Virus record (IMG/VR): IMGVR_UViG_3300036770_007034
Coordinates: 23,060-87,059 of that record
Reading direction: 5' to 3' (one strand)
Length of the DNA: 64,000 nt
Source: a virus
Part shown: one piece after another, positions 1 to 64,000 of the stretch
How positions within the stretch are numbered: the first letter of the stretch is position 1
Layout of the letters: every line of letters starts with the position of its first letter
Notes under the pieces: generated by a model
The model's database searches: none
What the model was told of the DNA's origin: nothing
Seen by the model: only the letters and a program-made list of their open reading frames with translations
Translations under genes and position numbers: made by a program

Positions 1-600
1 ACCACAGAGATCCTGCGCAGTCCCAATGTATGGTCGGGCCAAGCCGGAGTGACCAGCGTGGCAGCTTTGTTGAGCGATCCTCGATTGCAAGATGCTGTAC
101 AGACTGATCTTTATCAGCTATCTCTGCAAAATCTGCGTTCTCAAGGCATAGTCACAGGCGACGAAAACCCTGCCAAACTCGCTGGAATCATACAGGCCGG
201 TAGCAAATATGGTGCAGAAACCGTGAGAGATTGGCTCAAGGGCACAGTACAGGACGAAACAATATTGACTGATCTCAACAAGCTAGGTCGCAGTGCTCAA
301 TATGCTGTGCAATTAGTAGACCAGAAAGTGAGTTCGGCTATACAAGGATTTAGCACAGTGCCCCTGACATCGACCAATGTCACTGCTCGCAATCTCATCG
401 ACGATGCGGTCAGCAACGTGATTGGAAATCCCAAAGTTCCTAGCCCTAATTATGTGGGCACTTTGGATTTTTACGCTAACACATCAGATGCTGATCTCAC
501 CTACACAGGTGATGATGAGATAGTGTTGGCTCGTATCAATGCTGAACGAGCACGCCGTGGGTTGCCGCCTTTAGGCCCAGGCGGCACCATCCTAACATAG
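1..600 (+). CDS. C-terminal part of a probable virion/baseplate-associated protein (5' end outside window)
   Basis: Frame is open from base 1 to TAG at 598-600 and lies directly upstream of the gp25-like gene; no recognisable motif. Confidence 0.6.
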   Translation, partial: TTEILRSPNVWSGQAGVTSVAALLSDPRLQDAVQTDLYQLSLQNLRSQGIVTGDENPAKLAGIIQAGSKYGAETVRDWLKGTVQDETILTDLNKLGRSAQYAVQLVDQKVSSAIQGFSTVPLTSTNVTARNLIDDAVSNVIGNPKVPSPNYVGTLDFYANTSDADLTYTGDDEIVLARINAERARRGLPPLGPGGTILT

Positions 601-606
601 TAAATA
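601..606 (+). promoter_or_regulatory. T4-like late promoter core TAAATA (other + strand copies at 1006-1013, 18955-18962, 19712-19719, 19738-19744)
   Basis: TAAATA recurs just upstream of successive structural genes and resembles the T4 late promoter TATAAATA. Confidence 0.6.
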
Positions 607-610
607 CAGT

Positions 611-985
611 ATGGCTACTTTTATCGGATTCAATACTATCGACCAATATAAGAAATTCGTGCTCACGGATTTTGCTCTGATCAAGCGCGATCTCTTGAAC
701 TACCTCAACATACGCCAGGGAGAAAAACCCGGCCGGCCAGACGTAGGCACCACGATGTGGAATCTCATATTTGAACCACAGACCGAAAAAACAGCAGATC
801 TGATCATACAAGAGATACAGCGTATCGTTGGACAAGATCCTCGTATCTTCCTTTCTGATGCTGTGGCCTATCCTCAAGACAACGGTATCTTGGTAGAAGT
901 GGAGATCCAGACAGTGCAAGGTCAAGATGCACAGCGCCTGGCCGTGTTCTTCGATCAAGAATCACGCAGAGCTTCCTACGTATAA
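611..985 (+). CDS. Baseplate wedge/sheath-initiator protein, gp25/GpW-like
   Basis: 124 aa with L-x-IRQGEKPGRPDVGT-x-MWNLIFEP and DPRI motifs typical of the gp25 family; sits before a gp6-like gene. Confidence 0.85.
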   Translation: MATFIGFNTIDQYKKFVLTDFALIKRDLLNYLNIRQGEKPGRPDVGTTMWNLIFEPQTEKTADLIIQEIQRIVGQDPRIFLSDAVAYPQDNGILVEVEIQTVQGQDAQRLAVFFDQESRRASYV

Positions 986-1030
986 ACTGCCCAGTTTATC
1001 TGGCACATAAATACTCGAACGGAAAGTATT

Positions 1031-4000
1031 ATGGCCAAGACCACGAGACAAACTGCTATTTTTGGCGTAGAAGACTGGAAAAGGATCTACCAGACCTATC
1101 GCGAAGCTGACTTCCAAAGCTACGATTTTGAGACTCTGCGCAAGAGTTTCATCGACTACATACGCCTGTACTATCCCGAAAGTTTCAATGACTACATCGA
1201 GTCTAGTGAATTCGTGGCCTTGCTGGATGTCATGGCTTTTATGGGTCAGGCCTTGGCCTTCCGCAATGACCTAAACATCCGCGAAAACTTCCTGGATACC
1301 GCCGAACGACGCGATTCTGTGATACGTCTGGCTGATCTAGTATCGTATACTCCCAAACGCAACCAAGCCGCCCAGGGATTCCTCAAAGTGTTCAACGTGA
1401 GCACCACAGAAAATGTGATCGATTACAATGGTGTAAATCTATCTGGAGTCACAGTGAACTGGAACGATGCTACCAATGCCAGCTGGCAAGAGCAGTTCAC
1501 TGTTATTATCAATGCCGCTTTGGTAGACAGCCAGCGATTTGGTCGTCCTGGTGCGACTAAAAATATCTTGGGCATACAGACCGATGAATATACCGTGAAC
1601 TTGGTCCCGGGTTATCTACCGGTAATCCCTTACAATGCCACTGTGGATGGAACAGCCATGGCTTTTGAAGCAGTGAGCTCTACATTCCAGGACCGAGATT
1701 ATGTGTATGAACCCAGTCCAAGACCTGGCGGCGAGTTCAATGTGATGTTCCGCAATGACCGGTTGGGTTTTGCCAGTCCTAACACAGGATTCTTTTTCCT
1801 GTTCAAACAGGGCAACCTACAAGATCAAGACTACAATCTCGGCGAGCGTATCTCTAACCGAGTGATCAATGTCAATATTGAAGGCATCAACAATGACGAC
1901 GTATGGCTTTATCAACTCGACGAAGTAGGGCAAATCGCGCAAGAATGGACCAAGGTTGACAACATCTATGCCGCAGCCGTGGAGCAATTATCTCCAGACG
2001 CACGTAAATTTTTCTCAGTGACCAGTCGTACCAATGATCAGATCAATCTCAACTTTGGCGACGGTGTGTTTACAGAGATTCCTGTGGGTATCTTCCGCTC
2101 ATATGTTCGTGCATCCAACGGATTGCAATACATTATCAATCCTGAAGAGATGCAGGCCATACAGATCTCCATCGGCTATGTGAGTCGCACAGGTCGATTT
2201 GAAACTATTACTTTCACCTGCGGATTGAGCCAGCCAGTGAGCAACGCTGCCAGCCGCGAGAATATCGCCGATATCAAACAGCGTGCTCCTGCTCGTTATT
2301 ACACACAGAACCGCATGGTCAACGGTGAAGATTACAACAATCTTCCTTACACCTTGTTTGGTACTATCATCAAGAGCAAGGCAGTAAACCGTTCATCTAT
2401 CGGTACCAGTCGCTATCTTGACCTTGTTGACATCACGGGCAAGTACAGTTCTACCAACATCTTTGCCAGCGATGGCCTGATCTACGAGAATACCGAAGTT
2501 CCTACATTTACTTTCACCTTCGTGGATCAGAACGATATTGCCAATGTAATCATCAACGAGCTAGAACCCGTGCTGGCCAGTCGTGGAATGTTGGAATTTT
2601 ACTACAACAATTTTCCTCGTCCTAATCTTGTGCCTATCGGCATCGAGTGGAATCAGAGCACCACATTGGCCAACGAGACCACAGGATATTTCCAGTTTAT
2701 CGCCAGCGGTGCTCCAGCTCCTATCGGTTCTAATACCAGCGATAACAAAAAATACATCACACAAGGTGCCCTGGTCAAATTTGAACCTCCTGCAGGATAT
2801 TGCTTTGATGCTAACAATAGACTAAAACTAGGTCTGCCCACACAGCCCAATGACAAGATCATACTATGGGCCACTGTTTCTGCGTTGATATTAGATGGTA
2901 CCAACTTTGGCAATGGTAATCTGCCCGACGGTACCGGTCCAGTGACACTGAACAATTTTATACCATCAGAAGCTATCGCCACGCAAGTAATCGCCAAATT
3001 CATCACAGATCTTCCCACAGACGTAGAACAGCAGATCAAAGATCAGATTGAGCTCTACAGAGATTTTGGTCTAGGATATGATTATCTCGACGGTGAGTGG
3101 TATGTGATCACATCTACTAATCTCAATCCTGCCACTACATTCAGTCTGGCCAATGCACAGAATCAATCCGGTCAAGGTCTGGATAACTCCTGGCTAGTGG
3201 CATTTGAGACCGATGGTGTCACGTATACAGTGACTTATCGTTCATTGGAAAGATTCTTTGCCAGCATCTTGCAGACACGCTTCTTCTATGATGGGTCGCA
3301 GGCCGTGTATGATCCTCGCACAGGTACCGTGATCAATGATTTCATCAATGTGCTCAAGATAAACACACAACCTGATACTTCGATAGCGTTGAATAATGAT
3401 GTGATAATGGACATCGTGGGTCAGCCTATCCAGAGCGACGGATTTGTTGATGACTTCCGTGTGCGGGTAAGTTTCAAAGACTTTGACAATGACGGTGTGC
3501 CAGACAATCCTGACTACTTCCAAGAGTTAGTAGCTCCTGACGTGAATCCCAATCAAAAACTGGTGTTCCTGCAACAGACTGTAGACTTTGACAATCTCGA
3601 GCGTTATGTACCATTGGCCGAAGGAGTAGTACTAAGCGAATTTGCTACAGAAGATGCTATCGAGCTAGTCAAAGATGAATATGCCAACGGGCAGATTTTT
3701 TATGCTTATGAAGAAGAGTTATTTTACGAACTTGAGATAGCTTATACCGGAGTCCGTACACTCAAAGAGATTACTGGACTGCTGGCATATACCGGCCGCC
3801 AAGATCTCAGTTTCCAGTACAGACACAATGCCCCACTGAGTCGTAGGATCGATCCTGGTACTACTAACATCATCGATATCTATCTGGTCACTCAAGCCTA
3901 CTACACTGCCTATCAGAATTACATCAAAGATAGCACAGGTACGATCCCCGAACCCGAACCTCCCACTATCGATGAGCTTACAGCTTCTTATTCCAGCCTG

Positions 4001-4438
4001 AATCAGTACAAGATGATTTCAGACAACGTGATCTTGAACTCAGTGAAATTCAAACCTCTGTTTGGTATCAAGTCTTCTCCAGAACTGCGTGCCACTCTCA
4101 AAGTCGTGCGCAATGGCGGCAGCACAGTGAGCGTGAGTGAGATCAAGAGTCGCATGGTCGCAGCCATCAATGAATACTTTACCATCGACAAATGGGATTT
4201 TGGTCTTACATTCTACTTCTCGGAATTGGCAGCATATCTGCATAGAGAACTAGGCGATATCATTTCTACCGTGGTGTTGGTACCCGAAGATCCTCTCAAG
4301 AGCTTTGGAGACCTGTACGAAATACGTTGTGCCGCTGACGAAATATTCGTGAATGCTGCCACAGTAAATAACATTGAAGTGATTGATGCGCTCACTGCCA
4401 GTGAGCTCCGTACAGCACCTAACAGCGGCGTAATCTGA
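1031..4438 (+). CDS. Baseplate wedge subunit, T4 gp6-like
   Basis: N-terminal YDFETLR...FNDYIESSE...LLDVMAF...ENFLDTAERRDSV...SYTPKR, the FGDG motif and E-x-IADIKQRAP...QNRMVNGEDY are gp6/baseplate-J hallmarks. Confidence 0.85.
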   Translation: MAKTTRQTAIFGVEDWKRIYQTYREADFQSYDFETLRKSFIDYIRLYYPESFNDYIESSEFVALLDVMAFMGQALAFRNDLNIRENFLDTAERRDSVIRLADLVSYTPKRNQAAQGFLKVFNVSTTENVIDYNGVNLSGVTVNWNDATNASWQEQFTVIINAALVDSQRFGRPGATKNILGIQTDEYTVNLVPGYLPVIPYNATVDGTAMAFEAVSSTFQDRDYVYEPSPRPGGEFNVMFRNDRLGFASPNTGFFFLFKQGNLQDQDYNLGERISNRVINVNIEGINNDDVWLYQLDEVGQIAQEWTKVDNIYAAAVEQLSPDARKFFSVTSRTNDQINLNFGDGVFTEIPVGIFRSYVRASNGLQYIINPEEMQAIQISIGYVSRTGRFETITFTCGLSQPVSNAASRENIADIKQRAPARYYTQNRMVNGEDYNNLPYTLFGTIIKSKAVNRSSIGTSRYLDLVDITGKYSSTNIFASDGLIYENTEVPTFTFTFVDQNDIANVIINELEPVLASRGMLEFYYNNFPRPNLVPIGIEWNQSTTLANETTGYFQFIASGAPAPIGSNTSDNKKYITQGALVKFEPPAGYCFDANNRLKLGLPTQPNDKIILWATVSALILDGTNFGNGNLPDGTGPVTLNNFIPSEAIATQVIAKFITDLPTDVEQQIKDQIELYRDFGLGYDYLDGEWYVITSTNLNPATTFSLANAQNQSGQGLDNSWLVAFETDGVTYTVTYRSLERFFASILQTRFFYDGSQAVYDPRTGTVINDFINVLKINTQPDTSIALNNDVIMDIVGQPIQSDGFVDDFRVRVSFKDFDNDGVPDNPDYFQELVAPDVNPNQKLVFLQQTVDFDNLERYVPLAEGVVLSEFATEDAIELVKDEYANGQIFYAYEEELFYELEIAYTGVRTLKEITGLLAYTGRQDLSFQYRHNAPLSRRIDPGTTNIIDIYLVTQAYYTAYQNYIKDSTGTIPEPEPPTIDELTASYSSLNQYKMISDNVILNSVKFKPLFGIKSSPELRATLKVVRNGGSTVSVSEIKSRMVAAINEYFTIDKWDFGLTFYFSELAAYLHRELGDIISTVVLVPEDPLKSFGDLYEIRCAADEIFVNAATVNNIEVIDALTASELRTAPNSGVI

Positions 4439-4439
4439 T

Positions 4440-7400
4440 ATGGCCAACCAAAGAATAAGAACCGTAGACTTCCTGCCTGAGATATTCCAAACGCCGACCA
4501 ATCGGCAGTTTCTCAGTGCCACTCTTGACCAGTTAGTCCAGAATCCCAAGCTCAAGCAAACACAAGGTTATATCGGACGCCGTGTGGGACCTGGCGTGAA
4601 TCCCAATGACAATTATGTACTTGAGCCCACACGTACTCGTACAGATTATCAGCTAGAACCTGGTGTGGTATTCCTGGCGCCCAACACTAACAATGTGGTC
4701 GATGCTATGACCTACCCCGGTCTTATCGATTCGATCGCGGTAAAGGGTGGTAATGTACAGCGCCAGGATCGATTGTTTTCTAGCCAATATTACAGCTGGG
4801 ATCCGTTTATCGATCTTGATAAGTTTGTAAACTTCAGCCAATATTATTGGTTGCCCGAAGGCCCTGATTCAGTAGATGTGTTTTCTGCCGCTGTACCACT
4901 TCGCGATGACTTTGTGGTCAGTCGTACCAGCACCGGATATACATTCAGCGGAGTCACAGGGACCAATCCTACTCTTACCTTGGTCAGAGAAGGCAACTAT
5001 ACATTTGATGTCAGACAGACCGGCTTCCGGTTCTGGATACAATCTGTTCCTGGTGTATCAGGTGTGCTACCCCAGACTCCTAATCAAAGCAGCCGTGAAG
5101 TGCTTGGTGTTACCAACAACGGCGATGACAATGGCGTGATTACGTTTGACGTGCCTGCCAAGTCTGCACAAAATTTCTATTATCAGTTGGCAGATGCTGG
5201 TCAAGTTGACTTTGCTACAGATATACAGTTTGATGATATCAACAATCGTTATCTCAGCGAATTCATAGAAGAATATGGTGGCATAGATGGTGTCTCAGAC
5301 ATCAATGGTCGCACAGTAATATTCCTCAATGATGCCGGTTGGTTCTTTACTGGACTGTATGATGCCAATGGACAACCGTTTGATTCTGTGCCCTATGATG
5401 AAACAGTTGAGATCACCCTTGAAAGTCAGAAGTACAGTGTGTGGCGAATCAATCTAGTATATGATGATCCGTTGAACCCTTATATCAAGCTCACTGTAGA
5501 TCGTCCAGTTGATAATCTCAGTCGCTTGTTGGTACTATACGGAAATCAATACTCTAATATCAGTTTCTACAAAGATGCCAGCGGCACCTTTGAACGAATT
5601 CCTTTGATTACCGCCAACCTTGATGTACTATATTATCAAGATGCCACGAATCCTGATTTCTTCGGTGTGATTCGATTGGTAGATCAAGCCGGGGATCAAA
5701 CACTGGACATCGACGAGATCATCGGCAAGAAAACATATACCAGTCCTAATGGTGTGACATTTACCAACGGACTCAAAGTACAATTCCAAGGACTGACCAA
5801 CCCAGCTAGTTACGAAGGCAAAGAATATTATGTGGAAGGTGTGGGCACCGCGATACAGCTAATACCTGTCAGCAAGATGATCACCCCTGAAACCTACACA
5901 CGCTCGGCTACTATTCCCTATGATTCTCTGCCCTATGACGAAGGTGGGTTTGATGACACTCTGAATGCACCTCTAGATCAAGATTACATGACTATCAATC
6001 GTGCTAGTTTTGGTTACAACGCCTGGAGCAGATCAAATCGTTGGTTCCATGCGCAGGTCATAGCAGACACCGCCCGATACAACGGTATAGATCCTTTCTT
6101 AGACAATGATCAAAGAGCCAAACGTCCTATCATTGAGTTCCGCCCTGACCTCAAACTGTTCAATTCAGGAACCTTAGGGATTGATCCTGTAAACATCATA
6201 GATTTCCGAGCCACAGACGCCCTAAGCGATATCAATGGTACCATTGGATATTCTGTGGACGGCTATTCGTTCATTGACGGGAGCCGAGTGATATTTGCGG
6301 CAGACCGAGATCCAGAAGTCAGAAACAAAATCTACCAGGTCAACTTTATAACCCCGACAGGATCCGGCACGCCTATAATCGATCTACAACCAGCCAATCT
6401 CGAGACTCCGGACCAGTTGATCAATGAAATGGTAGTGGTCTTGAGTGGCATCACACAGCAGGGCAAGAGCTACTGGTTTGATGGTGCGACCTGGATTGAA
6501 GCACAACGCAAGACCGATGTGAATCAACCTCCATTGTTTGATGTGTTTGATGAAAACGGAGTGAGTTATAGCAACTCTACGGTATATCCAGCAACCAGTT
6601 TCCGTGGCAGCAAACTTTTCAGCTATGCCATTGGCGATGGAGTGACTGATCCTATAGTAGAACAACCACTGAAATATCTCACCATCAACAACGTGGGAGA
6701 TATCATATTTGACAACAATCTCAACATAGATACTTTTACCTATGTTGAAGATACAGTAAGCGTGACACTGGATATCAATGATGGTGTGGTCCGTCAATAT
6801 ATTGATCGAGTGAATTTCCGCAAACTGTTGGGTTGGCAAACAGCCAATACCACTGTGACATCTCGACAGAGTTTCTCTTTTGATTATCAAGGATCTGAAC
6901 AATTGATACTGGATATTCCTGTAGACACTACATCTACAGATATTCCAGTGAAAGTATTTGTAAATGCGATCTTTGTTGATCCTACGAACTATACCTATGT
7001 CGTCAACAGCAATGGATCTACCACTATCACATTTGTGTCGCCTCCAGCGGCTGGCTCCAAAATTGAAGTCAGTGTGGTCAGTGAAGTGGCCAGTAGCACA
7101 GGCTTCTACAGCGTTCCTCTCAATCTTGAAAACAATGCTGTCAATGAAGATATCATACAGCTCACTCTGGGTACCATCCGCAATCACTACGGATCGATCT
7201 GTCAGAATCTGCAGACATTCCAAGGACAGATCAATGGCCAGAACAATAGCAGAGATCTAGGCAATCTCATACCCTACGGTTCGATCATACTGCAACAGAG
7301 CTCACCGCTCACGATGACTGCTTCGTTTATCAACAGCCAGAGATTTGATTTTTTCCATGCTATCGAATTTGCGGCCAAAGAATACACCAAGTACAAAAAT

Positions 7401-10400
7401 CTCATAGTCGATGCAGTGATCAAGAATGATTTCCAGAACATGACCGCGGCTGAGATACTGGATGAGTGTATAGACACGATCAACCTCGGTAAGACCGAGC
7501 TGATGCCATTCTATTGGACAGATACCTTGCCTACTGGTGGTGCGTTTGATGTGACCACGTACACAGTGACTCCAATCACTACCAATGTGTTTGATACGCT
7601 TTACACTTATGATTTCACTTCAGCTAACTACCGTGCGATACTAGTTTATCTCAATGATGTGCAGTTGATTGGCAACGGATACGAGTACACCGTGGCCACA
7701 GATGGCCCACGTATCACTATCAATGTACCATTGTCAATCGGCGATGTGATCACCCTACGTGAATATACCAGCACTTTTGGTAACTTCGTACCTTCTACTC
7801 CCACTGTGTTGGGATTGTATCCTTCCTATGTACCTGCGATATTTCTTGATGATACTTATGTCACTGACAAATTAGTGATACGTGGGCATGATGGATCGAT
7901 CACTGTGGCCTATGAAGACATCCGAGATGAAGTGCTGTTGGAATTTGAAAAACGCATATTCAACAATCTCAAGACCCAAAGTAATCCTGTCCCTCTGCAA
8001 TACTCTGATGTTGCACCAGGACAGTTCCGTACCACAGAATACACACAATCCGAAGTAACCAGCATCATGGGTGTGAGCTTCTTGGCCTGGGTCGGTGCAA
8101 ATAAACTGGCCTATAGAGAGCAAGACTACATTCCAGACAATCAGTTTACCTGGAACTATACTGCCAGCGAGAACAAACTCACAGGAACCACTCTGCTAGG
8201 CGCCTGGAGAGGTATCTACAATTACTTCTATGACACTGATGCTCCTAACACCCGCCCATGGGAGATGCTGGGTTTCAGCCAGAAGCCCACATGGTGGGAA
8301 GATCAATACGGCCCAGCTCCATACACTTCTGGTAACTTGGTGCTGTGGGACGATTTAGAAGCAGGCCGTGTGATGGATCCCGCGGGATCTTATGTCATAG
8401 AAAAATACAAACGTCCTGGGCTTACCTCAGTGATACCTTCAGATTCAGAAGGCAATCTCCTGCCACCATTCGATGTGATGGTCGGAGAATATGACACGGG
8501 AAGTTTCCGCAAGAGCTGGACAGTGGGCGATGGCGGTCCAGTGGAAGCATCTTTCTGGAAATCCAGTTACTGGCCGTTTGCTGTGCAGAGACTGCTGGCC
8601 CTGACCAAGCCCGCACAGTATTTTTCTCTGTTCGCAGATAGAGATCTCTATAGATTCAACGATGAATTTGGTCAGTATCTCTATGAAAATCGTTTCCGCT
8701 TACGCCCGGAGAATATCCAAATCTACGGCAACGGCACGATCAAGAACAGCTATATCAACTGGATAGTGGACTACAATCGCCAGACTGGATTGGATTCCAC
8801 GGTAGATCTCAAGCGCGAGTTGGAAAATCTCGATGTGCGCCTGTGCTATCGTATGGCATCATTCTCGGATAAACAATATCTCAAGCTCTACACAGAGAAG
8901 TCAAGTCCTAACAGTCTCAACACCAGCCTGCTGTTGCCTGACGAAAGCTATCAGCTGTTGCTGTATAAAAATCCCACACAGTCTGCCCTGACCTGGAGTT
9001 CTATAATAATCCAGCGCAGTGATAGAGGATGGGTGGTCTATGGATACAGCACGGTGAGACCTTATTTTGAGATACTCACTAGCATACCCAATGGTAATTT
9101 CCGCACCTTCACAGTGAACGAGACTACTATACGTGTGGCCAATGATTACAGCAATCAAGTCACTCGTGTACCTTATGGCTATGAATTCTCCACCGTGAGT
9201 GGTGTGGTGGATTTCTTGTTGAGCTACGGAAAGCTCATGGAGTCTCAAGGCATCACTTTCCAGGACATAGAGCGTAATCGTGTGTTGAACTGGGATCAGA
9301 TGGCCTACGAGTTCATGTACTGGAGCCAGCAAGGATGGGCACCTGGCAGCTTGATCAATATCAACCCAGTGGCCAATACTTTGCGTATTGAGCGACCAGG
9401 ATTCGTAGCTGAGCCGTTGAGCACTACAGCGCCCGAAGACATCTTGCTGAATCAGAATAAGAATTCACTGCAAAGCCAGGATTATGTGGTTGAGCGTTTT
9501 GAAAATGAATTGGTATTGAGAGCCGTAAACAATAACACTTTCAGCTATCTTGGTGCCAAGTTCACACAGTTTGAACACATGATCGTGTTGGATAACACCA
9601 GTGTGTTCAATGACCTCATTTATAATCCCGCCACTGGCGCCCGCCAGAGTCGACTACTGTTTGTAGGCTACACCACTTATGAGTGGAACGGTACGCTGGA
9701 TGCCCAGGGCTTCATACTCAATCAAGACAATATCGTACAATGGGTTCCCAACAAAGCCTACAGCAAAGGTCAGATCGTTCTTTACAAAGATTCATATTGG
9801 TCTGCGGCCAAGATCATACCTCCGTCAGAGACCTTTGACTTCAATGTGTGGATCAAGAGCGATTACGATCAGATCCAGAAAGGCCTGTTGCCCAACGCTG
9901 CCACTAATGCTGAGAACATCCGTAACTTCTATGATGTGCATACTGCCAATCTTGAGAGAGATGCAGATCTGTTTGCATTTGGTCTTATCGGATTCCGTCC
10001 ACGTCGCTACATGCAGAATCTCAACTTGGATGATATCAGCCAAGTCAATCTCTACAGCCAGTTCCTGGGTATCAAAGGTACCACTCAGGCCGCGGAAATA
10101 TTCACACGTGCCAACCTTGGCAAAGAAGTAGCTGAATACGAAATATTTGAGAACTGGGCCATCCAGCGTGCCATCTACGGTGCTAATGCCAACCGCAGTT
10201 ATTTTGAACTGAGGCTGAATGAAGCTCTGATGCTAGCCAACCCTAGCACTATCCAAGTGATCGAACCTGGTGAATTTAGTGATGCAGATCAGACCGTGCA
10301 GGTAAACCAGATCTGGAAAGAAAGCTATCCGATCACTTCTTCCGACATCCTGCCTACCAACTTTCTCAATGCCACCGACGTACTGCTGCCCAGTGCAGGA

Positions 10401-13400
10401 TATGTAAACTGGGACGATGCTGACATCAAGGTGTTCAGTTTTGCAGACCTCACTCCTATCATCAATGACATCGAAAATATCGCAGTAGGTACCAGCGTCT
10501 GGGTAGCCAAAGATAACAGTTATGATTGGAATATCTATCGTAACAATCTAGTGATATACACCATAGATTCCGTGAGAGACAATCTCAATGGAACCTGTAC
10601 CTTGACTTTCGCAGGACAACACGGTCTCACTGTGAATCAGAAGATCGTGATCAAGTACTTTGGTCTTGGTGTGGATGGTGCCTATGATGTATTGAGTGTA
10701 CCAAGTCTAAAAACAGTGACTATAGCATTGTCATTGGGAGGTGCAGCCACTACAATCACTGGTACAGGTGTCTGCTTTGTGCTGGAAAGCATGCGTGTGC
10801 GCCAGGCCAGTGATGTGTCATTGTTAGAATACAGCAATAGTCTCTTACCGGGTAATCGCGCCTGGGTCGATGACGATGGCACTGGCCACTGGGTGGTGTA
10901 CGAAAAAATCAATCCCTTCTCTACACCAGCAGAACTTATCCCAGAACAACCCGAAGCAAACAGCCGATTTGGTTCTGCTATCACACAGGGATTTGGAAAT
11001 CTTGGCGCCCTGATCGGTGCGCCCGGATTTGACAATGATGTGGGAGCCGTTTATGCTTTTACCAAGGGTGGCACTAGCACCTATGTAGAAACTGTGTTGT
11101 TGACCATGGGAGCAAATAATTTTGTGAACTACGGTAGCGCAGTGGCTTCTGGTGGGTCTCAATGGGGCATCGCAGGCGCGGCCAACTCATGGGCCAAACA
11201 AGGCTATGCAGTCACTATCAATCGGAATCCTGACAGCGGTAACTACGTGCAGGCGCAACTGCTCACAGAAGTTCCTTATAGATTGTATACCGCCAACGGG
11301 GACGGATCCACAGTCGCATTTGATCCCACAGGCACACTAGGCGCTATTTCAGATCCTGAACTACTGGGAGTGGTAGTAGGCGATACTCCTCAGGTTTATG
11401 GAACTAACTGGACTTACTCGGCACCTAATGTAATATTCTCTTCGGTGGCCACACCTTCTGGTACCGAAGCCGCACCACCAGCCGGCACAGATAACGTCAA
11501 GATATTCTATTATGATGAATATGGCCATGGATTAGCAGTAAGCCAAGATGAACGTTGGATATATGTAGGTGCTCCTGCGGGTAATCGTGTGTATGCCTAC
11601 AACAAAGTGGATGTCCAGACCCAAGTAAAGAACTTTGTAGGTGACGGTGCTACTGATGAATTTTACATCGCTGATGTGATCATTGTGGATGATGATTCGG
11701 CAGATGGCGGTATTGGTGCTCAACAGATTGGTGTCACGGTAAACAATCTTCCCAAACAAGCCGGTGTTGATTACGAATACAGTAACGGTTCTGTGATATT
11801 TACAGCACCTCCAAACACTGATGATACCATACGTATCATCCGTCTGCAGAGCAAAACATTCTTCCCTACCACGGCAGAAACGGTATTTGCGATCGAAGAT
11901 CTCTACACTGCGACCAATATCTATAGCTTCAGCGTGTATGTGAATGATGTGTTACAGCGTCCTAACATGGACTACACTTTCAATTCCGGTAATAAGACTA
12001 TCACTTTCGTTTCTGGCGGTGTCATAGGCACCGTATTGGTGGTATCACGCACTTATTTCCAGTATGTTGATTATTTTGACATGCCTAGCCCTGCGCTGTC
12101 AACTGCCAGATTTGGACATGCACTATCATCAACCACAGATGGTCGTCAGGCCTTGATTGGCGCACCAGATGCCACAGCAGATTCCAAACTGTTGGCCGGT
12201 CAGATTTACGTGATAGATCGTAGTGTAGAACGTTTCACAGTGACTGATACTTCAGTGACATCTTATACTACTCTGCGTAATTTCAACGGCCCAGCCACAG
12301 TCAAGATCAATGCTACATTCTTGATACCAGACAACGGCTTCAATAACAATGGTCAGTTTACCGACGATGGAGTAAACACTGTGACCATTGATGTACCATT
12401 GAACATTGGCGATTTTATCGAGATCGAAACCAACACATTCAAACTAGTCCAGGCCGTGGCATCTAATGCTCCTCAGGCCGCTGCTAATTTTGGTCGTGCG
12501 CTGGATCAGTGCCCAACAAACTGTAGCCTTTACATAGGTCAGCCCAATGATTCCTCTATCGTGCCACAGGGCGGTAGTGCAGAGAGATGGATCAATCAAA
12601 ACAGACTATATGGCATTATCTCAGGAGTAAATCAGAATCCCACACTCACTCCAGGAGAAAGCATCCGTATCAATGACGTGGATGTGCTAGTATCTACACC
12701 CACTGCTTGGACATCAGCCATTGGCTGGTCGGCCAATGTGTTCGTGATAGATGGCACTGCGATCTATCGTAGTATCCGGGCAGTTCCTGTGTCAACTAGC
12801 ATCGATGACACTTCTTATTGGCAGCCATCTAGTTGGGTAGAACTCTATGTCGGAGATATCACTACAGCCAACATACCCAATGTCTCGGCCACGACCAGCA
12901 ATGGATACATCACACTGAGTATCGCCAATGCAGATGCGGCCATACCTTTCACACAGTTAGTAGTACTACCTGGTTTAGGTGATACTTTCTATGAACTGGG
13001 TCTGGAGCCGATGTATTATACCCAAACTATCACGGCGCCGAATCCTGTGGCCTATGCGCATTTTGGTGCCTCAGTTGACATCAGCGATGATTCACGCACG
13101 CTAGTGGTCGGATCGCCACAGGGTACAGCGTTCAAACCCACTACCTTTGACAACGGCATCACTTACTTTGACAGCAAAGCCACAGAATTCTTTGATCCTC
13201 TCAGCGAAAGCGGAGTGGTGTTTACATATGATCTGCTGAGCTCGGCCAATGGTAGCATACGAAATCCCAGCAAGTTTGTGTTCGGACAACAAATATACGA
13301 TGAGGATCTCAGATCTCTGGATGAATTTGGCACGGCGGTGAGTTATAACAATGGCATCCTACTGATAGGATCTCCACAGGATGATCTCGGCGACAGTGTT

Positions 13401-16400
13401 GGAGATTTTGGTCGCGTGGCACAGCTCAATAATCCTGACAAACTAGCCGCATGGGATATCGTGTATCGCCAGACTCCTATAGTAGACGTGAATCTTATCA
13501 ATTCAGTGTTCATGTACGATAGGTTAGAAAGCAAGGTCACACAATATCTCGACTTCATTGATCCATTGGCTGGTAAGATACTAGGTGCCGCCCGTCAGAA
13601 TATAGATTATCTAGGAGCCATAGACCCTGCTGCCTATAACACAGGTCCTGTAAACAATTATGGCGATCAATGGGTAGAAACACATCTGGGAGAAATCTGG
13701 TGGGATCTGTCGACCTGCAGATTTATCGATTATCACCAGGATACTATCGCTTATCGCAGTCGTCGTTGGGGACAACTGTTCCCAGGATCTACTGCCGATG
13801 TGTATCAGTGGATAGAAAGTCCGGTGCCGCCAGCTCAGTATTCTGGCCCAGGCACACCATACAGCACGACCAGTTATTCAGTGTCTAGCAAACTCAACAA
13901 CGATGGTTTGTTCGCCACACGTTATTTCTTCTGGGTGAGAGGATTGAGAGATGTGGCCACACGTGCCAAAAAGACCCTGAGTGTGCAGGCTATTTCTCAA
14001 TACATTGAAAATCCTCGCAGCTCGGGTATACCTTACATGGCAGCTATAGCATCGGGCACTTTGGCTCTATATAACTCTCGTAATAACATCAGTGCTCAAG
14101 ACACTATCTTGCATGTGGAGTTTGATAAGATAGCCAACAGTGACAATGTACACATTGAGTACGATCTCATAGCTGCTGGTGAACCGAGCAGTTTCTTGAG
14201 TGGTGGGTTATATCGCAAGATGCTGGACAGTTTCTGCGGTGAAGACACCCTGGGCAACAAAGTACCAGATCCTAATCTTTCACCTGCGGATCTTTATGGC
14301 GTATATTTCCGTCCACGCCAGAGCTTCTTTGTAGATAGATTCCTGGCCCTCCAGAATTATCTCGAGCGTGCTAATGCTATCTTCGCTGCATTCCCGATCA
14401 GTGACAGCAGACCATTCAACCTGCTCAACAGTTCAGAACCCGAACCCACATCTGCATCTGGCGAATGGAACAAACGGGTGTTGACTTATACTGAACTGAC
14501 TTATCAGGATCTTGGTCAAGTTCCAGTGGGCTACCGATATCTAGTGGCATCAGATTCAACCAATGATGGTCTATGGACGATCTATACCGTGGTGCTAGGT
14601 AATGCTCTGTTAGGGTCGCCTAAAGAACTTTTATTGACCCGTGTTCAAAATTACGACACCCGCTTATACTGGGAGTATATCAATTGGGTACAGCCTGGTT
14701 ATAATGTAGGAACTAAGCCGGTAGCAGAAGTTTCTACTTTCAACGATTTACAGAGACTCACAGTGCCCGAAGGCGCCAGTGCCAAGGTCACACGCAATAG
14801 TTTTGGTAAGTTCGAGATCTATCAGTATCTCGGAGGCGAATGGCTTCGTGTAGTGCTCGAAGATGGCACGATCGCCATCAAAGAAGAGATATGGAATTAT
14901 GTTGTAGGAAGATTTGGTTTCGACATCGAGACCTTTGATAGCCAGAGATTTGACCAGTTTCCTGCTATAGAAACACGCCAAATCTTGCGTGCTATCAACG
15001 AAGAATTACTCACTGGAGAGTTAGAGATCTTCCGTAATGAACTCCTGATGCTGGTGTTTGAGTTTATATTGACCGAACAGCAAGCACCAGATTGGTTGTT
15101 CAAGACCAGCTTGATTGACGTAAATCACAAGATCCGAGATCTCTTGCCATATCAGATCTTCCGTCAAGACAATCAAGATTTTGTGTTAGACTATATCAAG
15201 GAAGTCAAACCTTATCACGTCAAGATCAAAGAATTCAATCTCAAGTACGAAGGTATCGACACCTATGACGGCAACGTCACAGACTTTGACTGCCCGGCAT
15301 ATTATGACACTGCACTACAGGCATTCGAGGCTCCTGCCCTTGATGATAGCGATCCACCAAAATATAGCAACAGCGAACCCAGCACAGATCCTATATGGTA
15401 TGAATTGCCTTGGAGTCAGTGGTTCCAGAATTACACCTTGCAGATCCAAGGAGCCGATGTATTAGAAGGTGGTGTGGGTTATACAGTAGCACCCGAAGTG
15501 TTGATTGGTGAGGCCTGGGCCGCCAACACAGCATTTACAGCAGGACAACAGATATATTTTGCCCGTAATCTTTACACAGTGACACAATCAGGTGTGAGTG
15601 GAGTCACTGGTCCTGTGTTTACCAGTGGCAGTGATGTCAATGGTACCATGACTATAGCCTATGCTGGTACTCGTGCGCTGGCCGTGAGCCGCGTAAACAC
15701 TGCTGGACAAGTGGTAGAAATCATCGTAATTGATTCAGGATCAGGATACATTACAACTCCATCACTTACCATCGTCGGCGGTAATGGCACTGGTGCTCGA
15801 GGCGTACCGGTACTTGGAAATGAGTTAGTAAGAAACATATTGACCACGATCAAATATGACCGTTACGAGTATGTGAGCCAGGTTGTTGATTGGCAACCTA
15901 ACACCAAATATCTCGAAGGACAGTTGGTTCGTTTCCGCGATCAAGTATATTCTGTCGACGAAGTGGATGACAGCACAGAGCTAGACAGTGGTCCTCAATT
16001 CAATCCTGCTGATTATACCTTGGTAGATGAGTCCACGCTGTCGGCAGCCGATCGTGTGATCGGACTTTACACTCCTGATCCCAACGAACCAGGGCGTGAG
16101 CTTGCTCTAGTAATCAACGGTATAGACTATCCTGGCGTGCAGGTGCAAGGTCCAGGATTCGATCAGAATACCGGATTTGACGTGGGCAACTACGATATCA
16201 ATCCGTTTGACAACATCGACTTTGGCCCAGAAGGCCTGCCTACATATGATGAAGGTATCCTGGATGCGATCTATCAGAGTTCATTTGATGACATCTATCT
16301 AGGCACACGCACCACAGATATCAATGTAGATGGTGGTGCTTTTGTGGATACCTATGAAAGCCACGCACCGGAAGAATTAGTGCCTGGTATAACCTACGAC

Positions 16401-18947
16401 ACATTGGATTTCCGTGTGTACACTCGTCCAGGATCTGATTGGTCAGGCGACGGGCATGGGTTCAACATCAAGCAAGTGAATCTGCTCTATACTACTGCGT
16501 CCAACTCTGTTTATTTTGGTGATTTGATGGCCCATGCAGTGGCCGTGAGATTGATAAATGTCACTAACTTGGTATCTCTGAATCCTGGGCAGTACGTGAT
16601 AGATTGGCCACGCCAACGTGCCACAGTGCTATCTGGTGCAGCCGACAATGATATCGTCGGGGTGATAGTGTATGGAGTAGGTGGCGGTAGCCAGCTGTTC
16701 AAGGAGAGCTATCCTGGCCAAACCGTGGGAGACGAGCTGGTCATACCTGTAGGTACCGCAGTAGATTGGGCCACTAACACCATATACTCACAAGGAACCT
16801 TGGTGCGATTCAATGGAAACGTATATCGTGCCAATATCACGGCTAACAGCGGATCTTCGTTCAATATTCTGCTATACACTATTGTAGACAGTGATAGTAT
16901 CATACAATCACTGCTGGTGTTGGTCAACGGCGAAATCATTACCAACTACACTTATCAGAGTTATAACGGCTGGCAAACCAAGATATTATTCGATGACACC
17001 TATGGACAGGATGACTGGGTAGTGGTCACAGCACTCGGAGCAACCACTCCGCAGAAGAGCTGGAGCTTCCCATTGACTCAGTACTTTACATTTGCCAATG
17101 ATAGCACGGATGTTTTCTTGCTAGATAACAGTCTCCAAGGTACCAACAACATAAATCTCATAGTAGAGAGAGATGGCCAGAGACTGCGGCCTCCTGAAAG
17201 CGTGGAATATTTTGGTGATGGTTCCAGCGCAGGCCCTTATTATCTGCCCACTCGCGGCGAGATCAATCAAGGTCTGATTTCAGACAATGATGTGATAGTG
17301 TTTGTGGATCAACAGCCGAAGATACTCAGTGTTGATTTCACTGTAAGTCCTTGGGATGGTAGCTCGGACCGCTATGTAGAATTCCAGACCGCTCCAGCGG
17401 CCGGTGCTCAGATCATCATAGCAGTGACCACTTCCGCGGACTACGCACTGAATGGTAATCAACTCACTCTGAGAGTAGGTGCAGCAGTGGGCGCCACAAT
17501 CGCTGTCACCACATGGAATGACACACAAGAACAAGGTCTTCTTACACAAGTATTTGTTGGACCAACACAGACTGGTGTAACTACCGGCCAACCCTATGAT
17601 ACTACAGATTTTGATGTGGGCGATATTACTGGCGATCCTGGTAGCTTTGACTATACTTCAGGAACAGTGATTTCTACCAACGACTTTGATACAGGCAGGA
17701 TCATACTAGACAGCGAAAGATTGTGGGTCACCTTGAACGGATGGAGATTGATTGCCGGTGAAGATTATACGGTAGAAGGATCAGTGGTGACTATCGGTGG
17801 CAGTATCATCGGTCCGGCCGATCGAGTGACTATAACATCTTTCACACAGACCGTGGTACCCGAAGCCATTGCTTTCCGTATATTCCAAGACATGCTAGGT
17901 ATACAGCGTATCTATCGTATCACTCCAGAAAACACCACCGTGCTCACACAGCCCTTGGAGCCCGGAGATGACATCATCTATGTCGAAGATTCGCGTATGC
18001 TGTCAGAACCAAATCCCGAAGGCAATATTTTCGGAGTGCTGACGATCAACGGCGAACGTATAACCTATCGCGAAAGAGATGACTGGAACAATACCGTATC
18101 TGGTCTGCGTCGTGGAGTAGCAGGCACAGCCATAGCATCACATGCTGTGGGTAGTGCTGTATATGATATCGGTCGTGGCGAAGCTTTGCCACAGAGATAT
18201 CAGCAGAACATTATCGCAGATGATTTTATTGGTGATGGCGCTACCAAAACTTTCAACGCAGAAATTGGATTCGTGAACGACATCACGGTATTCCTGGGTG
18301 GATCTATCCGTTGCTATCTTGGATTATCGCTGGGAACGCTAGAGGAAATTCCCCAAGAAGATTTCACGATCATCAGCGTGGATCCTATCACTGTACAGCT
18401 AAACTTTGTTCCGCCAGCCGGACGAGTTTTCCAGATCGTCTACACACCCACAGTGGGATCACCATCAGTACTCACAGTTCCGACCACAGGTGCTACAAGC
18501 CGTTGGACCGCTGCCTTCTCAGCCACAGATTTGGTGTTGCAATCAACTGATGTGTATGACGTGACAGATTTCAATCCTGTGACTGTGCAGTTTGATGATC
18601 TTATACCTCCCAAGCGTGTGGTAGTGATCAATGACTTGAACAGCGACACTTTCTTTATCACACAGGCTGACGTGGCCACTGATACCTTTGTGACGGACAT
18701 ATCTGTGACCAAACCTGTAAGAGTGAAAGTGGGTGGAACTTTATTGGCCGAAACCGCATATACAGTATCTTCGGTAAATCCGATTTCAGTGACCTTGGTA
18801 GATGCACCTCCTCTGGGAGTAGAAATACAGATATCTATCATACAGGCCCGGGTGTTTTATGCCCAGGGCATAGATACAGCCAGCGATGGACAGCCTTTGC
18901 AAGAGCAACAAACGCTGGCAGCATGGTTTATAGAAGGTAGGGTATGA
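4440..18947 (+). CDS. Giant multidomain virion (baseplate/tail-associated) protein with FG-GAP propeller and CBM-like repeats
   Basis: 4835-aa uninterrupted ORF after gp6; about 7 FG...GAP/GSP repeats, W-x-x-N-x-x-Y-x-x-G motifs and GDG-x-T-x-x-F repeats. Confidence 0.75.
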   Translation: MANQRIRTVDFLPEIFQTPTNRQFLSATLDQLVQNPKLKQTQGYIGRRVGPGVNPNDNYVLEPTRTRTDYQLEPGVVFLAPNTNNVVDAMTYPGLIDSIAVKGGNVQRQDRLFSSQYYSWDPFIDLDKFVNFSQYYWLPEGPDSVDVFSAAVPLRDDFVVSRTSTGYTFSGVTGTNPTLTLVREGNYTFDVRQTGFRFWIQSVPGVSGVLPQTPNQSSREVLGVTNNGDDNGVITFDVPAKSAQNFYYQLADAGQVDFATDIQFDDINNRYLSEFIEEYGGIDGVSDINGRTVIFLNDAGWFFTGLYDANGQPFDSVPYDETVEITLESQKYSVWRINLVYDDPLNPYIKLTVDRPVDNLSRLLVLYGNQYSNISFYKDASGTFERIPLITANLDVLYYQDATNPDFFGVIRLVDQAGDQTLDIDEIIGKKTYTSPNGVTFTNGLKVQFQGLTNPASYEGKEYYVEGVGTAIQLIPVSKMITPETYTRSATIPYDSLPYDEGGFDDTLNAPLDQDYMTINRASFGYNAWSRSNRWFHAQVIADTARYNGIDPFLDNDQRAKRPIIEFRPDLKLFNSGTLGIDPVNIIDFRATDALSDINGTIGYSVDGYSFIDGSRVIFAADRDPEVRNKIYQVNFITPTGSGTPIIDLQPANLETPDQLINEMVVVLSGITQQGKSYWFDGATWIEAQRKTDVNQPPLFDVFDENGVSYSNSTVYPATSFRGSKLFSYAIGDGVTDPIVEQPLKYLTINNVGDIIFDNNLNIDTFTYVEDTVSVTLDINDGVVRQYIDRVNFRKLLGWQTANTTVTSRQSFSFDYQGSEQLILDIPVDTTSTDIPVKVFVNAIFVDPTNYTYVVNSNGSTTITFVSPPAAGSKIEVSVVSEVASSTGFYSVPLNLENNAVNEDIIQLTLGTIRNHYGSICQNLQTFQGQINGQNNSRDLGNLIPYGSIILQQSSPLTMTASFINSQRFDFFHAIEFAAKEYTKYKNLIVDAVIKNDFQNMTAAEILDECIDTINLGKTELMPFYWTDTLPTGGAFDVTTYTVTPITTNVFDTLYTYDFTSANYRAILVYLNDVQLIGNGYEYTVATDGPRITINVPLSIGDVITLREYTSTFGNFVPSTPTVLGLYPSYVPAIFLDDTYVTDKLVIRGHDGSITVAYEDIRDEVLLEFEKRIFNNLKTQSNPVPLQYSDVAPGQFRTTEYTQSEVTSIMGVSFLAWVGANKLAYREQDYIPDNQFTWNYTASENKLTGTTLLGAWRGIYNYFYDTDAPNTRPWEMLGFSQKPTWWEDQYGPAPYTSGNLVLWDDLEAGRVMDPAGSYVIEKYKRPGLTSVIPSDSEGNLLPPFDVMVGEYDTGSFRKSWTVGDGGPVEASFWKSSYWPFAVQRLLALTKPAQYFSLFADRDLYRFNDEFGQYLYENRFRLRPENIQIYGNGTIKNSYINWIVDYNRQTGLDSTVDLKRELENLDVRLCYRMASFSDKQYLKLYTEKSSPNSLNTSLLLPDESYQLLLYKNPTQSALTWSSIIIQRSDRGWVVYGYSTVRPYFEILTSIPNGNFRTFTVNETTIRVANDYSNQVTRVPYGYEFSTVSGVVDFLLSYGKLMESQGITFQDIERNRVLNWDQMAYEFMYWSQQGWAPGSLININPVANTLRIERPGFVAEPLSTTAPEDILLNQNKNSLQSQDYVVERFENELVLRAVNNNTFSYLGAKFTQFEHMIVLDNTSVFNDLIYNPATGARQSRLLFVGYTTYEWNGTLDAQGFILNQDNIVQWVPNKAYSKGQIVLYKDSYWSAAKIIPPSETFDFNVWIKSDYDQIQKGLLPNAATNAENIRNFYDVHTANLERDADLFAFGLIGFRPRRYMQNLNLDDISQVNLYSQFLGIKGTTQAAEIFTRANLGKEVAEYEIFENWAIQRAIYGANANRSYFELRLNEALMLANPSTIQVIEPGEFSDADQTVQVNQIWKESYPITSSDILPTNFLNATDVLLPSAGYVNWDDADIKVFSFADLTPIINDIENIAVGTSVWVAKDNSYDWNIYRNNLVIYTIDSVRDNLNGTCTLTFAGQHGLTVNQKIVIKYFGLGVDGAYDVLSVPSLKTVTIALSLGGAATTITGTGVCFVLESMRVRQASDVSLLEYSNSLLPGNRAWVDDDGTGHWVVYEKINPFSTPAELIPEQPEANSRFGSAITQGFGNLGALIGAPGFDNDVGAVYAFTKGGTSTYVETVLLTMGANNFVNYGSAVASGGSQWGIAGAANSWAKQGYAVTINRNPDSGNYVQAQLLTEVPYRLYTANGDGSTVAFDPTGTLGAISDPELLGVVVGDTPQVYGTNWTYSAPNVIFSSVATPSGTEAAPPAGTDNVKIFYYDEYGHGLAVSQDERWIYVGAPAGNRVYAYNKVDVQTQVKNFVGDGATDEFYIADVIIVDDDSADGGIGAQQIGVTVNNLPKQAGVDYEYSNGSVIFTAPPNTDDTIRIIRLQSKTFFPTTAETVFAIEDLYTATNIYSFSVYVNDVLQRPNMDYTFNSGNKTITFVSGGVIGTVLVVSRTYFQYVDYFDMPSPALSTARFGHALSSTTDGRQALIGAPDATADSKLLAGQIYVIDRSVERFTVTDTSVTSYTTLRNFNGPATVKINATFLIPDNGFNNNGQFTDDGVNTVTIDVPLNIGDFIEIETNTFKLVQAVASNAPQAAANFGRALDQCPTNCSLYIGQPNDSSIVPQGGSAERWINQNRLYGIISGVNQNPTLTPGESIRINDVDVLVSTPTAWTSAIGWSANVFVIDGTAIYRSIRAVPVSTSIDDTSYWQPSSWVELYVGDITTANIPNVSATTSNGYITLSIANADAAIPFTQLVVLPGLGDTFYELGLEPMYYTQTITAPNPVAYAHFGASVDISDDSRTLVVGSPQGTAFKPTTFDNGITYFDSKATEFFDPLSESGVVFTYDLLSSANGSIRNPSKFVFGQQIYDEDLRSLDEFGTAVSYNNGILLIGSPQDDLGDSVGDFGRVAQLNNPDKLAAWDIVYRQTPIVDVNLINSVFMYDRLESKVTQYLDFIDPLAGKILGAARQNIDYLGAIDPAAYNTGPVNNYGDQWVETHLGEIWWDLSTCRFIDYHQDTIAYRSRRWGQLFPGSTADVYQWIESPVPPAQYSGPGTPYSTTSYSVSSKLNNDGLFATRYFFWVRGLRDVATRAKKTLSVQAISQYIENPRSSGIPYMAAIASGTLALYNSRNNISAQDTILHVEFDKIANSDNVHIEYDLIAAGEPSSFLSGGLYRKMLDSFCGEDTLGNKVPDPNLSPADLYGVYFRPRQSFFVDRFLALQNYLERANAIFAAFPISDSRPFNLLNSSEPEPTSASGEWNKRVLTYTELTYQDLGQVPVGYRYLVASDSTNDGLWTIYTVVLGNALLGSPKELLLTRVQNYDTRLYWEYINWVQPGYNVGTKPVAEVSTFNDLQRLTVPEGASAKVTRNSFGKFEIYQYLGGEWLRVVLEDGTIAIKEEIWNYVVGRFGFDIETFDSQRFDQFPAIETRQILRAINEELLTGELEIFRNELLMLVFEFILTEQQAPDWLFKTSLIDVNHKIRDLLPYQIFRQDNQDFVLDYIKEVKPYHVKIKEFNLKYEGIDTYDGNVTDFDCPAYYDTALQAFEAPALDDSDPPKYSNSEPSTDPIWYELPWSQWFQNYTLQIQGADVLEGGVGYTVAPEVLIGEAWAANTAFTAGQQIYFARNLYTVTQSGVSGVTGPVFTSGSDVNGTMTIAYAGTRALAVSRVNTAGQVVEIIVIDSGSGYITTPSLTIVGGNGTGARGVPVLGNELVRNILTTIKYDRYEYVSQVVDWQPNTKYLEGQLVRFRDQVYSVDEVDDSTELDSGPQFNPADYTLVDESTLSAADRVIGLYTPDPNEPGRELALVINGIDYPGVQVQGPGFDQNTGFDVGNYDINPFDNIDFGPEGLPTYDEGILDAIYQSSFDDIYLGTRTTDINVDGGAFVDTYESHAPEELVPGITYDTLDFRVYTRPGSDWSGDGHGFNIKQVNLLYTTASNSVYFGDLMAHAVAVRLINVTNLVSLNPGQYVIDWPRQRATVLSGAADNDIVGVIVYGVGGGSQLFKESYPGQTVGDELVIPVGTAVDWATNTIYSQGTLVRFNGNVYRANITANSGSSFNILLYTIVDSDSIIQSLLVLVNGEIITNYTYQSYNGWQTKILFDDTYGQDDWVVVTALGATTPQKSWSFPLTQYFTFANDSTDVFLLDNSLQGTNNINLIVERDGQRLRPPESVEYFGDGSSAGPYYLPTRGEINQGLISDNDVIVFVDQQPKILSVDFTVSPWDGSSDRYVEFQTAPAAGAQIIIAVTTSADYALNGNQLTLRVGAAVGATIAVTTWNDTQEQGLLTQVFVGPTQTGVTTGQPYDTTDFDVGDITGDPGSFDYTSGTVISTNDFDTGRIILDSERLWVTLNGWRLIAGEDYTVEGSVVTIGGSIIGPADRVTITSFTQTVVPEAIAFRIFQDMLGIQRIYRITPENTTVLTQPLEPGDDIIYVEDSRMLSEPNPEGNIFGVLTINGERITYRERDDWNNTVSGLRRGVAGTAIASHAVGSAVYDIGRGEALPQRYQQNIIADDFIGDGATKTFNAEIGFVNDITVFLGGSIRCYLGLSLGTLEEIPQEDFTIISVDPITVQLNFVPPAGRVFQIVYTPTVGSPSVLTVPTTGATSRWTAAFSATDLVLQSTDVYDVTDFNPVTVQFDDLIPPKRVVVINDLNSDTFFITQADVATDTFVTDISVTKPVRVKVGGTLLAETAYTVSSVNPISVTLVDAPPLGVEIQISIIQARVFYAQGIDTASDGQPLQEQQTLAAWFIEGRV

Positions 18948-18967
18948 AAGACAACATAAATATATCC

Positions 18968-19117
18968 ATGGACCAAAACATGGAAGAAAACAAGCAATCT
19001 CAACCTGCTGTGAGCCCGGAATCACGTCCCAACGAGCGAGGTAGTTTTGCTGTGATGGGCCATGTAAAGATATTTGACCCTAACACCAAAGAAACTATCG
19101 TGGAGACCCGAGCATGA
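18968..19117 (+). CDS. Small 49-aa protein (MDQNMEENKQ...GHVKIFDPNTKETIVETRA), not in the ORF track
   Basis: ATG 6 nt after CATAAATA; ATGA overlap with the next gene; shares VKIFDPNT with the next protein. Confidence 0.7.
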   Translation: MDQNMEENKQSQPAVSPESRPNERGSFAVMGHVKIFDPNTKETIVETRA

Positions 19118-19716
19118 TGCAGGTACCAGTAAAGATCGAAGGATTTGTAAAAATTTTCGATCCCAACACTCAAGAGATTTTTGTGGATAAAAAGAATGCT
19201 ATCCACTATGAAAATATCTCGGTAAGCATGGCCAACACCCTGGCCAACAAGACCATTGGACAGATCTATGTCATGGCATTTGGCAACGGTGGTAGCTCTG
19301 TGGATCCCACTGGCGTGATCACTTATCTTCCGCCCAACACCACTGGACAGAATGCGGATCTTTACAATCCTACTTACGCCAAGGTGGTAGATAATAATTC
19401 AGCAGCCAACACAGATCCCAGCAGAAACAACATGACCATCCTGCACACTACCGGTCGTGTTTATACAGATATCCTAGTGAGCTGTTTGCTAGACTACGGT
19501 GAACCTGCCGGACAACAGGCCTTTGACAACAGCACCAATTTCAATGGTGAATACGTTTTTGATGAGCTGGGCTTGAAAACTTGGAACGGTAGCCCTACAG
19601 ATCTACGGTTGATCACACATGTGATTTTCCACCCGGTACAGAAGAGTTTGAACCGACAGATCCAAATAGACTACACAATTCGCATACAGACCCTAACAAA
19701 TCTGAGTGCTACATAA
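19114..19716 (+). CDS. Probable baseplate/tail structural protein
   Basis: 200 aa in the structural module; FDELGL...THVIFHPVQKSLNR-type C-terminus resembles tail-collar/baseplate proteins. Confidence 0.55.
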   Translation: MMQVPVKIEGFVKIFDPNTQEIFVDKKNAIHYENISVSMANTLANKTIGQIYVMAFGNGGSSVDPTGVITYLPPNTTGQNADLYNPTYAKVVDNNSAANTDPSRNNMTILHTTGRVYTDILVSCLLDYGEPAGQQAFDNSTNFNGEYVFDELGLKTWNGSPTDLRLITHVIFHPVQKSLNRQIQIDYTIRIQTLTNLSAT

Positions 19717-19768
19717 ATATGAGTATATAAAGATATGGTAAATATCTCTAAAGCGGAGTGAGAACACA

Positions 19769-21202
19769 ATGGCATATACGATCAATCTAACTGACGGTAC
19801 GATTTTCGCGGTAATCGCGGATGGTACTATCAACACCGATTCCAGCATGACCCTGGTGGGTAAAAACTATGCGGGCTACGGTGAATTCCTTGATGAGAAC
19901 TTCATCAAACTGTTAGAAAACAGTTCCAATACCACAGCACCAGGTGCACCGTTAGTGGGCCAGCTCTGGTGGGACAAGACCAATAATCTAATGAAGGTGT
20001 ATACAGGTACAGCCTTCAAGGTAATATCAGCTGCCACAGCCAGCGCTTCTGCTCCTACCAATAATGTCACTGGCGATCTATGGTATGATACAACAAATGC
20101 TCAGCTCAAAGTTTGGAGCGGATCGGCATTCATCCTAGTAGGACCTGCGTTTACCGCTGGCACAGGTACTTCGGGCGCGATTGTTGATACTATCACGGAT
20201 AGCTCTCCTGGAGCAGACCATGTGGTAGTAAAGATCTTTGTAAACAATACCATCGTATCCATATTCTCCAAAGACGCTACATTCACTCCTGCCGCGGCCC
20301 TTTCAGGCTTTGCTACCATAGGACCTGGTCTCAACATGAGTACCACGGTTTCGGGCGCTGTGTTCAAAGGTACAGCCACAGATGCTGAACAACTTGATGG
20401 ACTTGATTCCACAGCATTTATGCGTACCAACACTAATACCTCAACCACCGGTACTATCAGTATCCTCAATGACACTGGTTTGTATGTGGGTGGTGATAGT
20501 GATGCTCGACTTTTTGTGACTGGCACAGATGTATATCTGCGCAATCAGACACAAGACGGCGACATCTATATCCAAGTAAACGATGGTGGTTCAACTACCA
20601 ATGCTATCACTATCGATGGCGCCACAACAAATGTCACACTGAATGCAGGATTGACAGTGGGAGGAAATATTTCTTCCACTGGTGGATCAGTAAACTTTGG
20701 TACCGCTGCAATCAGTCTTGGCAGCATTATCAACAACAATGCCAATGGTGTTGGTAATATCGGTAGTTCAACCACTTATTTCAACACTATATTTGCTAAA
20801 GCAACGTCGGCTGAATATGCTGACTTGGCAGAAAGATTTGAAGCAGATGCTGCATATCCTGCAGGCACTGTAGTGATCCTGGGCGGTGAGAAAGAAATCA
20901 CCGCCGCTATGGAAGATGCCACAGATGAAGTATTTGGTGTGATTTCTACTCGCGCAGCCTTTACTATGAATGGTGCTGCCGGTAGCGATGAAACCCATCC
21001 ACCAATCGCGATGACAGGCCGAGTTCCTGTGCGTGTGGTTGGTAAGGTACGCAAAGGTGAACGCCTGGTGTCAGCCGGCAACGGCCTGGCCCGTGCCGCT
21101 GCTCGCAATGAATGGACTGCTTATAATGTGATTGGTCGTGCATTGAAAGATAAAACGACCGAAGACGAAGGCACAGTAGAAGCCATCGTCACGATAAACT
21201 AA
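19769..21202 (+). CDS. Tail fibre-like protein with C-terminal chaperone-like (ADLAE...GTVV...GRVPV) domain
   Basis: N-terminal LVGKNYAGYGE...EN, two G-x-LW(W/Y)D repeats, DAEQLDGLDS motif, Thr/Gly-rich shaft, C-terminal YADLAERFEAD...MTGRVPVRV. Confidence 0.7.
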   Translation: MAYTINLTDGTIFAVIADGTINTDSSMTLVGKNYAGYGEFLDENFIKLLENSSNTTAPGAPLVGQLWWDKTNNLMKVYTGTAFKVISAATASASAPTNNVTGDLWYDTTNAQLKVWSGSAFILVGPAFTAGTGTSGAIVDTITDSSPGADHVVVKIFVNNTIVSIFSKDATFTPAAALSGFATIGPGLNMSTTVSGAVFKGTATDAEQLDGLDSTAFMRTNTNTSTTGTISILNDTGLYVGGDSDARLFVTGTDVYLRNQTQDGDIYIQVNDGGSTTNAITIDGATTNVTLNAGLTVGGNISSTGGSVNFGTAAISLGSIINNNANGVGNIGSSTTYFNTIFAKATSAEYADLAERFEADAAYPAGTVVILGGEKEITAAMEDATDEVFGVISTRAAFTMNGAAGSDETHPPIAMTGRVPVRVVGKVRKGERLVSAGNGLARAAARNEWTAYNVIGRALKDKTTEDEGTVEAIVTIN

Positions 21203-21221
21203 AAGGAATAATTGATACCCA

Positions 21222-21314
21222 GCTATAAAATCAGTAAATGACGCCTGCGGTAATCCGCTTTACTAACATAAGTAAATGTTAGAACGCCGTTTTTTATAGC
21301 GTTGATGAATCAAC
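21222..21314 (+). promoter_or_regulatory. Candidate structured cis-regulatory RNA, copy 1 (GACGCCT/TTTACTA/AACGCCG motif)
   Basis: Closing stem GCTATAAAA/TTTTATAGC encloses GCGG/CCGC and CTAACAT/ATGTTAG hairpins; followed by a GTTGAT/ATCAAC hairpin, AAGGGA and ATG; matches copy 2 at 55434-55513. Confidence 0.65.
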
Positions 21315-21335
21315 TAATTCAAAGGGATAGATGGA

Positions 21336-22313
21336 ATGACATATTCAACCGGATCAGTAATACTAGATGACGACTATAATATTTTTGCCACAGGTAATGC
21401 TGCCGGTACTGGCGATAACAATGTCGCAAACGTAAACACCGTATGGGGAGTTGGAAATGGCGATAAAGGATATGGTCAGACTACTCTTCCGGTTCTCAGC
21501 GCAGTATCCGCAGGACAGACAGTGACAGCTACACAATGGGCTACCATGCTGAATCGTATCTCTTCAGCCGCCAGCCAGCAAGGATCTTCGATTACCGGCA
21601 TCACTAACCCTGTAGCAGGCGACACAATTAGTGCTTATGCCGCTCTTTCAACTAACATCACGACAATCTACAACAACCGCTTGAACTGTGCCGCTGTAGG
21701 ATCATCGATCACTTCGGGCGGTAGTACAGATCGTACTACATCTTGGGCTACATCGGTGACATTTACACAGACGGTGACATTCGCAAGTGGCGATGCCGCT
21801 CGCTACTTTTTCAACGCAGGTGGACGTATCACACAGACGTGGAGTCGCTCAGGCGGTTCTGTGAACGACCAAAATACAGCTATCACTAACCTATGTACAG
21901 CTTGTGGTACGCTGAACTACACAGCAGGTACTGGCACACAGACCATCGCCGGCAGTAGCTACACAGGTACTACCAAGACCGGTGGTTCTGGTTCGCCCAC
22001 AGTGGCAACGACCACAGGTTACTACGATTACACCACTGCCAACGTGCAGGTATTCACGCAATCGGCCAGTTCTTACTACGGTTATGAAGGCAACTCAATC
22101 ACTGTCAACATCCTGACCAACGGTACCCAGGGTTCCAATGCTGACACAGGATCGGTGATCACTATCTACTCTACTGTAGCAAAAGGTGGTGGGTTGACCA
22201 CAGTTGACGGTACTCTAAACTCTACTATCACACTGATCCCCAGCTCGACGACATATCTTACCACGACCAGTTGGGGTACACCTACATTGGCTGGATCACA
22301 ATCCGGATCGTAA
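21336..22313 (+). CDS. Thr/Ser/Gly-rich tail fibre-like virion protein
   Basis: 325 aa, very T/S/G-rich, with GYGQ and ARYFFNAGG motifs; last gene before a terminator. Confidence 0.6.
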   Translation: MTYSTGSVILDDDYNIFATGNAAGTGDNNVANVNTVWGVGNGDKGYGQTTLPVLSAVSAGQTVTATQWATMLNRISSAASQQGSSITGITNPVAGDTISAYAALSTNITTIYNNRLNCAAVGSSITSGGSTDRTTSWATSVTFTQTVTFASGDAARYFFNAGGRITQTWSRSGGSVNDQNTAITNLCTACGTLNYTAGTGTQTIAGSSYTGTTKTGGSGSPTVATTTGYYDYTTANVQVFTQSASSYYGYEGNSITVNILTNGTQGSNADTGSVITIYSTVAKGGGLTTVDGTLNSTITLIPSSTTYLTTTSWGTPTLAGSQSGS

Positions 22314-22331
22314 TCGAAGATTTTGGAGAAC

Positions 22332-22359
22332 AAAAAGGGCCTCAGGGCCCTTTTGTTTT
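22332..22359 (+). terminator. Rho-independent terminator (possibly bidirectional)
   Basis: AAAAGGGCC-TCAG-GGCCCTTTT followed by GTTTT. Confidence 0.85.
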
Positions 22360-22370
22360 GCTACATACTC

Positions 22371-22379
22371 TGTTATAAT
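22371..22379 (+). promoter_or_regulatory. Extended -10 element (TGnTATAAT), probably giving a leaderless transcript
   Basis: TGTTATAAT 6 nt upstream of ATG 22385, immediately after the terminator. Confidence 0.5.
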
Positions 22380-22384
22380 GGAGT

Positions 22385-22699
22385 ATGAACTTGGATCCAG
22401 AACAAATAGTCAAAGAGATCAAAAGCCGTTTTGATCATGCCACGCAGAAGAAACTGCTCCGCGAAAAATATCACTCTAAGATGACCTTCGCCCATGCTGG
22501 CGGTATGTGGAAAGCCGGTCCGGAGTTGCTGACATTACTGCATGCTTGCCCAGTAGAGGATTCTGTAGTGATCGAAGACCTCTATGGCAATCCTGTAAAG
22601 ATCAACCCATTGGAGCTACAGCATCTTGCACATGGTCGCTGGCAAGAGCAGATGACTGCCTGGTTGTGCGAACTTGAAGAGTTGAGCCGTAATCGATGA
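22385..22699 (+). CDS. Hypothetical protein (possible fibre-assembly associated)
   Basis: 104-aa ORF with ATGA coupling to the next gene. Confidence 0.6.
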   Translation: MNLDPEQIVKEIKSRFDHATQKKLLREKYHSKMTFAHAGGMWKAGPELLTLLHACPVEDSVVIEDLYGNPVKINPLELQHLAHGRWQEQMTAWLCELEELSRNR

Positions 22700-23517
22700 C
22701 CCGAGGCGCAGTACTGTTTGCTTTCAACAATGATCGCGTGGACTACGTGAGCCAAGCGCAATGGTCTGCACCTCGCATCAATCGTCATCTAGGATTGCCT
22801 GTGACCTTGGTAACAGATGTCATGCCTGATGATGTTAGTATGTTTGATCAAGTGATTATCCGTGAAAGTCGCAGTGGCGGTACTAGGAAATATGATCACA
22901 TGAATGCTGACTCATCCGCTAACTGGTATAACCGCGGTCGATGTTCGGCCTATGATGTTACTCCGTATGACGAGACGTTGTTGCTAGACACAGATTACAT
23001 AGTAAGTTCCAGTCAGCTGTTGGCGTTGTTCAATGCTGACAAAGATATCCTATGCCATCGATACGTACTAGATGTCACTGACCGAAGAAACTTTGCCAGT
23101 GATACTAGATTCGGTGATGTAGAATTTCCCATGTGGTGGGCCACAGTCGTGTACTTCCGCAAGAGCAAGGCGGCCCAATCTGTGTTTGATATGATGCGCA
23201 TGATCGAAACTAATTGGTATCATTACAGTCGTATCTATAAATTCAATCAAGATCTCTATCGCAACGACTATGCTATCAGCATCGCACTGAACACTGTGTA
23301 CGGACATTTGCCTGACGCTGTGCCCAGCATACCCTGGCCTTTGTTCACAGCGTTTTATGATGTATATCTCAATCAATTAGATGATGATCGATTCCAACTC
23401 AATTACGTTCGCATGGCCGATCATCAAGAACGCCATCAGCGCATGATATTGGCAGACTGCGACCTTCATGTAATGAACAAACCCGACCTAGGAAAGATCT
23501 GTGGCAGTAGAATTTGA
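22696..23517 (+). CDS. GT-A fold nucleotide-sugar transferase-like protein (GT8-like)
   Basis: TPYDETLLLDTD (DxD), WATVVYF, RNDYA and C-terminal HVMNK. Confidence 0.6.
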   Translation: MTRGAVLFAFNNDRVDYVSQAQWSAPRINRHLGLPVTLVTDVMPDDVSMFDQVIIRESRSGGTRKYDHMNADSSANWYNRGRCSAYDVTPYDETLLLDTDYIVSSSQLLALFNADKDILCHRYVLDVTDRRNFASDTRFGDVEFPMWWATVVYFRKSKAAQSVFDMMRMIETNWYHYSRIYKFNQDLYRNDYAISIALNTVYGHLPDAVPSIPWPLFTAFYDVYLNQLDDDRFQLNYVRMADHQERHQRMILADCDLHVMNKPDLGKICGSRI

Positions 23518-24319
23518 ACGCGGCTATCTCATCATAGCACAGAATACTGATGCCACTGACTACATGGCCTGTGCTCGCGCATTGGCACGCAGTTTGCGTT
23601 GGCACATGCCCGACTGCAAGATATGTTTGGTCACTGATACTCCAGAGAGTGATCCGGTATTTGACATAGTCCGCCCGTTGCCGTTTGGAGATCAAAAAGG
23701 ATGGGCCAATGACTGGCAAGTGTTCGCAGCCACACCATTCCGAGAAACCATCAAGCTAGAAGCAGACATGATAGTGACCAATGATATTAGCCACTGGTGG
23801 GCATGGTTTGAACATCGAGACGTAGTGATCAGTCATGGCATGAGGAACTATCTCAATGAGTCCAGCGAGTGTCGTGCTTATCGGCGCATGTTTGATGACA
23901 ACGATCTACCAGATGTCTACAATGCCATCACGTATTGGAGGCTCAGCCGCACTGCCGCTGAGTTCTGGCAGCTGGTGCGCACATTCTTTGAGCAGTGGTC
24001 CACAGTAAGGCAGACACTCAAATACTGCGACAATGTACCGGCTAATACAGACATGATCTATGCCATGGTGGCCAAGTACATGGGCACAGAACTAGTGACT
24101 CTGCCCGCGGCCTGGCCCACGATCACGCACATGAAACCTGCTGTGAATTACCTAAAGACAGATGCACGTCCATGGAACGATGAATTCGTCTGGGAATTAG
24201 TGTCCGGAGATTTCCGTATCAACACAGTATCGCAACAAGACATCGTGCATTATCAAGAAAAAGCATTTGCTAAACCATTAGAGGAACATTATGGACGCCT
24301 TCTGGCAAGCCGTCGCTGA
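23501..24319 (+). CDS. GT-A fold nucleotide-sugar transferase-like protein, paralogue of 22696-23517
   Basis: TPFRETIKLEAD, YNAITYW, NTDMIYA and THMK motifs align with the preceding ORF; GTG start. Confidence 0.55.
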   Translation: MAVEFERGYLIIAQNTDATDYMACARALARSLRWHMPDCKICLVTDTPESDPVFDIVRPLPFGDQKGWANDWQVFAATPFRETIKLEADMIVTNDISHWWAWFEHRDVVISHGMRNYLNESSECRAYRRMFDDNDLPDVYNAITYWRLSRTAAEFWQLVRTFFEQWSTVRQTLKYCDNVPANTDMIYAMVAKYMGTELVTLPAAWPTITHMKPAVNYLKTDARPWNDEFVWELVSGDFRINTVSQQDIVHYQEKAFAKPLEEHYGRLLASRR

Positions 24320-24641
24320 ACACGATTGGGTTCAACCCGAGATACGTCAGGAATTTCGATTGTACTATGATACCCAAGACGGTCGTGTGCTGTTTTACAG
24401 CATGGAAGATGTTCCTGGGGATTATCTAGTGATTGACCGACACACGTTCGAACTGCATCGATTTGATATCAAAGTCAAGGATGGTAAAATCATCCGAGTG
24501 AAACACCCTGCTAGTTGGAAATTGGTGCCAGCAGACTCTGGTGAATATGCTTGTCATCCTCAAGACATTACCCTAATAGTACCACCAGCATCGGCACAGA
24601 AACAATACTGGAAAGTGGAGACCACACATGAAGAAGATTGA
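24291..24641 (+). CDS. Hypothetical protein
   Basis: 116 aa with GAGGA SD; overlaps both neighbours. Confidence 0.6.
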   Translation: MDAFWQAVAEHDWVQPEIRQEFRLYYDTQDGRVLFYSMEDVPGDYLVIDRHTFELHRFDIKVKDGKIIRVKHPASWKLVPADSGEYACHPQDITLIVPPASAQKQYWKVETTHEED

Positions 24642-25557
24642 TGTAGCAGATCTAGACTGCATCTACTTGAGCTATGACGAACCTCAGAAAGAAGAGTTCT
24701 GGGTCAAGATACGAAACATGGTACCTTGGGCCAAACGAGTAGATGGCGTCAAAGGGTCAGATGCCGCACACAAGGCCGCTGCTGAGGCCAGCGAAACAGA
24801 TCGCTTCGTCCTTATTGACGGAGACAATATTCCGCAAGAAAAGTTCTTCAATCTCACATTAGAGTTTCCAGATGAGAGCTGGGAGCAGGCTACGTTCCGT
24901 TGGCGAGCCCGCAATCACATCAATGGATTGATGTACGGCAATGGTGGATTGAGTTCATGGACGCGAGACTTTGTGCTCAACATGAAAACACACGAAAACA
25001 CTGACGGTAAAGATGAGACCGTGGTTGAGTTTTGTTTCGATCCACTATACTGGCCCATGCACGATTGTTATAGCACTACCTACCCTAACGGATCACCTTT
25101 CCATGCCTGGCGTGCCGGCTTCCGAGAAGGCGTGAAGATGTGTTTAGATCGTGGCCGCAAACCTTCGGTATCGGAGTTCAAAGACAGTGTACACAAACGC
25201 AACTTTGATCATCTCACTATCTGGCATAATGTAGGATCTGATGTAGAGAATGGGTTCTGGGCCATAGCTGGCGCCCGCCAAGGCACATATATGACCATGT
25301 TGAGCGATTGGGATTACAGAGAAGTACAGTGGTTTGATACCTTAGAGAAGATCTGGGAGTCCACAGTGGCCAATCAAGATCCAGCCGGGGTGATTGACTT
25401 CTACCACGAACCCTTGAGTACACGACTTGATTTACCCATGGCATTCATGCCTCCGTTCCAGAGCGCATTTTTCAAAGATCATTATCGTAGCAACTGGCAC
25501 AACCGCGGAGTGATGACTCGAGAAATAGATGTGATAAGGCAGCAAGAAGGATGGTAA
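24628..25557 (+). CDS. GT-A-like protein (phage glycosyltransferase-like family)
   Basis: YLSYDEP...RVDGVKGSDAAHKAAA...LIDGDN (DxD)...NGLMYGNGG...AWRAGFREGVK; homologous to the C-terminal domain of 40721-42328. Confidence 0.55.
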   Translation: MKKIDVADLDCIYLSYDEPQKEEFWVKIRNMVPWAKRVDGVKGSDAAHKAAAEASETDRFVLIDGDNIPQEKFFNLTLEFPDESWEQATFRWRARNHINGLMYGNGGLSSWTRDFVLNMKTHENTDGKDETVVEFCFDPLYWPMHDCYSTTYPNGSPFHAWRAGFREGVKMCLDRGRKPSVSEFKDSVHKRNFDHLTIWHNVGSDVENGFWAIAGARQGTYMTMLSDWDYREVQWFDTLEKIWESTVANQDPAGVIDFYHEPLSTRLDLPMAFMPPFQSAFFKDHYRSNWHNRGVMTREIDVIRQQEGW

Positions 25558-26537
25558 ATGTCAGAGTGATATCCAGTGATTGCAAAGTTTGGAATCGAGA
25601 TCAAGTCATCGTAGAAATCGGCCATGCTATGTCTATCAATGAAGATATTACTATAGATCTCATAAGCGAGGGTCCGTGTTTTACTTCGTTGGAACTGAGC
25701 GAGTCGATCTCTCTGATGAGATCGTTGTATGACTATCAAAAAGATATATCAGTAAAGACCTGTAATCTGTCTCAACAAAGATGCGACGGATTCCAATTTG
25801 ATGTCCAACCTCCCACACATTTTATAAAGAATACCAAAGATAAGTTATCTAAAAATACCCAGACAAAACATCTTACTAAAAAGTTTGGATTGTTTATTGG
25901 CAGATCTAATGCACCTCGACTTGATCTGGCCAGTTATATTTGGAAAAATCACAAAGAAGACACCGTGATGACCTATCATTTTGATACAGAGATAGACTAT
26001 CACAGAAACAATATTGGATTAGATGACTTAGTCAGATGGCAAAACACCAAAGATTTGCTTGACGCAGTTGATTTGATAAAGTCATCGCCACTGAAGTTTG
26101 AGGAAGTGAGATATCCTATACTCATGGACCAGCATTGTGATATCAGTCGGTTGTCAAAAGATTTTTTGATAGAGGTAGTGTGCGAAACATATTATACCGG
26201 AACAACTTTTTTCCCTACAGAAAAAATATGGAGGCCGATCATGTCCGGATCTCCGTTTATTGTGCAAGGACCGAGATATTTTTTGCACAAACTAAGAGAT
26301 CTTGGATTCAAGACATTCGATAAATGGTGGGACGAAGGATATGGCGAAGATCCAGCCGCCTGGCAAATAACAGAAATAAAAAAAGTGATAAGTCATATCG
26401 CTTCTTTTGATTACGACACTATACAAAAATGGTATCAGGAGATGATTCCATTGTTGGATCATAATCGCAAAAGATTTTTAGAACTGAACAAAAAAGATTT
26501 ATCTTCTATCTACAAGGATTTATCAAAGTATGATTGA
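25551..26537 (+). CDS. Glycosyltransferase-like protein (ET...TEK...KPI...GF-x-TF family), paralogue 1
   Basis: EVVCETYYTGTTFFPTEKIWRPI...PFIVQG...LRDLGFKTFDKWWDEGY, reminiscent of the GT10 donor-binding motif. Confidence 0.5.
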   Translation: MVNVRVISSDCKVWNRDQVIVEIGHAMSINEDITIDLISEGPCFTSLELSESISLMRSLYDYQKDISVKTCNLSQQRCDGFQFDVQPPTHFIKNTKDKLSKNTQTKHLTKKFGLFIGRSNAPRLDLASYIWKNHKEDTVMTYHFDTEIDYHRNNIGLDDLVRWQNTKDLLDAVDLIKSSPLKFEEVRYPILMDQHCDISRLSKDFLIEVVCETYYTGTTFFPTEKIWRPIMSGSPFIVQGPRYFLHKLRDLGFKTFDKWWDEGYGEDPAAWQITEIKKVISHIASFDYDTIQKWYQEMIPLLDHNRKRFLELNKKDLSSIYKDLSKYD

Positions 26538-27960
26538 TCAGAACAAAGGCGACGAAGTCGCGGCTGATTTCAAGTCTAAATTTCTCAGTGATGCTGAGAT
26601 AATGAAACAACGTCTGGACTCGGTAAGTCCCAGTATGTGTCTAGCCAAATGGAAACAGGTCAGCCTTCATCTTACTACAGGACATACCAACTCCTGCTAT
26701 CATCCCCCGTTGCATCGTATACGCATTGAGGATATACAGCGCGGTGGTATCGGACTTCACAATACTGAGCACAAGAAACAGCAACGGAAACTCATGATGG
26801 AAGGTACCAGGCCCTCTGAGTGCCAGTATTGCTGGAACATGGAAGACAACGGCAAGCTCAGTGATCGCCATTACCGGTCGGGCGAACCCTGGGCCGCGAA
26901 AGATTTTGAACGGATAGTCAGCGCAGATTGGAGCCAAGATGTTTTACCAAGTTATGTTGAAGTCAATTTTAGTCATGCTTGTAATCTCGCCTGTAGTTAT
27001 TGCAGTCCTCAGTTTAGTAGCACGTGGCAACAGGAAGTTGAACGGCATGGCAGCTACCCCACTTCGACGCCTCATAATGATCCCGATTATTTTCGCGGCG
27101 AGCGTCGCCCTATTCCTAGTCGTGAAGCAAATCCTTACCTAGAAGCTTTCTGGGAATGGTGGCCCACGCTGTATCCAGAACTTGAGCACTTCCGCATGAC
27201 CGGTGGTGAGCCTATGATGGACAAGAACACCTTCCGGGTGTTTGATTATGTGCTGATGAACCCTAGTCCTAAACTGCATCTCAATGTCACGAGCAATTTC
27301 TCTGCAGATGAGAAACTGTGGCAACGCTACAAAGGCTATGTAAAGATGCTGTGCGACGGAGAAAAGATCGAACACTTCATGCAGTACGTGAGCCTTGACG
27401 GTTGGCTTGACAAAGCCGAATACATGCGCCACGGCCTGGACTTTGGGTTGCTATGGAATCGAGTGAATGAGTTCTTGAGCGAGATACCCGGGCGTAGCAG
27501 TCTGACATTCATCATCACTATGAACAATCTGTCGGTGACAAGTTTTGAACAGCTCATGGTCGCTGTGCTGGGATTGAGACAGATCTATTCAAACACATAT
27601 CAGCGGGTGTGGTTTGATACTCCTGTGCTCCGTACTCCCAGTTGGCAGAGCATGCAACTGTTGCCGGAGAGCTATGTAGAGAAACTGGAAGCTGTGTGGG
27701 TCTGGATGATGAAGAACATGGAGACCGAAGAAAAGCGTTTCAAAGGTTTCAAAGACTATGAACTACAACGTCTGGATAGAGATATCGCCTGGATGCGAGA
27801 CGGACAGAAATTAGAGCCCGACTATATCAAACGGCAAAAAGCCGACTTCTATAGATTCTTTGCAGAGCATGACCGTCGTCGTGGTACTGATTTCCTAAAG
27901 ACATTTCCTGAAATGAGTGCTTGGTGGGCAGAGTGTCAATATCATGCCAACAACGATTGA
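26530..27960 (+). CDS. Radical SAM enzyme with N-terminal Twitch/SPASM-like Cys cluster (1)
   Basis: CNLACSYC (CX3CX2C) and TGGEP; N-terminal MCLAKW...SCYH...CQYCW. Confidence 0.9.
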   Translation: MIDQNKGDEVAADFKSKFLSDAEIMKQRLDSVSPSMCLAKWKQVSLHLTTGHTNSCYHPPLHRIRIEDIQRGGIGLHNTEHKKQQRKLMMEGTRPSECQYCWNMEDNGKLSDRHYRSGEPWAAKDFERIVSADWSQDVLPSYVEVNFSHACNLACSYCSPQFSSTWQQEVERHGSYPTSTPHNDPDYFRGERRPIPSREANPYLEAFWEWWPTLYPELEHFRMTGGEPMMDKNTFRVFDYVLMNPSPKLHLNVTSNFSADEKLWQRYKGYVKMLCDGEKIEHFMQYVSLDGWLDKAEYMRHGLDFGLLWNRVNEFLSEIPGRSSLTFIITMNNLSVTSFEQLMVAVLGLRQIYSNTYQRVWFDTPVLRTPSWQSMQLLPESYVEKLEAVWVWMMKNMETEEKRFKGFKDYELQRLDRDIAWMRDGQKLEPDYIKRQKADFYRFFAEHDRRRGTDFLKTFPEMSAWWAECQYHANND

Positions 27961-28933
27961 TCCAGATGTAGTACTGAGCTACCTAAGTTCAAACATCACT
28001 GATGCAGACTGGCGTATAATCTCAGTGAGAACTTTGCTAGAGCAGTGGCCAGAGATAGAAAAACAATTATCTCAAGGTCAGATTACAGCGGTGGAGAAAA
28101 CCGACGAAGGAGTGACTACACTTTGGCATATAGTGACCAATGTCCAGTATGCTCCTTGGATCCGTTCCGGGCAACTACGACTAATAACTAGCAGTGATGC
28201 TGATTCCAGCATTTCAAATTTCAATGCCGAACATTTCCTAGCAGCCACGATCGGTAGCCAAGAAGTTCGTTTGCCGCTGACATATACCGATCAAGCAAGG
28301 CCTTATACTTTTCTTTTCCCTAACAGAAAGATAAGACCACATCGTAGATATCTCATATTGGAATTACAAAAAAGAATGTTGCTGGATCGCGCTCTCTGGA
28401 GCTGCCTCAAAGGGCATAACACACAAGGACATCCAGAACATACTCGTGTTTATGCAGATGGAATCAGTATGCCAGTAAAGAAGCTGGATGAAGGATATGA
28501 TCCAGCGATCGCACCGGACTGGATAGATGGTGTGATATATCCCCAACAGTATCAACACACTTGGTTTACATTGGTATCAGAAACTGCGTTCGAATATCCT
28601 TACAGTTTCCGTACTGAAAAAATCTGGAAACCCATACTAGCAGGACATCCATTCTTGGTTTGTGCCAACACAGGATTCTATAAAGATCTGCGAAACCTGG
28701 GATTCAGGACATTTGATCGGTTGATTGATGAGTCATTTGATAGTATAATAGATGGTAAGGATCGTCTAGATCGCTTGATTGATACTGTGGCCTGGTTATG
28801 CCAACAAGATCTTGCCGAATTCTGGCGAGCCTCGCGAGAAGTGTGTTTATATAATCACCAACGTGCTTTGGAACTACATAATAGTCTTGCTCAAAATTTT
28901 ACTTCCCGACTACTGGAATTCATGAATGCCTAG
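27944..28933 (+). CDS. Glycosyltransferase-like protein (TEK family), paralogue 2
   Basis: LVSETAFEYPYSFRTEKIWKPILAGHPF...LRNLGFRTFDRLIDESFD; ATG 27944 preferred over the upstream TTG. Confidence 0.5.
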   Translation: MPTTIDPDVVLSYLSSNITDADWRIISVRTLLEQWPEIEKQLSQGQITAVEKTDEGVTTLWHIVTNVQYAPWIRSGQLRLITSSDADSSISNFNAEHFLAATIGSQEVRLPLTYTDQARPYTFLFPNRKIRPHRRYLILELQKRMLLDRALWSCLKGHNTQGHPEHTRVYADGISMPVKKLDEGYDPAIAPDWIDGVIYPQQYQHTWFTLVSETAFEYPYSFRTEKIWKPILAGHPFLVCANTGFYKDLRNLGFRTFDRLIDESFDSIIDGKDRLDRLIDTVAWLCQQDLAEFWRASREVCLYNHQRALELHNSLAQNFTSRLLEFMNA

Positions 28934-30278
28934 ATTACACAACGAAACAGACTTGGAATACAAGCGCCGAGTGATTGATATCAAATCGGAAAGTTTCTGC
29001 GGAGCCAAATGGTACAATGCCACGATCTGGCTAGGATCAGGTATGACTACCAGTTGCCATCACCCGCTGCCACACAAAGTAGAGATCTCTGAAGTTGAAA
29101 CCAACCCCAAAGCATTACACAACACAGCTCGTAAAAAAGAAGAGCGCAGACAGATGCAGGCAGGGGAACGTCCCGCAGGATGCGAATATTGTTGGAAGAT
29201 CGAAGACATAGGTCGAGATAACATATCAGATCGTGTATACAAGACTGTAATCTACTCAGACGAGGAACTCAATGAAGCTTATCTATTACCCCCCTCTGCG
29301 GACACAGATCTACGCACTCTTGAGATCAGTTTCGACCGTACTTGTCAATTGGCTTGTAGCTACTGCAATCCTGCTTTCTCTAGCACTTGGGTCAAAGACA
29401 TTAGAAACAATGGACCATATACCCAGTTGGTCAGCGACGGTCGTAATCACTTCACTCATGATCATGACAGTGCTCAACTTTATCGATACGGTGAAGTCAA
29501 TCCGTATGTTGAGGCATTTTTCCGCTGGTGGGAAACCGACCTACATAAGACGCTTAGAGAGCTACGGATCACCGGAGGAGAACCACTCATGTCCGGATAC
29601 ACATGGAAACTCCTAGACTGGTTCAAGGCTAATCAAGGTCGCAGCCAAACACGTCTAGCCATCAACTCAAATCTGGCCATGCCCACAGAAGATGTGCTAC
29701 GATTGCTAGACCGCGCCGAAGGTATCACTCTAGACATCTACACTTCTAATGAAAGCATGCCCAACCATGCTGAATATATCCGTGATGGATTGAGTTGGGG
29801 CAATTGGATGAAGAACATGCACATGCTGGCCGGTAGCCGTAGATTGCGTGGACTACATGTGATGTGTACTATCAACGCATTGTGCTTGGAATCACTTACA
29901 GAATTTTTAGATGTGATGATCAAGTTCAAAGAACAGTATGGAAGAGACTTTCCTACTTTTACTTTGAACATCCTACGTTTTCCCAGCTTCCAATCACCAT
30001 TGGTATTGCCGGACAATATACGTCAGCGTCGGTGCGAAAAATTACAAAAATGGTTCGATGATAACAAACACAATGAACTATTGCATCAGATGGAACTGAA
30101 TCAAGTGCAGAGATTGATCGACTATCTCGATGTAGTCAAGACTCCGCATAGCGATACCTTTGATCGTGCGAGCCTGCACAATGATTTCAAACGATTCTAC
30201 GAACAGTATGACCAGCGTCGAGACAAATCTTTCCGAGATACGTTTCCAGGTCTATCAGGATGGTACGACAGCCTATGA
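28926..30278 (+). CDS. Radical SAM enzyme with N-terminal Twitch/SPASM-like cluster (2)
   Basis: CQLACSYC and TGGEP; FCGAKW...SCHH...CEYCW. Confidence 0.9.
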   Translation: MPRLHNETDLEYKRRVIDIKSESFCGAKWYNATIWLGSGMTTSCHHPLPHKVEISEVETNPKALHNTARKKEERRQMQAGERPAGCEYCWKIEDIGRDNISDRVYKTVIYSDEELNEAYLLPPSADTDLRTLEISFDRTCQLACSYCNPAFSSTWVKDIRNNGPYTQLVSDGRNHFTHDHDSAQLYRYGEVNPYVEAFFRWWETDLHKTLRELRITGGEPLMSGYTWKLLDWFKANQGRSQTRLAINSNLAMPTEDVLRLLDRAEGITLDIYTSNESMPNHAEYIRDGLSWGNWMKNMHMLAGSRRLRGLHVMCTINALCLESLTEFLDVMIKFKEQYGRDFPTFTLNILRFPSFQSPLVLPDNIRQRRCEKLQKWFDDNKHNELLHQMELNQVQRLIDYLDVVKTPHSDTFDRASLHNDFKRFYEQYDQRRDKSFRDTFPGLSGWYDSL

Positions 30279-31612
30279 ACAAAGACAATAATCTCAGTAA
30301 TTACAACTGGAAAGATCGTGTGCCCACTTATATCGGCCTCGATCAGCTCTCTGAGCAACAACAACACAGGTTGATGCACAGCGACAGCTTCTGCATGTTG
30401 CCGTGGATCCACTTACACGCATGGCCCGACGGCAGAGCTTATCCGTGCTGTTTAGGTAATGCTTCATTTCCTGTAGGCGACTTCAAACAAAAGTCCATGC
30501 GCGAGATCTGGAACGACACAGACATGCGAGAGATGCGTCTGAACATGTTGAACGATCGTCCGTGCCGCCAATGTAGTGATTGCTATGAGCAAGAGTCTGC
30601 TGGATTCGCCAGCATGCGCAACAACTCCAACAAGAACTTTGGCCAGCACATTGAATTGATTGACGAAACTCTGCCGGATGGATCTTTGCCAGACATGCGC
30701 CTGCATTACTGGGACGTGAGATTCTCCAACATCTGCAATCTCAAATGCCGTAGCTGTGGGTCGATCTTTTCTAGCCGTTGGTATGACGATGATGTCAAGC
30801 TCTGGGGCAAAGCTCTGCGGCCTCGTGTACAGTTCGCTGGACGTCATGAAGAAGACGTGTGGGAGCAGATGCAAGAACACATTCCACATCTGGACCAGAT
30901 CTACTTTGCTGGTGGCGAACCTCTGATCATGGAAGAGCATAATCGTATCCTCAAGCTGTTGATTGAAAAAGGCAACACCAAAGTCAGATTGATCTATAAT
31001 ACCAATCTCACTGAATTGAAATACAAACGTGAAAGCGTGCTAGAGCTTTGGAAACATTTTCCACATGTATGCGTAGCTGCCAGCCTTGATGACATGGGTC
31101 CGCGAGCCGAAGTCATACGGTCGGGCACTGACTGGGCACAAGTAGAACAAAACATCCGCGATCTCAAACGCGAGTGCCCACATATAGATTTCATGATCTC
31201 TCCTACTTTGAGCATGATGAACATCTGGCACTTCGTTGATTTTCACAAGTACATGATCGAGCAAGGATTCATCGAACCCAAGGATCTCAATGTGAACATC
31301 CTTCAAGGACCACGTGGCTATCGCATAGACATGTTGCCAGCAGACATAAAGCAACGATTCCGCGCCCAGTTCGAAGAACACATTGAATGGCTGCAGGACA
31401 AGGATCCTATCCATCGAGCCATCGGCGGGTTTGAAGCTGCCATAAACTTCATGATGGCGCAGGACAACAGCGAATTGCTACCGGAGTTCTGGGAAACAGT
31501 GAATGAACTGGACTGGGCCCGCAGTGAATCATTGCTAGAAGTGGTGCCAGAACTTGAAGAGATTGTGCAATATCGTCCAGCATCCACTAGGATACCTCTC
31601 AAGAAAAAATGA
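30275..31612 (+). CDS. Radical SAM enzyme with N-terminal Twitch/SPASM-like cluster (3)
   Basis: CNLKCRSC and AGGEP; FCMLPW...PCC...CSDC; ATGA overlap start. Confidence 0.9.
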   Translation: MNKDNNLSNYNWKDRVPTYIGLDQLSEQQQHRLMHSDSFCMLPWIHLHAWPDGRAYPCCLGNASFPVGDFKQKSMREIWNDTDMREMRLNMLNDRPCRQCSDCYEQESAGFASMRNNSNKNFGQHIELIDETLPDGSLPDMRLHYWDVRFSNICNLKCRSCGSIFSSRWYDDDVKLWGKALRPRVQFAGRHEEDVWEQMQEHIPHLDQIYFAGGEPLIMEEHNRILKLLIEKGNTKVRLIYNTNLTELKYKRESVLELWKHFPHVCVAASLDDMGPRAEVIRSGTDWAQVEQNIRDLKRECPHIDFMISPTLSMMNIWHFVDFHKYMIEQGFIEPKDLNVNILQGPRGYRIDMLPADIKQRFRAQFEEHIEWLQDKDPIHRAIGGFEAAINFMMAQDNSELLPEFWETVNELDWARSESLLEVVPELEEIVQYRPASTRIPLKKK

Positions 31613-32820
31613 AAATACCCCACGATAAATTCTGTGTGTTGCCTTGGGTCAGCTTAGAGGCCAGTCCCATTGGTACAGTGAGACCTTGCTGTCTGGCCAT
31701 AGACGAGATAGTGGACGATCAAGGAGAAAAATTCCGCCTGGCAGGATCTTCGTTTGATGCCATACAGAACAGTCAGCACATGACTACCCTTCGGCAGGAG
31801 TTCCTTGATGGTAAACAGCCGCAGACTTGTCGCAGATGCTGGCAAGAAGAACGAGCTGGTCGCACATCAAAGCGTATGCATACATTAGATCGTCTCAAGC
31901 ATATGATAGATGATCGTCCATGGACCCAGGATGCCAAACCCTTGATGTTCTTAGATCTCAAGCTAGGCAACATCTGCAATCTCAAGTGCCGTATTTGCGG
32001 GTCGTGGTCTAGTTCTACATTCGCTACAGAAGAACTGAATTTTATCATCGATCGCGAAGAAAAGAAAACGAGTTTTCATTATCAGATGTTGCGTGATGGT
32101 GCTTGGCCCCGCAACAGCGATAACTTCTGGCATCAGCTAGATTCTGCCATGAGCGAAGTGCGCTACATTGAGTTCACTGGCGGCGAACCTTTTATGATCC
32201 GTGAGCACTTTGATCTTCTGCGCAGACTAGTGGATCGAGGATATGCGCATCAGATAGAAATACACTACAATACCAACGGCACACAGTACCCTGCTGAAGC
32301 CGAAGATATCTGGCGCCATTTCCGGCACGTGGAGATAGCATTCTCTATTGACGATGTGGGAGAGAGGTTTGAATACCAGCGTACCAATGCCGGCTGGGCG
32401 GAAGTGAATGAAAACATAGAACTCTTCCGTCGCATGAGATCACGCAATCGCAATATCACTCTGCAGGTGTGCTGTACAATCAACGTGTTCAATGTGATGT
32501 ATCTCGAAGATGTGGCTAACTGGATAGTCGAACAAGACTTTGATTTCATCTACTGGAACATGCTACATGATGCCTATTACTTCAGCATCGGAACTCTGCC
32601 AGAAAAGGCCAAACGTCTGGCCCAGCAGAGATTAGAACAAGCTCGCATACCAGAACAGTTCCGCGACGAATTTGCCAGGATCATTGACTTTATGAACAAC
32701 GGTGTGAGTCTAGATGGCAAGCTGTTGCGCATCAAAGCCCAAGACCTTGATTTCAAAAGGAAAGAGAGTCTGTCTACCGTGATGCCTGAACTGGCATCTT
32801 CCATAGACTATGAAGCCTGA
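31609..32820 (+). CDS. Radical SAM enzyme with N-terminal Twitch/SPASM-like cluster (4)
   Basis: CNLKCRIC and TGGEP; FCVLPW...PCC...CRRC. Confidence 0.9.
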   Translation: MKIPHDKFCVLPWVSLEASPIGTVRPCCLAIDEIVDDQGEKFRLAGSSFDAIQNSQHMTTLRQEFLDGKQPQTCRRCWQEERAGRTSKRMHTLDRLKHMIDDRPWTQDAKPLMFLDLKLGNICNLKCRICGSWSSSTFATEELNFIIDREEKKTSFHYQMLRDGAWPRNSDNFWHQLDSAMSEVRYIEFTGGEPFMIREHFDLLRRLVDRGYAHQIEIHYNTNGTQYPAEAEDIWRHFRHVEIAFSIDDVGERFEYQRTNAGWAEVNENIELFRRMRSRNRNITLQVCCTINVFNVMYLEDVANWIVEQDFDFIYWNMLHDAYYFSIGTLPEKAKRLAQQRLEQARIPEQFRDEFARIIDFMNNGVSLDGKLLRIKAQDLDFKRKESLSTVMPELASSIDYEA

Positions 32821-34105
32821 CACACTATGTATGGCTCCCTGGACTCACACTTATCTGAGTCCTCAGACCGAGCGCCGTATGTGCTGTGCCAGCCGCGAGC
32901 CTGCGCAGAACTTCCAGCAGTACATTGATACCAAGGCCGGCACGGGTCAATATATCCCCATCACCTTAGAAGAACATTGGAACGGCGATCACATGCGATC
33001 GGTGCGCAGGCGTATGATGGCAGGAGAGACTTTACCAGAGTGCGATGTGTGCAATAGTAAATTATTGAACACCGATGTGTACCGCAGTTATTTCAATGGG
33101 TTGTTTGGACACAAGTATGAAGAAGCCATGCGCCAGACCGATCTAGATGGGCGCACTGACATGAAGCCGGTGAGCTGGGACTATCGCTTCTCGAATCTCT
33201 GCAATTTCAAATGTCGTATGTGCGGCGATATGTTGAGCAGTAGTTGGGAAAGCGAACAGCGCCAACACAACATGATCAACTGGGCGGATCCCAAAAACAA
33301 TTGGATGATTCCGTCAGTGCGTCGTGAAATAAGTAAGTTCCAAGACACCCAGATCGAAGCTGAGTTTGCAGAAGCAGTGGAAGAACACCGTGTGGAAGAG
33401 ATCTACTGGGTAGGCGGAGAACCGCTAATGTATGAGCAACACTGGCGATACATGCGACGTATCGTCGAGCTGGGCGATGGACCAAGACTATATGCTAGAT
33501 ATAATACTAATCTCAGTCGCGTGGATTATCGTGGCGTCAATCTTTATAGTGATATCCTTCGACATGTTAGGGACTGGCAGATCTGCGCCAGTCTCGACGG
33601 CACAGGAGCCACAGGAGAATACATCCGTACTGGACTTGACTATGATCAATGGCGAGAAAACTTTGCCCGAGGACTGGACATATCCCGCCATCGTAGGCAG
33701 ATGCGCATCGACTTCACACTCACTCTACCTGGACTATTTGAAGTGGGAAGAATACAAGAACTCGCCGACGAATTCCAAGTCGACATCCTAGCCAAGGTGA
33801 TCTTTGCTTTCAGTCCAGATATCGTCATGAGTCCTTTGGCCTTGCCTAGGTCAGTGCTAGATCGCAAGATCGACGAAGTACTCCGATCAGTATCTAGTCC
33901 GGCACTGCGAGATGTATTGGTGCAACTGAAGAATCGTCCCACGTTTGAGGAACAATGGCCGGATCAATGGAAAGCAGGCTTGATCAAAGGAAAGCAACGC
34001 ATAAAAACTCTCGAAAGCATACGTTCAGATACATACACATTCGAAGATATAATAAAGGAAGATACAGACATCTATGAGTGGTGGCAAAATATTAGATCAG
34101 ATTGA
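32810..34105 (+). CDS. Radical SAM enzyme with N-terminal Twitch/SPASM-like cluster (5)
   Basis: CNFKCRMC and VGGEP; LCMAPW...MCC...CDVC. Confidence 0.9.
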   Translation: MKPDTLCMAPWTHTYLSPQTERRMCCASREPAQNFQQYIDTKAGTGQYIPITLEEHWNGDHMRSVRRRMMAGETLPECDVCNSKLLNTDVYRSYFNGLFGHKYEEAMRQTDLDGRTDMKPVSWDYRFSNLCNFKCRMCGDMLSSSWESEQRQHNMINWADPKNNWMIPSVRREISKFQDTQIEAEFAEAVEEHRVEEIYWVGGEPLMYEQHWRYMRRIVELGDGPRLYARYNTNLSRVDYRGVNLYSDILRHVRDWQICASLDGTGATGEYIRTGLDYDQWRENFARGLDISRHRRQMRIDFTLTLPGLFEVGRIQELADEFQVDILAKVIFAFSPDIVMSPLALPRSVLDRKIDEVLRSVSSPALRDVLVQLKNRPTFEEQWPDQWKAGLIKGKQRIKTLESIRSDTYTFEDIIKEDTDIYEWWQNIRSD

Positions 34106-35168
34106 GATCGAACTCAGGGATTTTGATACCAAATCAAAATCCAAGATCTATATCAATGTTTATGAAAACACTTTGTCAGAAAAGTGGCTGTCTTCTCTTG
34201 ATGTACTGCTGAAAAATCAGTACCATCTGGAAAAAAATTATTGTTTTTTTGGCTTCGCCGACAACAAAAGAGATGGCGAATATATCTTGGATGCTGTAAA
34301 TTCCAGCATCGACGCTATCAATCGGGCCGACATTGGCTACCACATCGACGATCATTTTGACTTGTCTACCACGCTGTATGATGGGCCCGTGGGGGAAGGT
34401 CTTCCTGGACTGAAACTCATCCATGATCGTATGAATTGGCTGCATAGGTATTTCGAAGATCTACAAGGAGTGAGCGGCCAGATATCTCAGTTCGCAAAAA
34501 AAGCTGATCCAGCAACACAATGGCACATCCGTCAACTCAATTTGTTGTGCCATGAGTTTGAATCCTGGGCACTGAGTTATAGGAACAAGATAGTGGCTCC
34601 GCAATGGCAACGACCCAGCCAACTGATGTGTTGGCTGAACGCCCCGAGATTTGTGTTAGAACAAGACGACTATGAATTATTTGGCATTGACACTATAAAC
34701 AGGCCGCTGGGCGGAGTATTTGTCGGCGTCAACAAAGCCATCGGTAAACACCACTGGGAAGTGTTCAATGACGAAGGACGCGACAGCAGGATAGATGAAT
34801 TGGTATCTACTACGCTGAGGAGCCAGACCGAAGCTGCCGGAGATTTTGACATCGAATGGGCAAACAATCCCGGCGAATTCAAATGGCAGAAAATCAAGAT
34901 CGCAGAATTCCGTCAGTGGCTGATAGACAACGGCTTCGACCCCGAAGACAAGAGCCTCACGATAGGTCATCCGCAAGTGGGGCAAGTCAACTTAGAGCGC
35001 AGTTTCAAAACCACAGATTACACGACCATATGGAACACGCTCAATCAACAGTTGGACGTATGGTCGATCAAGACCAGCAATAATTATGCGGTCTATGATT
35101 ATCATTGGAGCGACCCTGATTTTCAACAACGACAGATCGATATATTATCAAAAGGAAGACAATCATGA
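34074..35168 (+). CDS. Hypothetical protein of the radical SAM cluster
   Basis: 364-aa coupled ORF with NWLHRYFE and LNLLCHEFE His motifs; no family recognised. Confidence 0.65.
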   Translation: MSGGKILDQIEIELRDFDTKSKSKIYINVYENTLSEKWLSSLDVLLKNQYHLEKNYCFFGFADNKRDGEYILDAVNSSIDAINRADIGYHIDDHFDLSTTLYDGPVGEGLPGLKLIHDRMNWLHRYFEDLQGVSGQISQFAKKADPATQWHIRQLNLLCHEFESWALSYRNKIVAPQWQRPSQLMCWLNAPRFVLEQDDYELFGIDTINRPLGGVFVGVNKAIGKHHWEVFNDEGRDSRIDELVSTTLRSQTEAAGDFDIEWANNPGEFKWQKIKIAEFRQWLIDNGFDPEDKSLTIGHPQVGQVNLERSFKTTDYTTIWNTLNQQLDVWSIKTSNNYAVYDYHWSDPDFQQRQIDILSKGRQS

Positions 35169-35266
35169 AATGGATACGCAATCTTATAAACAAAATCAAG
35201 TTAGAAATACGCTATCGCAAGAAGCTAAAAGAACTGCGCAAACGAGATCCTTTTATCTATAAATGA
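35165..35266 (+). CDS. Small basic 33-aa peptide ending RDPFIYK, not in the ORF track
   Basis: AAAGGAAG SD; ATGA overlaps at both ends; MKWIRNLINKIKLEIRYRKKLKELRKRDPFIYK. Confidence 0.75.
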   Translation: MKWIRNLINKIKLEIRYRKKLKELRKRDPFIYK

Positions 35267-36747
35267 AACACATACTAGGTATCAGTGCTGGGTTCCATGA
35301 CGCGGCTGTGAGTGTGGTACGCGAAGATGGAGAGATCGTTTTCGCTGGGCATTCTGAACGCTACAGCAAGATCAAGAATGATCCCACGATACATCCTGAT
35401 CTCTTGAAGGAATGTTGCGATTATGAGTTTGACACCGTGGCGTTCTACGAGCGTCCGTGGATGCACAACTATCAGCAATGGCGTAGTGGACAAAAGGCCT
35501 ATGGTTCCTGGACTACCCGCCAAGCTATCCGTCAGCATCTAGGCGAGTGGTATCAACATCCTGCACGCCGAGAAGTCAGCTTCCGGCATCATCTCAGCCA
35601 TGCTGCCGCAGGATTCCAGACGAGTACATTTGACAATGCCGCTGTTGTAGTGATCGATGCCATTGGAGAGATGGATACTATCTCCATCTATTCTGCCGGA
35701 TACTCACACGACGGCAACGCTCAATATAATCTCGTATGGCGTCAAGGATACCCACACAGCATTGGGTTGTTTTACTCAGCGATAACAAAAGCCGTGGGAC
35801 TCAAACCCATGGAGGAAGAATACATCACCATGGGCATGGCTGCTTATGGTACCGACCTTGGCACTGCCTGGATGCGAGATCAGTTTGTCGAGGATGTTGA
35901 AACAGCCCGGTTCAAACAAAACTTGCACATCGGATTTGACGAATACGATCTGAGTTTCACCCATGCCGAAGACATTGCCGCGTCTGCACAAAGACTCACA
36001 GAAGAGCTGATCATGAACATCATACGTCGAGCCAGGCAAATGATCAACAGCGACAATCTCGTCTACATGGGAGGTGTAGCACTCAACTGTGTAGCGAACA
36101 CTAGACTAGGACAGATATATGACAAAATATGGATCATGCCGAACCCGGGCGATGCGGGTTCCAGCCTTGGCGCAGCCGCGCTGGCTTACAGGAAACGGCT
36201 TTGCTGGCGCGATGCTTTTCTTGGCCACGATATTGCTGGCCCTTACCCTGTTCGCGACATTCTTGATCGTCTTATTACCCATCGCATTGTTGGTGTGGCT
36301 AGTGGGCGTAGTGAATTCGGTCCACGAGCACTTGGAAACCGAAGTTTATTGGCCGATCCCCGAGGACCAGACATCAAAGATCGAGTCAACGAAATCAAAA
36401 GACGACAAAAATTCCGTCCCTTCGCACCCGTCATACTAGAAGAAGTGGCTGATGATTATTTTGAAATGCCCCAAGGTTGGGCACGTAGTGATTACATGCA
36501 GATGGTAGCCAGAGTACGCAGACCGGATCTTTATCCTGCTATCACACATGCAGATGGTACAGCCCGAGTACAGACCGTCCCTCCAGGAGATAGTGGTATC
36601 CGTAGATTACTCGAAGAGTGGTATGTACTGACAGGATGTCCAATGTTGCTCAATACTTCGTTGAACATTCGAGGCGAACCCATGGTCGATGATCGTGCTG
36701 ATGCTGATCGATTTGAAAAACTATATGGCGTGGCCGTCTGTAGCTAA
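35263..36747 (+). CDS. O-carbamoyltransferase, NodU/CmcH/TobZ family
   Basis: GISAGFHDAA, HHLSHAA, GGVALNCVAN, EFGPRALGNRS, FRPFAP, H-x-DGTARVQ and LLNTSLN. Confidence 0.95.
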   Translation: MKHILGISAGFHDAAVSVVREDGEIVFAGHSERYSKIKNDPTIHPDLLKECCDYEFDTVAFYERPWMHNYQQWRSGQKAYGSWTTRQAIRQHLGEWYQHPARREVSFRHHLSHAAAGFQTSTFDNAAVVVIDAIGEMDTISIYSAGYSHDGNAQYNLVWRQGYPHSIGLFYSAITKAVGLKPMEEEYITMGMAAYGTDLGTAWMRDQFVEDVETARFKQNLHIGFDEYDLSFTHAEDIAASAQRLTEELIMNIIRRARQMINSDNLVYMGGVALNCVANTRLGQIYDKIWIMPNPGDAGSSLGAAALAYRKRLCWRDAFLGHDIAGPYPVRDILDRLITHRIVGVASGRSEFGPRALGNRSLLADPRGPDIKDRVNEIKRRQKFRPFAPVILEEVADDYFEMPQGWARSDYMQMVARVRRPDLYPAITHADGTARVQTVPPGDSGIRRLLEEWYVLTGCPMLLNTSLNIRGEPMVDDRADADRFEKLYGVAVCS

Positions 36748-37476
36748 TTGTTTTTCTGTCAGATACGGAATAAGATAATCCCGAGTCCAATGCAAGTATC
36801 CTGCAGGATTAGGATGACCATCGATTTCTTGCATGTTTGATGCCCTAGCAACATCGCCTAAATAATCAATTTTGTCGATCATGGATTTTATGTTGGCACC
36901 GATAGAAACTTGACATAGATCTGGTGTAGGATCCATCCAGCTAGTAAAAATAAATTGGAATTTTTTCTGCTTCAAGTAAGATTCTAGTGCGATAATTTTC
37001 AAACAACTTTCATATATCTGAGCTGTTGGGGAAATAATTTTTTTGTACTGACGACAAAGTTTATCTATTTCCGAATTACCGTCGACTTGATTGAAGATAG
37101 ACATAGTCGACCATACATCGTCGAACCTATAAGCTCCCATATGATGCCAATCATGTACTATTTCTTTTTCAGTGATCACATCTGTTCTTGTAAGGCCAGA
37201 CCACATCACGATTACTAGAGTATCATCGGGGTTGATTTCACGATTAGTTTCAATTTCATTGATTACGCTATTGAAGATGTGATTGCTTCCGGCTCCGCTT
37301 TGGCTGCAATCATATACTTCGTCAAAGTTTGCTAAGTCTCTAAGATAGTAGGGCCAACTGCAAGCCACTGAATCATGATTATTGAAAGTAAAACTACATC
37401 CACTGACCAAAAGTTTTCTATACTTTGATTGATGGGTCGGTGCGAAGTCTCTCTGAATAATTCTTTTTTTCGCCAT
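36721..37476 (-). CDS. SGNH/GDSL hydrolase-like protein
   Basis: LLVSGCSFT, QSGAGSN, VMWS and C-terminal DGHPN; start at MAKKR. Confidence 0.6.
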   Translation of the reverse strand: MAKKRIIQRDFAPTHQSKYRKLLVSGCSFTFNNHDSVACSWPYYLRDLANFDEVYDCSQSGAGSNHIFNSVINEIETNREINPDDTLVIVMWSGLTRTDVITEKEIVHDWHHMGAYRFDDVWSTMSIFNQVDGNSEIDKLCRQYKKIISPTAQIYESCLKIIALESYLKQKKFQFIFTSWMDPTPDLCQVSIGANIKSMIDKIDYLGDVARASNMQEIDGHPNPAGYLHWTRDYLIPYLTEKQLATDGHAI

Positions 37477-38504
37477 TATAGATAAGACTCTAAACCACCG
37501 CGTCGTCTGACGTCTTGGGTGCAACAACTGATACCGCCGTCCCAGAAATAACTGTGCCGCAGTTCGCAGATGATGGGCTCTATCTTGTGCTTTTTACAGA
37601 ATTCAAAAACATCTCGATTATAAGCACTGAAAATCACATTCTGCTCATCTAGCACTAGGCAGTTGACATCAAACACTGTTTCAGAAACAAAACCTGTCCA
37701 TTTATTGAGATAGGTATCAACAAACTCGGCGAATTGTGGAGTAGGTGTCTGTCCTTGTACATACCATCGACCGTTGAAGTTTTCTTCTTTGAACTTACCT
37801 ACTTCCATGGCTGCCCATATACTCGAATCCCAAATCTTCAATACTTCCCATCCGGGAAAGTCTGCGGCAAGATCTAGATTCACATCGTGTTTGCTGGACA
37901 GGATTACACCGGGTTTGAGGATGGCAAACACCGCATCTCCATGTCCATCTGTGACTGCTTCATGTATGCGATACTCGGGTCCGAGCACATTGTCTACTAT
38001 CCAGCGACTCTGATCCGGGCGCAAAAATTCACTGTTGTCAAAAAATACATCTCTGCCAACTCTGACTATGCAACTGGCACTGGCCCCATTTAGAATACAA
38101 TCAGCATCGTAGTCATCTCCATGCGGACTGATCACTGAATCGCCGTAGGATGAGCAGATGTCATTGAGTTCTGACACTGGCAAGACTCTTAGGAGTTTTT
38201 GTCCCAGTGTTATCTGCCAATCTCTCGGAGTCAACGGAGGCAGAGGTGCCTCATGTCCTTGGGTCTGCCATTCTTGGAATTGATGGATATCCGGCAAAAA
38301 AGGTCTACGCACCACAGATCCGTATGACTCTATGGTCTTTTGTAAGTTATCGAGATCTTCGGCGGTCTCGGATAGTATCTGCTGTAGCTGATTCTTGACC
38401 TGTGCATCATTGATGAAATCAAAATACTCGGGCTCGTAAGCACGTCCTACGATAACTTCTTCCAATGGTTGCCAGCTGGTATAACTGTTTACGATATTTT
38501 GCAT
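37476..38504 (-). CDS. Amidinotransferase (glycine/inosamine-phosphate amidinotransferase family)
   Basis: VNSYTSWQPLEEVIVG, TPRD, GHGD, FDVN and C-terminal GGISCCT carrying the catalytic Cys. Confidence 0.85.
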   Translation of the reverse strand: MQNIVNSYTSWQPLEEVIVGRAYEPEYFDFINDAQVKNQLQQILSETAEDLDNLQKTIESYGSVVRRPFLPDIHQFQEWQTQGHEAPLPPLTPRDWQITLGQKLLRVLPVSELNDICSSYGDSVISPHGDDYDADCILNGASASCIVRVGRDVFFDNSEFLRPDQSRWIVDNVLGPEYRIHEAVTDGHGDAVFAILKPGVILSSKHDVNLDLAADFPGWEVLKIWDSSIWAAMEVGKFKEENFNGRWYVQGQTPTPQFAEFVDTYLNKWTGFVSETVFDVNCLVLDEQNVIFSAYNRDVFEFCKKHKIEPIICELRHSYFWDGGISCCTQDVRRRGGLESYL

Positions 38505-39679
38505 GATTGTTGTATTCTGTTGAGCAAGGTACTTAACCTATCTATCTTGGATGCCATGAATAATTCTTGATTCCATATGAGATCACTTCGGCAGCTGAGA
38601 TACATCTGGTGGAGATTAGTCGCGCATAATCTTTCTACTTCTAAACAAGCTCGATTCCAGCGCTCTGTGGTATTTTCTATCTGATCATAACTGTGATCAA
38701 TCACATGATCGAATGTTCTGTATCCCATGTTTCGTAATTGTTGTATACTACCTGCAGCTCCGACAAGAACGAAAGGCTGACAATGCTTGATAGGTTTGAA
38801 TGTCTTTTCTGTGAGGAACACTCCGCCACTTTGATCTACATCCATATGAGTTTCTATTACTACATTGAGATAACTGTCCGAGAAATGTTTGTCTACAGTA
38901 CTGGCATAAAGGTTATGCGTAGTACTATCTAGATCATCAGCATGGAATGGACAACTCTTCAAAAACTCTTTGGTAATGGATCGTAAATCTCCGAAGCTAT
39001 CGACTTCTATAGGATTGTCATCTTCGGGTTCTCCCACAGCGATATTGGGATTATAAGAGAAATAACTGTGTTGATGTAATCCAAGATACCAGAATCTCGC
39101 CATGGTTGTGGCTCTCCACCATTTGTGTGTTCTTACTAACGCAGTGAAATGGCGACTCCGAAGATTTTCGTGATAGTCCAATGCTGGACTTTTATTGCGT
39201 AGTTGATATAGGAATTCGTCATCAACAAAATGTGTGAACCCAGTGATAGATGAAGCCGCGCTGTTGGCGCTGGTAAATTGTATCATCTTAGGATCTATTT
39301 CGTGTTGCTGACATAATTGATCGAGATGCTCTCGTATGCGTTGAGGATTATCACCTTCGCTGTAAAAAAACCAAACAGTAAGACTCTTCGACCTAAGTTT
39401 TTCTTTGATCATAGTAGGCATGATAGAAAACCAATCAACCTCAAAATCAAAGTAACTGATGCTGATAGGATATAAAGTATGTCGGTCGGCCTGTGTCCAA
39501 TCAACAAACTGATATTCTATTCCGCACCGATCAAGATATTCAAAAAAATGCACAGGTTCGCTGAATGGCCAGTTGACGCTGAACTGTCTCCACTCGGGGG
39601 TGTAAGGTCTAGCCTCCCATCGAGCGAGGTTGGGGTAAGGACGTCCGTCTACAAATCGATCTATACAAAACTTTACCAC
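38489..39679 (-). CDS. Glycosyltransferase-like protein (TEK family), paralogue 3
   Basis: NVVIETH...FLTEKTFKPIKHCQPFVLVG...LRNMGYRTFDHVIDHSYD. Confidence 0.5.
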   Translation of the reverse strand: MVKFCIDRFVDGRPYPNLARWEARPYTPEWRQFSVNWPFSEPVHFFEYLDRCGIEYQFVDWTQADRHTLYPISISYFDFEVDWFSIMPTMIKEKLRSKSLTVWFFYSEGDNPQRIREHLDQLCQQHEIDPKMIQFTSANSAASSITGFTHFVDDEFLYQLRNKSPALDYHENLRSRHFTALVRTHKWWRATTMARFWYLGLHQHSYFSYNPNIAVGEPEDDNPIEVDSFGDLRSITKEFLKSCPFHADDLDSTTHNLYASTVDKHFSDSYLNVVIETHMDVDQSGGVFLTEKTFKPIKHCQPFVLVGAAGSIQQLRNMGYRTFDHVIDHSYDQIENTTERWNRACLEVERLCATNLHQMYLSCRSDLIWNQELFMASKIDRLSTLLNRIQQSCKIS

Positions 39680-40722
39680 GACATTGCCATAGTTGATAAT
39701 TCATTCCACAAGAGATCTTCAAATCCTTGTCCGTAAAACCATTGGAAATTATGTTCGACTATAGGGACAAGATGTCTATGTAATTGTTGTTTTTCTTTTT
39801 GGGTCATATTGTGTAAATCACTCAACAATTTTCCTATACGCATAATCCTAGCATCGTCGTTGTATTCGTCGTAGTCTTCGTTCCAAAATTCTCCAAATGT
39901 ACGAAATCCGTAGCTTCTAAGATACTCCAGGCTTCCTTGACATGACACCAACACAAAAGGTTGTTGCATCACGATCGGCTTGAACGTTTTTTCTGTGAGG
40001 TGATGACGCCGACCTTGATACACAGTTTCTGTTACTACATGTAGCAGACTTTGATTGGCCAAAGACCACATGTCAACTTGGTGACTGTTTCCAGCATGAT
40101 GCGCTCCATGATCAATCACTAATGGCAATTCTACATGTCCTAGTGGAATATCGTACTCTACACAGAGATCTCTCACATCGCGATTCTCATAAGGGCACAC
40201 CGAAGGAAAACTAATCAAGTTATCTTCAACGAGTTCTCGATCTACTAACTCGTTTAGTAGTTCTAATCTATGCCGTCTTTTTCCTCCGATGATGTTGTTG
40301 GGACAAAGGAATGTGTATTCTGGTATTCGATCTCGGAACTGAGTATAAGTCAAGATACGATTATATCCTCGATACCAGTCTAGACAAGCCCATCCGTGGA
40401 AAAAATAATATTCACTATCCCATCCGTATCTTTCACACACTGCATCAACAAATTCACTGTTTTTTTCGCTTGTGACCAATGTAGTACGACGACTACGGAA
40501 TGTGTCAGCAAAACGATCTAGCGTATCGCGATGCACATCGAGATGTATGGGTTCTTGATCCCAGAACAAAAAGTTCCGCGACATCTCTTCAATATAGGGC
40601 AGTTGGCACAGCGATTCAAAGTCAGTACGACCAAAAGGATCAAAAAAATGGCTGCATTGGCCAGGTCGAGATTGTATTAGTGGAACAAAAATGTTACTAT
40701 ATATTTCATCGATACGAATCAT
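39673..40722 (-). CDS. Glycosyltransferase-like protein (TEK family), paralogue 4
   Basis: HVVTETVY...HLTEKTFKPIVMQQPFVLV...LRSYGFRTFGEFWNEDYD. Confidence 0.5.
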   Translation of the reverse strand: MIRIDEIYSNIFVPLIQSRPGQCSHFFDPFGRTDFESLCQLPYIEEMSRNFLFWDQEPIHLDVHRDTLDRFADTFRSRRTTLVTSEKNSEFVDAVCERYGWDSEYYFFHGWACLDWYRGYNRILTYTQFRDRIPEYTFLCPNNIIGGKRRHRLELLNELVDRELVEDNLISFPSVCPYENRDVRDLCVEYDIPLGHVELPLVIDHGAHHAGNSHQVDMWSLANQSLLHVVTETVYQGRRHHLTEKTFKPIVMQQPFVLVSCQGSLEYLRSYGFRTFGEFWNEDYDEYNDDARIMRIGKLLSDLHNMTQKEKQQLHRHLVPIVEHNFQWFYGQGFEDLLWNELSTMAMSW

Positions 40723-42328
40723 GTTTGACGTTTTTTACCTAAACAAACCCACTGGATTATTTCCACATGAGCGATCTGCTGACAGCATCGAGCATGCCTG
40801 TGAAATGTCGCGCACGAGATACTTATGGGTAGTAGACGGTCATAATGACTATTCTCGGCACGACTGGTTGTGGGAACCTGTGCCATGGGAAGGTGAGCAG
40901 ACACACGTATGGCCCAGCCAGCATCAAGAGAATGGCGGCACATATCTTGTACCCAAATCTGGTATGAAAGACGTCAACAGATCTCATCCTGTGATTACAC
41001 GTCGAGATCATCCTCTCATTATAGGTATAGATCACGGAGATGGATTGACTGTTGATTGTGATGTGCGTACTAGATTTATATCTGACTATCTAGGAACACT
41101 CCGACGTGTGTTGGCCAAAGTAGATGCAGAATATGTTTGGGTAGTGAGTTCGGTTTGCGATTACAGTGGATTTGATTTCACTTGGCATTCCAGCGAATGG
41201 CAACTGGACATGCTCCATGTGTTTCCAAGCGCAGAACAAAAGTTTGGCGATACGTTCTACATACATGTACCCAGCTTCCTTGAGAAAAGCGAAAATCTGG
41301 CACTCCTGGAATGGTTTGATACCATCCACTTCGTAGAAGACATCCGAGTGCCCAGGCGCACTCCACCAGTGTATGCGCATCAACATGACACGCAGGTACC
41401 AGCAGTATGGGAATACGATTTCCGTAGTCCTGTGGCACAGTTTGCCATAGACGGTCCACTCAATCGCATGCCCGCGATCAACCTATGGCGCCAAGAAACT
41501 CGGGCCATAGTTCCACTCACTCCTGGTGCCAGCAATGTATTGGTACCCAGGGAAGCCAAGAACTTCCTCAAGACACAGCTCTATGATTATCCGGTGATAG
41601 ACAAGAGCCATCGAGGTTGGGGGCAGGATCGTGTGCAGGACATAGTGTTCATCAGCAACGGTGAGACCAATGCCGACCGAAACTGGCAATGGTTGAAAGA
41701 AACTGTACAGGCCAAGATGCACGGTAATCGCATCGTGCGCATAGATGGAGTGAATGGCCGTGCTGCCGCATACAAAGCCGCGCTAGAAGCTAGTAATACT
41801 GACTGGGCATTCTGTGTGTTTGCCAAGCTACAAGTAGAACCCACTTTTGATTGGTCGTGGCAACCTGACAGGATGCAGGCTCCCAAACACTATATCTTCC
41901 ATGCCAAGAATCCTGTGAATGGATTGGTGTATGGACACATGGCCATGATCGCCTACAACAAAAAGCTCACTCTGGAGAATCGAGCCGAAGGTCTGGACTT
42001 TACGCTGGACCAAGCACACGAAGTAGTACCCTTGTTATCTGGCACAGCCTGGTACGCAGACAGTCCATGGATGGCTTGGCGTACAGCATTCCGCGAAGCA
42101 CTGAAACTCAGACATAGTCTACCCGATGTGGAAAATGAATACAGACTCAACCAATGGTTGAAAGAAAATGACAACGACGACTATGCGAAATGGAGTCATC
42201 TCGGTGCCCAGGATGCCATGGAATACTACGATGATGTCGACGGTGATTTCGCGGCGCTGAAGAAGAGCTACGAATGGTCGTGGTTGGCTAGCTACGCTTT
42301 GTTGAAGCGAAATCTGACAGCTGACTAA
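40721..42328 (+). CDS. Multidomain GT-A-like protein; C-terminal domain homologous to 24628-25557
   Basis: Two N-terminal repeats (YLWVV/YVWVV...W-x-P/S-x-x-W...HVWP/HVFP) plus DIVFISNGE...RIDGVNG...NGLVYGH...AWRTAFRE. Confidence 0.55.
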   Translation: MFDVFYLNKPTGLFPHERSADSIEHACEMSRTRYLWVVDGHNDYSRHDWLWEPVPWEGEQTHVWPSQHQENGGTYLVPKSGMKDVNRSHPVITRRDHPLIIGIDHGDGLTVDCDVRTRFISDYLGTLRRVLAKVDAEYVWVVSSVCDYSGFDFTWHSSEWQLDMLHVFPSAEQKFGDTFYIHVPSFLEKSENLALLEWFDTIHFVEDIRVPRRTPPVYAHQHDTQVPAVWEYDFRSPVAQFAIDGPLNRMPAINLWRQETRAIVPLTPGASNVLVPREAKNFLKTQLYDYPVIDKSHRGWGQDRVQDIVFISNGETNADRNWQWLKETVQAKMHGNRIVRIDGVNGRAAAYKAALEASNTDWAFCVFAKLQVEPTFDWSWQPDRMQAPKHYIFHAKNPVNGLVYGHMAMIAYNKKLTLENRAEGLDFTLDQAHEVVPLLSGTAWYADSPWMAWRTAFREALKLRHSLPDVENEYRLNQWLKENDNDDYAKWSHLGAQDAMEYYDDVDGDFAALKKSYEWSWLASYALLKRNLTAD

Positions 42329-42969
42329 TTTCTACTGTGCTCTTGAAGCCCTTGAGGGTAAGGATATTTTTCTGGATTGGTACTGCTTCCTTGTTTTTCT
42401 CTTAGAGAAATGACCGGAGTATTGATGTAGCCCCAATCTAAAATATTAGATGCGATAAGTTTATCATTGTATTTTGGCCCAGCTGATTTGCAATGATCTA
42501 TCATTTTCTTTGCACCTGATGTAGATAACCAATAGCCGAATGCGCCTGGCGACCATCTGCCTAATGTGTCGTGTTCTTTACATGCTCGAGGCGCATGCAA
42601 TTTCACGACGTCTAGATTCGTGGATATCGTTATCATTGGAGATAATATATTGGCATCATCTTCGAGTACTACGATTGGTTGATTAGTGTCAACACATTTA
42701 TTCCATAAAATGTAATGACTCAAGAAGCATCCCAATGCCCCGGGCTTGTCTCCAAATTTTCCTTTACCATTGGATTTTTTTGGAATCTGTAATCCATATT
42801 CCTGCCAGATAGATTCATTCATCGTATACCCATCTATAGCATCGAATACTTCCAGGTCCCATCCAAATTTCTTAGCAAATCCTAGGGTCCTTGACAATTT
42901 TACTTTAGCAACTGATTGATGTTGACCGCTGCCGGATTTGGCCAAAGAGATCACATAAGTTTTATACAC
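42325..42969 (-). CDS. Glycosyltransferase family 25-like
   Basis: YVISL, FDAIDG, GALGCFLSHY and VVLEDDA; start uncertain (GTG 42969 or ATG 42990/43005). Confidence 0.8.
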   Translation of the reverse strand: MYKTYVISLAKSGSGQHQSVAKVKLSRTLGFAKKFGWDLEVFDAIDGYTMNESIWQEYGLQIPKKSNGKGKFGDKPGALGCFLSHYILWNKCVDTNQPIVVLEDDANILSPMITISTNLDVVKLHAPRACKEHDTLGRWSPGAFGYWLSTSGAKKMIDHCKSAGPKYNDKLIASNILDWGYINTPVISLREKQGSSTNPEKYPYPQGLQEHSRN

Positions 42970-44059
42970 AATCGAGAACCTGATCGATGACATATTCAAC
43001 TTCAAGATCTGTGAGTTCTGGATAGAACGGCAGACTCAACACACGTCGGCTCAGTGCCGAAGCACAACTCAACAACCCTGGACCATCATATTGTCGGAAA
43101 CTGCCCACTTCGTGTAGAGGTTGTGTGTAATGTATCTTGGTTTCAATCTTGCGTACATTCAATGCCTGTTGTAGTTCATCTCTGCGATCGGTCTCGATCA
43201 CGAACTTGTGATAAGCATGATCGTGTTCATTGTCGTCATTGATCAATGCACGGATGCCAGATCCTTTGAGCCTTTCTCTCCAGTGATCTGATATCTTCCT
43301 GCGCCGTTCCTGCCACTGATCGATGTAGCGTGTCTTGACCATCATATGAGCGCAATCTAGTTCGCTCATCCTGTTGTTTGTTCCAGGATAGATATAATCA
43401 GGCTTACCGTTGTCTTTCCATCCTCGGGCAAAGTGTGCTAATGCCATATCATCAGTCAGCACGGCACCTCCGTTGCCATAGGCTGGAAGATTCTTCATGG
43501 GGTCAAAGCTCACAGCGGCAGCTCGACCGATACGCACATAGTCTGCGGCTAACCAATGTTGTGCGGCATCTTCGATCACGATGAGATCATTCTTGACCAT
43601 GCGTTGCCACCATTTGGTATCACCGTGATGTGTGATGCTGGCACCGTATAATCCCACTATCACTGCGGCCTGGAAACTCATTCCTTCGGGTATAGCATTG
43701 ACGTTTAGTATACCTTGTGGATCTACATCTACAAAGTAGATATCCCACCCGGCTCGCATGAAAGCATTGGCAGTGGCCGCATATGTGAGACTGGGTATCA
43801 ATACTCTGGGAGGTCTAGGCAGATGCTCATGATGTTTGTAGAACTCTGCGATGATTTCTAATGCCGATGTTCCCGAATGACAGGTCACAGCATACTTGAC
43901 ATTGTTGCGTTTTGACAACCAGTTCTCAAATTCAGCAGTCCAGTTTCCATTCATGAGATTACCCGAACGCAACACCTCATCGGTAGCGTCTAGGATCTCA
44001 GTACGGAGATTGTTATACTGTTTTTTGAGACCAGTAAACGGAATGCTCAAGCCAGTCAT
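42962..44059 (-). CDS. DegT/DnrJ/EryC1/StrS PLP-dependent sugar aminotransferase
   Basis: SGTSALE, IEDAAQ, SFDPMKNLPAYGNGGA, NNRMSE and LSLPFYP. Confidence 0.92.
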   Translation of the reverse strand: MTGLSIPFTGLKKQYNNLRTEILDATDEVLRSGNLMNGNWTAEFENWLSKRNNVKYAVTCHSGTSALEIIAEFYKHHEHLPRPPRVLIPSLTYAATANAFMRAGWDIYFVDVDPQGILNVNAIPEGMSFQAAVIVGLYGASITHHGDTKWWQRMVKNDLIVIEDAAQHWLAADYVRIGRAAAVSFDPMKNLPAYGNGGAVLTDDMALAHFARGWKDNGKPDYIYPGTNNRMSELDCAHMMVKTRYIDQWQERRRKISDHWRERLKGSGIRALINDDNEHDHAYHKFVIETDRRDELQQALNVRKIETKIHYTQPLHEVGSFRQYDGPGLLSCASALSRRVLSLPFYPELTDLEVEYVIDQVLDCV

Positions 44060-44999
44060 AGTACCTCTTGAATCCTTCTTCAATATCTACTTTGGGATCA
44101 AAATCAAGATCGCGACGTGCCGCATCGATGTTTAGCGCACCACGGCTTGGAAAGTCAACGTCTTTATCTCGGATTTCTACTGTACCTCGTCCTACTATCT
44201 TCACTGCTAGATTGGCTGCATCCAGCAAGCTCCAACTATGACTCTTGGTTATGTTATAGGTATTATTGTTTGCTGATCCATTGAGAGCGGCTGCCACGAT
44301 ACCATCTGCGGCATCTTCTACATAGGTGAAGTCTAGCGTTTCGGCAGCTCCGTTTACTTTCAGTGTACCACCGCGCAGCGCGGTGAGCAGGAACTTAGAG
44401 ATCACTCGATCTTCTACATCAAGTTCTCCGTACACAGCACTGGGCCGGATAATCACATGATCGAAACAACCGCGGCGTGTGTAATCACGCACTAACCACT
44501 CACCGGCCAACTTCATTATACCATATTGTCCTTGTGGTCGGCACTCAGCATCTTCTTTGACATCGTCAGTGAAATCACCGTAAACCATGCTGGAACTGAT
44601 GTAGATGAATTTACATACTTGATTTTTCTTTGAGGCTTCTAATAGATTGAGCAAGCCTTCACTCATGGCACGACTACCAGCCATGGGATTCACATTGACT
44701 ACTTTCTGTCTAGGAAAGCTGGCCATGTGTATGATAGTGTCAGGCTGATAGTGTTTCAGTAACCAATCTATTCCATCCTCGTCATCAATGTCGATGCGAT
44801 GTGTACGCAGTTCGACTTCGGGGATTTTCTTCATGCGCTCGGTCATGAGATAATCTAGTTCATCTTGCGGCACTAGTCCGTAGTTGGTTCTAGTATCTGT
44901 GATTGAGACTTCATGTCCATGGTCGAGCAATCTACGGACCACATTGTGTCCGATAAGACCTAGTCCACCTGTGACTAGGATTTTTCTTGGTTGGGCCAT
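44013..44999 (-). CDS. NAD-dependent epimerase/dehydratase (extended SDR)
   Basis: LVTGGLGLIG, YISSSMVYG, YGIMK (YxxxK) and DFTYVED. Confidence 0.92.
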   Translation of the reverse strand: MAQPRKILVTGGLGLIGHNVVRRLLDHGHEVSITDTRTNYGLVPQDELDYLMTERMKKIPEVELRTHRIDIDDEDGIDWLLKHYQPDTIIHMASFPRQKVVNVNPMAGSRAMSEGLLNLLEASKKNQVCKFIYISSSMVYGDFTDDVKEDAECRPQGQYGIMKLAGEWLVRDYTRRGCFDHVIIRPSAVYGELDVEDRVISKFLLTALRGGTLKVNGAAETLDFTYVEDAADGIVAAALNGSANNNTYNITKSHSWSLLDAANLAVKIVGRGTVEIRDKDVDFPSRGALNIDAARRDLDFDPKVDIEEGFKRYYDWLEHSVYWSQKTV

Positions 45000-45226
45000 C
45001 TTAGATAATACTCCGTAACTTTGCGTGGATCTCTGATCTCACCTCTTATAACCACTCGATGTCCCCACGTGTGTTCATCGGGCCTAGTATGAAAAGTGAG
45101 ATTATGTGCATTTTCCATCACCCATTTGCCATGTTCTGTCTGTTGCCATTCGTGTATAGGCTGGGCGGCATAGATTTCTACGTCGTCTACATCGCCCATA
45201 GTAAAGGTATGGAAATTGATCTTCAC
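44975..45226 (-). CDS. Small hypothetical protein
   Basis: 83 aa with a GTG start just after a sigma70-like promoter. Confidence 0.6.
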   Translation of the reverse strand: MKINFHTFTMGDVDDVEIYAAQPIHEWQQTEHGKWVMENAHNLTFHTRPDEHTWGHRVVIRGEIRDPRKVTEYYLRWPNQEKS

Positions 45227-45232
45227 TGCTGT

Positions 45233-45261
45233 ATTTTAGCAGAGTTACGAGGTTTGGTCAA
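45233..45261 (-). promoter_or_regulatory. Sigma70-like promoter TTGACC-N17-TAAAAT
   Basis: Exact 17-nt spacer and TG extended -10; embedded in the thyX 3' end. Confidence 0.7.
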
Positions 45262-45919
45262 CAAATTCCGAAGACATCGGAAAGATATTGGCTATAACAT
45301 GAGCACAAGCTCGAGCGATCTCCCTATGCTCTTTCTGTGTACCATTGGCGCTACGGAGCTCGATGAAGTGTACCCAACTACGCAAGGTGCCGTTCATATA
45401 GAGACGGCTTTCGATCAAGCCCTCGGGCAATACAGCCCGGGCCTGCTCTTTGGCTATGCCATTAGCGATAGCCCACTCGTACTCTTTTCGTGCGGCAAAG
45501 ATGACTCGCTTTTGAGCTCGCTCCCATTCGATCTGTAGCATTCGATCATCCGTCTCGACGCTGTTCTGTCGGTTCTTGGAGTCTTGAAGTCGTGCTTCTC
45601 TAACCACGAACGAGAGGTCTTCAACTGGGTTAGCATATCGCTGACTGAACTCTTGGAAACTGAAAGAGCGATGTCGTAGGATTTGGCGGGCGATATCTCG
45701 GGTGGTTCGTATTTCCACGCAGGCTGAGACCATTTCAAGTGGCGACCAGTGTGCGTGTTTGACCAAGTATCTGATGAGTTTGTCTGACGTCTCTGTGTTG
45801 AGTTGATTGGCAGGATTGCTGACACGGGCGCAATACGCGATGAGTTCCTGCGCATCTGCGATGCCCATGTCTCTAAATTCACCAGTGGGTTGGCTGTAGG
45901 ATACCAAGCGAACATCCAT
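45245..45919 (-). CDS. thyX: Flavin-dependent thymidylate synthase
   Basis: HWSPLE, RQILRHRSFSFQEFSQRY (RHRX7S), KEQARAVLP and TQKEHR. Confidence 0.97.
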   Translation of the reverse strand: MDVRLVSYSQPTGEFRDMGIADAQELIAYCARVSNPANQLNTETSDKLIRYLVKHAHWSPLEMVSACVEIRTTRDIARQILRHRSFSFQEFSQRYANPVEDLSFVVREARLQDSKNRQNSVETDDRMLQIEWERAQKRVIFAARKEYEWAIANGIAKEQARAVLPEGLIESRLYMNGTLRSWVHFIELRSANGTQKEHREIARACAHVIANIFPMSSEFVDQTS

Positions 45920-45921
45920 GT

Positions 45922-46230
45922 TTATCCTTTGAGTTTGTTTAGAAAATGATCGGTGATAGGCTGTACATGCTGGGCCACGGAGCGTACATCGATAACGAAA
46001 TCAATATTCACTATAGATCTTCCTAGCTCGTTCATGGTGCGAGATACCACTGACTCTATTTCTTCAATGTCAAGACCATTCCTGCGCAGGGTTTCGAGAT
46101 TGATGGTCTTCTGGCGGTTGCCACGGAGTTTGAATACGACTTTTTTTACGCAGTCGATGGGGATGTTTTCTTTATCAACGCTAGAGACAACATCCTCCCA
46201 TTTTTCTATTTCATCAACCCTGAGCTGCAT
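45922..46230 (-). CDS. Hypothetical protein
   Basis: ATG 46230 with AAGGTGG upstream; coupled to neighbours. Confidence 0.6.
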   Translation of the reverse strand: MQLRVDEIEKWEDVVSSVDKENIPIDCVKKVVFKLRGNRQKTINLETLRRNGLDIEEIESVVSRTMNELGRSIVNIDFVIDVRSVAQHVQPITDHFLNKLKG

Positions 46231-46921
46231 CCGCCACCTTCGCTTTCGCTGGACGACCACGCTTAGACGTGGTAGAGGTGGGGGTGGCAGTTTCGCCGGC
46301 CATGGCGGCAGCCTCTTTCATAAGGCGCTCACTTTCTGCAAGCAATCCTTTTGCTTCGGCAGCCATCTTTGCGGCTTGTTGTTTAAAATTCTCTGCCAAG
46401 GCAGCATCATCTAGTGCGCGAGCGGCATCGCTACCGGCTACATAAGAACGATTGCGATTGTCCACGGGCGCACCAACTTCGCGACCAAAGTCATCGCGAC
46501 GGCGTGCTTTGCCTGTGAGGCCTGAATCTGCATCCAGTCGGGCCAGTTTCTCGATAGCCTGTTCGCCTTCCTTCATCTGGCGAAGGATGTCATTCAGCTC
46601 ACTGAGCTTCACGGTGGCGTTGGGTGTGGGTGTAACTACCACGGTTTCGGTCTGCACTTTCTTGATCATACCTTCGGTGTGCAAGGCTACCAGCATGGGA
46701 CGACCATCTGGAAACATAGCACGGTGGATAGCATCACCAAGATTATCAGATGCTTGCGCTTCAGGCGTCTCAATGGCCTTCATTAGAGCATCATGCAGAT
46801 GGCTCGGTAGCACATCTGGGTATACTACCAGGCACATGTGATCTTCATTGGGTACTTCACGGAATACGATGGCAACCCGGCGGTCGCCTTGTTTTCCTAC
46901 GTGTTTGATGAACATTGTCAT
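46214..46921 (-). CDS. Hypothetical protein with C-terminal coiled coil and KRGRP (AT-hook-like) motif
   Basis: 235 aa with AGGAG SD. Confidence 0.7.
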   Translation of the reverse strand: MTMFIKHVGKQGDRRVAIVFREVPNEDHMCLVVYPDVLPSHLHDALMKAIETPEAQASDNLGDAIHRAMFPDGRPMLVALHTEGMIKKVQTETVVVTPTPNATVKLSELNDILRQMKEGEQAIEKLARLDADSGLTGKARRRDDFGREVGAPVDNRNRSYVAGSDAARALDDAALAENFKQQAAKMAAEAKGLLAESERLMKEAAAMAGETATPTSTTSKRGRPAKAKVADAAQG

Positions 46922-47121
46922 TCTCCTTGTGTTTGGGGGCTTTCACCGGTGTTTTCGGCACTGGCGGTCATCTGTGCTAACCAAGCAGTGAGTCGGTCAT
47001 AACAACCGCCCACGTTGGACATCTCTTCGGCCCTGAAAGCCCCACGCTCGCAGGCCACTGACACGGCATTCTTGAGAATGATGAGATCCGACAGAGATAG
47101 ATTCACGGTTTGATTTTCCAT
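46918..47121 (-). CDS. Small hypothetical protein (CERGAFRAEEM motif)
   Basis: 67 aa preceded by GTAAATA; ATGA-coupled. Confidence 0.65.
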   Translation of the reverse strand: MENQTVNLSLSDLIILKNAVSVACERGAFRAEEMSNVGGCYDRLTAWLAQMTASAENTGESPQTQGE

Positions 47122-47167
47122 GCATTTATTTACGCCGTGAGAAGATATCTACGCATATTATCGCCAC

Positions 47168-47196
47168 AAAAAAACCGCCTTAGCGGCGGTTTTCTT
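47168..47196 (-). terminator. Rho-independent terminator after the VWA gene
   Basis: Minus strand AAAACCGCC-GCTAA-GGCGGTTTTTTT. Confidence 0.85.
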
Positions 47197-47223
47197 GTAG
47201 GGTATGGAATCGATTTAGCCGAA

Positions 47224-48501
47224 TTATGCCTGCTCTTCGTATAATGCCCAAGTACCAAAGGGCGGATTAGGATTACGATCACCATGGATGATCCATACCG
47301 TGTCGCAATAGTGTTCATCGCCCCACGACCCAAACGGATAACCGTCTGTGAACACTACCAGGCGCTTGGGTTCGATCTGTTCATCCTTGAGATGATGGAA
47401 TATAGCATCAAAGTCGGTACCGCCGCCGCCCTGGAGATCATACTCAAGTATGGAATCCAAGTTGTCGGAATTGAAATCCTGTGGGTTATACACTTGGGTA
47501 TCGAACGTGAACAGGTGGATACGATAACTGTCAAATGCCTCCATGATGCCTCGGACTTCGCTCAGGAAGTCTCGACCCTGTATATCAGAGATCGAACCAC
47601 TCATGTCGATAGCGATAGCAATATCAATGGCTTCGGTATTGCGCATACCTGGCATGACTGCATCCATGTGCCATCCGCGACGGCTGGTCTTCATCCAGGT
47701 ATAATCACTCTTGATCGTTGACTCCAATTGCATTCGGAGCAGTTCGCGCCAGTTCATCTTGGGATCAGTGAGATCCTGGATCATGCGTTTCACGCCAGCT
47801 GGAATATTGCCTGCATCACTTGCCTGTGCCGCGGCTAGCATGGCTTCCTTGATCTCGTCCTTGATCTTCTGGCGCTCTTCGGCACTGAGCTTGGGACGGC
47901 CTTTACCATTTTTGCCATCACCATCGCCCTCGCCTTGGCTATCGCCATCCAAGTGCTCGTCTAACACTCGATCTAAGAGATCTGCAAGACTGATCTTTTC
48001 GGCGTTCTCATAGAGATCGTCATAGACTTCTTCGGAACTCTTGCCTTCGTATTTCTGATCATAAAGGCAAGGCACTGACGTGATGAACTCGCCCACACGG
48101 TGTTTCTTGAGATCGCCGTTGACACAAAAGTCATTGGCGATGTTCCAGAGTTGAGGATCGCGATCTCCTCTGCGACCAAAGTGGTCATACACACAATGCA
48201 AAACCTCGTGTCCAAACAGGAACTCAATCTCTTTGGGTTTCAGCATCTCGATGAAACGAGTATTGTAATAGAAGTGGCGACCATCTGTAGCGGCCGTGGA
48301 GCACCATTCATCGGCATTGATCAGTTTGAGTCGGGTAGCCAGGTTGCCAAAGAAACTGGCACGGAGCAACAGACCCACACGGGCGGTGACCAATTTTTCA
48401 CGAACCACGCGATCCAGTTTGGGATCGGTGGGGCCCAAGAGATCAGCGAACTTTTTGGCGTCGTCTTTGTTCTGGGTATTAGCGGCAGTTGCAGTTGTCA
48501 T
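47224..48501 (-). CDS. Metallopeptidase-VWA domain protein (DUF2201-like)
   Basis: TAATDG, GHEVLH (HExxH), IDMSGS (MIDAS), GGGGTDF and FTDG. Confidence 0.88.
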   Translation of the reverse strand: MTTATAANTQNKDDAKKFADLLGPTDPKLDRVVREKLVTARVGLLLRASFFGNLATRLKLINADEWCSTAATDGRHFYYNTRFIEMLKPKEIEFLFGHEVLHCVYDHFGRRGDRDPQLWNIANDFCVNGDLKKHRVGEFITSVPCLYDQKYEGKSSEEVYDDLYENAEKISLADLLDRVLDEHLDGDSQGEGDGDGKNGKGRPKLSAEERQKIKDEIKEAMLAAAQASDAGNIPAGVKRMIQDLTDPKMNWRELLRMQLESTIKSDYTWMKTSRRGWHMDAVMPGMRNTEAIDIAIAIDMSGSISDIQGRDFLSEVRGIMEAFDSYRIHLFTFDTQVYNPQDFNSDNLDSILEYDLQGGGGTDFDAIFHHLKDEQIEPKRLVVFTDGYPFGSWGDEHYCDTVWIIHGDRNPNPPFGTWALYEEQA

Positions 48502-48524
48502 GGATTCTCCTAACTATATCTATT

Positions 48525-48553
48525 ATTATACCGTTTTTGCATTTATTGGTCAA
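48525..48553 (-). promoter_or_regulatory. Early sigma70-like promoter GG-TTGACC-AATAA..N17..TATAAT
   Basis: Consensus -10 with 17-nt spacer; upstream of AGGAG SD and the VWA gene. Confidence 0.85.
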
Positions 48554-48896
48554 CCGGGTATTTCAGCTGGAAAAGCGTGAGTTCTTGCGGGCTTTTCACG
48601 TAGATACGCAGGTCATCATATCCGTTGGTCCATGACCAGTAAGGATTCACAGCACCGGGCATTTCGGGCAAAGGGTTGGCTCCGACGTACATGTAAGGAT
48701 TAGAGTAATGTTTCTGGATATCCGACCACAAGCGTATTTCGGCACTCCAGCCATAGGTGTCAAAAAAGTATTGTTGGGCGACGGAAAAATTCTGCGGCCC
48801 TTTCCAATTGGTCATGCGATTGGAAAAGATTATGGCATATTCAAAATGCTGACGGTAGCTCCACCGTCCATCGAGTCGGACTATCTTGTATTTCAT
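48543..48896 (-). CDS. Small hypothetical protein (C-terminal FQLKY)
   Basis: 117 aa; ATGA-coupled. Confidence 0.6.
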   Translation of the reverse strand: MKYKIVRLDGRWSYRQHFEYAIIFSNRMTNWKGPQNFSVAQQYFFDTYGWSAEIRLWSDIQKHYSNPYMYVGANPLPEMPGAVNPYWSWTNGYDDLRIYVKSPQELTLFQLKYPVDQ

Positions 48897-49126
48897 CTTG
48901 AGTATTTAAGCCCGAATATCATGGCATCATTGGGATCGCGGAAAAAGAACTCCAATACCCAGACATTGTCATCTATGGTACCTATGTCAGGGCTACGATA
49001 GTACCACCGACCCTTGTCTCGTCCGAAATCTCGATAGACTTGGACTAGGAATTCTTGTACATCGTCGTGATCGTAGGGATCGAAAGTGATCCGTACGCTG
49101 TGAAAAGGTAGGGTGGGATCCGACAT
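48893..49126 (-). CDS. Small hypothetical protein (C-terminal FGLKY)
   Basis: 77 aa between the AAA gene and 48543-48896. Confidence 0.6.
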   Translation of the reverse strand: MSDPTLPFHSVRITFDPYDHDDVQEFLVQVYRDFGRDKGRWYYRSPDIGTIDDNVWVLEFFFRDPNDAMIFGLKYSR

Positions 49127-49168
49127 AGCCCTATGTCCCTCTCGGTATGGACCCCACCCTGTTGACTC

Positions 49169-50263
49169 TTAGGAGTTCTGAGAGGCTTGCAGGATGTACT
49201 TGCCGTACCGCTGATGGAACTCATCAAAGTTCTTGAGCTTGGTAGGCTGGAACGGCAGATTGTACGTGGTAAGCGCGATACGAGCACCCATCACCACAAG
49301 CTCAGTCTCAAAGTTATCCATCATGTAGCGGAAGAAATTATCCGACATAGAGTGGAACTCAGTGTCCTTGACCTTGCGCTCGATGGCATTCTTGAGCTCG
49401 TAGCACATGGAGATCACTAGGCTGTACATGGCTGAAACTTCTTTGACCTGTAGGTCCTTGACTTTGCCACTGAGGATCTCTTCGGGCTTGGGCATCTTGC
49501 TGGCGATCTTACGATGCGCCTGGAACTTCACTGCCAAGCCCTCGCCTACAGCACCCGCCACAAGATCGGTCAGAGTGTTCTCGTCGGTATCTTCGTCTTC
49601 CAACAGCTCGCTGACGAAAGTCCAAGAGCGTGGAGTAGCGAAAGAGCGGCTGGCACTCTTGGCATCGAAGTCGTAGAGGTCCTGCTTGGCGAAACTGAGA
49701 TAGCCAACCACGTCTTTATGAATGCCATTGTTCACGGCCCATTCTTGCCACACCGGAAAGTCTACTCGCATCTCCAAGTGTACGAAGCGGTTAGCCAGCG
49801 GAGTTGGCATGCGATATGTGACACCTTTATCGCTCTCGCGGTTGCCCGCGGCGATCATGACCACATTATCGGGTAGAACATACTTGCCCACACGACGGTT
49901 CAGCACCAGCTGATAGGCCGCACTCTGCACAGCCGGGGGAGCCGAATTCATCTCGTCCATGAACAAGACTACGATAGGATACTGGCTAGCAGTCTCTTCG
50001 TCGGGCAGTTCCACAGGAGGAGCCCAGTCCATTTTGCCGATCTCTTTGTTATAGAACGGGATACCACGGATGTCAGTTGGGTCCATCTGGCCGAGGCGCA
50101 GGTCGATCATCAACCCACCCAGGCTTTCAGTGATACCGGCAACCACTTCGGATTTACCGATGCCGGGAGGACCCCACAGGAACAACGGACGCTTCTTGGC
50201 GAAGCACTTCATGATCGATTTGCGGGCACCAACCGCGGTTACGGTGCGATGTTCTACGGACAT
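49169..50263 (-). CDS. MoxR/AAA_5-type AAA+ ATPase
   Basis: Walker A GPPGIGKS, Walker B LFMDE, AAGN and PLANRF. Confidence 0.92.
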   Translation of the reverse strand: MSVEHRTVTAVGARKSIMKCFAKKRPLFLWGPPGIGKSEVVAGITESLGGLMIDLRLGQMDPTDIRGIPFYNKEIGKMDWAPPVELPDEETASQYPIVVLFMDEMNSAPPAVQSAAYQLVLNRRVGKYVLPDNVVMIAAGNRESDKGVTYRMPTPLANRFVHLEMRVDFPVWQEWAVNNGIHKDVVGYLSFAKQDLYDFDAKSASRSFATPRSWTFVSELLEDEDTDENTLTDLVAGAVGEGLAVKFQAHRKIASKMPKPEEILSGKVKDLQVKEVSAMYSLVISMCYELKNAIERKVKDTEFHSMSDNFFRYMMDNFETELVVMGARIALTTYNLPFQPTKLKNFDEFHQRYGKYILQASQNS

Positions 50264-50301
50264 AGGGCTCTTCCTTTTGGTTGTTTACTTACTGTTCTAT
50301 T

Positions 50302-50330
50302 ATTGTAAGATATCTGGGTTTATTGGTCAA
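50302..50330 (-). promoter_or_regulatory. Early sigma70-like promoter TTGACC-N17-TACAAT
   Basis: Same GGTTGACCAATAA start as 48553. Confidence 0.8.
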
Positions 50331-50331
50331 C

Positions 50332-50589
50332 CTAGCAGTATTCATAGAACCGGACCTTGGGATCAAGTTTCCGGAGCTGGTCAGCACAACGAGTAAGTTC
50401 GCGATAACGAGCCTGCACCTGCGAGCGGCTCAGTTCACCATCGCAAGTGAGGTTCTCTGGACTGAGCTGGCTGTCGATGCTGTCGGCGATCTTTTGGCGA
50501 TCAGCGGCTGAGCTGAGATCCAACGGCTTTTTACCAAAGATCTTGGCAAATTGATTCTGACGTTCTACGAAGTTTTTTAGGTCTTTCAT
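50332..50589 (-). CDS. Small early phage protein (LSPENLTCDGE motif)
   Basis: 85 aa with AGGAG SD; flanked by promoters. Confidence 0.75.
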   Translation of the reverse strand: MKDLKNFVERQNQFAKIFGKKPLDLSSAADRQKIADSIDSQLSPENLTCDGELSRSQVQARYRELTRCADQLRKLDPKVRFYEYC

Positions 50590-50621
50590 AGTAGGGCTCC
50601 TATGATGTTTACGATTCTGTT

Positions 50622-50650
50622 AGTATAACAAATAGCGAAATAATGGTCAA
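50622..50650 (-). promoter_or_regulatory. Early sigma70-like promoter TTGACC-N17-TATACT
   Basis: 17-nt spacer and TG extended -10. Confidence 0.8.
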
Positions 50651-50748
50651 CCATCGTCCCGGACTTAGGCATTTACTGTTGTTTTTACACAACACACCCT
50701 GGTTGACGGCCGGGGCAGGAGATATACTGTTTTTACTAGCATATCTCT

Positions 50749-50777
50749 ATTGTACGGAAATGGGAATTATTGGTCAA
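50749..50777 (-). promoter_or_regulatory. Early sigma70-like promoter TTGACC-N17-TACAAT
   Basis: GGTTGACCAATAA start and 17-nt spacer. Confidence 0.8.
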
Positions 50778-50781
50778 CCTA

Positions 50782-51711
50782 CTAGAAATCCACGCTTTCC
50801 AATCTGACTAAGAAACTGGTACGACGTTTGGTAGAATTATCGAGCTGGACTTGGTGCCAACAAGCCGGCGCCCACATGCGTAGTTCTTCGCTGAAAGTAT
50901 TTCCAGGAAATATAACTCCTTCGCTGGCCATCAAACGATGTCCTATCTCAACAGGTTCTGATTTTTTCAGCATATAAGTATCATCGAGATAATCTCTTAC
51001 ATGAAGCCCGGGCTCACTTTCATACAGTACCGCAGTCATCATGGATCCATCTATATGAGTATCGAGTATGGAGTTCATTTCTGGATGCCATCGATAGTCG
51101 ACGATTCTTATGGTAAGTCGTTTTTCAAATCCGGTAAGATCTACTCCTTTGGATTCGCAAACTTCTTTCAGGAATTGGTGCATCTTAGGGATCAACGAAT
51201 GAAGTCTTGACATCAATTCTGGGTTTTTAGTTTTGCTAAGATCAGATGCCATCTGCACCTGAGTCCATAACATCACATCTCGATAATAATGGCCGGTTAC
51301 TCCGTGCGTGGGTTCTTCGATCTCCCATATCCGGCTCTGATAAAATTCAATAAATTCTTCTATGTCTTTTTTGACCGGGGCGATATCAAAAAAGAAATAA
51401 GGCTTTTTGGGATCTGGAAACAGACCGCAGGGCCGATTGAAATATTCATAATCGTAATTCTGATCTACCGACACATTTTGATATCCATGACGGATCAGAG
51501 TGTCTGCGGCTCGTTCTGCGTAGCTCGGAGGCCCTCCATTGTCTACGATGACTAGTTCAGTGCTGTGATCAATACCAGAAAAGGTTTCCAGGATCTGCGC
51601 CTGGGTGGCATTGATTTTTTTATCGGATCGAGGAGATACGATGATGGGGATCGGAAGGTGTAGATCGTAAGGTACTTCTTTTCGAGGATTTATACTGATG
51701 TTCACTCTCAT
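50782..51711 (-). CDS. 2OG-Fe(II) oxygenase (IPNS-like), possibly with a degenerate rhodanese-like N-terminus
   Basis: THIDGSMMT (HxD), CWHQV and RRTS (RxS); N-terminal AERAADTLIRHGYQNV. Confidence 0.65.
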   Translation of the reverse strand: MRVNISINPRKEVPYDLHLPIPIIVSPRSDKKINATQAQILETFSGIDHSTELVIVDNGGPPSYAERAADTLIRHGYQNVSVDQNYDYEYFNRPCGLFPDPKKPYFFFDIAPVKKDIEEFIEFYQSRIWEIEEPTHGVTGHYYRDVMLWTQVQMASDLSKTKNPELMSRLHSLIPKMHQFLKEVCESKGVDLTGFEKRLTIRIVDYRWHPEMNSILDTHIDGSMMTAVLYESEPGLHVRDYLDDTYMLKKSEPVEIGHRLMASEGVIFPGNTFSEELRMWAPACWHQVQLDNSTKRRTSFLVRLESVDF

Positions 51712-52844
51712 GATAGTGCTTCCTTCATATGTTGATAGAGGTATTCTAACTCTTCTTCGGATGTGTTTAGTGGTAGCATCAATCTGATGCTATCTCCTAA
51801 ACTCCGAGTTACCAATACTCCGTGCTCATAGCATGATCTCCATGCTTGTTCTGCTGTGAGATTTTTTAGATCTATCGCGACCATGTGTCCGTTGAATCGC
51901 ATAGCCTCTACTGTTGAAAGATCAGATAGATCGGAAAGATGGACTTTCACTGCACGGCGTGCCCGATTGAGATTTATAGTGGGTAGGATATCTAATACAC
52001 GATTAGCTACCGCACAACTCAATGCTGTGCCACCATACGTAGTACCGTGTCTCCCTAACACAAAATTATCTTTGAACAAACATGCCGATAGCGGCAGACC
52101 ATTAGCAAGTCCTTTGCTCAAGATCAGTATGTCAGGATCCAATCCTAGCTCTTTCATCACGCTGGGACCGCCGCATCTATAAAACCCGCACTGGCATTCA
52201 TCTGCTACGATGATGCATCCTGCTTGTTTGGCCCTATGATAGATATCAACTAACCAAGATTCTTCCAGTGCTCGACCGCCGCCCATGCCTAACACAGGTT
52301 CGATCAATACTGCCGATATGTTTTCAAAGTCGATATCATCGACGTTTGTATCTGCTGAAATGTGTATGGGATCGATGAAGCGTTTTTGTAGAGTTTCGTA
52401 AGTTCCGGGCCATTGGGTGATCATGGTCGTGATCAGACTGGTTCCATGGAAAGCACGATCTACGGTAGCTATCGTTCCAGGACGATTCCAAAGAGATATC
52501 TTGAGTGCCAGATCCATGGCCTCGCTACCAGTGGCATGGAAAAACACTTGATCCATGCCCGTGATATGACAAAGTCGTCGGGCTAATCTATCTCTTTCTA
52601 CTTCTCTCAATTGATTGCTGACTTGCCATAGATCAGAGACCTGCTGTTGGGCCACCTTCACTAGTTCAGGTTCGCAATGGCCCAACAGGTTTGACCCTAC
52701 TCCGTTTATGGCATCGAAATACCGACGGTCTTGGTCATCCCAGAGCCATACGCCTTGACCGCGTATGAACTCTGAGTCAAATCTCTGATAAAACGGGGTC
52801 AGCATGGGATATTGATAGGTTCTCTCTTTTGGCTGAATATCCAA
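51708..52844 (-). CDS. Class III PLP aminotransferase (ArgD/ornithine aminotransferase-like)
   Basis: RGQGVWLWD, LGH, TGSEA, AFHG, IEPVLG, DECQCGFYRCG, LSKGLANG and HGTTYGG. Confidence 0.9.
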   Translation of the reverse strand: MDIQPKERTYQYPMLTPFYQRFDSEFIRGQGVWLWDDQDRRYFDAINGVGSNLLGHCEPELVKVAQQQVSDLWQVSNQLREVERDRLARRLCHITGMDQVFFHATGSEAMDLALKISLWNRPGTIATVDRAFHGTSLITTMITQWPGTYETLQKRFIDPIHISADTNVDDIDFENISAVLIEPVLGMGGGRALEESWLVDIYHRAKQAGCIIVADECQCGFYRCGGPSVMKELGLDPDILILSKGLANGLPLSACLFKDNFVLGRHGTTYGGTALSCAVANRVLDILPTINLNRARRAVKVHLSDLSDLSTVEAMRFNGHMVAIDLKNLTAEQAWRSCYEHGVLVTRSLGDSIRLMLPLNTSEEELEYLYQHMKEALS

Positions 52845-54250
52845 CTGAACACAAAGCTACCTAGGATAGCGATCAGTGTTCCTGTCAGGGCGATATCGGT
52901 GTTCTTGATCAAGCTGCCATACACAAAGGTCGGGATCCCTAGGATCAAGGCCAACAACATTCCTTGGAACAGACCTTTTTCAGTGAACCATTCTGGACGC
53001 AACACAGCGACCATGCTGGGCAGCCAAACACTGGCTCTCAGTGTGGCAAAGAACAGGAAGATATGCAACAGCGTGATTCCAGGAATAAACGCTATCCCGA
53101 TTCCCAGCACAGCCGCGATCACCATACCCCAACGTGCATAACTGATACTGGTCTGATCAGCGTCATCTGTTTTGAACTTCTTATAGATATCATGTCCTGC
53201 CATGCTGGCTACAGAAGAGAATTGGCTATCCAGCACTGATATGAGTCCAGCAAAAACAACGAACACGAACAGGATGCTGACCCAGCTAGGTAAGTATTGT
53301 GCGATCATGAATGCGTTGACCATCTGCTCTTGTCCTTTGGGTACCACGAGTTGGCTTCCTGCGGCCAAGAATCCCAACAGCCCCATGGCGATAGGAATCA
53401 CACCGTATATGATCGACCCTTGGGCGAACACACGGAACACGCTTTTCTTTGGTACAGAAAATGCTCGCTGATAGAATGCATTGTCTCCAAAAAATGCACC
53501 CATCTGGCCTAAGAACGTGGCCAGACCAAAAGTCACAAACACCACCCAGGCTTTGTCTGTACCGATGATCGATCCACCATCACCTTTGATACCGCCCAGT
53601 CCAGCTACCACTGTGTCCCATCCGTTGGTCACTGCCATCACGGAACCCACGATGAGTAATACTCCGAACCATACCATGATGATCTTGAATATCTCAGTGA
53701 TCACTGACGCTTTGAGTCCGCCACGGAAACTGTACAGCAAAGCGATAGCGGCCATCACAGGCACAGTCACGTAATAGTTCAAGCCAGTCAATAGTTCAAC
53801 GATTTTACCACCGGCCAATAGATTCAGTGCAAACACGCTCACGGCCAGCACTACCATCTCGAAGATGTAGATGTTTTGTACACGAGTGCTATACGTTTCT
53901 TTGATATAACTGGAGAATGTGAATCCATCAGGATAACGATCACGAAGTTTCTGTGCGAACCAGCCAAACAGCCAGTAGGTCAAGATGGCTCCGAATGAGA
54001 ACCAAAATAGTCCTACCAGTCCGTTGACATAGGCCTGCTGTGCGCTGATGAATAATCCAGCGGCCCAGAGCCACGCAGCCGCTACACTGAGGCTACCTTG
54101 ACCAGTAGACAGATCTCGCCGGCTCAGTAAGAATGCTTCTTTGGTCGAAGCATACCCTCGGCTGAAGTAACTGGTCAGTCCGTATACCACTAAGGCATAC
54201 ACCGCCAGGATGATGACCCCCATCATGGGGTCAAATAAGGGAAGTTGCAT
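52799..54250 (-). CDS. Sodium:solute symporter family transporter (DUR3/PutP-like)
   Basis: About 13 hydrophobic segments; SVAAAWLWA, YSFRGGLKASVITE, FYQRAFS and AGLISVLDS. Confidence 0.85.
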   Translation of the reverse strand: MQLPLFDPMMGVIILAVYALVVYGLTSYFSRGYASTKEAFLLSRRDLSTGQGSLSVAAAWLWAAGLFISAQQAYVNGLVGLFWFSFGAILTYWLFGWFAQKLRDRYPDGFTFSSYIKETYSTRVQNIYIFEMVVLAVSVFALNLLAGGKIVELLTGLNYYVTVPVMAAIALLYSFRGGLKASVITEIFKIIMVWFGVLLIVGSVMAVTNGWDTVVAGLGGIKGDGGSIIGTDKAWVVFVTFGLATFLGQMGAFFGDNAFYQRAFSVPKKSVFRVFAQGSIIYGVIPIAMGLLGFLAAGSQLVVPKGQEQMVNAFMIAQYLPSWVSILFVFVVFAGLISVLDSQFSSVASMAGHDIYKKFKTDDADQTSISYARWGMVIAAVLGIGIAFIPGITLLHIFLFFATLRASVWLPSMVAVLRPEWFTEKGLFQGMLLALILGIPTFVYGSLIKNTDIALTGTLIAILGSFVFSWIFSQKREPINIPC

Positions 54251-55406
54251 TTACGATCTCCTTTGGTTGTCGTTGATAACTCTTCATCAGATATTTTTTA
54301 CCACCGATGGTAGGTAATGCGGTACCAGAGTTATATTTGGGTATGATGTCGTGATTTAGAGCATCGACACCTCTGATGAATTTCTTGAATACGTCCTGAT
54401 CTGAACGTCGATTGTGATCGACTAGTCTACGGCTTTCTCCTCGAGTAACGAAATCACCGCGCCAGTCATTCACATATTTTTTGTACATGGCCATCTCATG
54501 TGGCAAACATTCTCTGCCCAAGGCTAGATTATAATCTCTATAGGCTTGATCACCACAGGCTGAGCTCTGGTTGAAGTGCAAGAACTCGTGACTGAAATTG
54601 TCTAGTTTCTCATAGAAATTCACGGCCATCCAGCATTGTTTGACATAAAGGTCTGGCATGTCATAACTGATATAGAAAGGTTCAGCATGATCACTGAGAC
54701 TGTAATCCCATATCGCGAAAGCATCCCAGATCTGTGCATAGAAGTTGCCTTGATAAAAGTCGAGGCTGGGTTTTTCTTTGCCCATGATCCAGGCACTGTT
54801 CTTCTTGTTCTGCTCTCTATCTTGGATGTAATCAGGATTGAACCTTTCTAACAGATAGATAGCCTGGCTTTTACCCATGAGGTGATTGTTGGTATAGTAT
54901 ATCCATTCATCACCAAGTTCCCGATACACCTGCGCGATATCATCCTGGGTATATCGTGGAGCGAAAATCTCCAGCCAGGGTTGATGTTCCTTTTTCACAT
55001 AATGTGCGAATTCGATACTGGGACCCCAGTCATAACTGTTATCGTAATATTCTTTCACGAAGCATATGATGCGATCCAACCGTATCTTGTGTTTGAGGAA
55101 TGTCAATAATATAGCATGGCTATCGTAGCCTCCGCTGTACATCAGACTGAGATGGTCGTATTTTTCACGCAGTTGCAAACATCTGGCCAGCATGAGTTCA
55201 TCCCAGGATTGAGAAGGCTCTTTGGTCCAGTCCACCTTATCCCATGCAGAATCATGCCAATGGAAGTGTATGCGATCACGATCGCCCTGGGCTTTTTGCA
55301 AAGCTTCGACCTTGCTCCAGGTACGCTCTCCATTGACTTCATACCAGACTTCGTTCTTTCCGGTGAAATCATTGAAGTTGTGACCAAACTGATTCTTTAT
55401 GCTCAT
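54231..55406 (-). CDS. PP-loop (adenine nucleotide alpha-hydrolase fold) enzyme
   Basis: LMYSGGYDS (SGGxDS); ATG 55406 preceded by AGGAG. Confidence 0.7.
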   Translation of the reverse strand: MSIKNQFGHNFNDFTGKNEVWYEVNGERTWSKVEALQKAQGDRDRIHFHWHDSAWDKVDWTKEPSQSWDELMLARCLQLREKYDHLSLMYSGGYDSHAILLTFLKHKIRLDRIICFVKEYYDNSYDWGPSIEFAHYVKKEHQPWLEIFAPRYTQDDIAQVYRELGDEWIYYTNNHLMGKSQAIYLLERFNPDYIQDREQNKKNSAWIMGKEKPSLDFYQGNFYAQIWDAFAIWDYSLSDHAEPFYISYDMPDLYVKQCWMAVNFYEKLDNFSHEFLHFNQSSACGDQAYRDYNLALGRECLPHEMAMYKKYVNDWRGDFVTRGESRRLVDHNRRSDQDVFKKFIRGVDALNHDIIPKYNSGTALPTIGGKKYLMKSYQRQPKEIVNATSLI

Positions 55407-55433
55407 GGCTCTCCTGTACAATGTTCTGTGCTG

Positions 55434-55513
55434 GATGCATGAGCATCTACGGACCGGCGTTATAGGCGTTTCACGCTAGTAAAGGAGTTTCACTCCAGGC
55501 GTCGTTGAGTCCG
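55434..55513 (-). promoter_or_regulatory. Candidate structured cis-regulatory RNA, copy 2
   Basis: Minus strand CGGAC-TCAAC-GACGCCT-GGAG TGAAA CTCC-TTTACTA-GCG TGAAA CGC-CTAT-AACGCCG-GTCCG, then a GATGC/GCATC hairpin and AGGAG-ATG. Confidence 0.65.
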
Positions 55514-55542
55514 GCGTCGAATGATTCGGCGCTGCTGACAGA

Positions 55543-55550
55543 TATTTATA
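55543..55550 (-). promoter_or_regulatory. T4-type late promoter TATAAATA (second perfect copy at 60652-60659; TAAGTA variants near 57846, 62869 and 63788)
   Basis: Exact T4 late consensus upstream of the structured leader. Confidence 0.7.
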
Positions 55551-55575
55551 TTGTAGCAGATCCAATAAACAAAAT

Positions 55576-56820
55576 TTACAAATATGGTAAAATTCCAGGA
55601 ACTAGATCGCCTAGTTTTTTAGGCCTGATAGTATCGTAGGCCCGTATGATTTCTTTGGCTCGCTCCCACTGTGCAGGGTCTCTGTCCTGCCGGAGACGAT
55701 TGATCACTCCTAGCACAGCGTTATTCCTGTAAGCAGTCCTATCATACTTGTCAGACATCACATATGTCTGATCTGGCAACCATTGAGATAACTCGTCGAT
55801 CATCCGTTGTTTGTATTCATCGGGTAGATGCTGTATGGCCAGTTCATCCGGGTAGGTAAGACATTGTATGCTATGCCCTGCAGATTTTTTTTCAGCCCAT
55901 CTGATCACATCGGGCAGGCCCCCGAGTCCGAGGCTGTAAACTGTAGTGTGTATGACACAGTGTTGGAAATTATCAAGGAGGTTATCTATTATGACTTCTT
56001 TTTTCTTCCAGTTTGTGGGATATCTAAGGTACTCGTCCAGCGCATCGTGCCCGTCCACACTGATTTCAAAATTCACCTGCTGGAAGGGTTTCAACGCATC
56101 GATGAATTCCGGCTTGATGTTTACAGCATTGGTGATGATAAAAATAGTGGTATGAGATGCGTATCCTTGCTCGGCGTACCATCTCAGGAATTCCAGCAAA
56201 GGGCGGCTGATGCTGGGTTCTCCGCCCTGCACCCGTATCCATCTTACATTGGGTCCTATGTCCTTCACTCTCTGCCAGAGGCTGATATCGTGTTGCTTTT
56301 CATCATGCAACATATCCTGTTGCATGATTATGCGTCGATTCTTGGTGTTAGGATCCCAACCTAACTTTTCATAATCTTTTAGGATGCTACGACTATAGCT
56401 AGGAGCACAATCTATGCATCTCAATTGACATAGATTTCCCACGCTGAAAAACAATCCAGTGACCGGAGCTTCAGTATGTCCGTCAGCAGAAGTCTGGGCC
56501 AGAGTTTGTTCGATGATCGGATCACCTATGTTTATATCTGCCTTTCCATAATATTGTTGATTCCTACGCAGACGTCCGCTGACTTTGCCGGCCGCTTCAT
56601 CCTTCCAGCAATGACGGCATTGTTCAAGTTGGTGTCCGTCGACGAAACTACGACGCACACCTTTCATGTAATCGCTGTTCCAGTGCTGTGCTATCTCTTG
56701 CTTTATAGGTACTCTGTGAGTGTTCAGATTCTGATCTTCCATGCAACACAGTCCATAGGTACCATTGCTAGTGATATACAGTTCATTCCAGGGCACAGCG
56801 CAGAATTTTTTTTGATCCAT
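55576..56820 (-). CDS. Radical SAM enzyme with N-terminal Twitch/SPASM-like cluster (6)
   Basis: CQLRCIDC and QGGEP; FCAVPW...LCC...CRHC; start at MDQKK by analogy with its paralogues. Confidence 0.88.
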   Translation of the reverse strand: MDQKKFCAVPWNELYITSNGTYGLCCMEDQNLNTHRVPIKQEIAQHWNSDYMKGVRRSFVDGHQLEQCRHCWKDEAAGKVSGRLRRNQQYYGKADINIGDPIIEQTLAQTSADGHTEAPVTGLFFSVGNLCQLRCIDCAPSYSRSILKDYEKLGWDPNTKNRRIIMQQDMLHDEKQHDISLWQRVKDIGPNVRWIRVQGGEPSISRPLLEFLRWYAEQGYASHTTIFIITNAVNIKPEFIDALKPFQQVNFEISVDGHDALDEYLRYPTNWKKKEVIIDNLLDNFQHCVIHTTVYSLGLGGLPDVIRWAEKKSAGHSIQCLTYPDELAIQHLPDEYKQRMIDELSQWLPDQTYVMSDKYDRTAYRNNAVLGVINRLRQDRDPAQWERAKEIIRAYDTIRPKKLGDLVPGILPYL

Positions 56821-56824
56821 GATG

Positions 56825-57406
56825 TTATCTATCTGAAAAGTAAGTGAACAGTATACTTTCTCGGCTGGCACCGACAGGAACACGTCGGGTACCATGGGCT
56901 TTTTTGACTCGGTTATCATTGATATAACCAGCGTTGGGCGCATAACGAGTTTCCACAGTCGGTAAATTTCCGATATCTACTATGCTATCAGTTCCGTGTT
57001 TTTCCAATAGAGATGCGTTTTGATCTCCGATGTACCAATGTGTGCCCATGTTAGGTTGAGCTACATCACCGCAGTAGACCTGCAGGAGTATGTCATAATT
57101 GTTGTGATCGAAATGCCAAGTGAGTTGATGACCAGGAAGATCCACAAATATGGTCTGGTCGTGTGGGCGTAGTCTTTGCCCGGTGAGTTCGCTGACAGCG
57201 AGATTGATGTCCAGCGCCACTTCTTGGAGATAGTGGTAGTCTGGATTATTGGGTAGGCTCATGAGCCTGTTGGGAGAAAGGCACTGCCACCCTGTGGCAG
57301 TCTCTCGATAACATCGACGTATCTCTCGATAGGTCGGTAAGTCAAAGACCTGCGGAAGGTACCATAGTCTCTGACCCAGATGTTCTGCTGATTCTGTGTG
57401 GATCAT
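56825..57406 (-). CDS. 2OG-Fe(II) oxygenase-like protein
   Basis: WHFD (HxD), PNAGY, AHG and RES pattern. Confidence 0.65.
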   Translation of the reverse strand: MIHTESAEHLGQRLWYLPQVFDLPTYREIRRCYRETATGWQCLSPNRLMSLPNNPDYHYLQEVALDINLAVSELTGQRLRPHDQTIFVDLPGHQLTWHFDHNNYDILLQVYCGDVAQPNMGTHWYIGDQNASLLEKHGTDSIVDIGNLPTVETRYAPNAGYINDNRVKKAHGTRRVPVGASRESILFTYFSDR

Positions 57407-57576
57407 TGGGCAGGATCAGTGCCTTTTTGCTCTCGTCGACTGCGAGGCTGGATTTTTTCTAAGAGTTCGGCTTCGACCACAGCTCGCATGATTGATCCCA
57501 ACCCGGCACGGTTCCAATTCACTGCTTTGTAGATCTTTGCTCGCTTGCTCATCTTATAAGAAGAAGTTGCTTTCAT
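57403..57576 (-). CDS. Small 57-aa hypothetical protein (MKATSSYKMSKR...), not in the ORF track
   Basis: AAAGGAAA SD; ATGA overlap with the next gene. Confidence 0.7.
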   Translation of the reverse strand: MKATSSYKMSKRAKIYKAVNWNRAGLGSIMRAVVEAELLEKIQPRSRREQKGTDPAQ

Positions 57577-57594
57577 TGTGTTTCCTTTTTGAGT

Positions 57595-57668
57595 TGGTGC
57601 CCCGGCGGTGAATCGAACACCGGACTGCTCATTACAAGTGAGCTGTTATACCACTTAACTAACAGGGC
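57595..57668 (-). tRNA. tRNA-Thr(TGT)
   Basis: Cloverleaf with GCTCA-CT TGT AA-TGAGC, TTCGA T-loop and CCA. Confidence 0.9.
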
Positions 57669-57680
57669 ATGGTTTTACAT

Positions 57681-57839
57681 CTATTGCGGAACTTGTCGAG
57701 GAAGGTAAGGTACGGCTCTTGGTCCATGGAGTTGTTGTAGCAACCTACGTGCTTCTTCGGCAGTTTCAGCACCGATCCGGACACGTATTTCTTCAGTGCC
57801 CGGACCGGGCTGTCTTATCGTGGCTTCCCATAGTTTCAT
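57681..57839 (-). CDS. Small 52-aa hypothetical protein (MKLWEATIRQ...)
   Basis: Internal ATG of the track ORF; preceded by TAAGTA. Confidence 0.6.
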   Translation of the reverse strand: MKLWEATIRQPGPGTEEIRVRIGAETAEEARRLLQQLHGPRAVPYLPRQVPQ

Positions 57840-57847
57840 AAGGATAC

Positions 57848-58456
57848 TTAGTCCACCACGGGGCCATTGCCGTTGCGAAATCCCACGACTCCGCCTTCTG
57901 CTTCGATACGTTTGATAACATCTTCGAACAAGATAGGAGCGAAATCTGGAGTCTGTTCTACGCACACACAGTGATAACGAGTATCGACTTCATCTGAGTA
58001 CAAAACTTCTCCAGTCTTGGCGTTGACACCACGTGCTCGCATTACTCTGTTGGCATGCAAGTGCCCGTGGATGTTCACACCAAATCTACCAAGGCTAGCC
58101 TCGTGGACGGGTATATGACTCAGGATCATACCATTCATCACATGGTAAGCACGAAGCTCTCGAAAGTATTCCATGTATTCTGTATCACGGAAGATGTCGT
58201 GATTTCCACGGATCAAGACTTTGTCTCCGTTTAGGCGAGAGAGTGTCTTTAGAGCTTTCCTATTGATCACTACATCACCAAGATGATAAACTTTGTCTGT
58301 GGGACGCACACGATCGTTCCAGGCTTTGACCATGGCTTCGTCCATTTCCTCAGGATCCGTCCATGGACGTAATTTAGTCACACCATCATTTCTAGTGAAT
58401 CGGCACACACCGGCGTGACCAAAGTGTGTGTCGCTTACAAGCCACACGCTAGGCAT
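57848..58456 (-). CDS. Calcineurin-like metallophosphoesterase
   Basis: SDTHFGH, HLGDV, RGNHD, SHIP and HGHLH. Confidence 0.92.
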   Translation of the reverse strand: MPSVWLVSDTHFGHAGVCRFTRNDGVTKLRPWTDPEEMDEAMVKAWNDRVRPTDKVYHLGDVVINRKALKTLSRLNGDKVLIRGNHDIFRDTEYMEYFRELRAYHVMNGMILSHIPVHEASLGRFGVNIHGHLHANRVMRARGVNAKTGEVLYSDEVDTRYHCVCVEQTPDFAPILFEDVIKRIEAEGGVVGFRNGNGPVVD

Positions 58457-58469
58457 AGTGCCCTCCTTT

Positions 58470-58904
58470 TTAGATTATTTGATATTCGTAGTTGATAGTG
58501 TCGGCATTCTCACGGAAAATGCTGGCACCATTCTTGATGTGGAATTTCCGAGCCATCTCAGTTTTAGGACTCAGCGTGACAAATCGTTCCACAGTGGGAT
58601 ATAGTTCACGTATCTGCTCTACGGTCTGGAACAGCAGTTCCGTGGCTGCTCCAGGCACATAACTCCATATGGTATAGAATATAGCAGTGGTAGGTTCCGC
58701 AGGATCTCTGGCGAGATCTTCCACAGTGGCTGGCACGAAATCATGCAAACTCACGCAGACCATAGCTTGGGGATTTTCTTCTACCAATGCACTGACGAAT
58801 CTGTTGCCACTCACACGGAACTCACGAGGTATCTCCGGCCGCACCGGATCATCCTTGATATATTCCAGTAAGGGATCAGTTAGTTCGCGTATGAATGACA
58901 GCAT
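58470..58904 (-). CDS. Stand-alone malonyl-CoA-decarboxylase C-terminal (GNAT-fold)-like protein
   Basis: TTAIFYTIWS and RFVTLSP resemble the MCD motifs AIFYSIS and FVTLSP. Confidence 0.5.
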   Translation of the reverse strand: MLSFIRELTDPLLEYIKDDPVRPEIPREFRVSGNRFVSALVEENPQAMVCVSLHDFVPATVEDLARDPAEPTTAIFYTIWSYVPGAATELLFQTVEQIRELYPTVERFVTLSPKTEMARKFHIKNGASIFRENADTINYEYQII

Positions 58905-58934
58905 AATATGTGTATATATCTCTTTTGGTAAAAA

Positions 58935-59162
58935 TCAGCTTTTTGAGCGTCGACGATCTACTTCAGAAGGCTTGAGAAGATAGTCTCGGCCAACATGCCC
59001 CTCTTCGATCTCTCGCAACGCAGTGACCACTGAATTGTCATCACATGCGATGTGCGGTTGCCAACCGCTGTTGAGTTCTCGGGCACGGCGAGCCGCGATC
59101 AAGATCATTTCGTATCTGTTGCCGATCTGTTGTACTGCTACTTGACTGGTGATTCGTGCCAT
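58935..59162 (-). CDS. rpoZ: RNA polymerase omega subunit homologue
   Basis: MARIT...IGNRYEMILIAARRAREL...VVTALREIEEG; AAAGGA SD before ATG 59162. Confidence 0.85.
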   Translation of the reverse strand: MARITSQVAVQQIGNRYEMILIAARRARELNSGWQPHIACDDNSVVTALREIEEGHVGRDYLLKPSEVDRRRSKS

Positions 59163-59189
59163 GATTGTCCTTTGTTTAGATTGGAAAAA

Positions 59190-59410
59190 CTGCTCTGACA
59201 GCCCACGGCGGTGATTTCTTTTACGACCCACTACGCCTGGTTAGTTCCCACGGGCAGCCATCGCTCCCGTGAACCCCTCAGCAGGCAGAATAAGGTAGTG
59301 GGACCTCCGCTCCTCGACCCAGGCCCGTTTACGCATTGCCAGCGCCAGTTCGGTTGGACTGGAACCACCCGTGGCCACCACGCCACTTCATCGTCTGGGT
59401 CAGACTAGAG
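59190..59410 (-). ncRNA. Unassigned structured RNA upstream of rpoZ
   Basis: Nested stems TCTGAC/GTCAGA, CCACGG/CCGTGG, GGTGGTT/AATCACC, CCAGT/ACTGG and CACGGG/CCCGTG; crossing GCCTGG/CCAGGC and CCCACTAC/GTAGTGGG. Confidence 0.6.
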
Positions 59411-59431
59411 GGAGGTACCCCTCGCGTTCTT

Positions 59432-59505
59432 TGGAGCGGCGAGCGGGAATCGAACCCGCGTCATGAGCTTGGAAGGCTCTCATTCTACCATTGAACTACC
59501 GCCGC
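59432..59505 (-). tRNA. tRNA-Gly(TCC)
   Basis: GAGC-CT TCC AA-GCTC with TCCA end. Confidence 0.92.
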
Positions 59506-59513
59506 TTGCTGTT

Positions 59514-59587
59514 TGGTTGCGGAGGAGGGAGTCGAACCCCCAACACCAGCTTATGAGACTGGTAAGATACCATTTCTATACTCCGCG
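59514..59587 (-). tRNA. tRNA-Met(CAT), initiator-like
   Basis: CAT anticodon and C1:A72 mismatch; lacks the three G-C anticodon-stem pairs. Confidence 0.85.
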
Positions 59588-59627
59588 TCTGTATTCATGC
59601 CGCTTACGATTATGCGGCGTCTGTGTT

Positions 59628-60001
59628 GATGCTCGTATTCGCCTCTGCGATGTAGAGGACAGGAGTCGTAATCCTGTCATGCAGAGCACAGAGACTAGCC
59701 CAGACCGATTTAGTTTGTGGCAGTGAGTGGCTCCTGGATTTACGAAATACATAACACCAGGAATTCTATTGATCAGCATCACTGTTTGATCCACATTGAT
59801 TTGGGTACTACCGTGTGTTTGAGATCCGCACACTGATCGCTCAGCTAGAGCCGTTTTCCAGACGACGCACAGATCCCCAGAGGCATGTTTATCCGCCCGC
59901 CAGCGGTCCGGTCCAATAACGACTACAGCGGCCCTGGGTCGTCTACTCCCTTGGTAGTTAGGGTATTGCTTGCGAGGCTTTCTTTCGCTCACACCCAAAC
60001 C
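59628..60001 (-). ncRNA. One or two unassigned structured RNAs between tRNA-Glu and tRNA-Met
   Basis: Closing stems GGTTTGGGTG/TACCCAAATC (60001-59798) and GATGCT/AGCATC (59780-59628) with many internal hairpins; no credible ORF. Confidence 0.55.
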
Positions 60002-60005
60002 AATA

Positions 60006-60080
60006 TGGTACTCGGTAGGGGAATCGAACCCCTCTTCCCGCCGTGAAAGGGCGGTGTCCTAACCGATAGACGAACCGAGC
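60006..60080 (-). tRNA. tRNA-Glu(TTC)
   Basis: CCGCC-CT TTC AC-GGCGG and CCA. Confidence 0.95.
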
Positions 60081-60113
60081 ATGGAATACTTGTATTTTTA
60101 AAGAACAACTTGT

Positions 60114-60142
60114 ATTATATAGAAAAAGAAATTGAAAGTCAA
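60114..60142 (-). promoter_or_regulatory. Sigma70-like promoter TTGACT-N17-TATAAT driving tRNA-Glu and downstream RNAs
   Basis: GGTTGAC start, 17-nt spacer and consensus -10. Confidence 0.85.
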
Positions 60143-60485
60143 CCAGGTGTTTGGGTGATAAGGAACACCTGGAAATCCTCATCTAACCGATCAAGCGGCT
60201 AGAGCGTAAACCTCATCATTGGCGTTTACTTTGTTTTGCTTCTACGGCCGGGAAGTCCCAACCCTAAGGGCTTCTGCTTTGCCCCGCTGTCCACTCCGCT
60301 ACTCCTTGCCCTGTCGAAACCATGTTCAGGCCCATCAAAAGCACACTGACTTGGTTATATGGGGTCTTTGAAGTTATCTCTTGATCCTTACGGACTACAC
60401 CCAAAGGTCAGTATGCTTATGGTGGACCTGCCGGGATTCGAACCCGGGTCCAGAACATATTTTACTTCGCTTCATACAGCGATAA
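60143..60485 (-). ncRNA. ssrA: Circularly permuted (two-piece) tmRNA, tag ANDEVYALAA
   Basis: The T-arm and CAGGTCCACCA (ending 60420) come before GGGCCTG...TTCGAC (starting 60333); G3-U70 pair; tag ORF at 60223-60191. Confidence 0.92.
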
Positions 60486-60489
60486 TGCC

Positions 60490-60645
60490 CGCATGGCCTT
60501 TCGGCTGACCCCTACTGTCTTGGGCGTTGTAGGCAGTTCACGAGCTTGCCAGGACATGTACGGAGCTCGCGTCTCCTGTGGCCTCTCACCACATCGACAG
60601 AACCAGCAGATGAATCAGTGCCACTGGGTGTATACTCCTGCGCAA
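60490..60645 (-). ncRNA. Unassigned structured RNA or tmRNA precursor leader downstream of a late promoter
   Basis: Hairpins CCAG/CTGG, TGTGG/CCACA, CGAGCT/AGCTCG, CCTAC/GTAGG and GCC-GAAA-GGC. Confidence 0.45.
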
Positions 60646-60662
60646 TAAAACTATTTATAAAA

Positions 60663-60738
60663 TGGTGGAGCCGACAGGGATCGAACCTGCGACATTCTGC
60701 TTGCAAAGCAGACGCTCTCCCAACTGAGCTACGGCCCC
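60663..60738 (-). tRNA. tRNA-Ala(TGC)
   Basis: GGGGCCG...CGGCTCCACCA with G3-U70; TGC anticodon. Confidence 0.95.
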
Positions 60739-60749
60739 ATTGATCTTTT

Positions 60750-60824
60750 TGGTACCTGTGGGTGGGAACGATCCACCGGCCACCGCGTTATCAACACGGT
60801 GCTCTACCACTGAGCTACACAGGT
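60750..60824 (-). tRNA. tRNA-Ile(GAT)
   Basis: GAT anticodon; atypical T-loop ATCGTTC. Confidence 0.85.
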
Positions 60825-60833
60825 ATGTATATA

Positions 60834-60910
60834 TGGCCGGTCTGGCAGGATTCGAACCCACGACTTCCTGTTTCGAAGACAGGCACTCTGTCCAACTGAG
60901 TTACAGACCG
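60834..60910 (-). tRNA. tRNA-Arg(TCG)
   Basis: CCTGT-CT TCG AA-ACAGG and GCCA. Confidence 0.9.
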
Positions 60911-60915
60911 ATAGT

Positions 60916-60991
60916 TGGCCCGGCCGGCAGGAATCGAACCCACATCGGACGCTTTAGAAGAGCGTTGCCTTATCCATTAGACCACGGCCGG
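60916..60991 (-). tRNA. tRNA-Arg(TCT)
   Basis: ACGCT-CT TCT AA-AGCGT and GCCA. Confidence 0.92.
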
Positions 60992-60998
60992 AAATGTT

Positions 60999-61074
60999 TG
61001 GTGGTGATGGCTGGACTCGAACCAGCGGTCTTTCCCGTATGAAGGGCCTGCATTGGCCGCTATGCTACATCACC
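60999..61074 (-). tRNA. tRNA with CAT anticodon (elongator Met or Ile2)
   Basis: CCC-TT CAT AC-GGG; top two anticodon-stem pairs mismatched; ACCA. Confidence 0.8.
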
Positions 61075-61189
61075 ATATAGGAGCACACCAAGTCCAACAA
61101 TCTAGATATTTCTGAGGGGCATAGTCGACTTAGCCTCTAGCATCTCCACGCGGGGGTTGGATCTAACTGCGTTCAGATGTGCTTTTATA

Positions 61190-61265
61190 TGGTAGGGGCA
61201 CAGGGATTCGAACCCTGGACTCTCTGGTTAAAAGCCAGATACTCTTGCCGCTGAGTTATACCCCT
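61190..61265 (-). tRNA. tRNA-Lys(TTT)
   Basis: TCTGG-CT TTT AA-CCAGA and ACCA. Confidence 0.95.
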
Positions 61266-61311
61266 ATTGTACGTTTTCACGGATCCACTGCCAATATTCT
61301 TCTGTTGACAT
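61264..61311 (-). CDS. Putative 15-aa micro-ORF MSTEEYWQWIRENVQ inside the tRNA array
   Basis: AAAGGAG SD 7 nt upstream of ATG; fills the Thr-Lys spacer. Confidence 0.45.
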   Translation of the reverse strand: MSTEEYWQWIRENVQ

Positions 61312-61333
61312 GATGTTTCTCCTTTGTATGAGT

Positions 61334-61409
61334 TGGTGCTCCTAGATGGATTCGAACCATCGTTTCTGCCTTACCATGGCAGCGTGTTACCATTGCACAC
61401 TATGGGAGC
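61334..61409 (-). tRNA. tRNA-Thr(GGT)
   Basis: CTGCC-AT GGT AA-GGCAG and ACCA. Confidence 0.9.
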
Positions 61410-61412
61410 ATG

Positions 61413-61518
61413 TTGTTCCCGAGACCCGGCTTACCCGCGACCGGGTAGTCATCACTAGCCCAGAGATGGATTCAGCACTCTGGGCGACCGGCTGTACTTA
61501 CTGCGATGACTGGAACAA
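61413..61518 (-). ncRNA. Unassigned ~105-nt three-way-junction RNA
   Basis: TTGTTCC/GGAACAA closing stem; AGTCATC/GATGACT, GCCCAGAG/CTCTGGGC and CCCGG/CCGGG. Confidence 0.55.
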
Positions 61519-61521
61519 AGT

Positions 61522-61595
61522 TGGCAGGGGTACTTGGAATCGAACCAAGAACGCATGAATCAAAATCGTGTGTGATACCATTTCACCATACCCCA
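61522..61595 (-). tRNA. tRNA-Gln(TTG)
   Basis: TTG anticodon and GCCA end. Confidence 0.88.
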
Positions 61596-61602
61596 CCAGA
61601 AC

Positions 61603-61678
61603 TGGCGCCGCCTCGTGGGATCGAACCACGTTCCCTGGATTTTCAGTCCAGTGCTATGACCACATCAGCTAAAACGGC
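61603..61678 (-). tRNA. tRNA-Phe(GAA)
   Basis: CTGGA-CT GAA AA-TCCAG and CCA. Confidence 0.9.
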
Positions 61679-61680
61679 AT

Positions 61681-61755
61681 TGGTGCATCGTGAGAGGGTT
61701 GAACTCCCGACCTTGGCCTTGTAAGGGCCCTGCTCTACCACTGAGCTAACGATGC
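61681..61755 (-). tRNA. tRNA-Val(TAC)
   Basis: GGCC-CT TAC AA-GGCC and ACCA. Confidence 0.92.
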
Positions 61756-61827
61756 ATGAGAAAACCCAGACGCAGTTGCTTCAACATCCCGGAGCGGTCA
61801 AGAACCGGAGGTCTGGGCCATATTACT

Positions 61828-61902
61828 TGGAGCGGATAGTCAGGTTCGAACTGACGACCTACACGTTGGCAACGTGTCGCACTACCACTGTGCTATACCC
61901 GC
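61828..61902 (-). tRNA. tRNA-Gly(GCC)
   Basis: ACACG-TT GCC AA-CGTGT and TCCA. Confidence 0.93.
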
Positions 61903-61903
61903 A

Positions 61904-61986
61904 TGGTGCCCCTGCCCGGATTCGAACCGGGAAAATCTAGTCACTCCTTTTGAGAGAGCCGCCTTTTCCAATTTGGCCACAGGGGC
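61904..61986 (-). tRNA. tRNA-Leu(CAA)
   Basis: GCTCT-CT CAA AA-GGAGT, reduced variable region and ACCA. Confidence 0.88.
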
Positions 61987-62041
61987 GAGTTTGAGCGCAA
62001 GAGGCTGGCTTACAAGGCCGGTCGGCATTGCTCTCTATAGA

Positions 62042-62120
62042 TGGTCTCGGAGGTGGGATTCGAACTCACGATCTCCTGCTCCCAAAGCAGGCGCTTTAAG
62101 CCGGACTAAGCTACACCGAG
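62042..62120 (-). tRNA. tRNA-Pro(TGG)
   Basis: CCTGC-TT TGG GA-GCAGG and ACCA. Confidence 0.93.
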
Positions 62121-62126
62121 TTTGTG

Positions 62127-62203
62127 TGGTGCGGAAGGTGGGACTCGAACCCACAGGACCGGGATTTTAAGTCCCGTACGTATGCCGATTCCGTCACTAC
62201 CGC
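62127..62203 (-). tRNA. tRNA-Leu(TAA) without a long variable arm
   Basis: CGGGA-CT TAA AA-TCCCG; 77 nt; ACCA. Confidence 0.88.
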
Positions 62204-62863
62204 TCAATAATACTGATTGATGATTTCCTGTGCTATACCCATGTGCTCATGAGTAGTAGGATGGCCCCCAGGACGTTGTCTCCATGCGCCATTGGGATCA
62301 AATACATAGCCTAATCCATATTCCACAGGAAGTGCCTGTAATTCTACTAATTTTATTCCGAGATTTTCGCAAGCGTTTCTCACGGCGAAACTATAATTCC
62401 TTGCTCGTTCAACGAGTCGTTGATAGTCGCCGAAGTAGTTGCAGACAAAAAACTTATGCTGGCGTTCTAAGACATCTAGCAAATCTTCTCGATCGCTGGT
62501 TATATTGCACTCAGCGATGCGTTGTACTTTGTTGTCGTCAAACCGTGAAAAATCTTGATCCATACTACTGGCCCAACCAGGGATAAAAAACCAATGGCGG
62601 CCGGAATCTTCCCAGTGTAATCGATCCGGCGATGTCCAGGCCACGATGATGCTGTGTAGATCTCCGTCTCTTATCGCTGCCATAGCAGTGTGGTAGATGT
62701 CATCATTGCCAGATCCACTCAGCGCGAGATTTTCAACTTCGACACCTAATGTCTGACCTATCCAGGCCGGGTAAGCGTTTTTCGTATTGTTCTTGTGCAT
62801 GAATCCATTGAAGGTTTCGGCGCCGTGTGTGATAGAACAACCACATGCTACGATTTTCGTCAT
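62204..62863 (-). CDS. SGNH/GDSL hydrolase-like protein
   Basis: ACGCSITHG, NLALSGSGN, VAWT and C-terminal GHP; paralogue of 36721-37476. Confidence 0.65.
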   Translation of the reverse strand: MTKIVACGCSITHGAETFNGFMHKNNTKNAYPAWIGQTLGVEVENLALSGSGNDDIYHTAMAAIRDGDLHSIIVAWTSPDRLHWEDSGRHWFFIPGWASSMDQDFSRFDDNKVQRIAECNITSDREDLLDVLERQHKFFVCNYFGDYQRLVERARNYSFAVRNACENLGIKLVELQALPVEYGLGYVFDPNGAWRQRPGGHPTTHEHMGIAQEIINQYY

Positions 62864-62879
62864 GCAGATACTTATATCT

Positions 62880-62956
62880 TGGTGCCCCAGAGGAGACTCG
62901 AACTCCTAAAATTTGGTTTCTAAGACCAACACGTATACCAATTCCGTCACCGGGGC
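62880..62956 (-). tRNA. tRNA-Leu(TAG) without a long variable arm
   Basis: TTGGT-CT TAG AA-ACCAA; 77 nt; ACCA; 5' end overlaps the upstream CDS stop. Confidence 0.88.
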
Positions 62957-63783
62957 GAATATTGAGGAAAAGTATCAATCCACTCTTTTGATTTATAGAT
63001 CACAAACTTTTCACTATCTTCGAGCAATCTAAATAATTTTTTATCTTTATTGACTATGACATCGTAGTAGTCTAAAAATTTCAAGTCTTCGAGATTTTTT
63101 ATCTCTAGGCGTCGCTGCAATATCAAGTTTGGCTTCCTCTGCGATATGATCCAATTACCTAAAAGTTCATATTCACTGAACCAGATCCATCCACTTGAGT
63201 CCGGAAATAAATTCTGACCTATCGATGTCATCCAATCTTTTTTGAATCTACTTTCAATTGTTTGTTTCAGTGAAGCCCAGTCATTTTTTGTTATTTTCAT
63301 GTAGTCGCATACAAGGCTGTACGGTGTTTGTCTTGCTATTCCTGTGATAGCCTCGGCCGACCTATAATATAATTCTGGCTCGTTGTAGTGCCAAAAATAC
63401 ATGTCGGGCTGATCTGAAATTTGTGAATCTACTGATCTTATCCATAATGCATCTGGATCATGTATGATCATCTGATTGTAATCATAGTAATCGAGACAAC
63501 AAAGTTTTATTATCTGTTGTTTTATCCACCAACCAGTATGATTTGTGCGTCTCATGAAATCACTAAACTGCGGGTATTTCGCGATTATATCATCATCTGA
63601 GATGATGACAATGTTGGTCATGTCAATATCAAACTGGATTAGTAGTTTTTTTATCTTGTCTACGTCTATAGAGGTTACTATAAAAATTTTATCATGATGG
63701 TCGATAAAAATTTTATTATTTTGTAATTGCAAAATCATTTCACCAACTCGATGCGGCCCTACACAAATCAATTTTATATCCAT
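62947..63783 (-). CDS. DUF6492-like / GT-A fold nucleotide-sugar transferase-like protein
   Basis: GWWIKQQIIKL, HDPD (DxD) and FSEYELLGNW; visibly AT-rich. Confidence 0.6.
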   Translation of the reverse strand: MDIKLICVGPHRVGEMILQLQNNKIFIDHHDKIFIVTSIDVDKIKKLLIQFDIDMTNIVIISDDDIIAKYPQFSDFMRRTNHTGWWIKQQIIKLCCLDYYDYNQMIIHDPDALWIRSVDSQISDQPDMYFWHYNEPELYYRSAEAITGIARQTPYSLVCDYMKITKNDWASLKQTIESRFKKDWMTSIGQNLFPDSSGWIWFSEYELLGNWIISQRKPNLILQRRLEIKNLEDLKFLDYYDVIVNKDKKLFRLLEDSEKFVIYKSKEWIDTFPQYSPR

Positions 63784-63824
63784 ACCATACTTATTCTAGT
63801 AAAGCACCAGAGATTAGTGAACTA

Positions 63825-63899
63825 TGGGGTGAAGGACGGGACTCGAACCCGCACTACCTGATCCACAATCAAGTGTGCTACCATTACACTACCGACACC
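63825..63899 (-). tRNA. tRNA-His(GTG)
   Basis: CTTGA-TT GTG GA-TCAGG; encoded G-1 and C73; two acceptor-stem mismatches. Confidence 0.88.
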
Positions 63900-63905
63900 A
63901 TTGTT

Positions 63906-63995
63906 TGGCGGAGAGACTGGGACTCGAACCCAGAAGCCGGATTACGCCGACCGACGGATTAGCAATCCGCTCCAATACCATTATGGGACCTCTCC
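63906..63995 (-). tRNA. tRNA-Ser(GCT)
   Basis: GCGGA-TT GCT AA-TCCGT, long variable arm and GCCA. Confidence 0.93.
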
Positions 63996-64000
63996 TTGTT

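Follow-up and report, generated by a model that had tools for sequence, protein, structure and literature searches.

Three-way-junction aptamers, such as those of the purine and guanidine-I classes, have a compact junction with invariant unpaired letters and covarying stems, a short closing P1 beside the regulated region, and occasional tandem arrangements. The PeSL cassettes of T4-type phages were reportedly treated by Arbiol et al. 2010. A PeSL is described as an early (sigma-70-type) promoter with a terminator stem-loop, found many times per genome and spread over its hyperplastic regions, and PeSL-mediated shuffling is documented in T4-like phages (Comeau, Arbiol and Krisch 2014, PMC4122927). 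T4-like cyanophages carry the manA and wcaG RNAs (RF01745 and RF01761), which are orphan riboswitch candidates (Weinberg et al. 2010, PMC2864571). A total of 8,495 unnamed candidate structured RNAs were catalogued from IMG/VR, 879 of them lying no more than 25 bp ahead of a gene that encodes a known domain (Fremin, Bhatt and Kyrpides 2023, PMC10690425). The main text of that catalogue makes no mention of late promoters, solute-binding proteins, transporters or riboswitches. The leader RNA analyzed here may be among its candidates.

The window is a stretch of 64,000 nucleotides (positions 23,060 to 87,059 of IMG/VR record IMGVR_UViG_3300036770_007034), in which an earlier note had proposed two copies of a structured leader RNA, copy 1 at 21222-21300 (+) and copy 2 at 55513-55450 (-). 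Both copies are real: the letters given for them match exactly, and the pattern GACGCC..TTTACTA..AACGCC was found at these two sites only, in the window as in the entire 87,059-base record, with no match in 100 shuffles. A covariance model (R1) built exclusively from the copies of other phages recovers copy 2 with 78.5 bits (E 5.3e-18, model positions 1-123) and copy 1 with 37.7 bits (E 9.1e-8), the runner-up site of the window having 10.9 bits (E 0.47). The three helices of the two copies are unlike in sequence and keep their pairing in each. Folding energy is unremarkable for copy 2 (z -0.88, 34 of 200 shuffles equally stable) and lower than in most shuffles for copy 1 (z -2.63, 3 of 200); it is sequence comparison, and not folding energy, that supports a structure. 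The copies are different architectural forms of one RNA family (Table 1). Copy 2 is full-length, its true 5' limit lying about 20 nt beyond the one proposed, with GCA and P0 at 55535-55514. Copy 1 has neither P0 nor a late promoter immediately upstream. As the earlier note had described, each copy is followed by a small hairpin, a purine-rich stretch (AAGGGA after copy 1) and an ATG, at 21336 behind copy 1 and at 55406 behind the P4 hairpin of copy 2.

Table 1. Positions of the two leader RNA copies, their parts and the neighbouring genes in the window.
Feature	Position	Strand	Remarks
ATAAATA before the 477-aa gene	19713-19719	+	sequence match
477-aa gene preceding copy 1	19769-21202	+	
Copy 1, core-only form	21222-21300	+	
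Copy 1, own P1	21222-21230 / 21292-21300	+	GCUAUAAAA / UUUUAUAGC
Copy 1, core 5' part	GACGCCU 21240-21246; P2 21247-21250 / 21255-21258	+	linker before GACGCCU; P2 GCGG / CCGC
Copy 1, core middle	UUUA 21259-21262; P3 21263-21269 / 21276-21282	+	P3 CUAACAU / AUGUUAG
Copy 1, core end	21283-21288	+	AACGCC
Hairpin after copy 1	21301-21314	+	GUUGA/UCAAC, loop UGAA; kept in L006 and L105
Gene after copy 1	21336-22313	+	325 aa, Thr/Ser/Gly-rich, without known family
Late promoter, T4-type	55550-55543	-	TATAAATA; 7 nt 5' of the GCA opening copy 2
Copy 2, full-length leader	55417-55537	-	extent of R1 match; final ~13 nt are the model's AU-rich tail
Copy 2, conserved RNA	55535 (GCA) to 55430 (AGC)	-	
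Copy 2, 5' GCA	55535-55533	-	invariant in the family
Copy 2, hairpin P0	55532-55514	-	GCGCCGA 55532-55526 / UCGACGC 55520-55514
Copy 2, P0 mismatch C.A	55529.55517	-	
Copy 2 within the limits first proposed	55450-55513	-	P1, linker and three-way-junction core
Copy 2, P1	55513-55509 / 55454-55450	-	CGGAC / GUCCG
Copy 2, core 5' part	GACGCCU 55503-55497; P2 55496-55484; UUUA 55483-55480	-	
Copy 2, core 3' part	P3 55479-55462; AACGCC 55461-55456	-	
Copy 2, 3' part	55449-55430	-	UA, P4, C, then AGC 55432-55430
Copy 2, hairpin P4	55447-55443 / 55438-55434	-	GAUGC / GCAUC
First gene after copy 2	54234-55406	-	391 aa, SGGYDS motif; family F0 of the syntenic module
SSF symporter	52802-54250	-	follows the F0 gene; Pfam
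Class III aminotransferase	51711-52844	-	follows the symporter; Pfam
309-aa protein	50785-51711	-	without known family; follows the aminotransferase

The view that this is no known Rfam family held in scans against Rfam 15. At gathering scores the whole window gave 23 matches, all of them tRNA or tmRNA at 57.6-64 kb and neither copy among them. At E up to 10 only noise was obtained for the two copies, the best match reaching 18.1 bits where the gathering score is 70, and the Fluoride family 10.9 where it is 34. The best-scoring family member, L212, gave no match, and a member with a different insert (type B, L205) gave two noise matches. Hammerhead, twister, twister-sister, pistol, hatchet and HDV-like ribozymes had no Rfam match at E up to 10, nor did manA and wcaG in both copies and the best members. 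Like manA and wcaG as published, the leader RNA is a conserved structured RNA nearly confined to phage or metagenome DNA, has T4-like carriers and probably lies in 5' untranslated regions. It differs from them in its scaffold coupled to a late promoter, in its three-way-junction core and in its carriers, phages of about 330 kb that are not cyanophages as far as seen; its genes encode solute-binding proteins, porins and TauD-like enzymes, whereas those of manA and wcaG are described as host-like auxiliary metabolic genes. With the PeSL cassettes, as documented, it shares the form of a short promoter-plus-structure unit ahead of variable, often host-like cargo, and is a possible exchange point. 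However, it is not a PeSL cassette: the promoter is of late type, [A/C]TAAATA, the RNA is a multi-helix one of 105-125 nt with an invariant junction and no terminator, and copies number one or two per genome (one match per genome in five). It resembles the purine and guanidine-I junction aptamers in the features given above, but has no Rfam match, no terminator or RBS-sequestering platform, and no clear bacterial members.

Further homologues, which the earlier note had called for, were found among IMG/VR loci, with 151 covariance-model matches, 127 of them distinct. The covariation of the stems, first seen between two copies that differ and yet pair, extends to the family. In a MAFFT alignment, which is not fitted to structure, 87.4% of the cells are paired, versus 32.7-48.7% with slid partners; double changes occur in 18 of 26 pairs, and the covariation score was reached by none of 500 shuffles. 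The model-fitted alignment of 86 distinct rows has 93.7% paired cells and double changes in 25 of the 26 pairs. G.U (45) exceeds A.C (18), as expected if the sense strand is the one that folds. A search of five genomes, four of them near-complete, gave one match in each. The specific core pattern, searched against 185,579 species genomes, had two matches, both on metagenome-bin contigs with a phage-type promoter, and no clear bacterial copy was found by this search. Both copies belong to this one widespread, uncatalogued family of folded RNAs, whose carriers are giant T4-type water phages known from uncultured samples.

At full length the RNA measures about 105-125 nt, with the parts arranged as T4-type late promoter, GCA, P0, P1, three-way-junction core, P1', P4 and AGC, and some 20-90 AU-rich nt follow before the start codon. 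GCA is present in all 86 distinct rows, and AGC is almost as constant (A 86, G 84 and C 85 of 86). The pairs of P0 covary (AU 68 / GC 16; GC 40 / AU 39; GC 47 / AU 22 / CG 13) and all five pairs of P4 show double changes, while P1 is short (CGG/CCG, 3-5 bp), its fourth pair being formed in 40 of 86 rows. In the core, P2 and P3 covary freely and the loops vary around the near-invariant junction letters GACGCY-U, UUUA and AACGCC. Of 71 distinct type-A leaders, gathered by promoter and P0 alone without requiring the core, 68-71 keep GACGC, UUUA and AACGCC, and stem letters and loop lengths vary freely among them. With loops this variable, nothing points to a loop-loop lock. The conserved loops of the earlier note stand for the junction letters including UUUA, but not for the end of TTTACTA, where CUA pairs with UAG; since this pairing covaries (CUG/CAG and CCA/UGG), UUUA alone is unpaired. 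The base of P0 is invariant but for a concerted change of ACG/CGU to AGG/CCU (L013, L016, L037, L056 and L075). The core flanks GACGC...ACGCC repeat the P0 letters and could pair to give the helix of P0 again, mismatch included, and RNAfold draws this helix for copy 1; as it never varies within type A, covariation there is no test of it. In another subgroup the same scaffold holds the type-B insert, whose flanks GACCU...GGGCC carry the same flip at the same position as the P0 variant. Two cores stand in tandem inside one scaffold in L017 and L134. The core is thus portable, occurring alone in copy 1, L006 and L105; in the latter two it also precedes a homologue of the 325-aa gene and shows compensatory changes in P2 and P3.

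Among 41 hits gathered without requiring a promoter, 36 have [A/C]TAAATA 5-8 nt (in one case 12) upstream of GCA. The record also codes for a gp55-like late sigma factor (phrog_12791, 'sigma factor for late transcription', E 6.8e-77), and, as had been claimed, copy 2 stands behind a T4-type late promoter; judged by sequence, the element and the sigma factor point to a T4-type late transcription unit with a predicted transcript start. ATAAATA occurs 5 times in the window against 8.9 expected, and one of the five sites is followed by the leader. Copy 1 is intercistronic, between two late genes, and the ATAAATA before the 477-aa gene is likely the late promoter of the transcript that bears it. 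Of the 127 distinct leaders, 123 have a same-strand ORF of 70 aa or more that begins downstream, an orientation that also agrees with a cis-acting leader as proposed; among the four without one, three lie within 120 nt of a contig end and the fourth within 225 nt. The start codon follows the end of P4 at a median distance of 34 nt. A search for an expression platform, either a terminator or a pairing that hides the RBS, found none: P4 is followed by AGC and AU-rich sequence without a U run, and in predicted ensembles the RBS window pairs with the leader at a median probability of 0.046 (upper quartile 0.18). A sigma-70-like -35/-10 pair lies within 10 of 123 leader-gene spacers, which may allow some of the genes to be expressed independently of the leader as well.

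Solute-binding proteins of four unrelated families are the first gene behind 61 of 123 distinct leaders (DctP 28, TctC 25, NMT1/OpuAC 5, SBP_bac_8 3); TauD (9) and Porin_4 (6) follow, and the remainder is diverse, with desaturase, radical SAM enzymes, DUF2061 membrane proteins, a halogenase-like enzyme and the Thr/Ser-rich protein. Many of these contexts are orthologous loci of related phages, and the independent associations are therefore fewer than the counts. No common substrate is evident, and a ligand cannot be named from these genes.

The riboswitch or operator role and the co-regulation of the genes behind the two copies, as the earlier note had proposed them, are putative; neither a ligand nor a protein partner was found. 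The observed family, structure, position and gene neighbours lead us to favour a riboswitch-like sensor RNA, at a probability of roughly 40%, with a putative ligand, switch and route to expression. The conserved covarying fold with invariant unpaired letters, and the sense orientation in predicted 5' untranslated regions, intercistronic in copy 1, would suit a riboswitch; the expression platform is the part that the predicted folds do not supply. The full form, as in copy 2, would open a late transcript, and the core would serve as the sensor domain for a small molecule or ion. A folded core would lend stability to the marginal P1 and in this way set the compactness and protection of the 5' end of the late message, hence its lifetime and translation. 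Late expression of nutrient-capture proteins, and likewise of the Thr/Ser-rich late protein in the phage with copy 1, would then depend on the state of the infected cell. The aptamer-like conservation of letters, the portable core and the association across unrelated protein folds count for a sensor, whereas the missing platform, the lack of a common substrate downstream and the phage-specific promoter count against it. Most riboswitch classes have bacterial members, so the near-absence from bacterial genomes also weighs against it. Tentatively, and with slightly less confidence, the RNAs could be a phage-only riboswitch class, in which a fixed scaffold GCA-P0-P1...P1'-P4-AGC welded to the late promoter carries exchangeable inserts (the GACGC/UUUA/AACGCC junction, single or tandem, or the type-B insert) that sense a host metabolite or alarmone. 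If so, giant phages that infect uncultured water bacteria would use this signal late in infection to decide whether nutrient-capture proteins are made, and this phage also whether to make its Thr/Ser-rich late protein, possibly a virion part.

The main rival to a sensor, unlikely but to be taken seriously, is an operator bound by a late phage or host protein, or by an RNA in trans, which would recognise the ACGCC/GACGY helix with its C.A mismatch in P0, and probably again where it closes the core, and would thereby control how a small late regulon is translated or degraded. These invariant helices look like sequence-specific sites of recognition, suited to a protein. The concerted flip at the P0 base in five loci, its recurrence in the type-B flanks, and the same letters and mismatch around the core, drawn as a helix in copy 1, all agree with an operator, as do an element confined to phages and tied to their own late promoter, the absence of a platform and the low copy number. 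However, copy 1, lacking P0, would have one such helix only, the core-closing pairing is beyond a covariation test in type A, and no protein has emerged as a candidate; the junction letters UUUA and the C(Y)U of GACGCYU vary as little as the helices do, a pattern more in keeping with a folded pocket. 5'-terminal stem-loops stabilise bacterial mRNA, and the predicted transcription start lies 0-3 nt from a stable hairpin. The leader could thus be constitutive, a folded cap against 5'-end-dependent decay or a translation booster, and promoter and leader together a homology patch for PeSL-like swapping of cargo genes. The differing cargo at a syntenic site (below) and the known PeSL-mediated shuffling of T4-like phages (PMC4122927) speak for this. 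We consider it improbable: neither stabiliser nor patch needs at least 20 invariant unpaired letters across fully diverged stems, a three-way junction would be superfluous, copy 1 keeps the core though it is neither 5'-terminal nor in the scaffold, and four of the five ATAAATA sites bear no leader. Least probable of all is that the RNA itself is the product, a late non-coding RNA cut at the invariant AGC or a self-cleaving ribozyme, with the gene incidental. The single copy per near-complete genome, the invariant ends GCA...AGC and the occasional sigma-70-like promoter between RNA and gene would fit this, and ribozymes, too, typically have an invariant junction core. Yet binding proteins and porins are strongly enriched directly downstream, no terminator lies behind the RNA, the known ribozyme families are unmatched at E up to 10, and copy 1 has a gene of the same operon on either side.

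The gene names of the earlier note fared unevenly. Two of them, symporter and class III aminotransferase, are borne out by Pfam. No family match backs 'fibre' as a name for the Thr/Ser/Gly-rich protein of 325 aa or 'oxygenase' for that of 309 aa. For the 391-aa 'PP-loop' protein the SGGYDS motif is present in the translation, but no family or PDB match was obtained. Homologues of this F0 protein stand behind 8 distinct leaders, also at syntenic loci of other genomes. At the syntenic site, a binding-protein gene (F9) lies between the leader and F0 in genomes G001 and G005, whereas F0 is directly behind the leader in G002 and in the present window.

The sequences of copy 1 and copy 2 were found exactly as the earlier note gave them. 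Within the window, the pattern GACGCC-N-TTTACTA-N-AACGCC is confined to these two sites and was absent from all 100 shuffles; it has no third site in the whole source record, an IMG/VR virus contig of 87,059 bases with a CheckV completeness of 23%. Under a covariance model built from the leaders of other phages (R1), the score is 78.5 bits for copy 2 (E 5e-18) and 37.7 bits for copy 1 (E 9e-8). No further copy was found in the window, where the next best site for R1 reached 10.9 bits, and the covariance-model search that had been proposed for the rest of the genome returned the same two copies only from the whole record. Chance likeness of the two copies is ruled out by the pattern shuffles and the R1 scores. 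The folding energy of copy 2 is unremarkable (z -0.88) and that of copy 1 moderate (z -2.63), so the case for structure must be comparative.

The proposal that this RNA lies outside the known Rfam families holds, since neither copy was matched in a scan with Rfam 15. At gathering scores the scan of the window reported the tRNA array and permuted tmRNA at 57.6-64 kb and nothing else. At E up to 10, noise only was obtained for copy 1, copy 2, the best family member (L212) and L205, a member of type B, in which another insert replaces the core. Rfam membership is ruled out by these scans. Literature searches also gave no description of the leader RNA.

Members of the family were collected from IMG/VR by two scans. 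The three 7-mers, searched exactly, gave at least 119 loci; among the matches listed, about 44 possess both hairpins, as judged by eye and script, and display conserved flanks beyond those of the earlier note. The 5' flank consists of a late-promoter-like ATAAATA, GCAACGCC, a hairpin and GACGUCGG, and the 3' flank of CCGUA, a hairpin and AGC. The second scan, with promoter and 5' hairpin as query and thus blind to the core, gave at least 120 loci with at least 108 distinct instances. RNAalifold recovered P2 alone from a first MAFFT alignment because the other stems were misaligned there. A five-helix structure was then set by hand on a cleaner MAFFT alignment of 35 diverse members (A2), the basis of R1. 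R1 found 103 matches in the window and the second-scan loci listed. Of the 119 first-scan loci listed, 47 contained R1 matches (48 in all), and the remaining 72 were chance matches to the 7-mer pattern. Homologues beyond the two copies therefore exist in number, with a total of at least 151 R1 matches, at least 127 of them distinct.

The leader starts with an invariant GCA, followed by the hairpin P0 with base ACGCC/GACGY, a conserved C.A mismatch and a covarying upper stem. P1 consists of CGG/CCG with 0-2 additional pairs and is followed by an A-rich linker and the core, which is composed of GACGCY-U, P2, UUUA, P3 and AACGCC. After at least two letters, P1' and UA come the hairpin P4, in which all five pairs covary, and an invariant AGC. 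In five loci the P0 base is AGGCC/GACCU instead of ACGCC/GACGU.

The covaried stems claimed from the two copies are borne out across the family. In A2, which was not fitted to the structure, 87.4% of 898 cells are in standard pairs, versus 32.7-48.7% when the partners are slid by 1-3 columns; two-sided changes were found in 18 of 26 pairs, and the covariation score was reached by none of 500 shuffles. The model-fitted alignment A3 is biased towards the structure; in its 86 distinct rows, 93.7% of cells are paired, and double changes were seen in 25 of 26 pairs. G.U (45) exceeds A.C (18) in the paired cells, which fits folding of the gene-sense strand. A DNA-level element or orientation-independent repeat is not favoured, given this excess and the same-strand downstream ORF of all matches. 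TTTACTA, which had been taken as one conserved loop, is only partly so: UUUA is kept, and CUA belongs to a stem, pairing with UAG and changing in concert to CUG/CAG or CCA/UGG. Among the matches listed, GACGC, UUUA and AACGCC are each kept in 68-71 of the 71 distinct leaders collected without reference to the core, and the stems and loops of these leaders are variable. A closing helix between letters 5' of GCA and 3' of AGC was rejected, as covariation is absent there beyond the invariant GC/GC.

Copy 2 has the standard full-length form, except that its last P3 pair is C.U versus C-G in most members. Copy 1 consists of the core and a 9-bp closing helix of its own, without P0 and without an adjacent late promoter, and its trailing hairpin differs. 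It lies 20 nt past the stop of a 477-aa gene, which is itself preceded by ATAAATA. The core-only form also stands before the homologous 323-325-aa gene in loci L006 and L105, where both P2 and P3 show compensatory changes. Tandem cores were found at two loci. In type B, with at least 15 matches sorted by a rough regular expression, the core is swapped for an insert GACCUC...GGGCC. The promoter, P0, P1 and P4 are unchanged there, and the insert of about 30 nt, GACCUC...UUAAUGUCUUAAAUGCGUGGGCC, stands instead of the three-way junction.

Coordinates and loci of leader RNAs and associated features
Feature	Location	Remarks
Copy 1	window 21222-21300 (+)	core-only
Copy 2	window 55513-55450 (-)	full form from GCA 55535 to AGC 55430
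Two tandem cores in one scaffold	L017 3978-4193 (-)	between single P1 5' strand and single P1 3' strand
Two tandem cores in one scaffold	L134 121-307 (-)	between single P1 5' strand and single P1 3' strand
Type-B leaders	L123, L126 (second site), L138, L159, L170, L172, L175, L176, L180, L182, L191, L204, L205	
Leader in Methylococcaceae bin (L222)	CAIVYW010000332.1 380-470	complete late promoter and leader
Leader in Haliscomenobacter bin (L223)	NZ_JBBAKG010000031.1 1785-1880 (-)	complete late promoter and leader
Stretch compared with G001, G002 and G005	window 47500-63500	conserved module round leader
DUF2201 metallopeptidase/VWA protein	window 47227-48501	downstream part of leader module
MoxR-like AAA ATPase	window 49172-50263	downstream part of leader module
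Second exact TATAAATA	window 60652-60659 (-)	
Permuted tmRNA	window 60100-60545 (-)	
ORF of 4,835 codons	window 4440-18947 (+)	

The downstream genes, whose tabulation the earlier note had suggested, were grouped for 123 distinct leaders among the matches listed. The first ORF (at least 70 aa, start at -25 to +350 of the model end) was chosen automatically, so that some starts may be misplaced; the proteins were clustered by blastp and representatives named by Pfam. The largest groups are DctP without room for a signal peptide (28 of 123) and TctC (25), followed by TauD-like proteins (9), the F0 family of the 391-aa SGGYDS-motif protein after copy 2 (8), and proteins with weak radical SAM/SPASM matches, all of type B (8, and one further radical SAM). 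Porin_4 and DUF2061 (6 each), NMT1/OpuAC-like proteins (5), fatty-acid desaturases (4), and SBP_bac_8, hexapeptide transferases and the Thr/Ser-rich protein of copy 1 (3 each) are less frequent, and 14 are singletons and pairs. Four unrelated binding-protein families and porins thus constitute 67 of the 123 first genes listed, though many gene contexts are orthologous and independent events are fewer than the counts. The 391-aa, 325-aa and 309-aa proteins have no match in Pfam, PHROG, NCBIfam or PDB sequences. Most type-B leaders lie upstream of a 338-342-aa protein with the weak radical SAM/SPASM matches. In the DctP-family proteins behind the leader (L045, L047, L021 and 25 more loci) the Pfam match begins at residue 17-19; with the mature domain at the start, these phage proteins seem to have no signal peptide, an unusual trait in a periplasmic binding protein.

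[A/C]TAAATA was found 5' of GCA in 36 of 41 distinct matches among those listed by a promoter-blind scan, with a spacing of 5-6 nt in 30 of the 36. The five exceptions comprise one cut by a contig end, one with the promoter and a variant P0 missed by the expression, the second member of a tandem pair, and two core-only forms. TATAAATA is the T4 late promoter, and among the genes of the record is one for a gp55-like late sigma factor (phrog_12791, E 6.8e-77), adjoining those for portal, prohead protease, baseplate hub and SbcCD-like proteins. ATAAATA occurs 5 times in the window versus 8.9 expected, and only one of the five has a leader. For window 54200-56000, no RNA data set containing it is listed among public sequencing runs. 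One R1 match each (E up to 0.01) was found in five genomes: one of 252 kb and four near-complete ones of 329-344 kb (95-100% complete), of which two have terminal repeats. The leader occupies a syntenic site in the window and the phage genomes G001, G002 and G005, heading an F0-family gene, with an AAA ATPase gene further on. A gene of the binding-protein family F9 lies between leader and F0 in G001 and G005; in the window, the symporter and aminotransferase come after F0. Comparison with loci L229, L230 and L233 of the three genomes shows a conserved module with the small genes F2 and F3 upstream of the leader and F0, then variable cargo, downstream.

We favour, at a probability of roughly 40%, the reading of the leader as a sensor RNA. 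The three-way junction would be the ligand pocket, and its folding would stabilise the marginal P1; the 5' end of the late message would thereby become compact and protected, which would set message lifetime or translation. Several results count against a classical riboswitch. No terminator was found 3' of P4, the median predicted probability of pairing between the RBS window and the leader is just 0.046, and a sigma-70-like -35/-10 pair is present in 10 of the 123 spacers among the matches listed. These pairs (TTGAC-N15-19-TAnnnT) lie between leader and start codon at L026, L098, L102, L112, L122, L140, L161, L013, L126 and L175, so that early expression independent of the leader is also possible for some of the ten genes. 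A scan of 185,579 species genomes with a very specific pattern that covers one core subtype (P2 = RGRGU...ACYCY) likewise counts against it, yielding two contigs only, both from metagenome bins. Both carry the phage-type late promoter and P0, and are possibly phage sequences that ended up in bacterial bins. The leader is followed by a DctP gene in one and by a signal-peptide protein in the other, and a PHROG scan of L223 gave a ClpP-like protease match only.

The main rival, which we regard as possible though rather doubtful, is a protein-bound operator with twin ACGCC/GACGY helices as the recognised element. We infer the second of these from GACG and CGCC at the core ends, which would pair into a helix like that of the P0 base, A.C mismatch included. 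This pairing is invariant within type A, where covariation cannot show it; RNAfold drew it for copy 1, and the type-B flanks repeat, at the corresponding position, the change from G-C to C-G seen in the variant P0 base of five loci. A constitutive stabiliser or exchange cassette appears improbable, and a stand-alone processed RNA or ribozyme more improbable still. The earlier note's idea of a single signal acting on both the Thr/Ser-rich late protein and the uptake operon is possible, since copies 1 and 2 share one core.

Phage-borne regulatory RNAs before host-like genes are rare and poorly understood, and to our knowledge manA and wcaG are still orphans since 2010. These motifs of T4-like cyanophages (PMC2864571) are the same kind of object as the leader RNA and among the closest known, but their model does not match it. 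The PeSL cassettes (PMC4122927), also close, share the promoter-plus-structure idea but differ in promoter class and structure. Late promoters and riboswitches are mentioned solely as not found in the available text of the pelagimyophage paper (PMC7029224). The leader RNA may be listed in the supplements of an IMG/VR catalogue (PMC10690425) that holds 8,495 unnamed candidates. With blastn ('distant') at its own sensitivity, copy 2 and L212 had no match in 50,697 GenBank phage records, a result that also speaks against a classical riboswitch, and megablast of window 19000-24000 had none in cultured phages.

This study adds the anatomy of scaffold and inserts, the forms with a core alone or a type-B insert, the inferred twin helices, the placement of a single copy at a syntenic site, and the platform and bacterial-copy tests. 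The family is large and very clearly structured, with an unusually invariant junction, and is coupled to the phage's own late promoter upstream of nutrient-capture proteins. It raises the questions of whether giant phages sense a host state before late resources go to auxiliary genes, and what role phage-encoded binding proteins have without transporters; such a family makes both testable by ordinary RNA biochemistry. A modular scaffold with exchangeable inserts would, if confirmed, be a new design principle.

Exact TATAAATA is found in the window only at the promoter of copy 2 and at one further site, just upstream of the permuted tmRNA on the 3' side of the tRNA array; from this position the tmRNA may be a late transcript. 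A single ORF, 4,835 codons long, is situated 5' of the late genes leading up to copy 1.
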